From: Mobula hypostoma
Lineage: Eukaryota
Assembly: GCF_963921235.1 (NCBI RefSeq)
Contig: NC_086108.1
Span: 1,860,001-1,924,000 of the forward strand
Length of the DNA: 64,000 bases
Direction of reading: 5' to 3'
Numbering within the stretch: the stretch's first letter is position 1; each line of letters begins with the position of its first letter. Position numbers and translations under genes: made by a program. Of the stretch, positions 1 through 64,000 are shown one piece after another. The notes below the pieces were generated by a model that was given only the letters and a program-made list of their open reading frames with translations, was not told the DNA's origin and searched no databases.

Positions 1-833
1 TGATGAGTCTGCATACAGACGGGTGGTGGAACGGCTGGCCCTCTGGTGTGGTCAGAACAATCTGGAGCTAAATACGCTCAAGACTGTGGAGATGACGGTG
101 GACTTCAGGAGCAGCCCCCCACCCCAATACTCCCCCCACTCACTACACTCAACAGTATTGTGTCTGCTGTGGAGACCTTCAGGTTTCTGGGTGTCACAAT
201 CTCCCAGGACCTGAAGTGGACACCCAACGCGGACACTCTTATCAAAAAGGCTCAGCAGAGCTTGTATTTCCTACGTCAACTCAGGAAGTACAACCTGCCT
301 CAGGAGTTGCTGATTCAATTCTATTCAGGAATAATCCAGTCTATTCTCTGTTCGTCCATCACTGTCTGGTTCGGGTCAGCTACCAAACAAGACAAGAATA
401 AACTCCAAAGAACCGTCAGGGCTGCGGAAAGGATTATTGGTGTGAAGCTGCCCTCGATCCAGGACTTATATGCATCTAGAGTCAGGAAGCGAGCAAGCAG
501 CATCATTGTAGACCCATCACACCCTGGACATTACCTGTTCCAACTCCTTCCTTCTGGTAGGCACTTTAGATCACTGTATGCCAGGACAAATAGGTACAAG
601 AACAGTTTCTTTCAGTATGCCATCAGTCTTATGAACACTTGAATTTTAGTCTATTATAAACCAAGTCCACCTGTACATACACAGGTATACCTCATTGTAT
701 ATAGTTCACAATTATTTGCACTATTGTTTTGTTTGCTTTTTGATTCTGTACAGCGAGAGCTCAGGGAAACCGGCATCAAATTCCCTGTATGTGTCCACAT
801 ACTTGGCGATAATAAAGGATTCTGATTCTGATT
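1..833 (+). mobile_element. Rex1/Babar-type LINE, 3' portion
   Basis: ORFs 23-214 and 46-642 (..FRFLGVTISQDLKW..KKAQQSLYFLRQLRK..HPGHYLFQLLPSGR..); ends AATAAA plus (GATTCT)n tail at about 811-833. Confidence 0.85.
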
Positions 834-1222
834 ACTGCCCATTATGCCACTGGCATTTAGGACAGTGATGAAGGTCCTTCATCTCAGGCAGTGTTCAAGG
901 TTTCCTCTTGTTTTTCACTACTGTCAGTCACGCAAGTCCCAGCTGGAGACTCAGGAATACCGTCACACTCAGATGTAGAAGAATTCTTTATTGTTGTTTC
1001 TGTAACAACTTTTTTCTGACCAGTCAGGGTTGTTAGCTCTAAGCTGAACCTCCAAGCCTGAAGGACTACTCTTAGTCTGGCCTCTACCCTTTGACCTGTT
1101 TGGCATGGGTGACCTTACCAAGAGCCAAAGCATAAAGCCCTGACTCCAGCCAACATAGCTCTCCAGGTCATTGAGACATGCAAGCCTCCAAAACCGTCGA
1201 TAAGTTTGTGGTCCTCTTGGAA
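834..1222 (-). mobile_element. RTE-like non-autonomous repeat (related copies about 35310-35700 + and 59128-59632 +)
   Basis: Three copies share GGCTCTTGGTAGGGTCACCCATG..GGGCTAACAACCCTGACTGG..GAAGAATCCTTCTACATCTGAGTG. The RTE assignment is from memory. Confidence 0.55.
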
Positions 1223-1929
1223 ATATCTACGATTCACCTACAAGACAATAGTCGGCTTTCTTCTGGAACTTTCGGTTAATGTTTTAAAAGCACATTAGGA
1301 AAGTAAACACCTGAAGAAGGGTCTCAGCCCGAAACGACGGCTATTTATTCTTTTCCACAGATGCTGTCTGACCCGCTGAGTTCCTCCAGCATTTTGTGGG
1401 TGTAGCCTCCCATTGTGAATCATACAAGATTGCTTTTACTTATTTGGAGATACAGCATGGAACAGGGCCTTCCGGTCCGATGAGCCACACTGCCCAGCAA
1501 CCCACCTATTTAACACCGGCCCAATTTACAATGACCAATTAGCCTACTAACTGCTACGTCTTTGGAATGTGGAAGGAAACCAGAGCACCAGGAGGAAACG
1601 AAGGGGTTATGGGAGAAAACATACAAACTCCTTACAGACAGTGCCATGACTGAACTCTGAACTCCAGGATGCCCCGAGCTGTAAGAGCATTGTGCTAAAA
1701 TTGTAAGTTTACACAACAGATAAACTGACAGCCAAGATTTCTGAGATGTACCTATGTAACCCAACAAAACGATTACTTTGCTCAGCCTTCAACTGGTCAC
1801 AAATTTTATGTAGACCAAGATTTCCCCAACAATCTTTTAATGCCGTGGACCCCCACCATTAACTGAGGGATCCATGGATGCCAGATTGAGAACCCCTGAT
1901 GTATATTAAAGTAGCAAGATTGATACAGT

Positions 1930-2430
1930 TTCTCCTGGCCTCCTCTACATCAATGAGACCCAACATAAATTGGGGGATTGCTTCACTGAGCAGAGAAGCA
2001 ACAAGTATTCCATCTGGGTAACCTCCAACCTGATGTCATGAATATTGATTTCTCCTTCCAATGAACAAATTCCCCTCCTCTTCCTCTATTCCCCACTATG
2101 ACCTTTCACTTCTTCTCATCAGCCTTTTACTTCCCCCGGGTCCCCACCTCCTTCTCTTCCTCCTATTGTCCACTCTCCTCTCCTATCATTCTTTCCTCTC
2201 CAGCCCATTACCTTTCCCACCCACGTGGCTTCACCTATCACCTTCAGTCTACTTGCCCTCCCCCCACTTTTTATTTTGGCATCTTCCCCCTTCCCTCTCA
2301 CTCCTGAAGAAGGGTCTCAGCCTGAAATGTTGACTGTTTGTTCCTTTCCAGATATTCTGCCTGACCTACCGAGTTCCTCCAAAATTTTGTGTGGGTTGCT
2401 CTGGATTTCCAACATCGGCATTTTGCTGTG
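1930..2430 (+). mobile_element. Penelope-like element 3' fragment (GIY-YIG remnant, pseudo-LTR, hammerhead motif)
   Basis: LLYI(N)ET..LGDCFTE and LGNLQPDVMNIDF remnants, a pyrimidine tract, then CTGAAGA-AGGGTCTCAGCCT-GAAATGTT at about 2304-2331. Confidence 0.75.
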
Positions 2431-2520
2431 ATTGTGATTTACAGTTTCTAATACATTTTCCTAATTTAATGAAAGGAGATTATTTTCCGTGCTGTGACTG
2501 AGTAGAGGGGGCAGTAAATA

Positions 2521-3078
2521 CAGGTATGCGTCACTTAATGTCCACAATACATTCTGTGAAACCGACGTTACGTGAATTGGACGTTGTGCGAACACCATAT
2601 TATATACTTAGCAAACCTATCTGGAGTACTGTAGTGTACCTGTATTGACTAAATAGCCGAGAACTTACTCTAAAACTGTATTCTGTACACTATAATACAC
2701 ACATACACGATAATTTTTTTATTTCATTTTAACCTTTTTAATTTTTTTCCTTTTTAAACTTTTATGTAAACACTTCCTTAGGCTGTATCACACACAATTT
2801 ATCAAAGATGATCAGGATCATCCACGTCCCTGTTCTCAGCTTCCTCATAATGTTCTACTGGTACAGTTTCAGGTCGAATAACCTGCGTCTGGAAGCCATG
2901 ATGCACTTTACGGTAATATTTTCAGAAGAAAATTAAACAGAGAGATAACGCTACTACACTCAAGAGACGTGCGATACACGAGATTGGTTACATCCGCCAC
3001 GTCACGTTCTCCAATCGGGACTACGGACGTATATGCGATTGGACGTTGTCGAAATGGACGTTAAGCTGCGCACACCTG
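2521..3078. mobile_element. Tigger/pogo-like non-autonomous DNA transposon
   Basis: TIRs CAGGTATGCGTCACTTAATGTCC and GGACGTTAAGCTGCGCACACCTG, flanked by TA on both sides. Confidence 0.75.
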
Positions 3079-3206
3079 TACTTGAAATCACTCAAAATGA
3101 TCACCCAAATTATAAATGTCACGTCAGCTCAATAACCGTAACTTCACCCTATTCTTTTTAGTTCCACACAGATTTTCCTGCTTTGACTGGTCAGAGTGGT
3201 TGAAGC

Positions 3207-3735
3207 AATCCACGGCCTCCTCTACTGCCAGGATGAGGCCACATTCAGGTTGGAGGAGCAACACCTTATATTCTGTCTGAGTGGCCTCCAACCTGACAGC
3301 ATGAACATTGATTTCTCTTTCTGGTAAAAAAAAAAATTCCTCCCCCTTCACCATTCCCCATTCATGTCTTACTTGCCCGTCACCTCCCCCTGGTGCTCCT
3401 CTCCTTCCCTTTCTTCCACAGTCTCCTGGCCTCTCCTATCAGATTCCCTCTTCTCCAGCCCTCTATCTCTTTCACCAATCAACTTCCCAGTTCTTTACTT
3501 CACTCCCCTTCCCCTCTCTCTGAGTTTCACCTATCACCTGCCACCTTGTACTTCTTCCTCCCCTCCCCCCACCTTCTTACTCTGACTACTCCCCACTGCC
3601 TTTCCAGTCCTGAAGAAGGGTCTCGGCCAGAAACATCCACTGTTAACTCTTTTCCGTAGATGTTGCCTGACCAGCTGAGCTCCTCCAGCATTTTGTGCGA
3701 GTTGCTTTGGATTTCCAGCATCTGCAGAATCTTGT
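3207..3735 (+). mobile_element. Penelope-like element 3' fragment with hammerhead motif
   Basis: HGLLYCQDEATFRLEEQHLIFCL..QPDSMNIDF (GIY-YIG C-terminus); CAGTC-CTGAAGA-AGGGTCTCGGCCA-GAAACATC at about 3605-3640. Confidence 0.8.
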
Positions 3736-4366
3736 ATTTGTACAGTTTAAGATTCTTAATATTGAGAACACTTCTGGGAAAGCCTTTAATGAGGGACTTT
3801 AGATAGGCTTGAATCAGTGATAAGTTACTAACCGATTGCTGCACATTAAAAAGTCTTTGAAGAAGACCTGTAGGACACTAAGGCTGCTCTACCAGATTTT
3901 TCTGGCATCCTGATAACTAATTCCCAATATAGTGCTGGATCTAATCAAGTTAGTTCAGAGCTGCTGCTGAACTAGAGGTCAGAAGAAGAATCTCATGGTA
4001 TACATACTTTGATAATGAATGTACTTTGAACTTTGAATAAGTTAAAGGTGAAAGGTAAAATATTTAAAGAGAATCTAGGGTGGAACATGTTCACTCACAG
4101 AGGGTGGTGAGAGTGTGGAACGAGCTGCCAGCAGAAGAGGTGGATGTGGGTTCAACTGCAACATTCAAGACAAGTTTGTATAAGTATATGGATGGGAGGG
4201 GAGTGGAGGGCGATGATCCGGATGCTGGGTCAATGGGACTAGGCAGAATAACAGTTCAACGCTTAATGGTATGGTTGGGAACCCCTGTTATAAAGGATCA
4301 GATACTTTTACAACTGCTTCTGACAAAAAATTTAACTGCATGACATAATTAAGGATATATTGGTAC

Positions 4367-4680
4367 GGCAGTATAGTGGTTAGCGCCAGCAATTACTGAT
4401 GAGGGTTCGATAGTTGCCATTGTCTACAAGGAGTTTCTACTTTCTCCCCATGACCACATGGGTTTCCTCTGGGTGCTCCGGTTTCCTCCCACATTCTAAA
4501 ACTGTACTGTTAGGATTAGGGATCGTGAGTTGTGGGCATGCTACGTTGGTGCCAGAAGCACGGTGACACCTGCAGACTGCCCCCAGCACGTCCTCGGACT
4601 GTGCTGGCCTTTGATGCAAAACGACACATTTTACTGTATGTTTCGATGTGTACGTGACTAATAAAGCTAATCTTTATTCC
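4367..4680 (+). mobile_element. V-SINE (HE1-like, tRNA-derived). Further copies about 1438-1697(-), 5570-5950(+), 7440-7710(-), 7918-8180(+), 10648-10912(-), 18835-19090(-), 22253-22478(+), 60670-60920(+).
   Basis: tRNA-like head with GGTTCGA/GGTTCAA B-box; central V-domain GGGTTTCCTCYGGGTGCTCCGGTTTCCTCCCACA shared by the copies. Confidence 0.75.
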
Positions 4681-5322
4681 TTACGCAACGCATACAAAAT
4701 CTAGGTCACGTTGCATTTTTCAAGTCTGTTAATTTGTACACACATATAATTGCCTTCAAGTTCAACCCTACATCCCCATTGTGAGAGGTGGAAACAGGCA
4801 AGACCAGCCATGAGGCTCTGGTGAAGCTGTATAGGCCAATCCCCTGTACAGTGGATACAATGGATTAAAGAAACATTGATCAACTCCAACTATACCATCG
4901 AGTTCAGAAGACAATGGAGACGAGAGGTCATCGATGGCCTACGCTCCACTGAATGCCAAGGGCCAAAGGTGATGAGGAAGGCACATAATATGCCTGCAAC
5001 ACACAAACTGCTGCAGGAACTCAAGTCAGGCAGCATCTGTAGAAGAGAATAAACAGTCAACATTTCAGCCAAGGCCCTTTAGCAGGGCTGGAAAGAAAGG
5101 GAGAAGAAGCAGAATAAGATGGTGAGGGAGGGGAAGGAGGATAGCTGGAAGGTGATACATGAGATCAGGTGAGGGGGAAGGTTGGTCTGGCGTGATTTTG
5201 GAGATTTTCACTGGTCTCCCCATAACGATCGCCTGTGAACACATTTTAATCAGTTGGTTTCAGTCAGCTGAAGGCGGCATGCAACTTGAATGAAAAATTC
5301 TGCTGAGGTTCTTCCAACCTAC

Positions 5323-5483
5323 CTGTCAAACTCTACGGAGTAGATGAGGATAAGGTAGCGTTTACTGTTGAGCGTCCCCGATTTGGGTGGTGGCACTTGC
5401 CTCATTCCAACTCCTGTTTTGCGGTTTCTTAGCAGCTCTAGGTCAGAGTAAGTCAGCAGATCAAGGGTCACCGATTCACTGCT
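5323..5483 (-). CDS. CCDC61: CCDC61 internal coding exon (161 nt). The next exon was not found, so the gene is truncated at the left edge.
   Basis: ttccttcag|SSESVTLDLLTYSDLELLRNRK..LNSKRYLILIYSVEFD-AG|gtagg, matching the conserved CCDC61 SESVTLDLLTY..KRYLILIYSVEFDR segment. Confidence 0.95.
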
Positions 5484-5641
5484 CTGAAGGAAGATAAAGC
5501 CCAAAATCAGTGCGAATACCATCCCAACCTGCAGCAGGCACCTGAGTTCAGATTTCACAAATTACACACTGATGCAACACCAGAGACCTGGGTTTGATCC
5601 TGACCTCTGCTGCTTTCTCCGTGGAGTTTGCACGTTCTCCA

Positions 5642-5832
5642 TATGGTTGTGTGTGTTCCCTCCCACTGCCCAAAGACATATGGGTCGATGGGTTAACGGC
5701 CTAATTCAAACTTCCCCGGGCAGCTAAAGACATGTGGGTCGATGGGTTAACTGCCCAATTTAAACTTCCCCAGGCCGTTAACCCATCGACCCGCATGTCT
5801 TTGGGCAGTGGGAGGAAGCACACACAGCCATA
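5642..5832. repeat. Local direct plus inverted duplication inside a V-SINE
   Basis: 5642-5702 is the reverse complement of 5772-5832 (5 mismatches in 61 bp); 5672-5717 is repeated directly at 5726-5771. Confidence 0.85.
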
Positions 5833-6049
5833 CTCCTAGTGTATGGGTATGTGGTAGATTGCGATGGGAGCTGACAGAACATCAGGAGAATGGCACTAAT
5901 GTAGGATCTGTGTCATTGGTTGGTAAAGGGCCGGTCTCTGTGCAGTATTTTTACAAGTGCTGTTTCCCATTTTAAAAAGGGATGGAAACAAACAAAAAGG
6001 GATAATTAGACTAACATTTATTGGTGGAGAAATAAAGATTAAATTCAGT

Positions 6050-7440
6050 AAAGAAGAAAGGAAAGTATAGGCCACCAGTTAGTCTGACCTCAGTAGTTGC
6101 CAAGATGTCAGAGTCAATTATTAAGGATGAGGTTCCAAACAGCAATTTCCTGTATGCATGGACAACAGGAGCTACTACCTTATATATATGAATTTTGTGT
6201 ACACCAAGCAAGCATCCGAAGTCAGTGTGAGGGCTAAACACAGAGAGTAAATGCACCACGAGCAATAAAGAAAGAGAGAGTAGGTTCCAGTGGAGAGAAG
6301 CTGCTGGCCTGAGAGCACATTGTGTCCTGAAGCTGCCGTTGTTCACTGAATCCACCAAGAGAGATTCAGCTGAGAGTCAGAAAAATTTGGTCATGGATAA
6401 GTTAAGTCCTCCCGCACCTATGCAGCTTACCAGCAACCTAACTGATACTGTAACTGGAAATGCTTCAAACAGCAATTCAATGGTTGCACACCCTCAGGTC
6501 GAGCTGAAGTCATTGCTGGACAGTCCCAAATAAAGATGTGTTAGTCTTTACCCAAGCTAAGTTTGTCTTTTATCAAGAACAAACATAACACGGTTTCCTT
6601 AAGGGAAATCTCCAAGCTCAAAGATGTTCAAAGCCATGACTTCTAATAAATGTGCTAGCATTTTTAACCACACTGTTTGTCTTTATTAAGAACAAACATA
6701 ACAAGGAACTCAGCAGTACATCACAAAATAGGCTGTAGTCAGCATGGTTTCCATAAGGGAAATAATTGCCTGACAAAATGTTGCAATTCTTTGAAGAAAT
6801 AACAAGCAGAATAGACAAAAAGTCAATGGATGTTGTTTACTTGGATTTTCAGAAAGCCTTTGACAAGGTGCCACACACGAGGTTGACAAACAAGATAACA
6901 GCCCATAGTATTATAGGAAAGATTCTAACATGGATAGGGCATTGGCTGATTGGCAGGAGGCAAAGTGTGGGAATAAAGGGAACTTTTTCTGGTTGACTGC
7001 CGGTGACCAGTGGTGTTCCACAGGGGTCTGTGTTGGGACTTCTTTTTACGTTATTTGTCGATGATTTAGATAACACAATTGTTGGCTTTGTGGCCAAGTT
7101 TGAAAACAACGCAAAAATAGGTGGAGGACCAGGTAGTGTTGAGGAAGCAGAGAGACTACAGAAGGACTTAGACAGATTAGGATAATGGGGAAAGAGAAGG
7201 CAGATAGTATGCAGATGGAGAAAATTCAAAAATCAGAGGTGCAAAGGGTCTTGGATTCCCTAAAGGTTAATTTGGGTGGATTTCAGGCAGAGGTTGATAG
7301 GTCCTTGATTAGTCAGGGCACAAAAGGATATAGGGAGAAGGCAGAAGAATGGGGTTGAGCGGAAACGGATTAGCCATGATGAAATGGTGAAAAAGACTCG
7401 ATAGGCTGAATGACCTAATTCTGCTCCTATGTCTTACGAT
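6050..7440 (+). mobile_element. Degenerate, interrupted CR1 LINE (RT fragments and 3' end)
   Basis: DVVYLDFQKAFDKVPH and SGVPQGSVLG motifs in ORFs 6766-6996 and 7003-7185. Confidence 0.8.
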
Positions 7441-8220
7441 TAAAGATGAGCTTTATTTGTCACATGTACATCAAATCATACAGTGAAATGCCTTGTTTTG
7501 TGTCAACGACTGATACAGTCTGAGGGTTGTGCTGGGGGCAGGCCCACAAGTGTCGGCACGCTTCCGGTGCCAACATGCTTTCTGCGACTCTTAATTGTAT
7601 GTCTTTGGACTGTGGGAAGAAACCGGAGCTACTGGGGGAAAACCCTGCTGCCACAGGGAGCACGCACAAATCCTTGCAGAGTAAAGCAATTATGCTAGCC
7701 ACCTCGCTATCGTGCCATGAGGAATATTGGAACCAATTGTTAAGGAAGTAATAGCAGCTACAAACAACCTGCTGGAAGAACACGGCAGGTTGAGCAGCGT
7801 CTGTGCAGGATGGGGGAAGGAACTGTTGATGTTTTGGTTTGAAACCCTGTATCAGGATCGAGCGTGGAGAGCTGAGGAAACCCAACTACAGGAACACTTT
7901 TGTTCAAAAATTAATCGTGGCACAGCAGCATAGCGCTTTAAAGTGCCAGCGACCCCGGTTCAATTCCTGCCACTGCCTGTAAGGAGATTGTACGTTCTCC
8001 CTGTAACCAAGTGGGTTTGCTCTGGGTGCTCTGGTTTCTTCCCACAATCCAAAGACATACCAGTTGGTAGGTTAATTGGTCAAAGTAAATTGTCCCGTGA
8101 TTAGGTTAGAGTTAAATTGGGGGTTGCTGGGTGGTGTGGCCCAGAAAGGCCTACTCTGCACTATCTCAACAAATAAATAAATGGAAAGCAGTCAGCTTCA
8201 TTAAGAGGAAATTGTGTCTA

Positions 8221-8309
8221 CAACACACAATAAATGCTGGAGGAACTCAGCAGGCCAGACAGAATTTTGTGTATGTCACTTTGGATTTTCAGCATCAGCA
8301 TTCTTGTGT
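8221..8309. mobile_element. Internally deleted fold-back Penelope-derived insertion
   Basis: Opposed pseudo-LTR ends; TSD TTGTGTCTA at 8212-8220 and 8310-8318. Confidence 0.6.
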
Positions 8310-9177
8310 TTGTGTCTAACAAATTTATTTTTAAGTTTTTTCTTTCAGAAGTTTTGACCAAAATAGAGAAGAAAACCAGCAAATGTATTGCATTTGAACT
8401 TCCAGGAAGCATTCAGTAAGTGTCCTGCAAAAAGTCATGAAATAATAGCTCAAATTGTTGGTGAAAACATTCTGACTATCAGTGGGGAGTAGTGAGCAGC
8501 GATAAGGGGCCCTTTTCAGCTTGGCAACCTGTGACGAGGTTGCCACACAAGGGGTAGCCCACAGAATCACTTATAAAACCAAAACTGTTTCAGCAGGTTA
8601 TGTACAGAAACCAAGTTTGCAAATACCACAAAAATAAATGGGAAGTTGTGAGAAGGATACAGTTCATAGACTGTATTGGTAAGTTAGATGAGTGGGTAAA
8701 AAGTTAGCAAATGGAAAGGGGAAATAGAATGTGAAATTCATTTGGGAAGAAACTACAGAATAAACTATTCTTTTGAATTTTTTCCAGTGACATGGGAGTC
8801 TAGAACTAGAGGCACAGGAAATGCAAATGAAACCGAGGTCATAGGTTTTCCCCATACATAAAGTTCAGAGTTCAAAGTCAATTTTATTATCAAAGTAATA
8901 TATATCACCATATACAACCCACAGATTCATTTTCCTGCAGGCATACTCAGCAAATCTTTAGAATAGTAACTATAACAGGATCAATGAAAGATCAACCAGA
9001 GTGCAGAAGATCACAAACTATGCAGATATAAATAAATAACAAAAACATGAAAGTGAGATAATTAGCTGTGGGAACATTTCAACGATAGGGCAAATGCAGT
9101 TATCCCTTCTATTCAAGAGCCTGATGGTTGAGGGGTAGTCACTGTTCCTGAACCTGGTGGTGCGAATCCCGAGGCTC

Positions 9178-10440
9178 CATGGCTTTGTCAAAGGCAGGTA
9201 GTGCCTTACTAGACTGATTGAATTTTTTGAGGGCGTGACTAAACACATTGATGAAGGCAGAGCAGTAGATGTAATGTATCTGGATTTTCAGCAAGGCACT
9301 TGACAAGGTACCCCATGCAAGGCTTATTGAGAAAGTAAGGAGGCATGGGATCGAAAGGGACCTTGCTTTATCGATCCAGAATTGGCTTGCCAACAGAAGG
9401 CAAAGAGTGGTTGTAGACGGGTCATATTCTGCATGAAGGTTGGTGACCAGTGGTGTGCCTCAGGGATCTGTTCTGAGACCTCTTCTCTTCGTGATTTTTA
9501 TAAATGACCTGGATAAGGAAGTGGAGGGATGGGTTAGTAAATTTGCTGATGACACAGAGGTTGGGGGTGTTGTGGACAGTGTGGAGGGCTGGCAGAGGTT
9601 ACAGCGGGACATTGATAGGATGCAAAACTGTGCTGAGAAGTGGCAGATGCAGTTCATCCCAGATAAGTGTGAGATGGTTCATTTTGGTAGGTCAAATATG
9701 ATGGCAGAATATAGTACTAATGGTAAGACTCTTGGCAGTGGGATCAGAGGGATCTTGGGATCTGAGTCCATAGGACACTCAAAGCTGCTGTGCAGGTTGA
9801 CTCTGTGGTTAAGAAGACGTACGGTGCATTGGCTTTCATCAACCAAGGGGCTGAGATCAAGAGCAGAGAGGTAATGCTACAGCTGTATAGCACCCTGATC
9901 AGACCCCACTTGGAGTACTGTGCTCAGTTCTGGTCACCTATCTACAGGAGGGATGTGGAAACTATAGAAAGAGTGCAGAGAAGATTTACAAGAATGTTGC
10001 CTGGATTAGGCAGCATGCCTTAGGTTGAGTGATCTTGGCCTTTTCTCCTTGGAGTGATGGAGGATGAGAGGTGACCTGATAGAGCTGTATAAGATGGTGA
10101 GAGGCATTGATCGTGTGGATAGTCAGAGGCTTTTTCCCAGGGCTGAAATGGCTAGCACGAGAGGGCACAGATTTAAGGTGCTTGGAAGTAGGTACAGAGG
10201 AGATGTCAAGGGTAAGTTTTTTTTATGTAGAGAGTGGTGAGTCTGTGGAATGGGCTGCTGGCGACTGTGGTGGAGGCGGATATGACAGGGTCTTTTAAGA
10301 GGCTCCTGGATGGGTACATGGAGTTTAGAAAAATAGAGGGCCTTGGGTAACCCTAGGTAATTTCTAAACTAAGTACATGTTCGGCACAGCATTGTGGGCC
10401 AAAGGGCCTGTATTGTGCTGTAGGTTTTCTATGTCTCTAT
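9178..10440 (+). mobile_element. CR1 LINE, 5'-truncated and frameshifted (same subfamily at about 18170-18445 and 21050-22250)
   Basis: GVPQGSVL..KFADD..RPHLEYCAQFWSP; tail TTTTCTATGTCTCTA. Abuts a Rex1 3' fragment at about 8862-9177(-). Confidence 0.88.
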
Positions 10441-11277
10441 TAGAGCTGCTCTTCATGGGTTTAATTAAGGCCTCAAAAACAACATGTGTGGATATTATCC
10501 TTGTGACTGAGTAAGTCTCCTCCAGCTGCCCTGGTTTCCTCCCATGTCCCACAGCTTTGCTGGTAGGTTAACCGGCCTGCATGTTATTCTTTGGGTGATC
10601 AGTGAAGTAGCAAAAAAAGGAATCAAATGGGAGTTGATGGGCACAAGTTATTTATTGAGATACAAAGCGGAATAGGCCCTTCCGGCCTTTGAAGCCACAT
10701 CCCCCAATTTTGAATCCTAGCCTAATCGCAGGACAATTTACAATACCCAATTAACCCATAAACCGGTCCGTCTTTGGACAGTGGGAGGAAACAGGAGCAC
10801 CTGGAGGAAACCCACGGGATCACAGGGAGAATGTAGCAACTCCTTACAGGCAGCAACAGGAACTGAACCTGGTCATCAGTCCCGTTATGTTTGTGCTAAC
10901 CACTACACCGTGCTGTCAAGAGTTTCAGAAACAGAGCTGAATGAAAATATTGGATGAAGTTCTATCACTCTTTCTTTGACTTTAAGTGCATTTTAGTTGA
11001 CTGTACTTCTGTGAGGAATTTTGGGCTCTTTCTCAGTAGAGCCCAGGAAAAGCAGAGCAAGAATGGGACTAGTGAAATTGCTCTGTAAGGAGCCAATATA
11101 AACGAAGTGGCTCAAATCACTTTCTGTGTAATAAGTAAGGATGTTGGCAGGACTAAAATATTTTGTTTTGTGGAAACACCGGCCAGGTGGGGTTGTTCTA
11201 TTTCGAGCAGAAGAAGCTGATATGAGATTTAATTAACATGTATTGTATCTTGGAGGGCTAAGATAAAGTGAATGGAA

Positions 11278-11815
11278 AGGTGCAGTTTTGGGCCCCATGT
11301 CTAAGAAAGGATATGCTAACATTGGAGAGGGCCGAGAGGAAGTTTATCAGAATGATAATGGGAATGAAGGGGTTAATATATGAAGAGCATTTAATGACTC
11401 TGGGTCTGTACTCACTGAAATTCAGAAAAATAAGGGGGAGGAGATCTCATTAAAGCCTACTGAACACTGAAAGACCTAGTGGATGTGGAGAGTATGTTTC
11501 CTATAGGGGGAGAGTCTAGGACCAGAGGGCACAGCCTCAGAATAGAAGGACATCCCTTTAGAAGAGAGATGAGGAGGAATTTCTTTAGCCAGAAGTGGTA
11601 AATCTGTGGAATTCATCACCACAGATGGCTGTGGAGTCCAAGTCATTAGGTATACTTATAAAGTGGAGATTGATAGGTTCTTGATTAGTCAGGACATCAA
11701 AGGTTTTGGGGAGACGGCAGGAGAATGGGGATGAGAGGGATAATAAATCAGCCACGTCAGAATGGTGGAGCAGACCCAATGGCCAAATGGGTTCATTCTG
11801 CTCCTATGTCTTATT
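11278..11815 (+). mobile_element. CR1 LINE 3' fragment
   Basis: VQFWAPCLRKDMLTLE..LGLYSL followed by a CR1-type 3' UTR. Confidence 0.8.
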
Positions 11816-11858
11816 GATTTCTTTCCCTTAAAAAGGTTAACAGTACAGATTTGCTCAT

Positions 11859-12037
11859 CAAAGTTGCTGGAGAACGCAGCAGGCCAGGCAGCATCTCTAG
11901 GAGGAGGTCCTGACAAAGGGGCTTGGCCCGAAACGTCGACTGTATCTCTTCCTATAGATGCTGCCTGGTCTGCTGCGTTCACCAGTAACTTTAATGTGTG
12001 TTGCTTGAATTTCTAGCATCTGCAGATTTCCTCATGT
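11859..12037. mobile_element. Fold-back Penelope-derived insertion with hammerhead-like motif
   Basis: Inverted pseudo-LTR arms; TSD GTACAG(A/G)TTTGCTCAT at 11843-11858 and 12038-12053; motif CTGACAA..GGCCCGAAACGTCGAC. Confidence 0.8.
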
Positions 12038-12167
12038 GTACAGGTTTGCTCATTGCATCTTTGTGTGATTTGAAAGCAAAAACACTGGTAAAAAAGTGAA
12101 ATAAAAACAGAAAATTCTAGAAACAGGAACCAGTTTAAGACAGAGAAGCAATGGATGTTTTATCTAC

Positions 12168-12250
12168 CTTTGTGATGGCTGACTCCAACATGTTGCAGAA
12201 AATGGAGAACTGTTTGAAATTCCCGGTTTTGTGTGTGACATCCTCAATAT
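12168..12250 (-). CDS. CCDC61: CCDC61 internal coding exon (83 nt), absent from the ORF track
   Basis: Minus strand cag|AT ATT GAG GAT GTC ACA CAC AAA ACC GGG AAT TTC AAA CAG TTC..ACA AAG|gta = (Y)IEDVTHKTGNFKQFSIFCNMLESAITK, the CCDC61 IEDLTHKTGNFKQF motif. Phases 1 and 0 fit both neighbouring exons. Confidence 0.95.
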
Positions 12251-12339
12251 CTGCGACAGAGCAATAAGACAGACCTTCAGTTAGATAGTAGTAAATTTTT
12301 CCCACAAAAGGTTCAGCCTCCTCCCCCTTTTCCCAATAA

Positions 12340-12730
12340 TGGTTTGTTCGTTATGTGCTGTGTCGTGTGACATTGTCAATCACAGTCTTTCCATGACCAT
12401 GATTGGTCTTGATAAATTTTTTTACACAAGTTGTTTGCCATTGCCTTCTTCTGGACAGTATCTCTACAAGACAGGCAACCCCAGCCATTATCAATACTCT
12501 TCAGAGATTGTCTGCCTGGTGTCACTGGGCGCTAAACCAGGACTTGTGAGATGCACCAGCTGCTCATACGACCATCTACCACCTGCTCCCATGGCTTCAC
12601 GTGACCCTGATCGGGGGGGGGAGGGGGCACTAAGCAGGTATTACACCTTGCCCAAGGGTGACCTGAAGGTCAGCATAGGGAAGGAGAGCCTTACACCTTT
12701 TTTGGTAGAGATGTATCTCCATCCCACCAG
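12340..12730. mobile_element. Interspersed repeat, RTE/BovA-like motif (second copy about 46680-47000)
   Basis: Two copies share TTTGCCATTGCCTTCTTCTGG..CACCAGCTGCTC..CCATGGCTTC..TTGGTAGAGATGTATCTCCA. Confidence 0.55.
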
Positions 12731-13864
12731 CCTTTCCCAATAATAGTTACCCTGTTCTCTAGAGCAATGATTTGAGAGGAACAGGAAATAGAAGTACAGG
12801 TGTGACACGGACAGCATCCTCAGATTTAGAAGTGTACAGGTCTAGGATGGACTTGGGCTGAAGTACCACAGGATAGATACATCAGGCATCTGTTCTGTTC
12901 AGAGAAGCTACTGCAGGGGAGGAGGAAGTCAGCAGCTGAGTTGGATAAACTGGATTGTTTGTCAAAACAGCTGGCATTGATCTAATGAGTCAAGAGGCCA
13001 CATTCTGTGGTAAGTGGAGTTGGAGGATGTAAAGATGGCACCAGAGGCTTTTGTGGACCTGGGCAACATCTTCCAGTTCATGCACGAAACAGTTTAAATC
13101 TCATATCTTTTTCTTTTCATTTTCAATGTGGCTGGGGTCCTGTTGGAGCCCATGAAATACAGGTGCATTCAAACTATGCTCTTCACAGGCCGTGGGTTTT
13201 CACTCTCGGGACTCGCCAAGCGGCCTGGCGTTTCGGGAAGATGTGCGTCTTTGGGGGGCAGCCCCATTAACAAGCTGATTCCTCGCTGGTGTCGCTGACT
13301 GAAGCGTCACGGGAGATTGACGCATTGAGATAGCAGGTGATGTGTGGTGCTGTTGAAAGAAGGCCCCGCACTGCAGCCATGGAGCGATCTATCTCTCTCT
13401 CTCATGAGTCTGTTGGTCATCGAGGTCTGGGGATCAAACAAGTGAAGCAGCAGATTGCAACATCGAAATAACAAGATGTTGGCCTCCGCCCACTGTGGCA
13501 GGAGAGGTATCTCTTTCTCCCTCACTAGTGACGGGGGCCTGTACGAGATGCCGAAGTGTTGGGATGGACAGTAGTTTTTGATGGACTCTATATCATGGTC
13601 TCTGGGGCTTTGCTATTGCTTGCGTGGTGGGTGGTGGGGGGGCTTGATGCTTTTACTGGAGCAAGAGGGGGGTAGAGTAGATGCTTTGCTGCTGTTTGTG
13701 CGTGGGAGGGGAGGGACTTTGGGTTCTAATTTTTTTCTGTTTCTCATACTTTGTTTTTTTTTCCTCTCTTTGTTTTGTGGATGTTTGTGAAGAGCAAGGA
13801 TTTCGGATTGTATACATTCTCCAATATTAAATAGAACCACTGAATCATTGATACAGTTTTATAT

Positions 13865-14030
13865 GGGCAGCACAGTGACGTAGCAGTTAGCTAAATACTT
13901 TACAACACGAGGAATTAAGATTCCATTCCTGCCGCTGTCTGTAAGGAGTTTTTAACATTCTCCCCATGACTGTGCGGGTTTCCTCCGGGTGCTCCAGTTC
14001 CCTCCCACATTTCAAAGACAGACGGGTTCG
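13865..14030 (+). mobile_element. V-SINE 5' half (3' half at 17402-17530)
   Basis: tRNA-like head plus V-domain, colinear with the intact copy 4367-4680; resumes after the tandem array. Confidence 0.85.
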
Positions 14031-17000
14031 GGTCAGTGAGCTGTGGCCGCGCTGCGGTCAGTGAGCTGTGGTCGCGCTGCGGTCGGTGAGCTGTGGCCGT
14101 GCTGGTCGTGCTGCGGTCGGTGAGCTGTGGCCGTGCTGGTCGTGCTGCGGTCGGTGAGCTGTGGTCAGGCTGCGGTCAGTAAGCTGTGGTCTCGCTGCGG
14201 TCGGTGAGCTGTGGCCGTGCTGGTCGTGCTGCGGTCGGTGAGCTGTGGTCAGGCTGCGGTCAGTAAGCTGTGGTCGCGCTGCGGTCGGTGAGCTGTGGCC
14301 GTGCTGGTCGCGCTGGTCGCGCTGCGGTCAGTGAGCTGTGGCCGTGCTGGTCGCGCTGCGGTCAGTGAGCTGTGGCCGTGCTGCGGTCAGTGAGCTGTGG
14401 CCGCGCTGGTCGCGCTGCGGTCAGTGAGCTGTGGCCGCGCTGCGGTCAGTGAGCTGTGGTCGTGCTGGTCGCGCTGCGGTCAGTGAGCTGTGGCCGCGCT
14501 GCGGTCAGTGAGCTGTGGTCACGCTGCGGTCAGTGAGCTGTGGTCGTGCTGGTCGCGCTGCGGTCAGTGAGCTGTGGCCGTGCTGGTCGTGCTGCGGTCG
14601 GTGAGCTGTGGTCAGGCTGCGGTCAGTAAGCTGTGGTCTCGCTGCGGTCGGTGAGCTGTGGCCGTGCTGGTCGTGCTGCGGTCGGTGAGCTGTGGTCAGG
14701 CTGCGGTCAGTAAGCTGTGGTCGCGCTGCGGTCGGTGAGCTGTGGCCGTGCTGGTCGCGCTGGTCGCGCTGCGGTCAGTGAGCTGTGGCCGTGCTGGTCG
14801 CGCTGCGGTCAGTGAGCTGTGGCCGTGCTGCGGTCAGTGAGCTGTGGCCGCGCTGCGGTCAGTGAGCTGTGGCCGCGCTGCGGTCAGTGAGCTGTGGCCA
14901 CGCTGCGGTCAGTGAGCTGTGGCCGCGCTGCGGTCAGTGAGCTGTGGTCGTGCTGGTCGCGCTGCGGTCAGTGAGCTGTGGCCGCGCTGCGGTCAGTGAG
15001 CTGTGGTCACGCTGCGGTCAGTGAGCTGTGGTCGTGCTGGTCGCGCTGCGGTCAGTGAGCTGTGGCCGCGCTGGTCGCGCTGTGGTCAGTGAGCTGTGGC
15101 CGCGCTGGTCGCACTGTGGTCAGTGAGCTGTGGTCGTGCTGCGGTCAGTGAGCTGTGGTCGTGCTGCGGTCAGTGAGCTGTGGCCGCGCTGCGGTCAGTG
15201 AGCTGTGGCCGCGCTGCGGTCAGTGAGCTGTGGTCGTGCTGGTCGCGCTGCGGTCAGTGAGCTGTGGCCGCGCTGGTCGCGCTGTGGTCAGTGAGCTGTG
15301 GCCGCGCTGGTCGCACTGTGGTCAGTGAGCTGTGGCCGCGCTGGTCGCACTGTGGTCAGTGAGCTGTGGTCATGCTGCGGTCAGTGAGCTGTGGCCGCGC
15401 TGCGGTCAGTGAGCTGTGGTCGTGCTGGTCGCGCTGCGGTCAGTGAGCTGTGGTCAGTAAGCCGTGGTCAGTGAGCTGTGGCCACGCTGGTCGCATTGTG
15501 GTCAGTGAGCTGTGGTCGTGCTGGTCGCGCTGTGGTCAGTAAGCTGTGGCCGCGCTGGTCGCGCTGTGGTCAGTGAGCTGTGGTCGTGCTGGTCGCGCTG
15601 TGGTCGTGCTGGTCGCGCTGTGGTCAGTAAGCTGTGGCCGCGCTGGTCGCGCTGTGGTCAGTGAGCTGTGGTCGCGCTGGTCGCGCTGCGGTCAGTGAAC
15701 TGTGGCCGCGCTGGTCGCGCTGCGGTCAGTGAGCTGTGGTCGCGCTGCGGTCAGTGAGCTGTGGTCGCGCTGTGGTCGTGCTGGTCGCGCTGTGGTCAGT
15801 AAGCTGTGGCCGCGCTGGTCGCGCTGTGGTCAGTGAGCTGTGGTCGCGCTGGTCGCGCTGCGGTCAGTGAACTGTGGCCGCGCTGGTCGCGCTGCGGTCA
15901 GTGAGCTGTGGTCGCGCTGCGGTCAGTGAACTGTGGTCGCGCTGGTCGCGCTGCGGTCAGTGAACTGTGGTCGCGCTGGTCGCGCTGCGGTCAGTGAACT
16001 GTGGCCGTGCTGGTCGCGCTGCGGTCAGTGAGCTGTGGCCGTGCTGGTCGCGCTGCGGTCAGTGAGCTGTGGTCGTGCTGGTCGCGCTGCGGTCAGTGAG
16101 CTGTGGTCGTGCTGGTCGCACTGTGGTCAGTGAGCTGTGGTTGTGCTGGTCGCACTGCGGTCAGTGAGCTGTGGTCAGTGAGCTGTGGTCGCACTGCGGT
16201 CAGTGAGCTGTGGTTGTGCTGGTCGCACTGCGGTCAGTGAGCTGTGGTCAGTGAGCTGTGGCCGTGCTGGTCGCGCTGCGGTCAGTGAGCTGTGGTCAGT
16301 GAGCTGTGGCCACGCTGGTCGCACTGTGGTCAGTGAGCTGTGGCCACGCTGGTCGCACTGTGGTCAGTGAGCTGTGGCCACGCTGGTCACACTGTGGTCA
16401 GTGAGCTGTGGTCAGTGAGCTGTGGCCGTGCTGGTCGCACTGCGGTCAGTGAGCTGTGGTCAGTGAGCTGTGGCCACGCTGGTCGCACTGTGGTCAGTGA
16501 GCTGTGGCCACGCTGGTCGCACTGTGGTCAGTGAGCTGTGGCCACGCTGGTCGCACTGTGGTCAGTGAGCTGTGGCCACGCTGGTCGCACTGTGGTCAGT
16601 GAGCTGTGGCCACGCTGGTCGCACTGTGGTCAGTGAGCTGTGGTCGCACTGTGGTCAGTGAGCTGTGGTTGTGCTGGTCGCGCTGCGGTCAGTGAGCTGT
16701 GGTCAGTGAGCTGTGGTCGCACTGTGGTCAGTGAGCTGTGGTCGCACTGTGGTCAGTGAGCTGTGGTCAGTGAGCTGTGGTTGTGCTGGTCGCACTGCGG
16801 TCAGTGAGCTGTGGTTGTGCTGGTCGCGCTGTGGTCAGTGAGCTGTGGTCAGTAAGCTGTGGCCCTGCTGGTCGCACTGTGGTCAGTGAGCTGTGGTCGT
16901 GCTGGTCGCACTGTGGTTGTGCTGGTCGCACTGTGGCCGTGCTGGTCGTGCTGGTCGCACTGCGGTCAGTAAGCTGTGGCCGTGCTGTGGTCAGTGCGCT

Positions 17001-17401
17001 GTGGCCGTGCTGGTCGCACTGCGGTCAGTAAGCTGTGGTCAGTAAGCTGTGGCCGTGCTGGTCGCGCTGTGGTCGTGCTGGTCGCACTGCGGTCAGTAAG
17101 CTGTGGTCAGTAAGCTGTGGCCGTGCTGGTCGCACTGCGGTCAGTAAGCTGTGGTCAGTAAGCTGTGGCCGTGCTGGTCGCGCTGTGGTCGTGCTGGTCG
17201 CACTGCGGTCAGTAAGCTGTGGTCAGTAAGCTGTGGCCGTGCTGGTCGTGCTGTGGTCGTGCTGGTCGCACTGCGGTCAGTAAGCTGTGGTCGCACTGTG
17301 GTCAGTAAGCTGTGGCCGTGCTGGTCGCGCTGTGGCCGCGCTGGTCGCACTGCGGTCAGTAAGCTGTGGTCGCACTGTGGTCAGTAAGCTGTGGTTGTGC
17401 T
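14031..17401. repeat. 3.4-kb GC/CpG-rich modular minisatellite in a CCDC61 intron
   Basis: Built from GGTCAGTGAGCTGT (14), GGYCRYRCTGY (11) and GGYCGYGCT (9) modules, giving 25- and 34-bp periods. Confidence 0.97.
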
Positions 17402-19313
17402 ATGCTGATGCTGAAAGAACAATGACACTTGCAGGTTGCCCCCAGCACATCCTCGGACCGTGTTGGTCTTTGACTGAAAACGACGTATTTCACTGTATGG
17501 TTGACATCTATGTGAGCTAATCTTTAATCTTGATGACTGTGTCAGGTATTTCAGCTGACATTTGATAAACCAGACTTTCATGGATTCCCCCAGTTCATCC
17601 TCAAAGTTCAAAATTTTATGAAGTTCTTTACCAGAGGATGATAAACAGTGAGATTCCCCAGAACGGCATGAAGTAGAGGCCGTGTTATGAAATATATTCA
17701 AAGGATTCAAAATACACAGTCTCAGTCTCAGTTCATCACATAATGGGGTAAATCACCTCAAAACTTGTAGATACAAAGCGCAGAGCAGCCAAAGCAGTCT
17801 CACAGCCTCAGCGCCGCAGAGAGGAGTGAACACTGTGGAAGAGCCAGGGAATTAGCCCAACCCTCACTTCCAGGATGGAAGCAGATATATTTTTAAAAAC
17901 ACCAAAGCTTTCGAGTGATATGGGGAGAAGCCAAGAACAGGGTACAAAGTGGCCAATCAGTCATTATCATATTCAATGGTGGAACAGACCTGAAAGACTA
18001 AATGGCCTACACTTTTTATTTTGTACAGTATGTTCAAACAGTCCTTTAGATGCAAGGGTGTGAGCATCGGCAGCCTGTTTGACCAGCAGAGATGGGTTGC
18101 GTGATCACTCTTCTGGAGATTCACTCAAGCTGAAGAATGCCAACAAGACTAAAAACTTAAACACAGGAGAGGGCACAACTTTAAGGTGCTTGGAAGTAGG
18201 TACAGAGGAGATGTCAGGGGTAAGTTTTTTTTTTACGCAGAGGGTGGTAAGTGTGTGGAGTGGGCTGCCGGCAACGGAAGTGGAGACGGATACAATACAG
18301 TCTTTTAAGAGACTCCTGGATAGGTACATAGAGCTTAGAAAAATAGAGGGCTATAGGTAACCCTAGGTAATTTCTAAAGTAAGTACATGTTTAGCACAGC
18401 ATTGTGGGCCAAAGGGCCTGTATTGTGCTGTAGGTTTTCTATGTAAGAGCTTCCAGAAATCTTGAGCAACACACACAAAATGTTGGGGGAACTCAGCAGG
18501 TCAGGCAGCATCTGTGGACGGGAATAAAGGGTTAATGTTTCGTGCCAAGACCCTGAAAAGAAATGGGGAAGAAGCCAGATTAAGAAGTTTGGGGGCGGGA
18601 AAGGAGTCCAATATGGCAGGTGAATAAAAACTTTCCTGATAGACCAGGAACTGAAAGCACACACCAGTCCCCTATTGACCATCTTGACTGAGATTACCTC
18701 TACAAAGATCTCAGTACAATAAACGAGTACTTCCCACTGAAATATCAGGAGAGCTTAGAAAAATAGTTTTTGACCTTTACAAATTTATAATGCCAGTATT
18801 AGAAATGTATAAATAAAACTAATGATTAGTATTTATAAATTGAGATACAGTGCAGGTATAGGCCCTTCCGACTCTTTGAACCACAGTGCCCAGTAATCCC
18901 GATTTAATCCTAGCCTAATCATGGGACAATTTACAATGAACAATTAGCCTACTAACCTTTGGACTATGGGAGGAAACCAGATCACCTGGAGGGAACGCAC
19001 ATGGTCATGGGGAGACAGACAGTGGTGGGAATTAAACCCGCGATGCCTTCACTGTGAAGTGCTGTGCTAATCACTGAGCTACCGTCCCACCCTTTTATGC
19101 AAGTCGATGGCCAAAGAATCAGAATCCAAATCAGGTTTAATATCACTGGCATATGTTGCAAAATTTGTTGTTAGCTGTCTGAAGGATAAATATTGAGGAG
19201 TGTGTCAAGGATAATCTGGATATTGTATGCAGTTCTGGTCGAAACATGGTTAGAAAAAGCAACAGGACAGATAGATTATACTATTATTTGAGAAAGGGCA
19301 GCCTTGTACTTAC

Positions 19314-19470
19314 AAACAGCCTCGAATTCTCCTCTCCACTGCTCAGATGTCAACCTGTCCTCAACTTGCACCTCCAACACATCCCCAGTCACCATCATGG
19401 TGATTATATACTCAATCCCTCGGAAGACATAATTTGCTTGTACAGGACCCCCTTCCATCGTGCAGGACAT
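19314..19470 (-). CDS. CCDC61: CCDC61 (centrosomal coiled-coil protein, SAS6/XRCC4-like head), first coding exon. Exon spans 19314-19518; ATG at 19470 or 19458.
   Basis: Translation (MSCT)MEGGPVQANYVFRGIEYIITMMVTGDVLEVQVEDRLTSEQWRGEFEAV resembles the remembered CCDC61 N-terminus (..DYVFRGVEH..EVEDRMTADQWRGEF). Polypyrimidine tract plus AG acceptor at 19519-19520; GTAAGT donor at 19313; ends in phase 1. Confidence 0.93.
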
Positions 19471-21049
19471 TATTGGTAGGACTAGTTGACAAAATTGAGT
19501 GAGTCCTCGATAACAATTCTAAGAAAAAGAAAGACAATAAAAATGCATAGAAACAGCATTAAAATTATGTTAAACATTGTGAATATTCAAATATTCTGGA
19601 AATAATTTATAATTAAACACCTTTATTTATAGAAACCCTGCTCTTCCACACTGTACCTCAAGCTGATATTGATTTTAGGACGAAACGCTTTCTTTACAGG
19701 AACTTTCAAATCAACAGACAATCTCTGGGTGATTTACAATCCACACCAACTCCTTCCGAGATCAAGATGGGACCAGGCCCTTGAAACTATGAGGCACCAA
19801 CACTACCCGCTGTGCCACTACTCTGTCCTGGTTGGCAGGGGAGTAAACTAGTCCTGACCACTGCCCTTCGGGATGAAGACCAACAATTCTGAGTTTACTA
19901 ATTTCAGATCTTAAATATTGTGACCCCTGCTTTTATAAATCGTCTAACATCTCTCTGCACCCCAATTTGTGGCCCTATCATCCATTCCCTTTGCATTGAC
20001 TCAAGATGTTCCAATTTAAGCAATATCTTAACTTTAAACTCTCAAATCTTGTCTCAGTAAACTCCTCCAATTCTGAGACTTGTGTAGAGATTATGCTTGG
20101 GGATGTAATGGTTAGAAACAGATATAACTGGGGTCACCACAACCAGAGCTGTGAACTATCTCATAATTTTCTTACAAAAACTGAGACATACCACCCAGTC
20201 TCAAGGACAGCTCTAATCCCATTAATATAAAACTCTTGAACAGACCTCTTATACAATAAAAACTATTGATCTTGCTACCTACCTCATGACTTTTGTACTT
20301 TATTTGTCAATGTGCTTTGCACTCTCACTGTAACTGTAAACAGTTATTACCTCTCAACCATCGGGCTCTTGAACCAAAGGGAAAAACTTCACCAGCCCCA
20401 TCACTGAAATATTCCCACAACCTATGGACTCGAGGACTCTTTATCTAACATTAATGATATTATTTATTTATTTATTTTTATTGTTTCCTCTTTTTGTACC
20501 TGCACTTTGGCTGAAAACTCTAGTTGGGTGGTTTTTCATTGATTCTGTTATGGTTATTATTCTATAGATTTTATTGAGTATGCCCACAAGAAAATGAATC
20601 TCAGGGTTGTATATGGTGACATATAGTACTTTGATAATATGATTTACTTTGAACTTTATTTTGCATTGTTTTTTCATGCTTGTTCTGTCTTAGTGTTCAG
20701 ATCATTCCTTATGTACGGACACAACCCACCTTTTCCAAAAACTCCCATTTGGAAGCACCTTAGGGTTGTTAAAACAAAAACTTCACACATTCATAAAAGT
20801 TTCTTCCCTCGGGCTGTTAATCTGATCAACCATTCTCCCTACCCCCTCTATCTATTACCTCATTCACTGCACTGTAAACATTTTACAAACAAGAGAAAAT
20901 CTGCAGATGCTGGGAATCCAAGACACACACACAAAATGCTGGAAGATTAATCCAGTCATCAACCACCAGAGCGACATGTTTTTCCATGCTTTACATATCA
21001 CCCCAAACTGGGCAGCACAACGCAATGCTTTACAGTACCCTGCTTCAGT

Positions 21050-22250
21050 TGTGAGTCTTACTTCAGTGGTTGGTAAGTTGATGGACAAGATCCTGAGAGG
21101 CAGGATTTATGAACATTTGGAGAGGTATAATATGATTAGGAGCAGTCAGCATGGCTTTGTCAAGGGTGGATTGTGCCTTACGAGCCTGATTGAATTTTTT
21201 GAGGATGTGACTAAACACATTGATGAAGGTAGCACAGTAGATGTAGTGTATATGGATTTCAGCAAGGCATTTGACAAGGTACCCCATGCAAGGCTTATTG
21301 AGAAAGTAAGGAGGCATGGGATCCAAGGGCACATTGCTTTGTGGATCCAGAATTGGCTTGCCCACAGAAGACAAAGAGTGGTTGTAGATGGGTCATATTC
21401 TGCATGGAGGTTGGTGACCTGTGGTGTGCCTCAGGGATCTGTTCTGGGACCCCCTTCTCTTCATGATTTTTATAAGTGACCTGTAGTAATAGTATTATAG
21501 TATTAATGGTAAGACTCTTGGCAGTGTGGAGGATCAGAGGGATCTTGGAGTCCGAGTCCATAGGACACTCAAAGTTGCTACGCAAGTTGACTCTGTGGTT
21601 AAGAAGGCATACGGTGCATTCACCTTCATCAACCGTGGGATTGAGTTTAAAAGACGAGAGGTAACGTTACAACTATATAGGACCCTAATCAGACCCCACT
21701 TGGAGTACTGTGCTCAGTTTTGGTCCACCTCACTGCAGGAAGGATGTGGAAACTGTAGAAAGGGTGCAGAGGAGATTTACAAGGATGTTGCCTGGATTGG
21801 GGAGCATGCCTTATGAGAATAGGTTGAGTGAACTTGGCCTTTATCTCCTTGGAACGACAGAGGGTGAGAGGTGACCTGATAGAGGTGTATAAGATGATGA
21901 GAGGCATTGATCGTGTGGATAGTCAGAGGCTTTTTCCCAGGGCTGAAATGGCTATCATGAGAGGGCACAGTTTTAAGGTGCTTGGAAGTAGGTACAGAGG
22001 AGATGTCAGGAGCAAGTTTTTTTTTTTTAAAAACACAGAGTGCTTTTTTTAAACGCAGAATGAGCTGCTGGCAATAGTGGTGGAGGTGCATACGATAGGG
22101 TCTTTTAAGAGACTCCTTGGGTAGGTACATGGAGCTTAGAAAAATAGAGGGCCATGGGTAACCTGAGGTAATTTCTAAAGTACATACATGTTCAGTACAG
22201 CATTGTGGGCCGAAGGGCCTATATTGTGCTGCTGGTTTTCCATGTTTTTT
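21050..22250 (+). mobile_element. CR1 LINE RT fragment with internal deletion
   Basis: VSLTSVVGK..SQHGFVKG..VDVVYMDFSKAFDKVPH..GVPQGSVLGP; deletion at about 21483; tail near 22240. Confidence 0.88.
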
Positions 22251-22859
22251 CTAATTCCTGCCGCTGGCTGTAAGGAGTTTGTATGTTCTTCCTGTGACAT
22301 TGTGGGTTTCCTCCAGATGCTCGAGTTTCCTCCCACAGTCCAAAGACGTAGCAACTGGTAAACTAACTGGTCATTGTAAATTGTCCCGCGATTAGGCTAG
22401 GATTAAATCGGGTAGGGGGTGCTGGACCATGTGGTTTTAAGGTCCGTAAGAGCCTGTTTCACCTTTGCGAATGAATGAATAAATAGGCACACAACAAATT
22501 CGCAACATATACTTTATATAGCGAATAAAGTTGATCCTTGAGTGATCTACCACACAAACAAAGCTTTACACTGCATCTTAGCACCCGTGACAATAACAAA
22601 CTAATTACCAATGCTGGATGCCATTCGGCCCATTCAGTCGGTGCCACTACTAGTCCATTTATTGCTCTACTCCTCGCTCCCTCCGACCACACGAAACCAA
22701 GGGTAGTTTACAGCTGCCAGGTACACCACCAAACCGCACACAAGGGCAGAGCCGGGGGTCTGTGGATCTATGAGGCACTTCGCTGGATCATCCTGGGCGC
22801 TAGCTGGGCAACCCTCCAGCTCAGGCCTGGCCGTACCCAGACCACGGTCAAGCCTCGTA

Positions 22860-23120
22860 CAGTCGGACAGCTTCCCTTTCCGCCGGCCCGCAGCCACTCA
22901 CCTCGCTCCTCTCAGTCGCCGCTGCTGCCGCCGCCGCCGCCTCCCGGCCCGCGTCCCCGCTCCGAGCGTCCTCCTCCCGCTCAACCAAACATAGCAACGC
23001 ACGCCCCGCCCCTCTCCTTTCTCTATTCGCCAGAATCCCACAAGGTCTTGATTCTACCGGCTAAGTCGCCCTGCCAATCAAGAATCACGTTTGGTTGACG
23101 CGAGGACGGCAACGGAACCT
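22860..23120 (-). promoter_or_regulatory. CpG-island promoter of CCDC61
   Basis: CpG-rich. RFX X-box half-site CATAGCAAC 22990-22998, GC box CCCCGCCC 23004-23011, CCAAT 23074-23078. Confidence 0.6.
22902..22990 (-). other. CCDC61: Probable non-coding first exon of CCDC61 (5' boundary uncertain)
   Basis: GC/CpG-rich island with (CCG)n; strong donor GAG|GTGAGT at 22901; upstream of the first coding exon on the same strand. Confidence 0.6.
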
Positions 23121-23329
23121 TCCACCCCGAAGATAAATAGAGGGATCGGAAAATAATATAAGGAACTATAATTCAACTATTATCTTTCAAGTAAAATAAA
23201 TGATTACAAAGAGTGGTCGATAGATTAATTTTAACCGCTTATTAATTTAATTAAGTGTTCTCGACTATTGCTATTCTAAAATAATTAATGTAAAATATTG
23301 CCCCCCCCATTTTGGAATGCAATCATTTC

Positions 23330-23450
23330 GTAGACCGAAGTTGGCCGTTGGTTGTCGTCACTTTCTGCGACGGCAAGGTGCTGTCAATCACAGCGGGGTG
23401 GTTGGTTGCTCTTGGCAACGGGAGGCTCCGACCGGGTCACGGTAAGGAGT
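23330..23450 (+). promoter_or_regulatory. Second promoter-like module (X-box, PBX/PREP decamer, splice donor)
   Basis: CTGTCAATCA (=TGATTGACAG) 23381-23390; full X-box-like GTTGCTCTTGGCAAC 23405-23419; plus-strand donor-like ACG|GTAAGG at 23442. Confidence 0.45.
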
Positions 23451-24139
23451 TGGTCCGAATGCTCACGGCGACATGAAGGGGCTCCGACATGCACGACATC
23501 TCATCATTTCCAGTTATTGTAATTGGCAAACATGTGGAGAATGCTTGCAAATTCCACCTACCGTCCCCTAGGTACGTACAGCCAGTGTCACAGCGTGGTT
23601 TCCCCTTCTGAAGGTGTGGATTTCAGAGATCAGATGTTAGGCCGCAATAGCACTTTCAGTGAAAGGTGTTTATTGTGTGCCAGAACAAAAATCCACTCCA
23701 CCTCCAGTTCACCAGCACAACATTGGGCAATTGTGGTTAAGCAACTGTTTCCTTTTTCTCCAGAACTTGACCTTTCCCACATGTCTGACTTCACCTCTCA
23801 CTTCCACCAGCTTCATTCCCCGTCCACTCTACCTTTTTAATATGGTACCTTTTCCCTTCCTTCTCGGTCCTGAAGAAGGACCTTGGCCCGAAAAGTCATT
23901 TCCACAGATGATGTCTGACCTGCTGAGGTCGTCCAGTATTTTGTAAGTGTTTGAAGATCAAGATCTCAAAACAACACCGAGACCATTCTCTGCCGCCTTC
24001 TGTCTACACATCCTGATGCCTCGGGAAAGCAGCTAACGTCATCAGGGCAGAAGATATTCAAACATTTATATCACCAGATTCAAGGATGGTTTCTGCACTG
24101 CTACTATCAGACCCTATATGCTAAACAATGAACTCTAAT

Positions 24140-25635
24140 TGTCATGGTCCGGTCCGTGAAGTCCGCATTCTGGTTCACAGTCCGGTCCATTTACCCTTAC
24201 TCCAGGTTTTCCTGTTTACCCTGTTTCTGTTCCTGTTGAGCACTAATTGAGACAGTTGATTCTCGTTGGGGCTGACTGGTTAAATACCTGCAGAGACCAG
24301 AGCATGGGTGCTGGATTGTTCTTGTCCTTACTCCGTGTATCCCTTCCCCTGCCTTCTGTTTCCTCGCCTGAAGCCCTGCCTTGTCTTGCCGGTAACTCTC
24401 GCCTCGCCTTGCGTTGCCTGAAGCCCTGCCTTGTCTTGCTGCTAACTCTCGTCTCGCCTGAAGTCTTGTCCTGGAGCCACCCTGTACCTAGCTCCCTTCC
24501 ATAAGACCATAAGACAAAGGAGCAGAAGTAGGCCATTCGGCCCATCGAGTCTGCTCCGCCATTTTATCATGAGCTGATCCATTTTATCCTATTTAGTCCC
24601 ACTGCCCTGCCTTCTCACCATAATCTTTGATGCCCTGGCTACTCAGATACCTATCAATCTCTGCCTTAAATACACCCAATGACTTGGCCTCCACTGCTGC
24701 CCATGGCAACAAATTCCATAGATTCACCACCCTCTGACTAAAAAAATTTCTTCGCATTTCTGTTCTGAATGGGCACCCTTCAATCCTGAAGTCATGCCCC
24801 CTCATACTAGACTCCCCCATCATGGGAAACAACTTTGCCACATCCACTCTGTCCATGCCTTTTAACATTCGAAATGTTTCTATGAGGTCTCCCCTCATCC
24901 TTCTAAACTCCAAGGAATACAGTCCAAGAGCGGACAAACGGTCCTCATATGTTAACCCTCTCATTCCCGGAATCATTCTAGTGAATCTTCTCTGTACCCT
25001 CTCCAACGTCAGCACATCCTTTCTTAAATAAGGAGACCAAAACTGCCCACATTACTCCAAGTCCTGTCCCTTGCCTCCGCCGGGTAAGCCAGGCCGTCTT
25101 GCCATTACCCTACGGTTGTTTCTGTCCCTTCCTGCTCCTTGCCTCTGTCGTGTAAGCCAGGCCGTATTGCCGTTACCCTACAGTTGGTTCTGTCCCTCCT
25201 GTCCCTTGCCTCCGTTAGGTGGAGATCCGCGCCCTGCCCAGAAGTACCGCGCTCTGCCCAGGAGGAGCTTCAAGAGCTCAAGCCTCGCCCCAAGCCAAGC
25301 TTCAAGACCCCAAGCCTCAATCCTCGCCCCAAGCCAAGCTTCAAGGCCTCAAGCCTCAAGCCTCGGGTCTCGAGCCTCGTCCTGCCTGCCTGCCGAGTCA
25401 CGTCCTTGCCTAGTTCTGGGGTCCGAGCCAGAGGCAAGACCCAGGTACTGAATCCTTGTCTAGTCTCTGGCTTGGAGTCCAAGCCCTGGCTCCTCGCTCT
25501 CTTGTCCAGTCCTGTTCCGGGTTCCCAGTTTTCGTGTCCATGTCCTTGCCCTCACTCTGTAACCTAGTCCTGTCCCTAGTACTTCAGTGTCTGTGTCTTG
25601 CACCTGGGTCCGTTCCCAGCCTCCACCTTATGACA
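24140..25635. mobile_element. Solo LTR (Gypsy-like) carrying a nested CR1 fragment
   Basis: TGTCAT..ATGACA termini; 5-bp TSD CTAAT at 24135-24139 and 25636-25640; internal short tandem repeats. Confidence 0.85.
24499..25062 (-). mobile_element. CR1 3' fragment nested in the solo LTR
   Basis: Open ORF 24593-25015 (LERVQRRFTRMIPG..RVVNLWN); (TCTTATGG)n tail at 24499-24515. Confidence 0.9.
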
Positions 25636-26049
25636 CTAATATAAGAAGTGTAGGAAACCCTCATTCCAAGAGATATTAAGGTCTCAGTTAAAAGGAAAAA
25701 AAAGGTGCAGGGAGGTTGGAAAATGAGGTGCTTATAGAGTACAAGAAATGCAAGACAACACTCACGAAGCAGGAAGGCTAAAAGAAGGCGTGGAGTTGCT
25801 CTAGCAGACAGGGTGAAGATGAATCCTGTGGTATACTACAGATATGTCAGGAGTAAAAGGATTGCAAGGGACAGAATTAGTCCTGTGGAAGATCAGAATG
25901 GTATTCCATGTATGAGGCCAAAACGAAACAGATAGGAGATATCTTCAGTACTTCGCATCTCTATCTACTCAATAGACAGACACAGAGGCAAAGTGGCATC
26001 AACTTCATGGAATCTGTACAGGTTACAGAGGAGGAGGTGTTTGCCACCC

Positions 26050-26555
26050 TGATCTGTGTGCCTGGATAACATGTTGATCTGTGTGGATGACATCATGATC
26101 TGTAAGAGTAACACAGTGATTTGTATTGATGACACTGTGAGCTGTGTGGCTGACACTGTGATCAGTGTGGGTGACACTGTGAGCTGTGTGGGTGACACTG
26201 TTATCAGTATGGATGACATGGTGATCTGTATAAGTGACATGATTCTCTAAATGAATGACATAGTGCTCGGTACTGATTTCACCTTGATCTGTGTGGATGA
26301 TTTGATGATCTGTATGAATGACACTGTGAGATCTATGGATATCACGATGATCTGTATCGATGTCACGGTGATCTGAATGGACAACACATTCATCTGTAAG
26401 GATGTCTCATTGATCTGTAAAAGTGTCACAATGATCTGTACTGATGATATGATTACTGTATGGGTGACAAAGTGATTTGTATCAATAACGCAATCGTCTG
26501 TAACTGTGACACAACGACCTGTGGTGTCACACTGATCTATACTGGTGACACAATA
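26050..26555. repeat. Degenerate 21-bp tandem repeat, left block
   Basis: Consensus about TGATCTGTATGGATGACACAG; GATCT-like motif recurs at 26076, 26097, 26118, 26139, 26160. Confidence 0.85.
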
Positions 26556-26561
26556 TTCATC

Positions 26562-28508
26562 ATCAGAATCAGGTTTATTATCACCGGCATGTGACATGAA
26601 ATTTGTCAACTTAGCGGCAGCGGTTCAATACAGTACATAATCTAGCAGAGAGAGAAAAAATAATAATAATAAATAAAATAAAACATAATAAACAAGTAAA
26701 TCAATTCCGTATATTGAATAGATTATTTAAAAATGTCCAAAAACAGAAATACTGTGTATTAAAAAAAGTGAGGTAGTGTCTAAAGCTTCCAAGTCCATTT
26801 AGGAATCGGACGGCAGAGAGGAAGAAGCTGTTCCTGAATCGCTGAGTGTGTGCCTTCAGGCTTCTGTACCTCCTCCCTGATGGTAACAGTGAGAAAAGGG
26901 CATGCCCTGGGTGCTGGACCCTGCCTTTCTGAGGCACTGCTCCCTCAAGATGTCCTGGGTACTTTGTAGGCTAGTACCCAAGACGGAGCTGACTAGATTT
27001 ACAACCTTCTGCCGCTTCTTTCGGTCCTGTGCAGTAGCCCCTCCATAACAGACAGTGATGCAGCCTGTCAGAATGCTCTCCACAGTACAATTATAGAAGT
27101 TTTTGAGTATATTCGTTGACATGCCAAATCGCTTCAAACTCGTAATAAAGTATAGCCGCTGTCTTGCCCTGTTTATAACTACATCAATGTGTTGGGACCT
27201 GGTTAGATCCTCAGAGACCTTGACACCCAAGAACTTGAAGCTGCTCACTCTCTCCACTTCTGATCCCTCTATGAGGATTGGTATGTGTTCCTTCGTCTCA
27301 CCTTTCCTGAAGTCCACAATCCGCTCTTTCGTCTTACTGACGTTGAGTGCCAGGTTGTTGCTGTGGCATCACTCCACTAGTTGGCATATCTCACTCCTGT
27401 ACGCCCTCTCGTCACCACCTAAGATTCTACCAACAATGGTTGTATCATCAACAAATTTGTGGATGGTATTTGAGCTATGCCTAGCCACACAGTCATGTGT
27501 ATACGGAGAGTAGAGCAGTGGGCTAAGCACACACCCCTCTGGTGCGCCAGTGTTGATCGTCAACGAAGAGGATGTGTAATCACCAATCCGCACAGACTGT
27601 GGTCTTCCAGTTAGAAAATCGAGGATCCAATTGCAGGGGGAAGCACAGAGGCCCAGGATCTGCAACTTTGCAATCAGGATTGTAGGAATGATGATATTAA
27701 ATGCTGAGCTATAGTCGATGAACAGCATCCTGGCACAGGTGTTTTTGTTGTCTAGGTGGTCTAAATCTGTGTGGAGAGCCATGGAGATTGCGTCTGCCGT
27801 TGACCTATTGTGACGATAGGCAAATTGCAATGGGTCCAGGTCCTTGCTGAGGCAGGAGTTCAGTCTAGTCATGACCAACTTCTCAAAGCATTCCATCACT
27901 GTCGATGTGAGTGCTACTGGGCAATAGTTGTTGAGGCAGCCCACATTATTCTTCTTTGGCACTGGTACAATTGTTGCCGTTTTGAAGCAACTGGGAACTT
28001 CCACCCGTAGCAGTAAGAGGTTGAAAATGTCCTTGAATACTCCCACTAGTTGGTTGGCACAGGTTTTCAGAGCCTTACCAGGTACTCCATCGGGACCTTC
28101 CACCTTGCAAGGGTTCATTCTCTTTAAAGACAGTCTAACAGCGGTCTCTGAGACAGAGATCACGGTCATCTGGTGCAGCAGGGATCTTCACAGCTGCAGT
28201 TGTGTCCTCCCTTACAAAGTGTGCATAGAAGGCGTTGAGTTCATCTGGTAGTGAAGCATCACTGACATTTACACTATTGGGTTTCGCTTTGTAGGAAGTA
28301 ATGTCTTGCAGTCCCTGCCAGAGTTGCCATACATCTGATATCGCCTCCAACCTCATTTGAAATTGTCTCTTCGTCCTTGAAATAGCCCTCCGCAAATCAT
28401 ACCTAGTTTTCTGGTATAGGCCTGGGTTGCCAGACTTGAATGCCACAGATCTAGCCTTCAGCAGACGATGTAGCTCCATGTTCATCCATGACTTTTGATT
28501 TGGGAATG
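26562..28508 (-). mobile_element. Rex1/Babar LINE, 5'-truncated, with RT domain, a stop codon and frameshifts
   Basis: [65 protein letters not shown] plus GATTCTGAT tail at 26562. Confidence 0.92.
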
Positions 28509-28511
28509 TTT

Positions 28512-28932
28512 AGTGACCTACATGGATTTCACAATGATCTGATCGGACAACAGATTGACCTGAATATACAACATGATATATATGGATGGCACGTGATCTG
28601 TGTTGGTGACATCTGTGTGTACGGGTGACGCGATGATCTATACGCGTGACTCGATGATCTGTATGGGTGATAAGATGATCTGATATGGGCCACACATTGA
28701 TCTGTATGGGCGTCACAATGATCTGTATTGATGACACCATAATCTGTCGGGGTTACACTGATCTTTCTGGATGATATGATGAGCTGTGAAGGTAACACAA
28801 TTTTCTGTGTAGATGACACAATGATCTGTGTATATGACTCGTAGATCTGTATTGATAACATGATGATCAGTATGGGTGACATGTTGACCTGCATCAGCAA
28901 CATGTTGATCTGTATGAATGACACAATCATCT
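28512..28932. repeat. Degenerate 21-bp tandem repeat, right block
   Basis: Same TGATCTGTATGGRTGACA unit as 26050-26555. Confidence 0.85.
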
Positions 28933-29624
28933 CAATGAGCCATGATGTGGGGTTGAGATTACAAAGGCAGCTGGAAAGGAGTGCAGTAAGTGCAATGTCA
29001 CAATTGTAATGGGGCACTTCAATATGCAAGGGGATTGGGAAAATCATGTTGGTGTCGGATTGCAAGAGAGGGAATTTGTTGAATGCCTGTGAGATGGCTT
29101 TTAAGAGCAGCTTGTGCTGAGACTCCTGTACCTTCTTCCTGATGGCAGCAGCAAAAGGAGAGCATGTCCTATGTGCTGGGGGTCCCTGATGATGGATGTT
29201 GCTTTTCTGCGATAGTGTTTCATGTAGATGTACTCATTGGTGGGGAGAGCTTTACCCATGATGGACTGGGCTACATTCAATACTTATTGATGTATTTGGC
29301 ATTCAAGGACACTGGTGTTTCTATACAGGTTGTATTGCAGCCGGTGTATATACTGTCCATTGCACATCTATAGAAGTTGTCAAAGCTTTGGATGTTTTTA
29401 TCATATCTTCACAATTTCTACTCTTGAAAGCAGGCAAAATCAGTGACAGTCATCCCTTCAGTGAATAAACTTTGTGGAAAAGTTGTACTCATCTGCTTAA
29501 CATTAAGTGACAAATTATTAAGTGACCATGAAGCTTTTAAATGTCGAAGGTGCGATATTAGGACGTTAATTTTCTTTTAAAAACAGACCTTTGGGTTAAG
29601 TCGCAATAAACAATTATCCATATA

Positions 29625-30155
29625 CACTCGGGCCACTTTATTCAATATCTCCTGTACCTAATAAAATGACCACCAAATGTGTGTTTCTGGTCTTCTGCTG
29701 CTGTAGCCCATCCATTTCAAGGTTCAAAATGCTGTGTGTTCAAAGTTGTTCTTCTGCTCACCATTGTAGTTATTTGAGTTACTGTCACCCTCCTGTCAGC
29801 TTGAACCAGTCTGGCTATTCTCCTCTGACCTCTCTCATTAACAAGACACTTTCACCCACAGAACTGCTGTTCATTGTTTTTTTTTGCACCATTCTCTGTA
29901 AACTCTAGATATTGTTGTGCGTGAAAACCCCAGGAGGTCAGCAGTTTCTAAGATGTTCAAACCACCCCGTCTGGCACCAATAATCATTCCACCATCAAAA
30001 TCACTTAGATCACATTTCTTCCCCATTCTAGTATTTGGTCTAAATAATAACTGAACAGTTTGATCATGCTTTTATGCATTGAGTTGCTGCCACATGATTG
30101 GCTGATTAGATGTGTGCATTAAAAAGCAGGTGTATCTAATAAAGTGGCCAGAGTG
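29625..30155. mobile_element. Tc1/mariner non-autonomous element
   Basis: TIRs CACTCGGGCCACTTTATT and AATAAAGTGGCCAGAGTG with TA on both flanks. Confidence 0.8.
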
Positions 30156-30489
30156 TAGTTCTCTAATTCATGTTTTGATCAGCATAGCATGCAAGAAAAC
30201 TGCAGGAAGCAACAAGGTTCATGTCTAGTTAGTAAATCCTTGGGTTTTCACTAGGATCTGGAATTCTCTGCCCAGGAGAACTGTCAAGGTCCAGTGATCA
30301 AGTATAGCCAACACAGGGATTGCCAGACTTTCTAGATCTTGGGGAAATCAAGAAGTATATGGATAGGGCAAGAAAAGGGTATTCAGAGAGATGATTAACT
30401 ATGATCTTATGGAACATGGGAGCTAGGTCAGGAAGCTAAAGGCCTGATGCTGCTCCTGTCTTGTTACGAAGTTCCAGCCTTGTCTAAAA

Positions 30490-31110
30490 ATTTAAAAAAC
30501 TGCAGATGTGGAAGCAACACATACAAAATGGTCGAAGAGCTCAGCAAGTTGGGGAACATCTATGGAAAGGAGTAAACAGTCGACATTTTGAGCCCAGACC
30601 CTTCTTCGGGACTGGAAAGAAGGGGAGAAGTCAGGGTAAGAAGATGGAGGGAGGGCAGAAAGAAGCACAAGGTGGTAGGTGATAGGTTAAACAGGTGGGG
30701 GGAGGGATGCAGTAAAGAGCTGGGAATTTGATCGGTGAAAGAGATAAAGAGCTGGAGAAGGGGGATTCCGATAGAAGAGGGCAGAAAACCATGGAAGAAA
30801 GAGAAGGGAGAGGAGCACCAGAGAGAGGTGATGGGCAGGTAAGGAAATAAGGTGAGAGAGGGAAATGGGAATGGGGAGTGGTGAAAGAGGGGAACGGGGG
30901 CAAATACCGGAAGTTTGAGAAATAGATGTTCATGTCATCAGGTTGGAGGCTACCCAGACAGAATATATGGTGTTGCTGCTCCAACCTGATCGTGACCTCA
31001 TCACGTTAGTGGAGGAGACAATGAACTGACATGTTGGAATATGAATGGGAAGTAGAATTGAAATGGACGGCCACCGGGAGATCATGTTTTTTTCTGGCAG
31101 ATGGAGCGAA
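30490..31110 (-). mobile_element. Penelope-like element 3' fragment
   Basis: EQQHHIFCLGSLQPDDMNIYFSNF (GIY-YIG end), pseudo-LTR, and a decayed hammerhead at about 30578-30615. Confidence 0.8.
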
Positions 31111-31819
31111 GGTGCCTGGCTGATGTTAACCATCAGATGTTGAAAATCTGAAATTAAAACAAGAAATTCTCAGAAAATCTTAGCAAGTCAGGCAATATCT
31201 GGTCTGTGAAACATCAGTTGCTTCTGATGAAGTCACAGATCCAAAAACACTGAGTGTTTCTCTTTCAACACATGCTAAGCTTTTCCCGCATTTTCCTTCT
31301 TTACCCCTGCTTTGTATATAGTTGGTCCCCTCCCTGTGACAACCTTTCTATCAAAAGTTTGAAAATTATTCTGTAGTATTTCACATGAAGCCCTTTCAAA
31401 GTGTTCTGCAGCCAGATGGCAGTTTCTAAAAGCTCTGAGTGCCTAAGGATATTAGCGATGGGATTAAAGAGAAGCACATCACCATCCTCAATCAAGGACA
31501 ATATGAAATGGGAGTGGGGAGGTTGTCTCAATCTCACTCGTTCGGAGCAATTCTTCATCTGGGCACAAATCCAAACACTCTGATTAAAGCTCATCGGCCA
31601 TCAGTGTAAAGAAAAAACAGTGCTCTTCATTCATGTCTTTCTCAATGTAATTAATTTCAAAAGTAATTGAAAATCAACAAATTGCAGATGCTAAAAGTCT
31701 GAAATAAAATCAGAAATCATGAAACACTCAGTGGGTCAGGCAGCGCTGACAGACAGAGAAATGGAGTTAAGCTCTCAGGTGGAAAACCTGAAATTTTAAC
31801 CACATTTCTCTTTCCAAAA

Positions 31820-32500
31820 GAACACAAGATACAGGAGCAGAATTAGGCCATTTCACCCATCAAGTCTGCTCCACCATTCAATCATGGCTAATTTATTAAC
31901 CCTCTCGGCCCCATTCTCCAGCCTTCTTCCCATAACCTTTGACACCGTATACCCAATCAACCCTCACAATGACTTGGCCTACACAGTCGCCTGTAGCAAT
32001 GAATTCCACAGATTCACCATTCTCTGGCTGAAGAAATTCCTCCTTATCTCTGTTCTAAAGGGAAATCCTTCCATTTTGAGAATGTGCCCAATGATCCTTG
32101 ATTCTCCCACTAATGGAAACATCCTCTCCACATCCACTCTTTCAAGGCCTCTCAATATTTGATAAGTTTCAATAAGTTCCCCCCACATTCTTCGAAACTC
32201 CAGCAAGAATACAGGCCCAAAACCATCAAATGCTCCTCAGACATTAATCCTTTCATTCCCAGGATCCTTCTTGTGAACCTTTGGTCACCTACCTACAGGA
32301 AAGATACAAGATTGAAAGAGTACGGAGAAACTTTACAAGGATGTTGCCGCTCTGGAGGACCTGAGTTTTAAGGAAAGATTGAATGGGTTAGGAATTTATT
32401 TCATAGAACGTAGAAGATTGAGAGGAGATTTGATAGAGGTATACAAAATTATTTAGGGTATAGAGAGGGTAAGTACAAGCAGGCCTTTTCCACTGAGGGA
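31820..32500. mobile_element. Two CR1 3' fragments head-to-head (minus to about 32281, then plus)
   Basis: ORF 31979-32206(-) LEFRRMWGELIETY..RMVNLWNSL; plus-strand WSPTYRKD.. from 32282. Confidence 0.7.
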
Positions 32501-32895
32501 GTTAGAGAAATCGAAGTTCATGCCATCAGGTTGGAGTCTACCCAGGTGGAATATGAGGTGTTACTCCCCCACCTAAGAGTGCTCTCATTACACAGTAGAG
32601 GAGGCCATGGACTCGCGTGTCAGATTAGGACTGAGGAGTGGAAATCCTGCCAGTTGTGCCAGATGGGTCAAAGGCTGGATTTTTTGTACAGTATTTAAGA
32701 TCCTGCAGAAGAGGCTAAAGGTAGCCAGCCTTTTGTTGCAGTGGGGCTTGCACAGACACAATCAGCTAACTGATATCCTAGACAATACAGTGACGGTCTA
32801 TTTAACCTTGAGGGCCGTTATAATTGTACTGCAGGAATAAGGCTCCATCATTGGTGGAGGAGTTAGGATATAGAAAACAGGTCATGACAACGTTA

Positions 32896-33041
32896 CACAC
32901 ATCAAAGTTGCTGGTGAACGCAGCAGGCCAGGCAGCATCTCTAGGAAGAGGTACAGTCACGTTTCAGGCTGAGACCCTTCGTCAGGACTAACTGAAGGAA
33001 GAGTTAGTAAGAGATTTGAAAGTGGGAGGGGGAGGGGGAGT
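32896..33041 (-). mobile_element. Short Penelope pseudo-LTR insertion with near-intact hammerhead motif
   Basis: TSD CAACGTTA at 32888-32895 and 33042-33049. Minus strand AGTC-CTGACGA-AGGGTCTCAGCCT-GAAACGT-GACT, with 1 nt lost at the cleavage site. Confidence 0.8.
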
Positions 33042-33489
33042 CAACGTTAGTAGGGTGCTATAGCAATGTATGATTAATATGGAATATTTCATTACATCAG
33101 AAAATGTTGACACAGAGAATTTACATGCATGAAGTTTTTAATATTATTCACAAATTGTCATAATACAAAATAAATAGCTTGTGGCATCTCATCCACTTTA
33201 CACAGAACATACACGTACAACTGTGGCTTCAGATAATTTCCATAAAACCCAGTGCTTAAATCTGTTAAAATTGGTACAAAGATAGAGGACACATCTAGCA
33301 CCAATAAACCAATGAGATTAAAGTAGAAGCTAGTATCAGGCAGGCTCTGACTACAATCCGTCCGTGGGCTTCTGTCCAAATAGGCATCTTAAAGCTTGTT
33401 AATCTACTAAAGACTCAAGAGATCACTGGATCAGAAATCTCTTACGTTTGCAGAGAAAAGTACTTCACACCAATAATGTTCTCTTTTTG

Positions 33490-33680
33490 TACATCTCTCT
33501 CTCTTTCTATCTCTCTGCCTCTCACCCTTCTCTCTCCCCAATTCTTCCCTCCCTCTCTGCAACTCTCTTTTCCCTCATCTCCCCTCCCCTCCTTAATTCC
33601 TCTATCCCCATCCCTCCAGCTCCTCGCCCCCATCTCCTTCTTGCTCTCTCTCTTGACCTCTATCTCTCCATCTCTCTTAT
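33490..33680. repeat. CT-rich low-complexity tract
   Basis: Almost exclusively C/T on the plus strand. Confidence 0.8.
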
Positions 33681-34249
33681 CATTTCAAGTATACAGTGAT
33701 GTATATAGTGTCCAGTGATCATTAATGAGCCATTTCAGTTTTCACCCCAATCCCTGGTTTTATCATCACCGTACTGATTCTATCTTTTTAATACAGGTTA
33801 TGTAATTAAACGAATTTAAAATTTCCTATCTGGTGTTGTGGGATTTAAACTTGCAGATCATTTGATCTTTAAGTGTTTCATTGACATAAATACTGTCTTA
33901 CAGTTCGTCTGTTCAGTAAACCAACTCCTTTTATCTTAAACCTCTTAATTACAATGTCCTTTAATCTTCCATTATCGTGGTTATTCACCTGGTCTAGCCA
34001 GTCTGTCCACATGATTTAACTGAGATTTCCTTCTCCATACCCTTGGTAAACTGTGGCTGGAAATGGCTACCTTGGCATAGATGGGGAGTTATTTCTGTTC
34101 AGGACAGTTCAGTAACAAATTAGAAAACAGACTTATTTAATAAGTTATTTGAGGGAATCAGTGAGGCTTGATTTTTCAATGTAACGCAGAGACAAAAAAT
34201 CGCACTGTTTCCAGGGATGGCGCTGTTTTTTGCACATATAGAGGGTCCT

Positions 34250-35110
34250 TGGACAGGTAGTGTTGAGGAAGTCGGCAGTCTTCAGGAGGACTTGGACAGT
34301 TTAAGAGAATGGACAAAGGTGTGGCAGATGGACTATAGTGTCAGGATATGTAAAGTCATGGATTTTGGTAGAATAAAGGCGTAGACTTCTGTCAAAACGG
34401 AATGAATTCTGAAATCAATCATACAAAGTGACTTAGGAGTTCTCAAGCAGGATTCCCTAAAGATTAGCTTGCAGGTTGAGTCAGTAGTAAGGAAGGCAAA
34501 TCCAATGTTAGCGTTCATTTCCAGAAGACTAGAATATAAAAGCAAGGATGTAATGTTGAGGCTTTATAAGGCACTGGTCAGACCACATTTGGAGCATTGT
34601 GAACAGTTTTGGGACAAGTATCTAAGAAAGGATAATCTGGCATTGGAGATGGTCCAGAGGAGGTTTGTGAGAATAATTCTAGAAATGAAAAGGTTCGTGT
34701 ATGAGGAGCGTTTGATGGCTCGAGGCCTGCACTCAATGGAGTTTGTAAGAATGATGGGGAATCTCACTGAATACTGAAGGGCCTAGATTGTGGAAAGGAT
34801 GCTTCCTATAGTGGGGAAGTCTAGCACCAGAGGACACAGCCTCAGAATTGAAGGAAGCCAATTTACAACAGAGATGAGGAAAAATGCCTTCAGCCAGAGG
34901 GTGGTGAATCTGTGGAATTCATTGCTACAGGTGGCTGTGAAGGCTGAGTCACTGGGTTTACTTAAGCAGAAGTTGATAGGTTCTTGATTATTCAGTGCAT
35001 CAAAAATTACGTGGAGAAGGCAATATAATGGGGTTGAGAGGGAAAATGAATCTGCCATGGTGAATGGTAATTGGCCAAGTGGGTTAATTCTGCTCCTATG
35101 CCTTATGGTC
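34250..35110 (+). mobile_element. CR1 LINE 3' fragment
   Basis: LRLYKALVRPHLEHCEQFW..QRVVNLWNSL; tail CCTATGCCTTATGG. Confidence 0.82.
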
Positions 35111-36112
35111 CACATTTATCTATTCTGTGTGATTTTATGCCTAACTGAAATGTAAGGGCAGTAAATGTGGTTGTTGAGTTTGTTGAGCTGTTCGGGTCTA
35201 ATTAGTTCTGATTCTAAATGCAGTCAAGTAAACAAGGTTGGAGATCTAGTTAAATGAGTGTAAGACCATGCAGGAGCAATGACGGGTACAGTTTCCCTTC
35301 ATGCTGTTGGCACTCCCCCAAGAGGATCACAACCTTGTCGTAAGGTTTGGAGGCTTGCGTGCCTCAATGACCTGGAGAACTCTGGTGGCTGGAGTGTTCA
35401 CCCATGCCAGACACGTCAAAGAGTAGAGGCCAGACTATGAGTGGTCCACTGGCCCTCCAGGTTCGGGGAGGGTTCATCTCAGGGCTAACAACCCTGACTG
35501 GTAAAACAAATTTGTTATGGAAACAGCAATGAAGAATCCTTCTACATCTGAGTGCGATGGTATTCCTGAGTATACTTAGTATACCCGGGACTTATATGAC
35601 TGACAATTGTGAAAACCGAGCTACTGACACTGAACACCGTCAGAGATGGAAGACACTCATTGCTGCCCTAAATGCCAGTCGCGTAACAGTCAGTAGGTGT
35701 TTAGCCCTCTTATTTTACTAGAAAGACACTCTTTGCTAAGCTATAGGGAAATCAAAAAAACTTTAGAGGCTAGGAATCTGAAATAAAAATAGAAAATGCT
35801 ACAAAAACATGGCAGGTCGGGAGGCATCTGAGGGGAGAGAAACAGACAATTCATTGTCAGAACTGGGCGAGAAAGAGATACAAGGAGAGAAGATGGAGGA
35901 AGGCTGTGGAGAACAAAGGAAACGTGACAGGATAGGTCAAAATGACTTAATAGGAGCAGTTAGCAACACATTAAGTTCTTTGTAGAATCAGAATTAGAAA
36001 CAGGTTTATTATCACCAGCATATGTCATGAAAGCTGCTTGCCACAGTTGTGGACTGAACACAGATCTCTTTCCATAATGTAAAGTATTCGAGCTTAGCTC
36101 AGGACATGCTGC

Positions 36113-36965
36113 TTAGACATATGCAGATTCACTGGATTGGGTCCTCTCATGGCCACTGAAAAATGGGGGGTCCTTCTTCCTAACCTCGACTGCTGATTTT
36201 CTCTTGGCTTGCACTCCTTTGATGGCTGCCTTGATCTTCCTCCAGCCCAGGTGGTTGAGCTCAGCCAGGTTCAGAACCACACAGATGCCACTGACCGCAA
36301 ACATGAAGACCAAGAACACCGTCTTTTCTGTCGGCCTGGACACATAACACTCCACCTCCTTGACGCAAGGATACCTATCGCACTCAAAGATTGCAGGAAC
36401 ATTAAACCCATAAAGAAAATATTGTCCCACCAAGAAGCCAATCTCCAAAACATTTCTAAAGACCACTTGGATAATATAGAATCTTGATATCCCCTCTTGC
36501 CGCTGAACTTTTATGCTTTTGCTACGGATCGATCCTGATGTATTAGGATTTTTTTTACTCTCCAAATAGTCTGATTCCACTGCCTTTCCAGATCTTTCCG
36601 TATTCTGCCCCAGAATCCCATTGATGAGACTGCTTTTTGACTTTTTATTCTCCCTACGGTCTGTGGAGGTTTTGGTGACTTCCTGGTCCAGAGGAGGACA
36701 GAGCACAGTGGAGTGTTTGTCCTTCTGTTTGGATGACTGGTGGACCGAATAGGTGATGAAGCAAAGACTCGGCGTGCACACCAGAATGATCTGGAAGACC
36801 CAGTACCTGATGTGAGAGATGGGAAATGCCCTATCGTAGCAGGCCTGGTTACAGCCTGGCTGAAGGGTGTTGCACATGAACATGGTTTGCTCGTCCTCGT
36901 AGACCGTCTCCCCGACAATGGCGACAATCAGAATTCGGAAGATCACAACCACAGTGAGGAGTATC
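36113..36965 (-). CDS. gjd1: Delta-family connexin (GJD2-like / gjd1), coding exon 2; spliced product 307 aa
   Basis: tctccag|G ATA CTC CTC..; [69 protein letters not shown]. Both extracellular Cys triads and the C-terminal PDZ-binding motif are present. 71+853=924 nt, in frame. Family is certain; gjd1 versus gjd2 is inferred. Confidence 0.95.
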
Positions 36966-37014
36966 CTGGAGATAAAATGAGAAATTCCTGAAAACAATCA
37001 TACAAAAGGATGAT

Positions 37015-37550
37015 TGCCTACTGCCAGGACGAGGCCACACTCAGGTTGGAGGAGCAACACCTTATATTCTGTCTGGGTAGCCTCCAGCCTGGAGGCATGA
37101 ACATCGATTTCTCAAACTTCCGGTAATGCCTCCCCCTCCTCTCCTTCACTATTCCCCATTCCTGTTTAGCTCACTTACTTTATCGCCTCATCTGCCCATA
37201 GCCTGCCTCTAGTGCTCCTCCCCCTCCTTTTCTTCCATGGTCTTCTGTCCTCTCCTATCACATTTTCACTTCTCCAGCCCTTTACCTCTTTCACCAATCA
37301 ACTTCCCAGCTCTTTACTTCACCCCTCCCCTCTCTCTTGGTTTCACCTATCACCTGCCACCTTGTACTTCTTCCTTCTCTACCCCCACCCCCTTACTCTG
37401 ACTCCTTCCTTTCCCATCCCGATGAAAGATCTTAGCCTGAAACCTTGACTGTTTACTCTTTTTCCACAGATGCTGCCTGACCTGCTGAGTTGCTCCAGCA
37501 TTTTGTATCCATTGCTTTGGATTTCCAGCATCTGCAGATTTTCTCTTGTT
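37015..37550 (+). mobile_element. Penelope-like element 3' fragment, about 50 bp from the connexin exon 2 acceptor
   Basis: YCQDEATLRLEEQHLIFCLGSLQPGGMNIDFSNF, then pseudo-LTR ending CCAGCATCTGCAGATTTTCTCTTGTTT. Confidence 0.85.
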
Positions 37551-38749
37551 TACAAAAGAAAAGAGTGGATTTCTTTGACAAAATGGCCCATAGGACTTTG
37601 TGACTAACAAAATTCTTCTGAAGTGTAGATCTTGGGACATCAAATTCTAAAACACTGACTTACTTGTCCTCGCCATCCAAGTTGCTTACCTGAGCCCATG
37701 TTTGGCCCAAATTCCTCTAATCCTTTTAATGCCATTTAGTACCTTTGCTTGTCGTGTCCATTCTGGGCTGCTCATTCACCCTTGGTCCTCACCGGACACT
37801 CAGCTCTCACCTATGGCTCCAAGCAGCTGCTTGCTTGCCATATCAGGCACACCACCCTCCCCTCATCAGTACACCACTTTGACAAGCGGGTTAAACCATG
37901 CGAGGGTAGCCTGTAGGCCTCATACCCCAGTGAGAAAGGGATATGTCTGCTGTAGCCGGTGAAGTCAGCTCCAGTGGGCTGGGCGGATGAGATCTACAGT
38001 GAGATCCAACCGCCAGGAAGGTGGTACTGCAACACTCCTGAGAGAACAAAGGGCATGGCAAAGTGGTACTGCAACTCTCCTTGGAGAGCTTAACGGTCAT
38101 TCTCTGCGACCAAGAAAGACACCAGTTGGTGATGCTTGTTTGTACCACTGGACCTGGACCTCTGAGGCCAAGAGAGTGGAACTGTCCCAGTGCAACTGCT
38201 TTTCCACTTTAAAAACTCCCCGCACAAGTTTCCTGTCAGATATGATGAACAACCAATCATCAAAGCCTTTTAAATTTTGTGATTGTACCTGCTTCTACAA
38301 CCTCCGCTGGCATGTATACACCACCCTTTGTTTGAAAAGGTATTCCTTTCAGATTTCACAGTAGGACTCTGCTCTGTAAATTTGGACTAACCTATCCGGG
38401 GATAAACCCTTTGGCTATTCACCTTATTATTGCCCCTCATGGTTTTATGAACCTCTGCAATATCTCCCCTCAGCCTCTTGCTCCAGGAAAAACAAGTCCC
38501 AGCTTGTCCAGTCTCTCCCTATAACCCAAGCAATATCCTCAAAAGGACAGCATGGCAGCGTAGTGGTTAGCACAATGCTCTACAGTACCAGTGACCCGCG
38601 TTCAATTCCTGCCGCTGCCTATAAGGAGTTTGTACATTCTCCCGACGACTGTGTGGGTTTCTTCCGGTGCTCCCACAGTCCAAAGACGTACAGGTTCGTT
38701 GGTTAATTGGTCATTATGAATTGTCCTGTGATTAGGCTAGGATTAAATT

Positions 38750-39156
38750 GAAGATTGAGGGGGGATCTGATTGAAACGTATAAAATCCTAAAGGGATTGG
38801 ACAGGCTAGATGCAGGAAGATTGTTCCCGATGTTGGGGAAGTCCAGAACGAGGGGCCACAGTTTGAGGATAAAGGGGAAGCCTTTTAGGACCGAGATTAG
38901 GAAAAACTTCTTCACACAGAGAGTGGTGAATCTGTGGAATTCTCTGCCACAGGAAACAGTTGAGGCCAGTTCATTGGCTATATTTAAGAGGGAGTTAGAT
39001 ATGGCCCTTGTGGCTATGGGGATCAGGGGGTTTGGAGGGAAGGCTGGGGCGGGGTTCTGAGTTGGATGATCAGCCGTGATCATAATAAATGGCGGTGCAG
39101 GCTCGAAGGGCCGAATGGCCTACTCCTGCACCTATTTTCTATGTTTCTATGTTTCT
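38750..39156 (+). mobile_element. Young CR1 3' fragment nested in a V-SINE (SINE pieces 38547-38749, 39157-39215, 40462-40473)
   Basis: Open ORF 38755-39060; (TTTCTATG)n tail; SINE sequence resumes at AAATCAGGAGTTGCTGGG. Confidence 0.9.
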
Positions 39157-39215
39157 AAATCAGGAGTTGCTGGGCGGCGTGGCTTGTTGGGCCAGAAAGG
39201 CCTACTCCTCACTGT

Positions 39216-40461
39216 ATAGAAACATAGAAACATAGAAAATAGGTGCAGGAGTAGGCCATTCGGCCCTTCGAGCCTGCACCGCCATTTATTATGATCATGG
39301 CTGATCATCCAACTCAGAACCCAGCCTTCCCTCCATACCCCCTGACCCCTGTAGCCACAAGGGCCATATCTAACTTCCTTTTAAACATAGCTAATGAACT
39401 GGCCTCAACAGTTTGCTGTGGCAGAGAATTCCACAGATTCACCACTCTCTGTGTGAAGAAGTTTTTCCTAACCTCGGTCCTAAAAGGCTTCCCCTCTATC
39501 CTCAAACTGTGACCCCTCGTTCTAGACCTCCCCAACATCGGGAACAATCTTCCCGCATCTAGCCTGTCCAATCCCTTTAGGATCTTATACGTTTCAATCA
39601 GATCCCCCCTCAATCTTCTAAATTCCAACGAGTACAAGCCCAGTTCATCCAGTCTTTCTTCATATGAAAGACCTGCCATCCCAGGAATCAATCTGGTGAA
39701 CCTTCTTTGTACTCCCTCTATGGCAAAGATGTCTTTCCTCAGATTAGGGGACCAAAACTGCACACAATACTCCAGGTGTGGTCTCACCAAGGCCTTGTAC
39801 AACTGCAGTAGTACCTCCCTGCTCCTGTACTCGAATCCTCTCGCTATAAATGCCAGCATACCGTTCGCCTTTTTCACCGCCTGCTGTACCTGCATGCCCA
39901 CTTTCAATGACTGGTGTATAATGACACCCAGGTCTCGTTGCACCTCCCCTTTTCCTAATCAGCCACCATTCAGATAATAATCTGTTTTCCTATTTTTGCC
40001 ACCAAAGTGGATAACTTCACATTTATCCACATTAAATTGCATCTGCCATGAGTTTGCCCACTCACCCAACCTATCCAAGTCACCCTGCATCCTCTTAGCA
40101 TCCTCCTCACTGCTAACACTGCCACCCAGCTTCGTGTCATCCGCAAACTTGGAGATGCTGCATTTAATTCCCTCATCCAAGTCATTAATATATATTGTAA
40201 ACAACTGGGGTCCCAGCACTGAGCCTTGCGGTACCCTACTAGTCACCTCCTGCGATTCTGAAAAGGTCCCGTTTATTCCCACTCTTTGCTTCCTGTCTGC
40301 TAACCAATTCTCCACCCACACCAATACCTTACCCCCAATACCGTGTGCTTTAAGTTTGCACACTAATCTCCTGTGTGGGACCTTGTCAAAAGCCTTTTGA
40401 AAATCCAAATATACCACATCCACTGGTTCTCCCCTATCCACTCTACTAGTTACATCCTCAA
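39216..40461 (-). mobile_element. Young CR1, 5'-truncated, nested in the tail of the same V-SINE
   Basis: ORFs 39959-40460 and 39314-39943 in one frame, separated by one stop; tail (ATAGAAAC)n at 39216. Confidence 0.92.
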
Positions 40462-41024
40462 CCAATAAATAAAGTTGGGTTTTTTGCACCTTCTCAAGTT
40501 TAATGAAATCCTTCATCCTGCAGGGCAACCAGAACTTCATGCAGTACTTGAAATGTGGCCTTACCAGTGTTTTGTACGGCTGTAACATGATCTCCCAACT
40601 CCTGCACTCACTATTCTGACCGACGAGGTCAAGTGTATCAAGTGCTGAAGGAACTCAGCAGGTCAGACCCAAAACATCTATGGAGGGGAATAAACAGCTG
40701 GAGGTACAAGCCAAGATCTTTCTCAGGACTGGAAATAAAGGGGAAAGAGAGAGAGAAGTACAAGGTGGTAGGTGGTAGGTGAAACTGGCAGAGGTGGAGG
40801 GGTAAAGTAAAGAGCTGGGAAGTCAATTGGTGAAAGAGGTAAAGGGCTGGGGAAGGGCGAGTCTGATAGAGAAGACAAAGGTTTTGGAGATGCCCCCCTT
40901 CTTTTTCACCATTCCCCATTCCTGTTTCCCTCTTTAACCTTATCTCTTTACCTGCCCATCACTTCTCTCTGGTGATGTTTTTCTTTGAACTGGTTCCATG
41001 GTTTTAGTGGCTCTCTGCAGCAAG

Positions 41025-42307
41025 GATGGTTGGGGGGTGGGAATCAAATTAAAGAGGCTAGGCATGAGGAGGTTAGTTCACAACAGGGGGATGGGAACCA
41101 GTGCAGAGAGACAGAGGGGTGTAAAGTGAGGGTAGAAGCAAAAAGTACAAAGGAGAAAAGTAAAAGTGGCAGGCCGACAAATCCAGGGCAAGCATTAAAA
41201 AGGGCCACTTTTCAACATAATTGTATAAGGGCTAAGAGAGTTGTAAAACAGCGCCTGAAGGCTTTGTGTGTCAATGCAAGGAGCATTCGTAATAAGGTGG
41301 ATGAATTGAAAGTGCAGATTGTTATTAATGATTATGATATAGTTGGGATCACAGAGACATGGCTCCAGGGTGACCAGGGATGGGAGCTCAACGTTCAAGG
41401 ATATTCAATATTCAGGAGGGATAGACATGAAGGAAGGGGAGGTGGGGTGGCGTTGCTGGTTAAAGAAAAGATTAACGCATTAGAAAGGAAGGACGTAAGC
41501 CGGGAAGATGTGGAATCGATATGGGTAGAGCTGCGTAACACTAAGGGACAGAAGACGCTGGTGGGAGTTGTGTACAGGCCACCTAACAGTAGTAGTGAGG
41601 TCGGAGATGGTATTAAACAGGAAATTAGAAATGTGTGCAATAAAGGAACAGCAGTTATAATGGGTGACTTCAATCTTCATGTAGATTGGGTGAACCAAAT
41701 TGGTAAAGGTGCTGGGGAAGAGGATTTCTTGGAATGTATGCGGGATGGTTTTTTGAACCAACATGTCGAGGAACCAACTAGAGAGCAGGCTATTCTGGAC
41801 TGGGTTTTGAGCAATGAGGAAGGGTTAATTAGCGATCTTGTCGTGAGAGGCCCCTTGGGTAAGAGTGACCATAATATGGTGGAATTCTTCATTAAGATGG
41901 AGAGTGACATAGTTAATTCAGAAACAAAGGTTCTGAACTTAAAGAGGGGTAACTTTGAAGGTATGAGACGTGAATTAGCTAAGATAGACTGGCAAATGAC
42001 ACTTAAAGGATTGACGGTGGATATGCAATGGCAGGCATTTAAAGGTTGCATGGATGAACTACAACAATTGTTCATCCCAGTTTGGCAAAAGAATAAATCA
42101 AGGAAGGTAGTGCACCCGTGGCTGACAAGAGAAATTAGGGATAGTATCAATTCCAAAGAAGAAGCATACAAATTAGCCAGAGAAAGTGGCTCACCTGAGG
42201 ACTGGGAGAAATTCAGAGTTCAGCAGAGGAGGACAAAGGGCTTAATTAGGAAGGGGAAAAAAGATTATGAGAGAAAACTGGCAGGGAACATAAAAAGGGA
42301 CTGTAAA
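41025..42307 (+). mobile_element. Young CR1, 5' part of ORF2 (APE endonuclease)
   Basis: NARSIRNK, DIVGITETW, GGGVALLVK, VYRPP, MGDFN, LDWVL, SDHNMV; frame open until GNIKRDCK. Confidence 0.93.
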
Positions 42308-44131
42308 CATAGAAACATAGAAAATAGGTGCAGGAGTAGGCCATTCGGCCCTTCGAGCCTGCACCGCCATTTACTATGATCGTGGCTGATCATCCAACTC
42401 AGAACCCCGCCCCAGCCTTCCCCCCATACCCCCCGACCCCCGTAGCCACAAGGGCCATATCTAACTCCCTCTTAAATATAGCCAATGAACTGGCCTCGAC
42501 AGTTTCCTGTGGCAGTGAATTCCACAGATTCACCACTCTCTGTGTGAAGAAGTTTTTCCTCATCTCGGTCCTAAAAGGCTTCCCCTCTATCCTCAAACTG
42601 TGACCCCTCGTTCTGGACTTCTCCAACATCGGGAACAATCTTCCTGCATCTAGCCTGTCCAATCCCTTTAGGATCTTATACGTTTCAATCAGATCCCCCC
42701 TCAATCTTCTAAATTCCAACGAGTACAAGCCCAGTTCATCCAGTCTTTCTTCATATGAAAGTCCTGCCATCCCAGGAATCAATCTGGTGAACCTTCTTTG
42801 TACTCCCTCTGTGGCAAAGATGTCTTTCCTCAGATTAGGGGACCAAAACTGCACACAATACTCCAGGTGTGGTCTCACCAAGGCCTTGTACAACTGCAGT
42901 CGTACCTCCCTGCTCCTGTACTCAAATCCTCTCGCTATAAATGCCAGCATACCATTCGCCTTTTTCACCGCCTGCTGTACCTGCATGCCCACTTTCAATG
43001 ACTGGTGTATAATGACACCCAGGTCTCGTTGCACCTCCCCTTTTCCTAATCGGCCACCATTCAGATAATAATCTGTTTTCCTATTTTTGCCACCAAAGTG
43101 GATAACTTCACATTTATCCACATTAAATTGCATCTGCCATGAATTTGCCCACTCACCCAACCTATCCAAGTCACCCCGCATCCTCTTAGCATCCTCCTCA
43201 CTGCTAACACTGCCACCCAGCTTCATGTCATCCGCAAACTTGGAGATGCTGCATTTAATTCCCTCATCCAAGTCATTAATATATATTGTAAACAACTGGG
43301 GTCCCAGCACTGAGCCTTGCGGTACCCCACTAGTCACTGCCTGCCATTCTGAAAAGGTCCCGTTTATTCCCACTCTTTGCTTCCTGTCTGCTAACCAATT
43401 CTCCACCCACACCAATACCTTACCCCCAATACCGTGTGCTTTAAGTTTGCACACTAATCTCCTGTGTGGGACCTTGTCAAAAGCCTTTTGAAAATCCAAA
43501 TATACCACATCCACTGGTTCTCCCCTATCTACTCTGCTAGTTACGTCCTCAAAAAATTCTATGAGATTCGTCAGACATGATTTTCCTTTCACAAATCCAT
43601 GCTGACTTTGTCCGATCATTTCACCGCTTTCCAAATGTGCTGTTATCACGTCCTTGATAACTGACTCCAGCAGTTTCCCCACCACCGACGTTAGGCTAAC
43701 TGGTCTATAATTCCCTGGATTCTCTCTCCCTCCTTTTTTAAAAAGTGGGGTTACATTAGCCACCCTCCAATCCTCAGGAACTAGTCCAGAATCTAATGAG
43801 TTTTGAAAAATTATCACTAATGCATCCACTATTTCTTGGGCTACTTCCTTAAGCACTCTAGGATGCAGACCATCTGGCCCTGGGGATTTATCTGCCTTCA
43901 ATCCCTTCAATTTACCTAACACCACTTCCCTACTAACATGTATTTCGCTCAGTTCCTCCATCTCACTGGACCCTCTGTCCCTTACTATTTCTGGAAGATT
44001 ATTTATGTCCTCCTTAGCGAAGACAGAACCAAAGTAATTATTCAATTGGTCTGCCATGTCCTTGCTCCCCATAATCAATTCACCTGTTTCTGTCTGTAGG
44101 GGACCTACATTTGTCTTTACCAGTCTTTTCC
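42305..44131 (-). mobile_element. Young CR1, RT half of ORF2 plus 3' end, inverted relative to its endonuclease half
   Basis: Open frame RKRLVKTNVGP..KSPGPDGLHP..NYRPVSLTS..YLDFQKAFD..GVPQGSVLGP..FADD..AGAGF*; tail at 42305. Confidence 0.95.
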
Positions 44132-44806
44132 TGCAGGTACAGCAGGCGGTGAAAAAGTCGAATGGTATGCTGGCATTTATAGCGAGAGGATTCGAGTACA
44201 GGAGTAGGGAGGTACTACTGCAGTTGTACAAGGCCTTGGTGAGACCACACCTGGAGTATTGTGTGCAGTTTTGGTCCCCTAATCTGAGGAAAGACATCCT
44301 TGCCATAGAGGGAGTACAAAGGAGGTTCACCAGATTGATTTCTGGGATGGCAGGACTTTCATATGAAGAAAGACTGGATGAACTGGGCTTGTACTCGTTG
44401 GAATTAAGAAGATTGAGGGGGGATCTGATTGAAACGTATAAGATCCTAAAGGGATTGGACAGGCTCGATGCAGGAAAATTGTTCCCGATGTTGGGGAAGT
44501 CCAGAATGAGGGGCCACAGTTTGAGGATAGAGGGGAAGCCTTTTAGGACCGAGATGAGGAAAAACTTCTTCACACAGAGAGTGGTGAATCTGTGGAATTC
44601 TCTGCCACAGGAAACAGTTGAGGCCAGCTCATTGGCTATATTTAAGAGGGAGTTAGATATGGCCCTTGTGGCTACGGGGGTCGGGGGTATGGAGGGAAGG
44701 CTGGGGCGGGGTTCTGAGTTGGATGATCAGCCATGATCATAATAAATGGCGGTGCAGGCTCGAAGGGCCGAATGGCCTACTCCTGCACCTATTTTTCTAT
44801 GTTTCT
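44132..44806 (+). mobile_element. Young CR1 3' fragment (inverted copy of 42308-42985)
   Basis: QVQQAVKK..RPHLEYCVQFWSP; tail TTTTTCTATGTTTCT. Confidence 0.93.
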
Positions 44807-44964
44807 AAGATGAATCTCAGGGTTGCATACTTCTTACATACTTTGATAAAAAATGTACTCTGACTTAGAATCTTTGTGAAAGAGAAGTGAGGGGAAATAT
44901 ACTAAAAGCTTTGTCATGGAGCTCAATTTTACAGAGGATCTTTAACAAGGGACAAGGGAGATTT

Positions 44965-45695
44965 AGGTTCAAAGTTTAAAGTAAAGTTATTATCAAAGTA
45001 CTGTACTTATATGTCACCATACACAACCCCGAAATTCATTTTCTTATGGGCATACTCAATAAAATCTATAGAATAATAACTATAGCAGAATCAATGAAAG
45101 ACCACCCAATCAGAGTGCAGAAGACAACAATCTCTACAAATATAAAAAGAAAGAAAGAATAATAATAAATAAATAAGCAATAAATATCGAGAACATGAGA
45201 TGAAGAGTCCTTGAAAATGAGTCCATAGGTTGTGGGAACATTTCAAAGATGGGGCAAGTGACGTTACTCTCTTTGGTTCAAGAGCCTGATGGTTGAGGGG
45301 TAATAACTGTTCCCGAACCTGGTGGTGTGGGTTCTGAGACTCCTGTACCTTCTCCCTGATGGCAGCAGTGAGAAGAGAGCATGGCCTGGGTGATGGGCTG
45401 CCCCTAGTGATGGATGCTGCTTTCCTGTGATAACACTTTGTCAAGTATGGCTGAAGGGGTTCTTCAAAGTTCAAAGTAAATTTATTATCAAAGTAAATAC
45501 AAAGAAACAACAAAAACAAGCAAAATAATGATAAATAAACAAGCAATAACTATTGATCACATGAGATGAAGAGTCCTTGAAAGTGAGTCCATTGGTTGTG
45601 GGAACATTTCATTAATGGGGCAAGGGAAGTTAAGTGATGTTATCCCCTTTGGTTTAAGAGCCTGATGGTTGAAGGGTAATTGCTGTTCTTGAACA
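44965..45695 (-). mobile_element. Two Rex1/Babar-derived 3' fragments
   Basis: Shared ..AATAAATTTACTTTGAAC tail and CCCTCAACCATCAGGCTCTTGAACC, also seen at 8862-9177 and 20340-20660. Confidence 0.7.
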
Positions 45696-47746
45696 TGAAT
45701 TCCAGGGTTTTGGATCCAAAGTTATGGTTGCCAATGGTGGAGAAATTATATTAAGGAAGTGCATGGCCCAGAGATCGAGGAACAGAGAGATGTCGGAGCA
45801 ATTCCAGCAATGAAGTCCACAGAGAGATGAGAATTTTAGAACAGAGTGTTGAATAATATCCAAGTAACATCTTGTAATTCATTCATCCGGGAAAATAGCT
45901 TCTGTGTTTTGACCTTGAATCAGTGAACCACGCTGCTCACCTCTGCCCATTTCCTTTGTTTCATGAGCACCATGTGTTCAATGCTCCACAGACCCCGATT
46001 ACTGTTTGAGTCGAATGCTGTAACTGCATCACATCATGTTCTGCAGGTGGCCTTGCGTTGTACATCATTGTTAATTGTAATGCTGCCAGATGATCCTCAG
46101 CATATCTTTCCTCTGACAGAACGTCATGAATTTGTCCATTTTCATGAACTGGAGAAAACTGAAAAGGTCGTCGGTGGGATACTGAGGGAGTGCCACACTG
46201 CCAGTGATACCATCAGCTTTCTCATGAGATAGCAATGGTTCAACAATATCAGAGAATGTATACAGTATACAACCTGAAATCCTTACTCTTCACAGCCATC
46301 CATAAAACAGACGAAAACTCCAAAGAATGAATGACAGGAATATCAGAAACCCAAAGACCCCTCTCCCCTTCTTGGGCACAAGCAGCAGCAGGACGATCAA
46401 CCCTCTCCCTACTTGCTCCAGCAAAAGCACTGACCCCTTGCAGCAAAGTCCCCAAAGAGACCATGATCAGAATCCATCAAAACTACAGTTCCATTCCAAA
46501 ACATCAGTATTTCAGACAGGCTCTCTCTCTTTCTCAACAACGAGGAAGAGAGAGGTTGCTTTTGCAAGACTCTGCTCTCAAAACAGACACCTTTTTTAGA
46601 ATTAGAGCAGTGAGTTCTCAATGTCCTGAGCTAAGTTTATTCCTCAATTAATGGCACCAAATGAAAGACTATTAGCATATGGTTGTTTGTTATGTACCAC
46701 GTCTATCATGATCATAACCATAGTTGTTTTTGGCCAATTTTTCTACAGAAGTGGTTTGACATTGCCTTCTTCTGGTCAGTGTGTTTACAAGGCAGGTGAC
46801 CCCACCCCTGTAGCCATTATTAATACCAGGACGAAATTTGCACCAGCTGCTCGTACAATCATCCACCTCCTGCTCCCATGGCTTCCTGTGACCCTGATCG
46901 GGAGTGGGGGCGCGAGGCAGTTGGCTAAGCAGGTGCTGCACCTTGCCCAAGGGTGACCTTACACCTCCCTTGGTAGAGATGTATCTCCACCCTGCCACCC
47001 CTATTAACATACACAAGATTTTCACAGCCGGGGGCGGGGGGGGGTGATGGGGGTTAGTACAGATAAGCACCCACTACCTATTAAATGCTCCCAAAGGTGT
47101 GGTGCACCCCAAATAGTCGCTGACGATCAAGTCCAGCTCCTGGCCTTCACAGTTGGCTTAGTTACTTAGCCCAGCAGAACTGTTTCTACTGACAGGCGAA
47201 GGGGCAAAGGCAGATTACTGGTGCCTTAAAACGAGTCACTTCAGGCAGATGAGGCTCATCAGCTGTGGTTGGCAGCTCTTTCTCAAACCTGCACTACCTT
47301 GTGGCTATACCCAATCATGGAGAAGGCTTTGGAAGTAAATCCAGAACAAAAATCCCGGGCTGGTGTTCCCATGGCCATCCTACATGGAGTTCAACACCAA
47401 CTGGCAACTCCTCCGATGCCGCTGGTGCCAGACAGTATCATTCTCTGGCATTCCCCATTCCTTTGGATTCCTCAGATGTGTGGAGAGGGGATCTTGCTAT
47501 ATGGGAGCAACTCGCTCTCCATATTGTACTCCCTGGCTTGAGTATACATTTAACCAATTTCCCCTGGATTAATAAAGCATGACTATGACTAGATAGAATG
47601 TAACATCCATAGTTGAATCCAACCAACAGAGAGCCTCACAACACATGACTGAGGAACTCAGCAGCTCAGGTGATTGGTGGAAGAGTGAAGAAGGAATCTG
47701 ATAGGAGAGGAGAGTGGGCCATGTGATAAAGAGAAAGAGGAGAAGT

Positions 47747-48190
47747 CGCGCTTCTCTAACTTCTGCTAATGCCCCACCTCCCCCTCGTACCCCATCTGTT
47801 ATTTATTTTTATACACACATTCTTTCTCTCACTCTCCTTTTTCTCCCTCTGTCCCTCTGAATATACCCCTTGCCCATCCTCTGGGTTCCCCCCCACTGTC
47901 TTTCTTCCCGGACCTCCTGTCCCATGATCCTCTCGTATCCCTTTTGCCAATCACCTGTCCAGCTCTTGGCTCCATCCCTCCCCCTCCTGTCTTCTATCAT
48001 TTTGGATCTCCCCCTTCCCCTCCAACTTTCAAATCTCTTACTCACTCTTCCTTCAGTTAGTCCTGACGAAGGGTCTCGGCCCGAAACATCGACTGTACCT
48101 CTTCCTAGAGATGCTACCTGGCCTGCTGCGTTCACCAGCAACTTTGGTGTGTGTTGCTTGAATTTCCAGCATCTGCAGAATTCCTGTTGT
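47747..48190 (+). mobile_element. Young Penelope-like pseudo-LTR
   Basis: Pyrimidine-rich pseudo-LTR; its 3' part is near-identical to the arms of the fold-back insertions. Confidence 0.85.
48059..48094 (+). ncRNA. Minimal type I hammerhead ribozyme motif (Penelope type), best-preserved copy
   Basis: Stem I AGTC/GACT; core CTGACGA(+A); stem II GGGT[CTCG]GCCC; GAAA; AUC triplet (GUC in other copies). Activity not demonstrated. Confidence 0.75.
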
Positions 48191-48489
48191 TTGCTATCAA
48201 TACATTGTTGTTTGTGGGATCCTGTATTGCTCATGCTGTAACTACACTCCATTGGCCATAACACTCTTTGGGATGCTCTGATGTACCAACCTGCATGCCT
48301 GAGATACTGCTGCAAATATTTCCTTGGACCTGTACCTCGCTGTCCTTGATGATAAACTCATCTTGATGTGAATTTATTGCAAGAGGTACTACAGAAATAC
48401 AAGTTACTCTCTGTAGTATGGATAAGGAAAGGATTAAATACACCTCTTTGGTGTATGCTAAAATGTTTAACACAAAACAGGAAAACATT

Positions 48490-49248
48490 ATTATCTGAAT
48501 AGTGGCCGATTAGGAAAAGGGGAGGTGCAACGAGACCTGGGTGTCATTATACACCAGTCATTGAAAGTGGGCATGCAGGTACAGCAGGTGGTGAAAAAGG
48601 CGAATGCTATGCTGGCATTCATAGCAAGAGGATTCGAGTACAGGAGCAGGGAGGTACTACTGCAGTTGTACAAGGCCTTGGTGAGATCACACCTGGAGTA
48701 TTGTGTGCAGTTTTGGTCCCCTAATCTGAGGAAAGACATCCTTGCCATAGAGGGAGTACAAAGAAGGTTCACCAGATTGATTCCTGGGATGGCAAGATTT
48801 TCATAAGATGAAAGACTGGATTGACTAGGCTTATACTGTCTGGAATTTAGAAGATTGAAGGGGGGATCTTATCGATACGTATAAAATTCTAAAGGGATTA
48901 GACAGGCTAGATGCAGGAAGGTTGTTCCCGATGTTGGGGAAGTCCAGAACGAGGGGTCACAGTTTGACGATAAAGGGGAAGCCTTTTAGGACCGAGATTA
49001 GGAAAAACTTCTTCACACAGAGAGCGGTGAATCTGTGGAATTCTCTGCCACAGGAAACAGTTGAGGCCAGTTCATTGGCTATATTTACGAGGGAGTTAGA
49101 TATGGCCCTTGTGGCTAAAGGGATCGGGGGTATGGGGGGAAGGCAGGCACAGGGTTCTGAGTTGGATGATCAGCCATGATCATACTGAATGGCGGTGCAG
49201 GCTCAAAGGGCCAATTGGCCTACTTCTGCACCTATTTTCTATGTTTCT
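48490..49248 (+). mobile_element. Young CR1 3' fragment, same subfamily as 38750-44806
   Basis: QRDLGVIIHQSLKVGMQVQQ..; TTTTCTATGTTTCT tail. Confidence 0.9.
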
Positions 49249-49399
49249 AAAATGGAAGATTGTAAGACAAAATGGTGTTAGTTCGGGATGTGGGAATACT
49301 TGAGAAAGTGCATGGGAACCAATCCAGAGCCATGTTTTGAGAACTTAGTGTGAGTACCAGAATACAGTCTTGAGAGTAGGTAATGGTAACAATCTGTTT

Positions 49400-52340
49400 T
49401 TAGAGCAGCTTGTGCTTGAGCCTACTTGGGGAAAGGCTATCTTAGATTGAGTGTTGTGTAATTATCCAGATCTTATTAGGGAGCTTAATGTAAAGGAACC
49501 CTAAGGAGGCAGTGATCATAATATGATTGAATTTGTACTGCAGTTTGAGAGGGAGATGTATCAGTATCCCAATGGAATAAAGGGAATTCCTACCTGAAGG
49601 GAACTGAATGCATATTTTCCATCAGTTTTCACAGTGGAAGACATCCACAGAATACCAGACATTCAAGAGTGTCAGGGAAGTGAAGTATGTGCAGTGAAAG
49701 TTACAACTGAGAAGGTGCTCAGGAAGCTTAATGGTCTGAGTGTGGATAAATCTCCTGGACCTGATGGAATGCACCCTCAGGTTCTGAAGAAAGTAGCTGG
49801 AGAGACTGCAGAGGCATTAACAATGATCTTTCAAGAATCGATAGATTCTGGCATTGTACCGGATTACTGGAAAATTGCAAATGTTACTCCACTATTTAAG
49901 AAGGGTGGGAGGCAGCAGAAAGGAAACTATAGACCTGTTAGCCTGACATCAGTGGTTGGAAATTGATTGTTAGGGATGAGATTATGGAATACCTGGAGGC
50001 ACATTTCAAGATAGGCCAAAGCCAGCATGGTTTCATGAAAGGAAAATCCTGCCTGACAAACTTACTGAAATTTTTTGAGGAAATTACAAAGGAGATGCAA
50101 TGGATGTGGTGTTCTTGGATTTTCAGAAGGTCTTTGACATTGTGCAAAGTAAGAGCCTATGGAATTACAGGGAAGTTACTCGCATGGGTGGAGCATTGGC
50201 TTATTGGCAGAAACAGAGAGTGGGAATAAAAGGATCCTATTCTGACTGCCAGTTACCAGTGGAGTTCCACAGGGGTCGGTGTTGGGACCGCTGCTTTTTA
50301 CAATGTATGTCAATGATTTGGACTAAATTTCTGGCTAAATTTGCCATTGACATAAAGATAGGTGGAGGAGCGAGTAGTGTTGAGGAAACAGAGAGCCTGC
50401 AGAGAGACTTAGATAGTTTAGGGAAATGGGTAAAGAAGTGGCAAATGAAATACAATGTTGGAAAGTGTATGGTCATACACTTTGGTGGAAGAAGTAAACG
50501 GGCAGACTATTATTTAGATGGGGAGAGAATTCAAAATGCAGAGATGCAAAGGGACTTGGGAGTCCTTGTGCAGGATACCCTAAAGGTTAACCTCCAGGTT
50601 GAGTCGGTGGTGAAGAAGGCGCATGCAATGTTGGCGTTCATTTCTAGAGGTATAGAATATAAGAGCAGGGATGTGATGTTGAAGATTTATAAGGCACTGA
50701 TGAGACTACACTTGGAGTATTGGGTGCAGTTTTGGGCTCCTTATTTTAGAAAGGATATACTGACATTGGGGAGGGTTCAGAGAAGATTCACAAGAATGAT
50801 TCCAGGAATGAGAGGGTTACCGTATGAGGAACGTCTAGCAGCTCATGGGCTGTATTCCCTGGAGTTCAGGAGAATGAGGGGGGATCTCATAGAGACATTC
50901 CGAATGTTAAATGCCTGAACAGATTAGATATGGCAAAGTTATCTCCCATGGTAGGGAAGTCTAGGACAAGAGGGCACAACTTCAGGATTGAAGGACGTCC
51001 ATTTAGAACAGAGATGTGGAGAAAGTACTTTAGTCAGAGGGTGGTAAATCTGTGGAATTTGTTGCCACAAGTGGCTGTGGAGACCAAGTCATTGTGTGTA
51101 TTTAAGGCAGAGATAGGTTCTTGATTAGCATCAAAGAGTATGGGGAGAAGGCAAGGGAGTGGGGATGACTGGAAGAATTGGATCAGCCCATGATTGAGTG
51201 GCAGAGCAGACTCGATGAGCTGAATGGTTCCTATATCTTATGGTCTTATAGCGCTGAGGAAGCAATGTGGTTGCAGCAGAACTTAGACAGATTGGAAGAA
51301 TGGGCAAAAAAAGTGGCATATGGAATGAGGTGTTGGGAAATGTATGATTATGCATTTTGGTAAAAGGAACAATAGTGCGCACTATTATCTGAATGGGAGC
51401 AGGTTCAAACATCAGAAAGACTTAGGAGTCCTCATTGCAAGACTCCCAGAAGATTAATTTACAGGTTGAGTCTGTGGTAAAGAAGGCAAATGCAATGTTG
51501 ACATTTATTTCAAGGGGAACAGAACATAAAAGCAAGGAGATAATGCTGAGTTTTTATAAGACGCTAGTCAGGCTGCACTTGGAGTATGTCAACAGTTTTG
51601 GGTTCCATATCTCAGAAAGGATGTGTTCTCATTGGAGAGAGTCCAGAGGAGGTTCATGAGGATTATTCTGGGAATGAAGGGGTTAACATAAGAACGCAAA
51701 CACGAGGAAATCTTCAGATGCTGGAAATTCAAGCAACACACGCAAAATGCTGGTGGGACGCAGCAGGCCAGGCAGCATCTATAGGAAAAAGTACAATCAA
51801 CATTTTGGGCCGAGACCCTTCATCAGGATCTTCCTATAGATGCTGCCTGGCCTGCTGCGTTCACCAGCATTTTGTGTGTGTTGGTTAACATATGAGGAGC
51901 ATTTGGCAGCTTTGGACCTGTACTCACTGGAATTTAGAAGAACGTGGGGGGAATCTCATTGAGACCTACAAAATGTTGAAAGGACTAGACAGGGTGGATT
52001 TGGAAAGGATGTTTCCTATGGCAGGGGTATCCAGAACTAGAGGGCACAGCCTCAAAAGTGAGGGGCGACCTTTATGAACAGAGATAAGGAGGAATTTTTT
52101 AGCCAGAGAGATGTGAATATGTGGAATGTTCTGCCACAGACTGCGGTTGAGGCCAAGCCCGTGGGTATATTTAAGGCAGAAGTTGATCATTTCCTGATTG
52201 GTCAGGGCATGAAAGGATATGGCGAGAAGGCAGGTGTATGGATTTGAGTGGGATCCGGGATCAGTCATGATGGAATGGTGGAGCAGACCCAATGGTCTGA
52301 ATGGCCTGATTCTGCTCCTATGTCTCATTGTCCTTATGTT
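49400..52340 (+). mobile_element. Two tandem older CR1 LINE fragments (junction about 51250)
   Basis: DKSPGPDGMHP, NYRPVSLTS, SQHGFMKGKSCLTNL, HLEYWVQFWAP; many frameshifts. Confidence 0.85.
51691..51882. mobile_element. Fold-back Penelope-derived insertion inside a CR1
   Basis: TSD GGTTAACATA at 51681-51690 and 51883-51892 splits the CR1 GMKGLTYEE codons; inverted arms. Confidence 0.85.
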
Positions 52341-52467
52341 TGTCTGGGCAAGTATTAGAGAAAAGAAGGGGTTGCCAATCTGGGGTCCATGGACTCCTTC
52401 CTTAATGGTAGGGGTCCATGCATTAAAAAAGGGGTAATTTCTTTGTACAAGGCGAATCTCTAAGGCA

Positions 52468-52666
52468 AGAGAGAGAGAGGGAGGGGAGAGAGGAGGAGGG
52501 AGAGGGAGGGAGGAGCATAGAAAGAGAGAGGGAGGGAGAAAGAGAGAAAGAGGGAGAGGGAAGGAGCGAGTGAGGAAGGGAGAGAGAGTGAGGGGGAGAA
52601 GAAAGGAGAGTGTGAGGAAGGGATAGAGAGGGGAAGAGAGAGAGTGAGAGAGAGAAAGAGAGAGAC
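52468..52666. repeat. GA-rich low-complexity/microsatellite tract
   Basis: Nearly pure purine on the plus strand. Confidence 0.85.
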
Positions 52667-52889
52667 TGACTCTAGAAAGGCTGTCAGACACTTGCTATTC
52701 CCTCCGGCAGTATTGTGTCGCAAGGCACATTGATTGGATGATAATTATTATTTTGTCTCTTTTACTACTTCATTAACCATTTCTTTCTGTATTTTATTCT
52801 GAATAATCATATACACTATTAAAGTAATTTCTTATAACATTTACCACATGTACAGTGCCTCCTTTGTTTGTGGATACCTCTTGCTGATG

Positions 52890-53580
52890 AATTTAAAACT
52901 GTTACCTTTTATCATAAAAGAGGATCAAACGGGTTTTGTAAAAGGCCATAGATCATCTAACAATATCAGAAGATTGCTTAATGTGATTCAGGCGTGTCAC
53001 CAACAGGCAGTGGACGGCTTGGTGGTTTCCTCAGATGCAGAAAAGGCCTTTGATTGTGTTGAATGGCCGTATCTTTTTTTCACTTTAAAACAATTTGGTT
53101 TGGGCAATAACTTTATTAAGTGGGTGAAGGTTCTTCATAATGACCCTTTGGCTGCGATTCTTACTAATGGTATTAGGTCGGATAATTTTAGTATTCTGAG
53201 GGGCAGCTGGCAGGGCTGCCCTTTATCACCACTACTTTTCACACTAGTGATCGGGCCATTGGCTGCGGCTATTCGGTGAGACCCCAAAATATCTGCTCCA
53301 AACATAGGACTAAAGTCACATAAAATTACATTGTATGCGGATGATGTTCTGATTCTCTTATCGAACCTTGCTATGTCAGTGCACCACCTTATACAATGCA
53401 TTAATTCATTTAGCGCCTTTTCAGGTTATAAAATCAGCTTTACTAAATCAGAGGCTATGCCTCTGGGGAATCTGCAGCAGGTACCTGACACTCAGGGTGT
53501 TTTCCCCTTTAAATGGTCGCAGACAGGTTTTGTTTACTTAGGCATATTTATCACACCTACGTTTGATCAATTGTTCAAAG
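52890..53580 (+). mobile_element. L1-clade LINE RT fragment
   Basis: DQTGFVKG..NIRRLLNVI..DAEKAFDCVEWPYL..RGSWQGCPLSPLLF..HKITLYADD are L1-type motifs, not CR1. Confidence 0.85.
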
Positions 53581-53739
53581 AACAAGGAATGAATGTAACA
53601 ATATTTTTGTTATCGTACAGCATGCAATGTAAGAGTGTGGTAATTTGACACATTATGGTACATTCATTATTTGTCACCAGGATATGAATTGAGGAGTGAT
53701 TGCACAAATTGCAACCTTAGAGTTTAAGTGATAATTTAA

Positions 53740-54270
53740 CGGCAGAAGCGAAATTTCTCAGTGGCCAAACATTTCAATCCTGATTCCCATTCCCATTCCA
53801 AAATGTCAGTCCATGGCCTCCTCTTGTGCCACAATGAGGCCGCCTTTAAGGTGAAGGAGCAACACCTTATATTCCATCTAGGTAGCTTCCAACCTGATGG
53901 CATGAATATCAATTCCTCCTTCCAGTTCAAAAAAACTACCCTCCCCTCCCCTTCTATTCCCCACTGGCCTCCTACCTCTTCTCACCTGCCTCTCACCTCC
54001 CTCCAGTGCCCCTCCTTCCCTTTGTCCCGTGGTCCACTCTCCTCTCCTATCAGATTCCTTCGTCTCCATCCCTGGCTTCACCCATCACCTTCCAGCTATC
54101 CTCCTTCACCTCTCCCCACCTTTTCATTCTGGCATCTTCCCCTTTCCTTTCTAGTTCTAATGAAAGGTCTTGGCCCAAAATACAGCTGTTTATTTATTTC
54201 CATAGATGTTTGACCTGCTGAGTTGTGTGTGTTGTCCTGGATAGCCAGCATTTGCAGACTTTCTGGTGTT
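53740..54270 (+). mobile_element. Penelope-like element 3' fragment
   Basis: VAKHFNPDSHSHSKMSVHGLL..EQHLIFHLGSFQPDGMN (GIY-YIG C-terminus) plus pseudo-LTR. Confidence 0.85.
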
Positions 54271-54592
54271 TGTAATTTCATGAAAAGTTTAAAGATATTA
54301 GGGAGAATTTGGTTGGAGAGAAACTATTTCCCATTGGTTAGAGAGTCTGGAAACAGAGAACAGTGACTAAATATTTGAAGCAGGATTGCTTGAATGAAAT
54401 TTGAAATTATGTATTTATGGAGTTAAGTCACAGATTAGTCAAGATCTCAATGACTGTCAAGACAAAAGAGACAGCAGTTGTTGGAATCTAGAGCATCAAT
54501 CAATCAATCAAGCAGCATCTGTGGAAGGAAAGGAATTGTCAACGTTTTGCGTTTGATCCTGATGCTGTTGGACCTGCTGAGTTTCTTTGGTA

Positions 54593-54815
54593 AACACGAG
54601 GAAATCTGCAGATGCTGGAATTCCAAGCAACACACATCAAAATTGCTGGTGAATGCAGCAGGTCAGGCAGCATCTATAGGAAGAGGTACAGTCGACGTTT
54701 CGGGCCGAGATCACTCGTCCTGACGAAGGGTCTCGGTCCGAAACGCCAACTGTACCTCTTCCTATAGATGCTGCCTGACCTGCTGCGTTCACCAGCAACT
54801 TTGATGTGTGTGGCT
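54593..54815. mobile_element. Fold-back Penelope-derived insertion with hammerhead motif
   Basis: Perfect 15-bp TSD TGAGTTTCTTTGGTA at 54578-54592 and 54816-54830; inverted arms of about 90 bp; CTGACGA..GAAA at about 54720-54745. Confidence 0.9.
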
Positions 54816-54939
54816 TGAGTTTCTTTGGTAGATTGTTTGTTACAACAGGTTGGAAGTCCTTATTGTTTATTATCAAGTGGATGATAGGGATGCAGACCTA
54901 ACTGTGGGAAGACTAGGTTCTGATGAGACCTCATATGGA

Positions 54940-56195
54940 GGAGGGGAAGAAGCTGTTCTTAAACCATTGAGTGTGTGCCTTCAGGCTCCTGTACATCTTC
55001 CACGATGGTAGCAATGAGAAGACAGCATGTCCTGGTTGATGGGGGTCCTTAGTGATGGATACCACTTTTTTGAGACATTAGCTTTTGAAGACGTCCGTGA
55101 TACTGGGGAAGCTAGTGCCCACGATGGAGCTGCTGGCTGAGTTTACAGCTTTTTCTGATCCTGTGCAGTGGCCTCCTCCATACCAGCTGGTGATGCAACC
55201 AGTCAGAATGCTCTCCAGGTTCACGTGATGGGGAAGTCGAGGATCCAGTTGCAGAGGGAGGTACAGAGGTTTTGGAACTTGTTGATTCATTCTGAGAGTA
55301 TGACTGTGTTGAAATCAATCAACAGCAGCCTGATGTGGGTGTTGCTATTGTCCAGTGATCTAAGGCTAGTGAGATTGCATCTGCTGTAGACCTATTGAGG
55401 TGATAGGCAAATTGCAGTGGGTCCAGGTCCTTGCTTAGGCAGGAGTTGATTCTGGCCATGACGAACCTCCCAAAGCACTTCTTCACAGTAGATATGAATG
55501 CAACTGGGCGATAGTCGTTGAGGCAGCTCACCCTGTTCTTCTTGGGCACGGGTATGATTGTCACCCTTCTGAAGTAGGTGGGAGCCTTCAATTGCAACAG
55601 TGAGAGATTGAAGATGTCCTTGAACTCTCCCACCAGCTGGTTGGCACAGATTTTCAGAGCCTTACCAGGTACACCTTTAGGGCCTGACAACTTGTGAGTG
55701 TTCACTCTCACGAAAGATGTTCTGACATCGGCCTCTGAGACTGAGGTCACAGGATCACCAGATGCTGCAGGGATTCACACAGTTGTAGTTTCGTTCTCTC
55801 TTTCAAAGTGTGCATGAAAGGCGTTGAGCTCATCCGGGAGTGAAATAACACTGTCATTCATGATGTTTGATTTTGCCTTGTAGAAAGTAATGGCCTGCAA
55901 ATCCTGCCAGAGCTGATGTGCGTCTCTAGCTTCAATCGGAAATGGTTTCTTTCTCTTAAAGTAGCCTTCTGTAGGTCGTACCTGGACGTCTTGTATAGCT
56001 CTGGAATTTCACATATCTAGCCCTCAGCAGACTACAGATCTCCTGGTTCATCCGCAGGTTTTGCTTTGGGTATATCCAGTATATCCTCAAAGGCACACAC
56101 TAATCTACACTGGTCTTGATGTAGTTGTTGACAACTGTGGCATATTCACTCAGACTCAGAGATGAATCCCCGAAATTGTCCAGTCAACTGACTCA
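54940..56195 (-). mobile_element. Rex1/Babar LINE fragment with deletions
   Basis: [30 protein letters not shown]; homologous to 26562-28508. Confidence 0.85.
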
Positions 56196-56606
56196 AAACG
56201 GTGGGGGAGTCCAGGACCAGAGGCAGAGCCCCAGAATACAAGGGCATCCCTTTAGAAAGGAGATGAGCAGGAATTTCAGCTGTGGAGGAGCAAGTCATTG
56301 AGTATATTTAAAGCAGAGGTTGATAAGTTCTTGATTTATAAGGGTGTGGAAATTTACAGGGAGAAGGCAGGACAGTGGGATTGAGAGAGATAATAAATCA
56401 GCCGTGATGGAATGGCGGAGCAGACTCGATGGGCCACATAGCCGAATAATTCTGCTCCATGCCTTGTGTTGTTATGGACTCTCCCTGACTTTGCCTGTTT
56501 ATGTGTTTCCTTTTCAAATATTTTTAAAAGTTAAGTGGATTCTATTTCTGACACACTTCTATAATCGGTGCCCTAGCAACCTTATAAATAAAATAAATTC
56601 CTCTTA

Positions 56607-56831
56607 AGCAACACACATAAAAGTTGCTGGTGAATGCGGCAGGCCAGGCAGCATCTCTAGGAAGAGGTCCAGTCGACGTTTCAGGCCGAGACCCTTCGTC
56701 CTGGGTCTCGGCCTGAAACGTCGACTGCACCTCTTCCTAGAGATGCTGCCTGGCCTGCTGCGTTCACCAGCAACTTTTATGTGTGTTGCTTGAAATTCCA
56801 GCATCTGCAGATTTCCTTGTGGTTGCACTTT
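56607..56831. mobile_element. Fold-back Penelope-derived insertion (near-perfect hairpin)
   Basis: Perfect 13-bp TSD TAAATTCCTCTTA at 56594-56606 and 56832-56844; arms about 56607-56693 and 56703-56791. Confidence 0.92.
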
Positions 56832-57504
56832 TAAATTCCTCTTAGCTCTGTTTCGATGCTAATCTGAACTTTCTCAGTTTCTTGTTACTGCTCCATTAGC
56901 AGTGGGAGCAATTCTTCCCATTTATCAGGATCGCTTCAAACACCTTTGACAGGTCTCTGAAATGCCTGTGTTCCCGTAAGGATAACCTGCAGTTCTTTAC
57001 ATTTCACTCCATTGTTAAGATAATGGAAATCTTCAAAATATTCACATAAAAATTTCTTTGTAGGCTTTGAAAAGGTGAAAGGTGAAATGTTTGCAGAAGT
57101 TCACAAACTAGGGTTCACGGACCCCTTGTTTACTGGTGTTGCTCCACAGCATAAAAAGGGTTGGGAACCCCTGGATTAAGGAGAAAATGAGAGGAAACTC
57201 GGAGGATGGTGGGAGTGTGGGATGAGCTGTCAGTGTAACTGGTGGATGTGATTTCAATTTCACCATTTGAGGGAGGTTTGGACAAGTACATGGATGGAAG
57301 GGCTATGGAGGGCTATGGTCCTGCTGCAGGTCGATGGGACCGGACAATTGAAATAGTTCAGCACAGACTGGATGGGCCAAAGAGTCTGTTTCTGCACTGT
57401 AGTTTTCTACGACTCTATAACATCCTTACTAATCAAGGACTTATGAACCTCTGCTTTAAATGTACCCAATGACAGATTGTTTTAGCTGACAGGTCAGTCC
57501 AGAA

Positions 57505-57583
57505 CAGGAGTTCCCAGCCTGGGGTCCATGGTTCCTTGATTAATGGTATTGGTCCATGGCATAGAAAAGGTTGGGAACCCCTG
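57505..57583. mobile_element. hAT/Charlie-like MITE (related copies about 1818-1897, 52367-52436, 57095-57173)
   Basis: TIRs CAGGAGTTCCCA..TGGGAACCCCTG; 8-bp TSD GTCCAGAA/GTCTAGAA, fitting the Charlie NTCTAGAN preference. Confidence 0.8.
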
Positions 57584-58934
57584 GTCTAGAACCTGAGTTG
57601 TCTTTCAAAAGTTTACCTTATCCAGTAGAGAAATCCCATCAGTTCCATTCCTTCACTCTTTCCCCCTAGCCCAGAAACCTATTTTCTATCTGATTCCCTC
57701 TTGAAAACAAAGTAACGCACCTATTCCATTTCTGATTGCACCCCTACGTGGCAATCTCAGGAATACCAGGGGAGATAAGAGACTGCAGATCCTGGAATCT
57801 TGGAGCACACACAACCTCTCCACTCTCAGGCCTGATGCAGTGAGGCTTGGCCCAAAATGTCAACAATTTCGCACTCCCACCGATGCTCCTCGGCCGCTGA
57901 GTCCTTCCAGCAGATTACGTGTTTCTCAGGAATAATGTTATTCAAACTACCACTGGGGCACATTTCTTTCCCGCTGAGTCAGAATTATGGATCCAGTTCC
58001 CTTCTAGATATCTGTGGTGAAAATTACCACGGTGACTAATGGGTGGAGGCCTGCACTGTTCAAAGGTTATCTTTACCATAGACCATTGACTGTCTTCTTT
58101 AGACACCGTGCTGCCACTTAACTTCACGGATCAAACATCCTGGGCTAATTCTTCACCCAACAACACAGAAAGTAATAGATAATGTGGTCCAGACTGTGGC
58201 CATTATTGAGAGCTTTCTACAGTCAAATTGCCTGCCAGATTTCCTACACTACAGCAGTGACCACACAAAAATACTTAATTAGCTGAAACATACCTAGAGA
58301 CATTCTGAAAGAGATGCCAAGAGCACCATAGAAATATATATCTTTATCTTATCAAAGGTATGGTCCGTGTGCAGGTCAGTGGGACTAGGCAGAAAATGGT
58401 TCGGCACAGCCAAGAAGGGCCTAAAGACCTGTTTCTGTGCTGTAGTTTCTATGGTTTCTATGATATCTGTCTTTTTATTATTGACGATAATTCCAGACAG
58501 GGTAAATGCAAGCAGGCTTTTTCCACTGAGGTTGGGTGAGATGACAACTAGATGTCATGGGTTAAGGGTGAAAGGTGAAAAGGAAAAGTTTAGGGGGAAC
58601 ATGAGGGAAAACTTTTGCTCAGAGGGTTGTGAGAGAGTGGAACAAGCTGCCAGTGCAAGTGGTGCCTGCGAGCTTATTTTCAATGTTTAAGAGAAGTTTA
58701 GATAGGTGTTTGGATGGTAGGGCTATGGTCCTGGTGCAGGTGGATGGGAGTCGGCAGTTTAAATGATTTGGTATGGACTAGATGGGCTGAAAGGTCTGTT
58801 TCTGTGCTGTACTTTTCTATGACTCTATTGTAGAATTCTGGTTGGAATTAATTTTGGTTGCAGATTTACTAGGTTTCTCGTCGCTGACATTGTAGTTTTA
58901 TTAGATGGCTCTGGGTCATCAAAAATAAAAATGC

Positions 58935-59130
58935 ATGCACATACAGACACACACCTCGCAACAAACACTCATACAGACCAGAAGCACAACCAGACAGGCC
59001 AACAAACACAAGCTCACATACATGCACTACCATAGTCAAACACACCCTCAAAACACACACACCCAGAAGTACAATCAGGCCAACAGACGCATACACACAC
59101 TAACATAAACACAAATATTAGCATAGACAC
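58935..59130. repeat. CA-rich degenerate microsatellite
   Basis: Repeated ACAC/ACAGAC motifs. Confidence 0.7.
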
Positions 59131-59906
59131 CCCCAAGGGGACCACAAACTTGTCGTATGGCTTGGAGGCTTGCATGGCCCGAACCGGAGAGCTATGTTGG
59201 CCAGAGTTAGGGCTTTACACTTTGGCTCTTGGTAGGGTCACCCATGTCAAACAGGTCAAAAGGCAGAGGCCAGACTACGAATGGTCCACTGGTCCTCCAG
59301 GTTTGGGGGTTCAGCTCAGGGCTAACAACCCTGACTGGTCAAACAAAATTTTTACAGAAAGGTTGATGAAGAATCCTTCTACATCTGAGTGTGACTGTAT
59401 TCCCGAGACTCCGCCCAGGATCTGCATGACTGACAGTAGTGAAAACCAAGAGGAAGCTGCTGGCACAATGAAGGAAATCCTGAATACCTCCAAGACCAAG
59501 GTGCACTGTAGAGGCAGAAGTGAGGACCCTGAACCACACCTGGGGCATAATAGAGAAGATGGCCACAGACAGACAGAGATAGAGGACTTCCATCACTACC
59601 CGAAACGGCAGTGTCATGACAGGCAGTAATAACTAACACAGACAGGTAAACACTCATGCACAAGCATGTATGTGAACACACACTCACACAAAATATATAT
59701 ACAGTGTACTTGCATAAAATGTTAATTGCACATTTTCTAGCAGAAAAAGGAATTAACACAAAAACATCTACAAGTTAATTTGTGCCTGTACATTTTATGA
59801 GAGGGCATGGGTGCAATTTGCAAGGGCTGCACTTGCAGAAAGGGCTGTCCCGCTTGGTGGGAACAGGCTTTGCCTGAGAGGCTGACCGCTCATCCCTCCC
59901 CTCTTA

Positions 59907-60035
<129 letters not shown>

Positions 60036-60919
60036 TCAATCCCTTTTCAAGAGGCTGCTGCACAGTTTAAGGGGTGTGGGAGATCTCTCCTTGGTTTTAA
60101 ACAACCACTGTCGTTAACTCACATTCTCTCACTCTCCCTGCGCCGCCTGCAGAGATCCACACATTTGAGAGATTATCACTGGAGTTTCCTTCAGTAATCA
60201 GGTTCAGAGGCCAACACGAGAGGGCATTTCAGTTTCATGCCTTTTTTTAATCTTCCTTTAACTGGATTTCAGTTCCCCCAAAGCCAGGACAGGTCCAACA
60301 CAAAAGCTGCTCAGCTGTGCTCGTGTGGAGTGCATTCTTAAATGAGTCTCTCACCAGCAAACTCAAATGAATAAAAACAACGTCGTGCAAAAGGCTGGGC
60401 TTCCATCCATCAGTAATTGTTCCCAAAAAAAGCCCAAAGGCTTGACTTCCTAGTCTAAATTAACACTGATGGCTCCCTTAGATTCTGGAGTCACATGACT
60501 CTCTCCTAGGGTAAGATGCCAACAATTTGAAATGACTGTTTTAAAGGGCTTGCATTTGCAATATGTCTATAAAATTGTGAGGGGTAAAGGTAGGGTGAAT
60601 GCACACAGTCTTTTCCCCAGAGCTGAGGAATTAAGAACCAGAGAGCGGAGGTTTATTTAAAGCATGATAACATAGTGGTCAGCACAACACTTTACAGTGC
60701 CCCAGGTTCAATTCCCACCGCTGCCTGTAAGGAATTTGTACATTCTCCCCGTGACTGTGTGGGTTTCCTCCTACAGTCCAAAGACCTACCGGTTGGTAGG
60801 CTAATTGATGATTGTAAATTGTCCTGTGATCAGGCTAGGGTTAAATCAGGGGCTGCCGGGCTGGCATGGCTCGAAGGGCCAGAAGGTCCTATTCCACATT
60901 GTATTTCAATAAATAAATA

Positions 60920-61395
60920 AAGTGGAGCCTGATAGGTTCCTGATTTGTTGTGGCATCAGATGTTACAGGGTGAAGACCAGGAGAATGGGACTGAGGGGGG
61001 TAATAAATCAGTCACGATGGAATGGCAGAGCAGACTCCAAAATCTTATTGAAACCTATTGAATATTGAAAGGCCTTGAGAGAGTGGACATGGAGAGGATG
61101 TTTCCTATAGTGGGGTAGTTTAGGACCAGAGGGCGCAGCCTCAGAATAGCAGGACGTCCCTTTAGAACAGGAGGACTTTCTTTAGCCAGAGAGGGTGAAT
61201 ATTTTGAATTCATTGCCACAGGCGGCTGTGGAGGCCAAGTCATTGGGTGTATTTAAAGCAGAGGCTGATAGGGGCATCAAAGGTTATGGGGAGCAGGCAG
61301 GAGAGTGGGCTGAGAGGAATGATAAATCAGCTGTGATGGAGCAGACTCAAATGTCCAAATGGCCTAATTCCATTTCTATGTCCTATGGTCTTTAA
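60920..61395 (+). mobile_element. CR1 3' fragments
   Basis: ..ILKGLERVDMERMFP..NSLPQAAVEAKSLGVFK..; tail TCTATGTCCTATGG. Confidence 0.75.
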
Positions 61396-61487
61396 AGTGA
61401 GAGGGGGAGAGATTTAGTTAGAACCTGAGGAGGTGTTAAGTATATGGCTTTAGCTCTTAGACGAAACGGCTGAGGCAGGTACATTAA

Positions 61488-63347
61488 CCATATAGCCATA
61501 TAACAATTACAGCACGGAAACAGGCCATCTCGGCCCTTCTAGTCCGTGCCGAACTCTTACTCTCACTTAGTCCCACCGACCTGCACTCAGCCTATAACCC
61601 TCCATTCCTTTCCTGTCCATATAGCTGTCCAATTTAACTTTAAACGACAACATCGAACCTGCCTCAACCACTTCTGCTGGAAGCTCGTTCCACACAGCTA
61701 CCACTCTCTGAGTAAAGAAGTTCCCCCTCATGTTAGCCCTAGACTTTTGCCCTTTAACTCTCAACTCATGTCCTCTTGTTTGAATCTCAATGGAAAAAGC
61801 CTATCCACGTCAACTCTATCTATCCCCCTCATAATTTTAAATACCTCTATCAAGTCCCCGCTCAACCTTCTATGTTCCAAAGAATAAAGACCCAACTTGT
61901 TCAACCCTTCTCTGTAACTTAGGTGATGAAACCCAGGTAACATTCTAGTAAATCTTTTCTGTACTCTCTCTATTTTGTTTGAAATCTTTCTTTTAATTCG
62001 GTGACCAAAACTGTACACAATACTCCAAATTTGGCCTCACCAATGCCTTATACAATTTCAACATTACATTCCAACTCCTGTTCTCAATGTTCTGATTTAT
62101 AAAGGCCAGCATACCAAAAGCTTTCTTCACCACCCTATCCACATGAGATTCCACCTTCAGGGAACTATGCACCATTATTCCTAGATCCCTCTGTTCTACC
62201 GCACTCTTCAATGCCCTACCATTTACCATGTATGTCTTATTTTGATTAGTCCTACCAAATTGTAGCACCTCACATTTATCAGCATTAAACTCCATCTGCC
62301 ATCTTTCAGCCCACTCTTCTAACTGGCCTAAATCTCTCTGCAAGCTTTGAAAACCTACTTCATTATCCACAGCTCCACCTATCTTAGTATCATCTGCATA
62401 CTTACTCATCCAATTTACCACCCCATCATCCAGATCATTAATGTATATGACAAACAACATTGGACCCAGTACAGATCCCTGAGGCACACCACTAGTCACC
62501 GGCCTCCAATCTGACAAACAGTTATCCACCACTACTCTCTGGCATCTCCCATCCAGCCACTGCTGAATCCATTTTACTACTTCAATATTAATACCTAACA
62601 ATTGAACCTTCCTAACTAACCTTCTGTGTGGAACCTTGTCAAAGGCCTTACTGAAGTCCATATAGTCATAGTCATACTTTATTGATCCCGGGAGAAATTG
62701 GTTTTCGTTACAGTTGCACCATAAATAATTAAATAGTAATAAAACCATAAATAATTAAATAGTAATATGTAAATTATGCCAGGAAATAAGTCCAGGACCA
62801 GCCTATTGGCTCAGGGTGTCTGACCCTCCAAAGGAGGAGTTGTAAAGTTTGATGGCCACAGGCAGGAATGACTTCCTATGACGCTTCGTGTTGCATCCCG
62901 GTGGAATGAGTCTCTGGCTGAATGTACTCCTGTGCCCACCCAGTACATTATGTAGTGGATGGGAGACATTGTCCAAGATGGCATGCAACTTGGACAGCAT
63001 CCTCTTTTCAGACACCACCGTGAGAGAGTCCAGTTCCATCCCCACAACATCACTGGCCTTACGAATGAGTTTGTTGATTCTGTTGGTGTCTGCTACCCTC
63101 AGCCTGCTGCCCCAGCACACAACAGCAAACATGATAGCACTGGCCACCACAGACTCATAGAACATCCTCAGCATCGTCCGACAAATGTTAAAGGACCTCA
63201 GTCTCCTCAGGAAATAGAGACGGCTCTGACCCTTCTTGTAGACAGCCTCAGTGCAGACAGACCAGTCCAGTTGATTGTCAATTTGTATGCGTATATAGAC
63301 AACATCCACTGCTTTACCCTCGTCAACTTTCCTAGTAACCTCTTCAA
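61488..63347 (-). mobile_element. CR1 LINE interrupted by a Rex1/Babar insertion
   Basis: YMDFSKAFDKVPH..GVPQGSVLGP..YADD..RPNLEYCVQFWSP; the upstream VDVVY resumes at 63293. Confidence 0.9.
62666..63292 (-). mobile_element. Rex1/Babar LINE 3' fragment nested in CR1
   Basis: KKGQSRLYFLRRLRSF..SHPLH..RKSFLPVAIKLYN; (ACTATG)n tail; TSD ATATAG at 62660-62665 and 63293-63298. Confidence 0.9.
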
Positions 63348-63413
63348 GTTACTTTCCTAGTAACAACATTTAATAGGCACTTAGATGGGCACGTGGACAG
63401 GAAAGGTTTACAG

Positions 63414-64000
63414 CAGGGGTTCCTAACCTTGGGTCTGTGAACTTAGATGAGAAACTACTTACATCTTTATTTTCACTGAAATTTAGCATTTCCTTCAATT
63501 ACGAATGTAGGCAACAAACCACAGTAGTATTGGCTGTACCTGTAGAAAACACCAATAGAAATCACATCACATTACAGTTGTTAAAAATATCAACGTATCA
63601 CTTATGTCAAGCTCAACACTACTTTGAAATTACAGTAGCTATTATTCTCACAGCTAGATCAAACCTGATCACAGTCCTTTGCTCTGCAGATGCATGTTTG
63701 ACGTAGCTGACCAACTATCGGGCAGCCCTGCAACTGGATGTCCAACATGACATGCGTGTTGGTTTGTCAACGGCCACCCCACAATTTAACGTTCTTACTC
63801 AATATAAGCAACAACTTTCTTCACACATTAAAAATAAAGGCTTAAATTTAACCTGCCTATATTTTAAATGTATAGTCTTGTTATTTAATGTGTTAATAAA
63901 GAAGCATATAAATTATTTTTTATTATTTTGGTAACTGTATTTCAATATAACTGGTGTTGCTTGTAATCCAATGTATTCTATTTGATACATTTAAATACAT
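63414..64000. mobile_element. Possible hAT-like DNA transposon, left end only
   Basis: Begins CAGGGGTTCCTAACCT, like the MITE TIRs; no partner TIR inside the window. Confidence 0.4.

Follow-up and report, generated by a model that had tools for sequence, protein, structure and literature searches.

Minimal hammerhead ribozymes (min-HHRs) are known from Xena, Poseidon and Neptune elements of fishes, and their published activity is low (PMC4209133, available sections). Among Xenopus dimers, 8 of 9 did not cut. The ribozyme of an anole Penelope-like element (PLE) is dispensable for insertion in vitro, according to the accessible text of PMC11167929. Penelope insertions of Adineta vaga carry 8-10 bp duplications, and the palindromes at their junctions have been read as self-priming (PMC3846280, in part). 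Non-LTR retrozymes are reported from the one chondrichthyan sampled (bioRxiv 10.64898/2026.07.22.740005, sections available). The sequence analyzed here (the window) is a stretch of 64,000 nucleotides from the ray Mobula hypostoma (contig NC_086108.1, positions 1,860,001 to 1,924,000); coordinates below are counted from its first base. The hammerheads that it contains are of the kind already described for PLEs, and the family that bears them is a further member.

A motif of 38 bases is repeated across the window. An nhmmer profile seeded with eight copies returned 31 matches at E≤1, part of them tail-only, and a single match (E 0.31) on the reversed window. Merging these matches with those of a long profile, followed by alignment, gave 23 hammerhead-bearing arms at 21 loci, or about one per 3 kb with decayed copies counted; this total is window-wide, not genome-wide. 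The first-pass annotation had put the number at 15-18 copies and the spacing at about one per 4 kb; the motif is real and abundant, and slightly more numerous than it stated. All eight positions that it named contain the motif (counted either from C3 or from where stem I begins), and its consensus matches the copies at 48059 (1 mismatch) and 3606 (3 mismatches), with no matches in 100 shuffles. Screening against Rfam, which it had proposed, yielded no hammerhead family among the six window matches at E≤5. A MIR530 match at 39103-39271 lies under the gathering score and between inverted LINE ends, and was rejected. The PLE family occupies about 10% of the window (6425 bp); for annotation, the point is that Rfam overlooks its ribozyme motif.

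In the majority sequence, no feature of the minimal type I hammerhead published for PLEs is missing. The core (C3 U4 G5 A6 N7 G8 A9 / G12 A13 A14 A15.1 / U16.1 H17) is present, and all 11 fixed core positions and the stems are found in the consensus, at the place where PLEs bear the motif. Stem I has 4-5 bp, stem II is closed by G10.1-C11.1, one extra base follows A9, and helix III is a loopless ACGU palindrome (15.2-16.2) with a self-duplex energy of -1.7 kcal/mol. Pairing is kept in 74% of stem I cells and 87% of stem II cells (17 rows), and in 77% of stem cells overall, above all slid controls. Two-sided changes occur in 6 of 11 stem pairs; the covariation score (0.312) was reached in 2 of 500 shuffles and the pair count in 82 of 500, with rows that are related and of which 2 of 17 were selected by pattern.

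Upstream of five hammerhead copies lies a GIY-YIG endonuclease remnant whose C-terminal end is 235-300 nt away. These remnants are found at 1937..2058 (+; the 2304 copy, with the YIG half, an internal deletion and the C-terminus, recovered by tblastn with homologues P0123/P0138), 3205..3321 (+), 30907..31092 (-; one stop, profile iE 5e-9, tblastn E 2e-21), 37010..37123 (+) and 53740..53922 (+; the longest, profile iE 7e-13); an orphan remnant at 32501..32642 (-) has no hammerhead. Earlier mention of GIY-YIG remnants upstream of several copies is thus borne out for five. They span 25-60 aa at the C-terminal side of the domain, and the 2304 copy alone reaches the YIG half. The order of a unit is endonuclease C-terminus, C/T-rich terminal repeat of 235-300 nt, minimal hammerhead and a tail of 60-100 nt. 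The pseudo-LTR setting first suggested needs qualifying: no ORF is flanked by these copies, which are 3' ends standing alone and truncated on the 5' side. An ATG after the pyrimidine tract was considered as an ORF start and discarded as unproven, with a stop after 16 codons in one subfamily.

Profile searches of the window found no reverse transcriptase (RT) remnant and no full element, and the clade assignment therefore rests on homologues. The closest named relatives of the endonuclease are stingray and skate proteins with a Neptune-type linker, and the ten top profile matches examined carry names from rays, skates and one shark. An RT-EN profile matches P0123, P0124 and P0138 (E 1e-58 to 1e-139), and all three have a CxxC linker and a C-C-H-H pattern. 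L002, an unrelated full RT and GIY-YIG ORF, starts beside the same hammerhead motif; 114 of 120 of its relatives have the CX2-5CxxC linker, a region that lies outside the window remnants. A single ORF with RT and EN is present in P0124 and L002 and absent from the window. Two window remnants gave no GIY-YIG match in Pfam, and the homologues match Pfam GIY-YIG below the cut-off; a word-based protein search with a 60-aa remnant found no relatives, whereas the profile search did recover them. Scanning with a hammerhead pattern found none in viral contigs and two metagenome contigs, neither from the window's PLE family. The anatomy of the motif, its site 3' of the endonuclease C-terminus and the position of L002 beside it uphold the earlier identification as a PLE minimal type I hammerhead. 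Several gene models of rays and skates also contain fragments of the family.

Many of the arms belong to plain copies in various states of decay. The best-preserved hammerhead, at 48058..48095 (+; the 48063 copy), has G16.2>A as its sole change and is part of a young copy (47751..48194, +) with the ORF end, C/T-rich terminal repeat, hammerhead and tail. The core is kept at 2299..2336 (+; stem I mismatch, U15.2 and U17), 3605..3642 (+; 11.1, 16.2 and 1.1 changed) and 23865..23897 (+; 3' strand of stem I deleted). At the arm at 1306..1343 (+), the element starts at position 2.1 and U16.1 is lost; the arm at 32954..32990 (-) has a deleted base at the cleavage site, and that at 35845..35865 (-) lacks stem II. 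Decayed arms are found at 5054..5090 (-), 7823..7860 (-; divergent subfamily), 30577..30614 (-; U4 and G12 lost), 37414..37451 (+; U4 lost) and 54152..54188 (+); the arm at 40695..40731 (-) is heavily decayed, with an inverted upstream piece at 40890-40976, and 18529..18558 (-) is a 3' half without the 5' core.

None of the 23 arms matches the consensus exactly, and the full core is retained in four. Departures from the majority are concentrated at CpG cells (45/142, 32%, vs. 43/468 non-CpG cells, 9%; Fisher p=8e-10, counted on 18 of 23 arms after excluding five of the divergent family and trimming non-homologous 5' parts), in agreement with the decay at CpG sites first proposed; C>T or G>A accounts for 39 of the 45 CpG changes. 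Outside CpG sites, the core has changed somewhat less than the stems (11/163 vs. 28/224), a gap that slight constraint or differences between subfamilies might explain. The 48059 copy, earlier put forward for in vitro cleavage, is a poor choice: it has ACAUC instead of ACGUC and has lost the palindromic stem III (self-duplex +3.4 kcal/mol), with G as the majority letter at the variant position in contigs of each of the four sequencing runs, out of 22, that were compared. No intact same-strand pair able to dimerise exists among the 23 arms of the window. As no arm is an intact ribozyme, the genome is here seeded with relics.

Very probably the copies arrived dead, as 3' ends from several subfamilies of a Penelope-like retrotransposon of Neptune type in this batoid. 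In an active master element, the motif would act as a weak ribozyme, as published PLE work suggests, and it would cut after GUC only with help, from the protein of the element or from a second copy whose palindromic ACGU completes an intermolecular helix III. The protein would begin reverse transcription at two sites within the tail and in most cases end it early; the early stops would scatter uncut hammerhead copies across the genome, where they would drift neutrally without cutting for the host. Activity and dimer cleavage are ascribed to this family by analogy with the literature.

Folding bears on whether the master element cleaves at all. The consensus folds more favourably as a rod, in which G5-G8 pair with 15.2-17, than as the hammerhead (-12.7 vs. 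-10.5 kcal/mol), and for the dimer, too, the most stable fold is something other than a hammerhead (-33.7 vs. -19.9 kcal/mol). Cleavage might then be absent even from the master, with the motif surviving as a fossil hammerhead or serving as a structural signal (a protein-binding rod or an RT landmark); the copies keep an uncut motif, no plain copy begins at the cleavage site (+29), and anole RNA reads neither begin nor end there in the available account (PMC11167929). We regard this as unlikely: the majority sequence and two unrelated PLE contigs alike keep the whole core, the extra base that follows A9 and the palindromic ACGU (though the contigs were found by a pattern that fixes the core), and the anole homologue cleaves once protein is added, as the same partial source describes.

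Several copies are arranged head to head. Four young units have target duplications of 13-17 bp: 11843..12053 (16 bp; hammerhead 11905-11942(+), G8 lost), 51681..51895 (13 bp; hammerhead 51794-51831(-), G12 lost), 54578..54832 (17 bp with 1 mismatch; arms 54715-54752(+) and 54689-54726(-), core lesions in both) and 56594..56844 (13 bp; part of the 5' core missing in both arms). Duplications of at least 13 bp occur in 4/4 of these units, compared with 0/16 other loci and 18/300 random pairs. Older or smaller arrangements are a tail-only unit at 8212..8318 (9-bp duplication, no hammerhead), an old unit of the divergent subfamily at 31134..31277 (arm 31219-31256(+)), an old divergent copy at 54451..54577 that is probably head-to-head and hosts the 54578..54832 unit (arm ~54538-54575(-)), and an old divergent copy with an inverted tail piece at 57783..57921 (arm 57827-57867(+)). 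Truncation at the 5' side varies among copies, while 3' ends are bimodal (~+82..+104 and +118..+137 from C3), with two preferred ends 35-40 nt apart; contigs of sequencing runs end at 48185-48194 in the young copy. Both observations agree with the tail described for PLEs.

The four young units, at 180-225 bp alike in build and with clean duplications, could be taken for a self-propagating non-autonomous family (MITE-like or retrozyme-like). This is very unlikely, as every junction is different (minor arms start at ~+35, +38, +5 and +3), each unit combines a long 3' end with a short one, and there are no intact cores among these copies and no tandem units. Head-to-head units with a target duplication and a one-sided tail are moreover a known form, already described for ordinary PLE insertions.

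The window also holds coding exon 1 (59908..59978, -) and exon 2 (36113..36965, -) of a gap junction delta-2-type connexin, and the intron between them (36966-59907) contains 11 of the 23 arms. Three intronic head-to-head units form sense-strand hairpins (-107 to -184 kcal/mol), and some copies might have been co-opted to regulate the connexin pre-mRNA through cleavage or a hairpin. Such a role is highly improbable: 5/5 sense-strand arms have core lesions, the best copy (48063) is antisense, and there is no clear enrichment (11 arms in the 23 kb intron vs. 12 in 41 kb elsewhere, counting both arms of two units). That an unrelated repeat resembles a hammerhead by chance is hardly credible, for despite the missing Rfam match and modest covariation within the window, the 11/11 fixed core positions and stems of the consensus stand at a PLE-typical site, and the L002 ORF beside the motif and the endonuclease remnants upstream already contradict it.

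Under the preferred reading of truncated PLE 3' ends, the points at which arms begin would record where reverse transcription ended. The main arm starts at 2.2-2.3, 2-3 nt before the core, in 4/4 young head-to-head units and in 1/13 plain copies (p=0.002, post hoc), a minor lead; on balance, arm starts probably do cluster in a hotspot on the 5' strand of stem I. We consider it a long shot that the element's RT stalls and turns back at stem I, with the 2.x stall marking a trans-paired, dimeric hammerhead in the transposition complex. Stem I in cis would already be open after its 1.x strand had been copied, so a 2.x stall could reflect stem I in trans. More simply, the GTC-CT-GAC micro-palindrome or the rod-like hairpin could have caused fold-back, with no ribozyme function; fold-back of the cDNA via stem I itself was unsupported by DNA folding of the 48063 copy. 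Among opposite-strand joints within the young copy, 3 of the 5 listed have one side at -2..+6 of C3, with 17 further joints outside the listing, too few as support, and loose contig 5' ends at 48059-48060 are confounded by upstream sequence of another subfamily. We found no paper tying inversion junctions to hammerheads, in a search outside which most subscription papers lay. Were the trans-paired stall true, ribozyme dimers that formed in vivo would have left a legible trace in the copies that ray genomes contain by the many thousands. The very high copy number and the target duplications lend themselves to statistics on RT stops relative to the ribozyme, for which any ray assembly could serve.

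The window family can be set beside five described systems, as far as the accessible parts of each source go. With the min-HHRs of Cervera & De la Pena 2014 (PMC4209133) it shares the CUGANGA/GAAA core, the extra base between 9 and 10.1, G10.1-C11.1, the palindromic 15.2-16.2 without loop III and the short stem I, as well as the occurrence mostly as single motifs on truncated PLEs and opposite-strand pairs 100-700 bp apart. It differs in its cartilaginous-fish host (a group not mentioned in the available sections), its 4-bp stem II (7-8 in Schistosoma) and its density of ~1 per 3 kb. Non-LTR retrozymes (bioRxiv 10.64898/2026.07.22.740005) likewise have PLE-derived type I hammerheads, but as tandem units with a complete hammerhead each; none such occur in the window, where copies are dispersed or inverted and none is complete. 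Our search found no Penelope in batoid genome papers; most subscription papers, Repbase and Dfam fell outside it and may list the family. Anolis Poseidon (Frangieh et al. 2024, PMC11167929) also has two internal RT start sites defining the tail and a hammerhead close to the repeat-ORF junction; it belongs to another clade and its start codon lies inside the ribozyme, whereas the window ATG after the motif is out of frame between subfamilies. Adineta vaga Penelope (PMC3846280) has the same head-to-head inverted terminal repeats, whereas the window units lack an ORF, have duplications of 13-17 bp and have their junction at hammerhead stem I, a ribozyme with no mention in the accessible text of that paper. 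Neptune-clade PLEs (Craig et al. 2021, PMC8557442) share the C-terminal GIY-YIG, the CX2-5CxxC linker (in the nearest homologues), 5' truncation, an adjacent inverted copy and a one-sided tail of 30-40 bp; in contrast to them, the window family is known from its 3' ends alone and is placed by its homologues.

The window (GC 45.6%) consists of vertebrate DNA rich in repeats, including numerous LINE fragments, and the dispersed family of hammerhead motifs described in the first-pass annotation is confirmed within it. The motif is present at all eight coordinates named there, and the consensus proposed there matches the window twice at ≤3 mismatches (0 matches in 100 shuffles). An nhmmer-type profile built from 8 seeds gave 31 matches at E≤1, and 1 (E 0.31) in the reversed window; merging these with a long profile and alignment yields 23 hammerhead-bearing arms (single copies or halves of inverted units) at 21 loci, besides scraps of tail alone or endonuclease alone. 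This Penelope-like element (PLE) family spans 6425 bp, or 10% of the window. An Rfam search of the window returned 6 matches, none of them a hammerhead.

Other repeats include young, inverted CR1-type LINE copies at 38750-39986 and 40976-44795 (95-97% complementarity over arms of at most 556 nt), with endonuclease (40976-42379) and RT (42399-44726) ORFs on opposite strands and a spurious, sub-threshold Rfam match to MIR530 at the LINE join (39103-39271). A long compound minisatellite (periods 25, 34 and 9 nt) extends from 13947 to about 16000; a 21-nt tandem repeat (26021-26440, 28747-28935), which reads open as a His/Thr/Asp-rich frame, flanks a non-LTR RT fragment (27369-28187); and a SINE-like dispersed repeat of ~100 nt or more (family D20) occurs at 4404, 7957, 13920, 22248 and 38599.

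The majority sequence of the window arms reads as a 5-bp stem I, CUGANGA, a single extra A, a 4-bp stem II with a G10.1-C11.1 closing pair and CUCG loop, GAAA, a loopless ACGU stem III and C17. Aligning the 15 window arms free of large indels with metagenome contigs L001 and L002 gives 17 rows, in which 77% of stem cells are paired; every slid control scores lower. Two-sided changes affect 6 of 11 stem pairs; because 82 of 500 shuffles equal that count, the covariation is suggestive only. For the majority sequence, predicted energies, which ignore tertiary contacts and protein help, favor a rod burying the cleavage site over the hammerhead (-12.7 vs. -10.5), and a different dimer fold, the best one, over a double hammerhead (-33.7 vs. 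-19.9).

None of the 23 arms matches the consensus exactly. The full core is kept in four (2304, 3610, 23870 and 48063, named by the first core base, C3), each with a stem defect. Four CpG sites in the motif overlap G12, C17, 15.2/16.2 and loop II, and the CpG decay claimed earlier is borne out: among 18 of the 23 arms (5 divergent arms omitted), 45/142 CpG cells are changed vs. 43/468 others (p = 8e-10). Part of the CpG change may nonetheless reflect subfamily variation, given that C11.1>T makes up half or more of contig depth. The copy previously proposed for cleavage assays (48058-48095, +) carries G16.2>A, a change that takes the self-duplex energy of helix III from -1.7 up to +3.4 kcal/mol and so makes this copy a poor substrate for such a test. 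Every set of close same-strand neighbors (1311/2304/3610, 54157/54720, 54570/54721) includes a damaged partner.

As claimed earlier, GIY-YIG remnants precede several copies; in five, the ORF ends 235-300 nt upstream of C3. Pfam did not recognize two window remnants and a word-based protein search with a remnant gave no match; a profile built from the remnants retrieved 306 proteins at E≤0.001. Ten that were looked up are recorded from Hypanus, Hemitrygon, Narcine, Leucoraja, Rhinoraja and Rhincodon, and the clusters also include Mobula; several of the proteins are host gene models with a spliced-in PLE piece. Four such ray or skate models (P0121, P0125, P0140 and P0153: ATP synthase c, neuromedin-U receptor, RECQ5 and NYAP1-like), in which the inserted segment derives from the endonuclease of this PLE, probably reflect annotation artefacts or exonisation. 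The proteins P0123, P0124 and P0138 combine a CxxC linker with a C-C-H-H endonuclease pattern; an RT-EN profile fits them with E-values between 1e-58 and 1e-139, and their identity to window remnants reaches 66% over 62 aa. A CX2-5CxxC linker is a feature of Neptune and Nematis (PMC8557442), and from these homologues we infer a Neptune-type carrier PLE in a ray. On the window, the RT-EN profile matched only at positions 834-897 of 898 (iE below 0.2); all copies are therefore 5'-truncated 3' ends.

A metagenome pattern scan found the motif in two contigs. In L002, a minimal hammerhead (10-37) lies directly before an intact 961-aa RT+GIY-YIG PLE ORF (17-2899) whose final residues match a window remnant (E 2e-5); the CX2-5CxxC linker occurs in 114 of 120 relatives of this ORF, and the named proteins among the nearest are mostly molluscan. 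In L001 a minimal hammerhead in inverted orientation (548-575, -) lies upstream of a disrupted PLE ORF; compared with the window family, its stem I differs by three compensatory pairs. Contigs from 4 of 22 listed runs (four coded organisms, 30 to 11,527 contigs per run) contain the young subfamily, ending there at 48185-48194; no run is recorded as RNA.

Eleven of the 23 arms lie in the 22.9-kb intron of a minus-strand gap junction delta-2 (Cx36-type) connexin gene (exon 1, 59978-59908; exon 2, 36965-36113; best PDB match GJD2, E 4e-132). All five sense-strand arms there have core lesions, the best copy is antisense, and three head-to-head units (two inverted arms, main and minor, in one insertion) are predicted to form long hairpins in the pre-mRNA. 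The window sequence gives no sign of co-option of intronic copies by the connexin. One PLE copy (37001-37560, possible 10-bp duplication) sits close to the expected branch point of this intron, with only ~40-45 nt between it and the 3' splice site. In most copies a pyrimidine tract plus YAG (48096-48115 and equivalents) follows ~20 nt after the cleavage site, resembling a splice acceptor; the frame of the ATG beyond it differs between subfamilies.

The 3' ends of copies form two groups, 35-40 nt apart, and each of four young head-to-head units has one long and one short end. Their target duplications are 16, 13, 17 and 13 bp (≤1 mismatch); duplications of at least 13 bp occur at 0/16 other loci and in 18/300 random pairs. 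One young unit is nested in an older PLE copy's tail (54451-54832). With C3 counted as +1, the main arms start at -2, -1, -2 and -2, which correspond to positions 2.3 or 2.2 of stem I; such starts occur in 4/4 head-to-head main arms vs. 1/13 plain, single-orientation copies (Fisher p = 0.002, post hoc). Omitted from this count were 7855, which has no subfamily reference, and older or tail-only inverted units at 31224 (~-9), 57832 (~-15), 8221 (~+47) and 54570 (start not placed); given these units and an inversion at 40726 (no duplication, ~150 nt upstream), the rule does not hold throughout. In two units the fold-back falls exactly on GTC-CT-GAC, and none of the plain copies begins at the cleavage site. 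The head-to-head form has been described for PLEs (PMC4209133, PMC8557442, PMC3846280); a search of part of the literature found no paper linking inversion junctions to the ribozyme, and the main-arm start, a post hoc observation, is new relative to the literature examined. This possible junction hotspot is the one lead of interest here.

Architecture, truncation, inversion and decay are directly visible in the window, whose copies are almost certainly inactive by-products. Judging from the literature, the motif in a master element would cleave weakly after GUC and need a second copy or PLE protein. Published evidence on activity is mixed: minimal PLE hammerheads show low activity as dimers (PMC4209133), one of nine Xenopus dimers is active, and cleavage by a PLE ribozyme is helped by protein yet dispensable for insertion (PMC11167929). 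With these qualifiers, the reading of the family as PLE minimal hammerheads is supported: the majority sequence shares its features with those listed for PLE hammerheads in PMC4209133, and the two groups of 3' ends correspond to the PLE tail of the element in PMC11167929, which is tied to two internal RT start sites.
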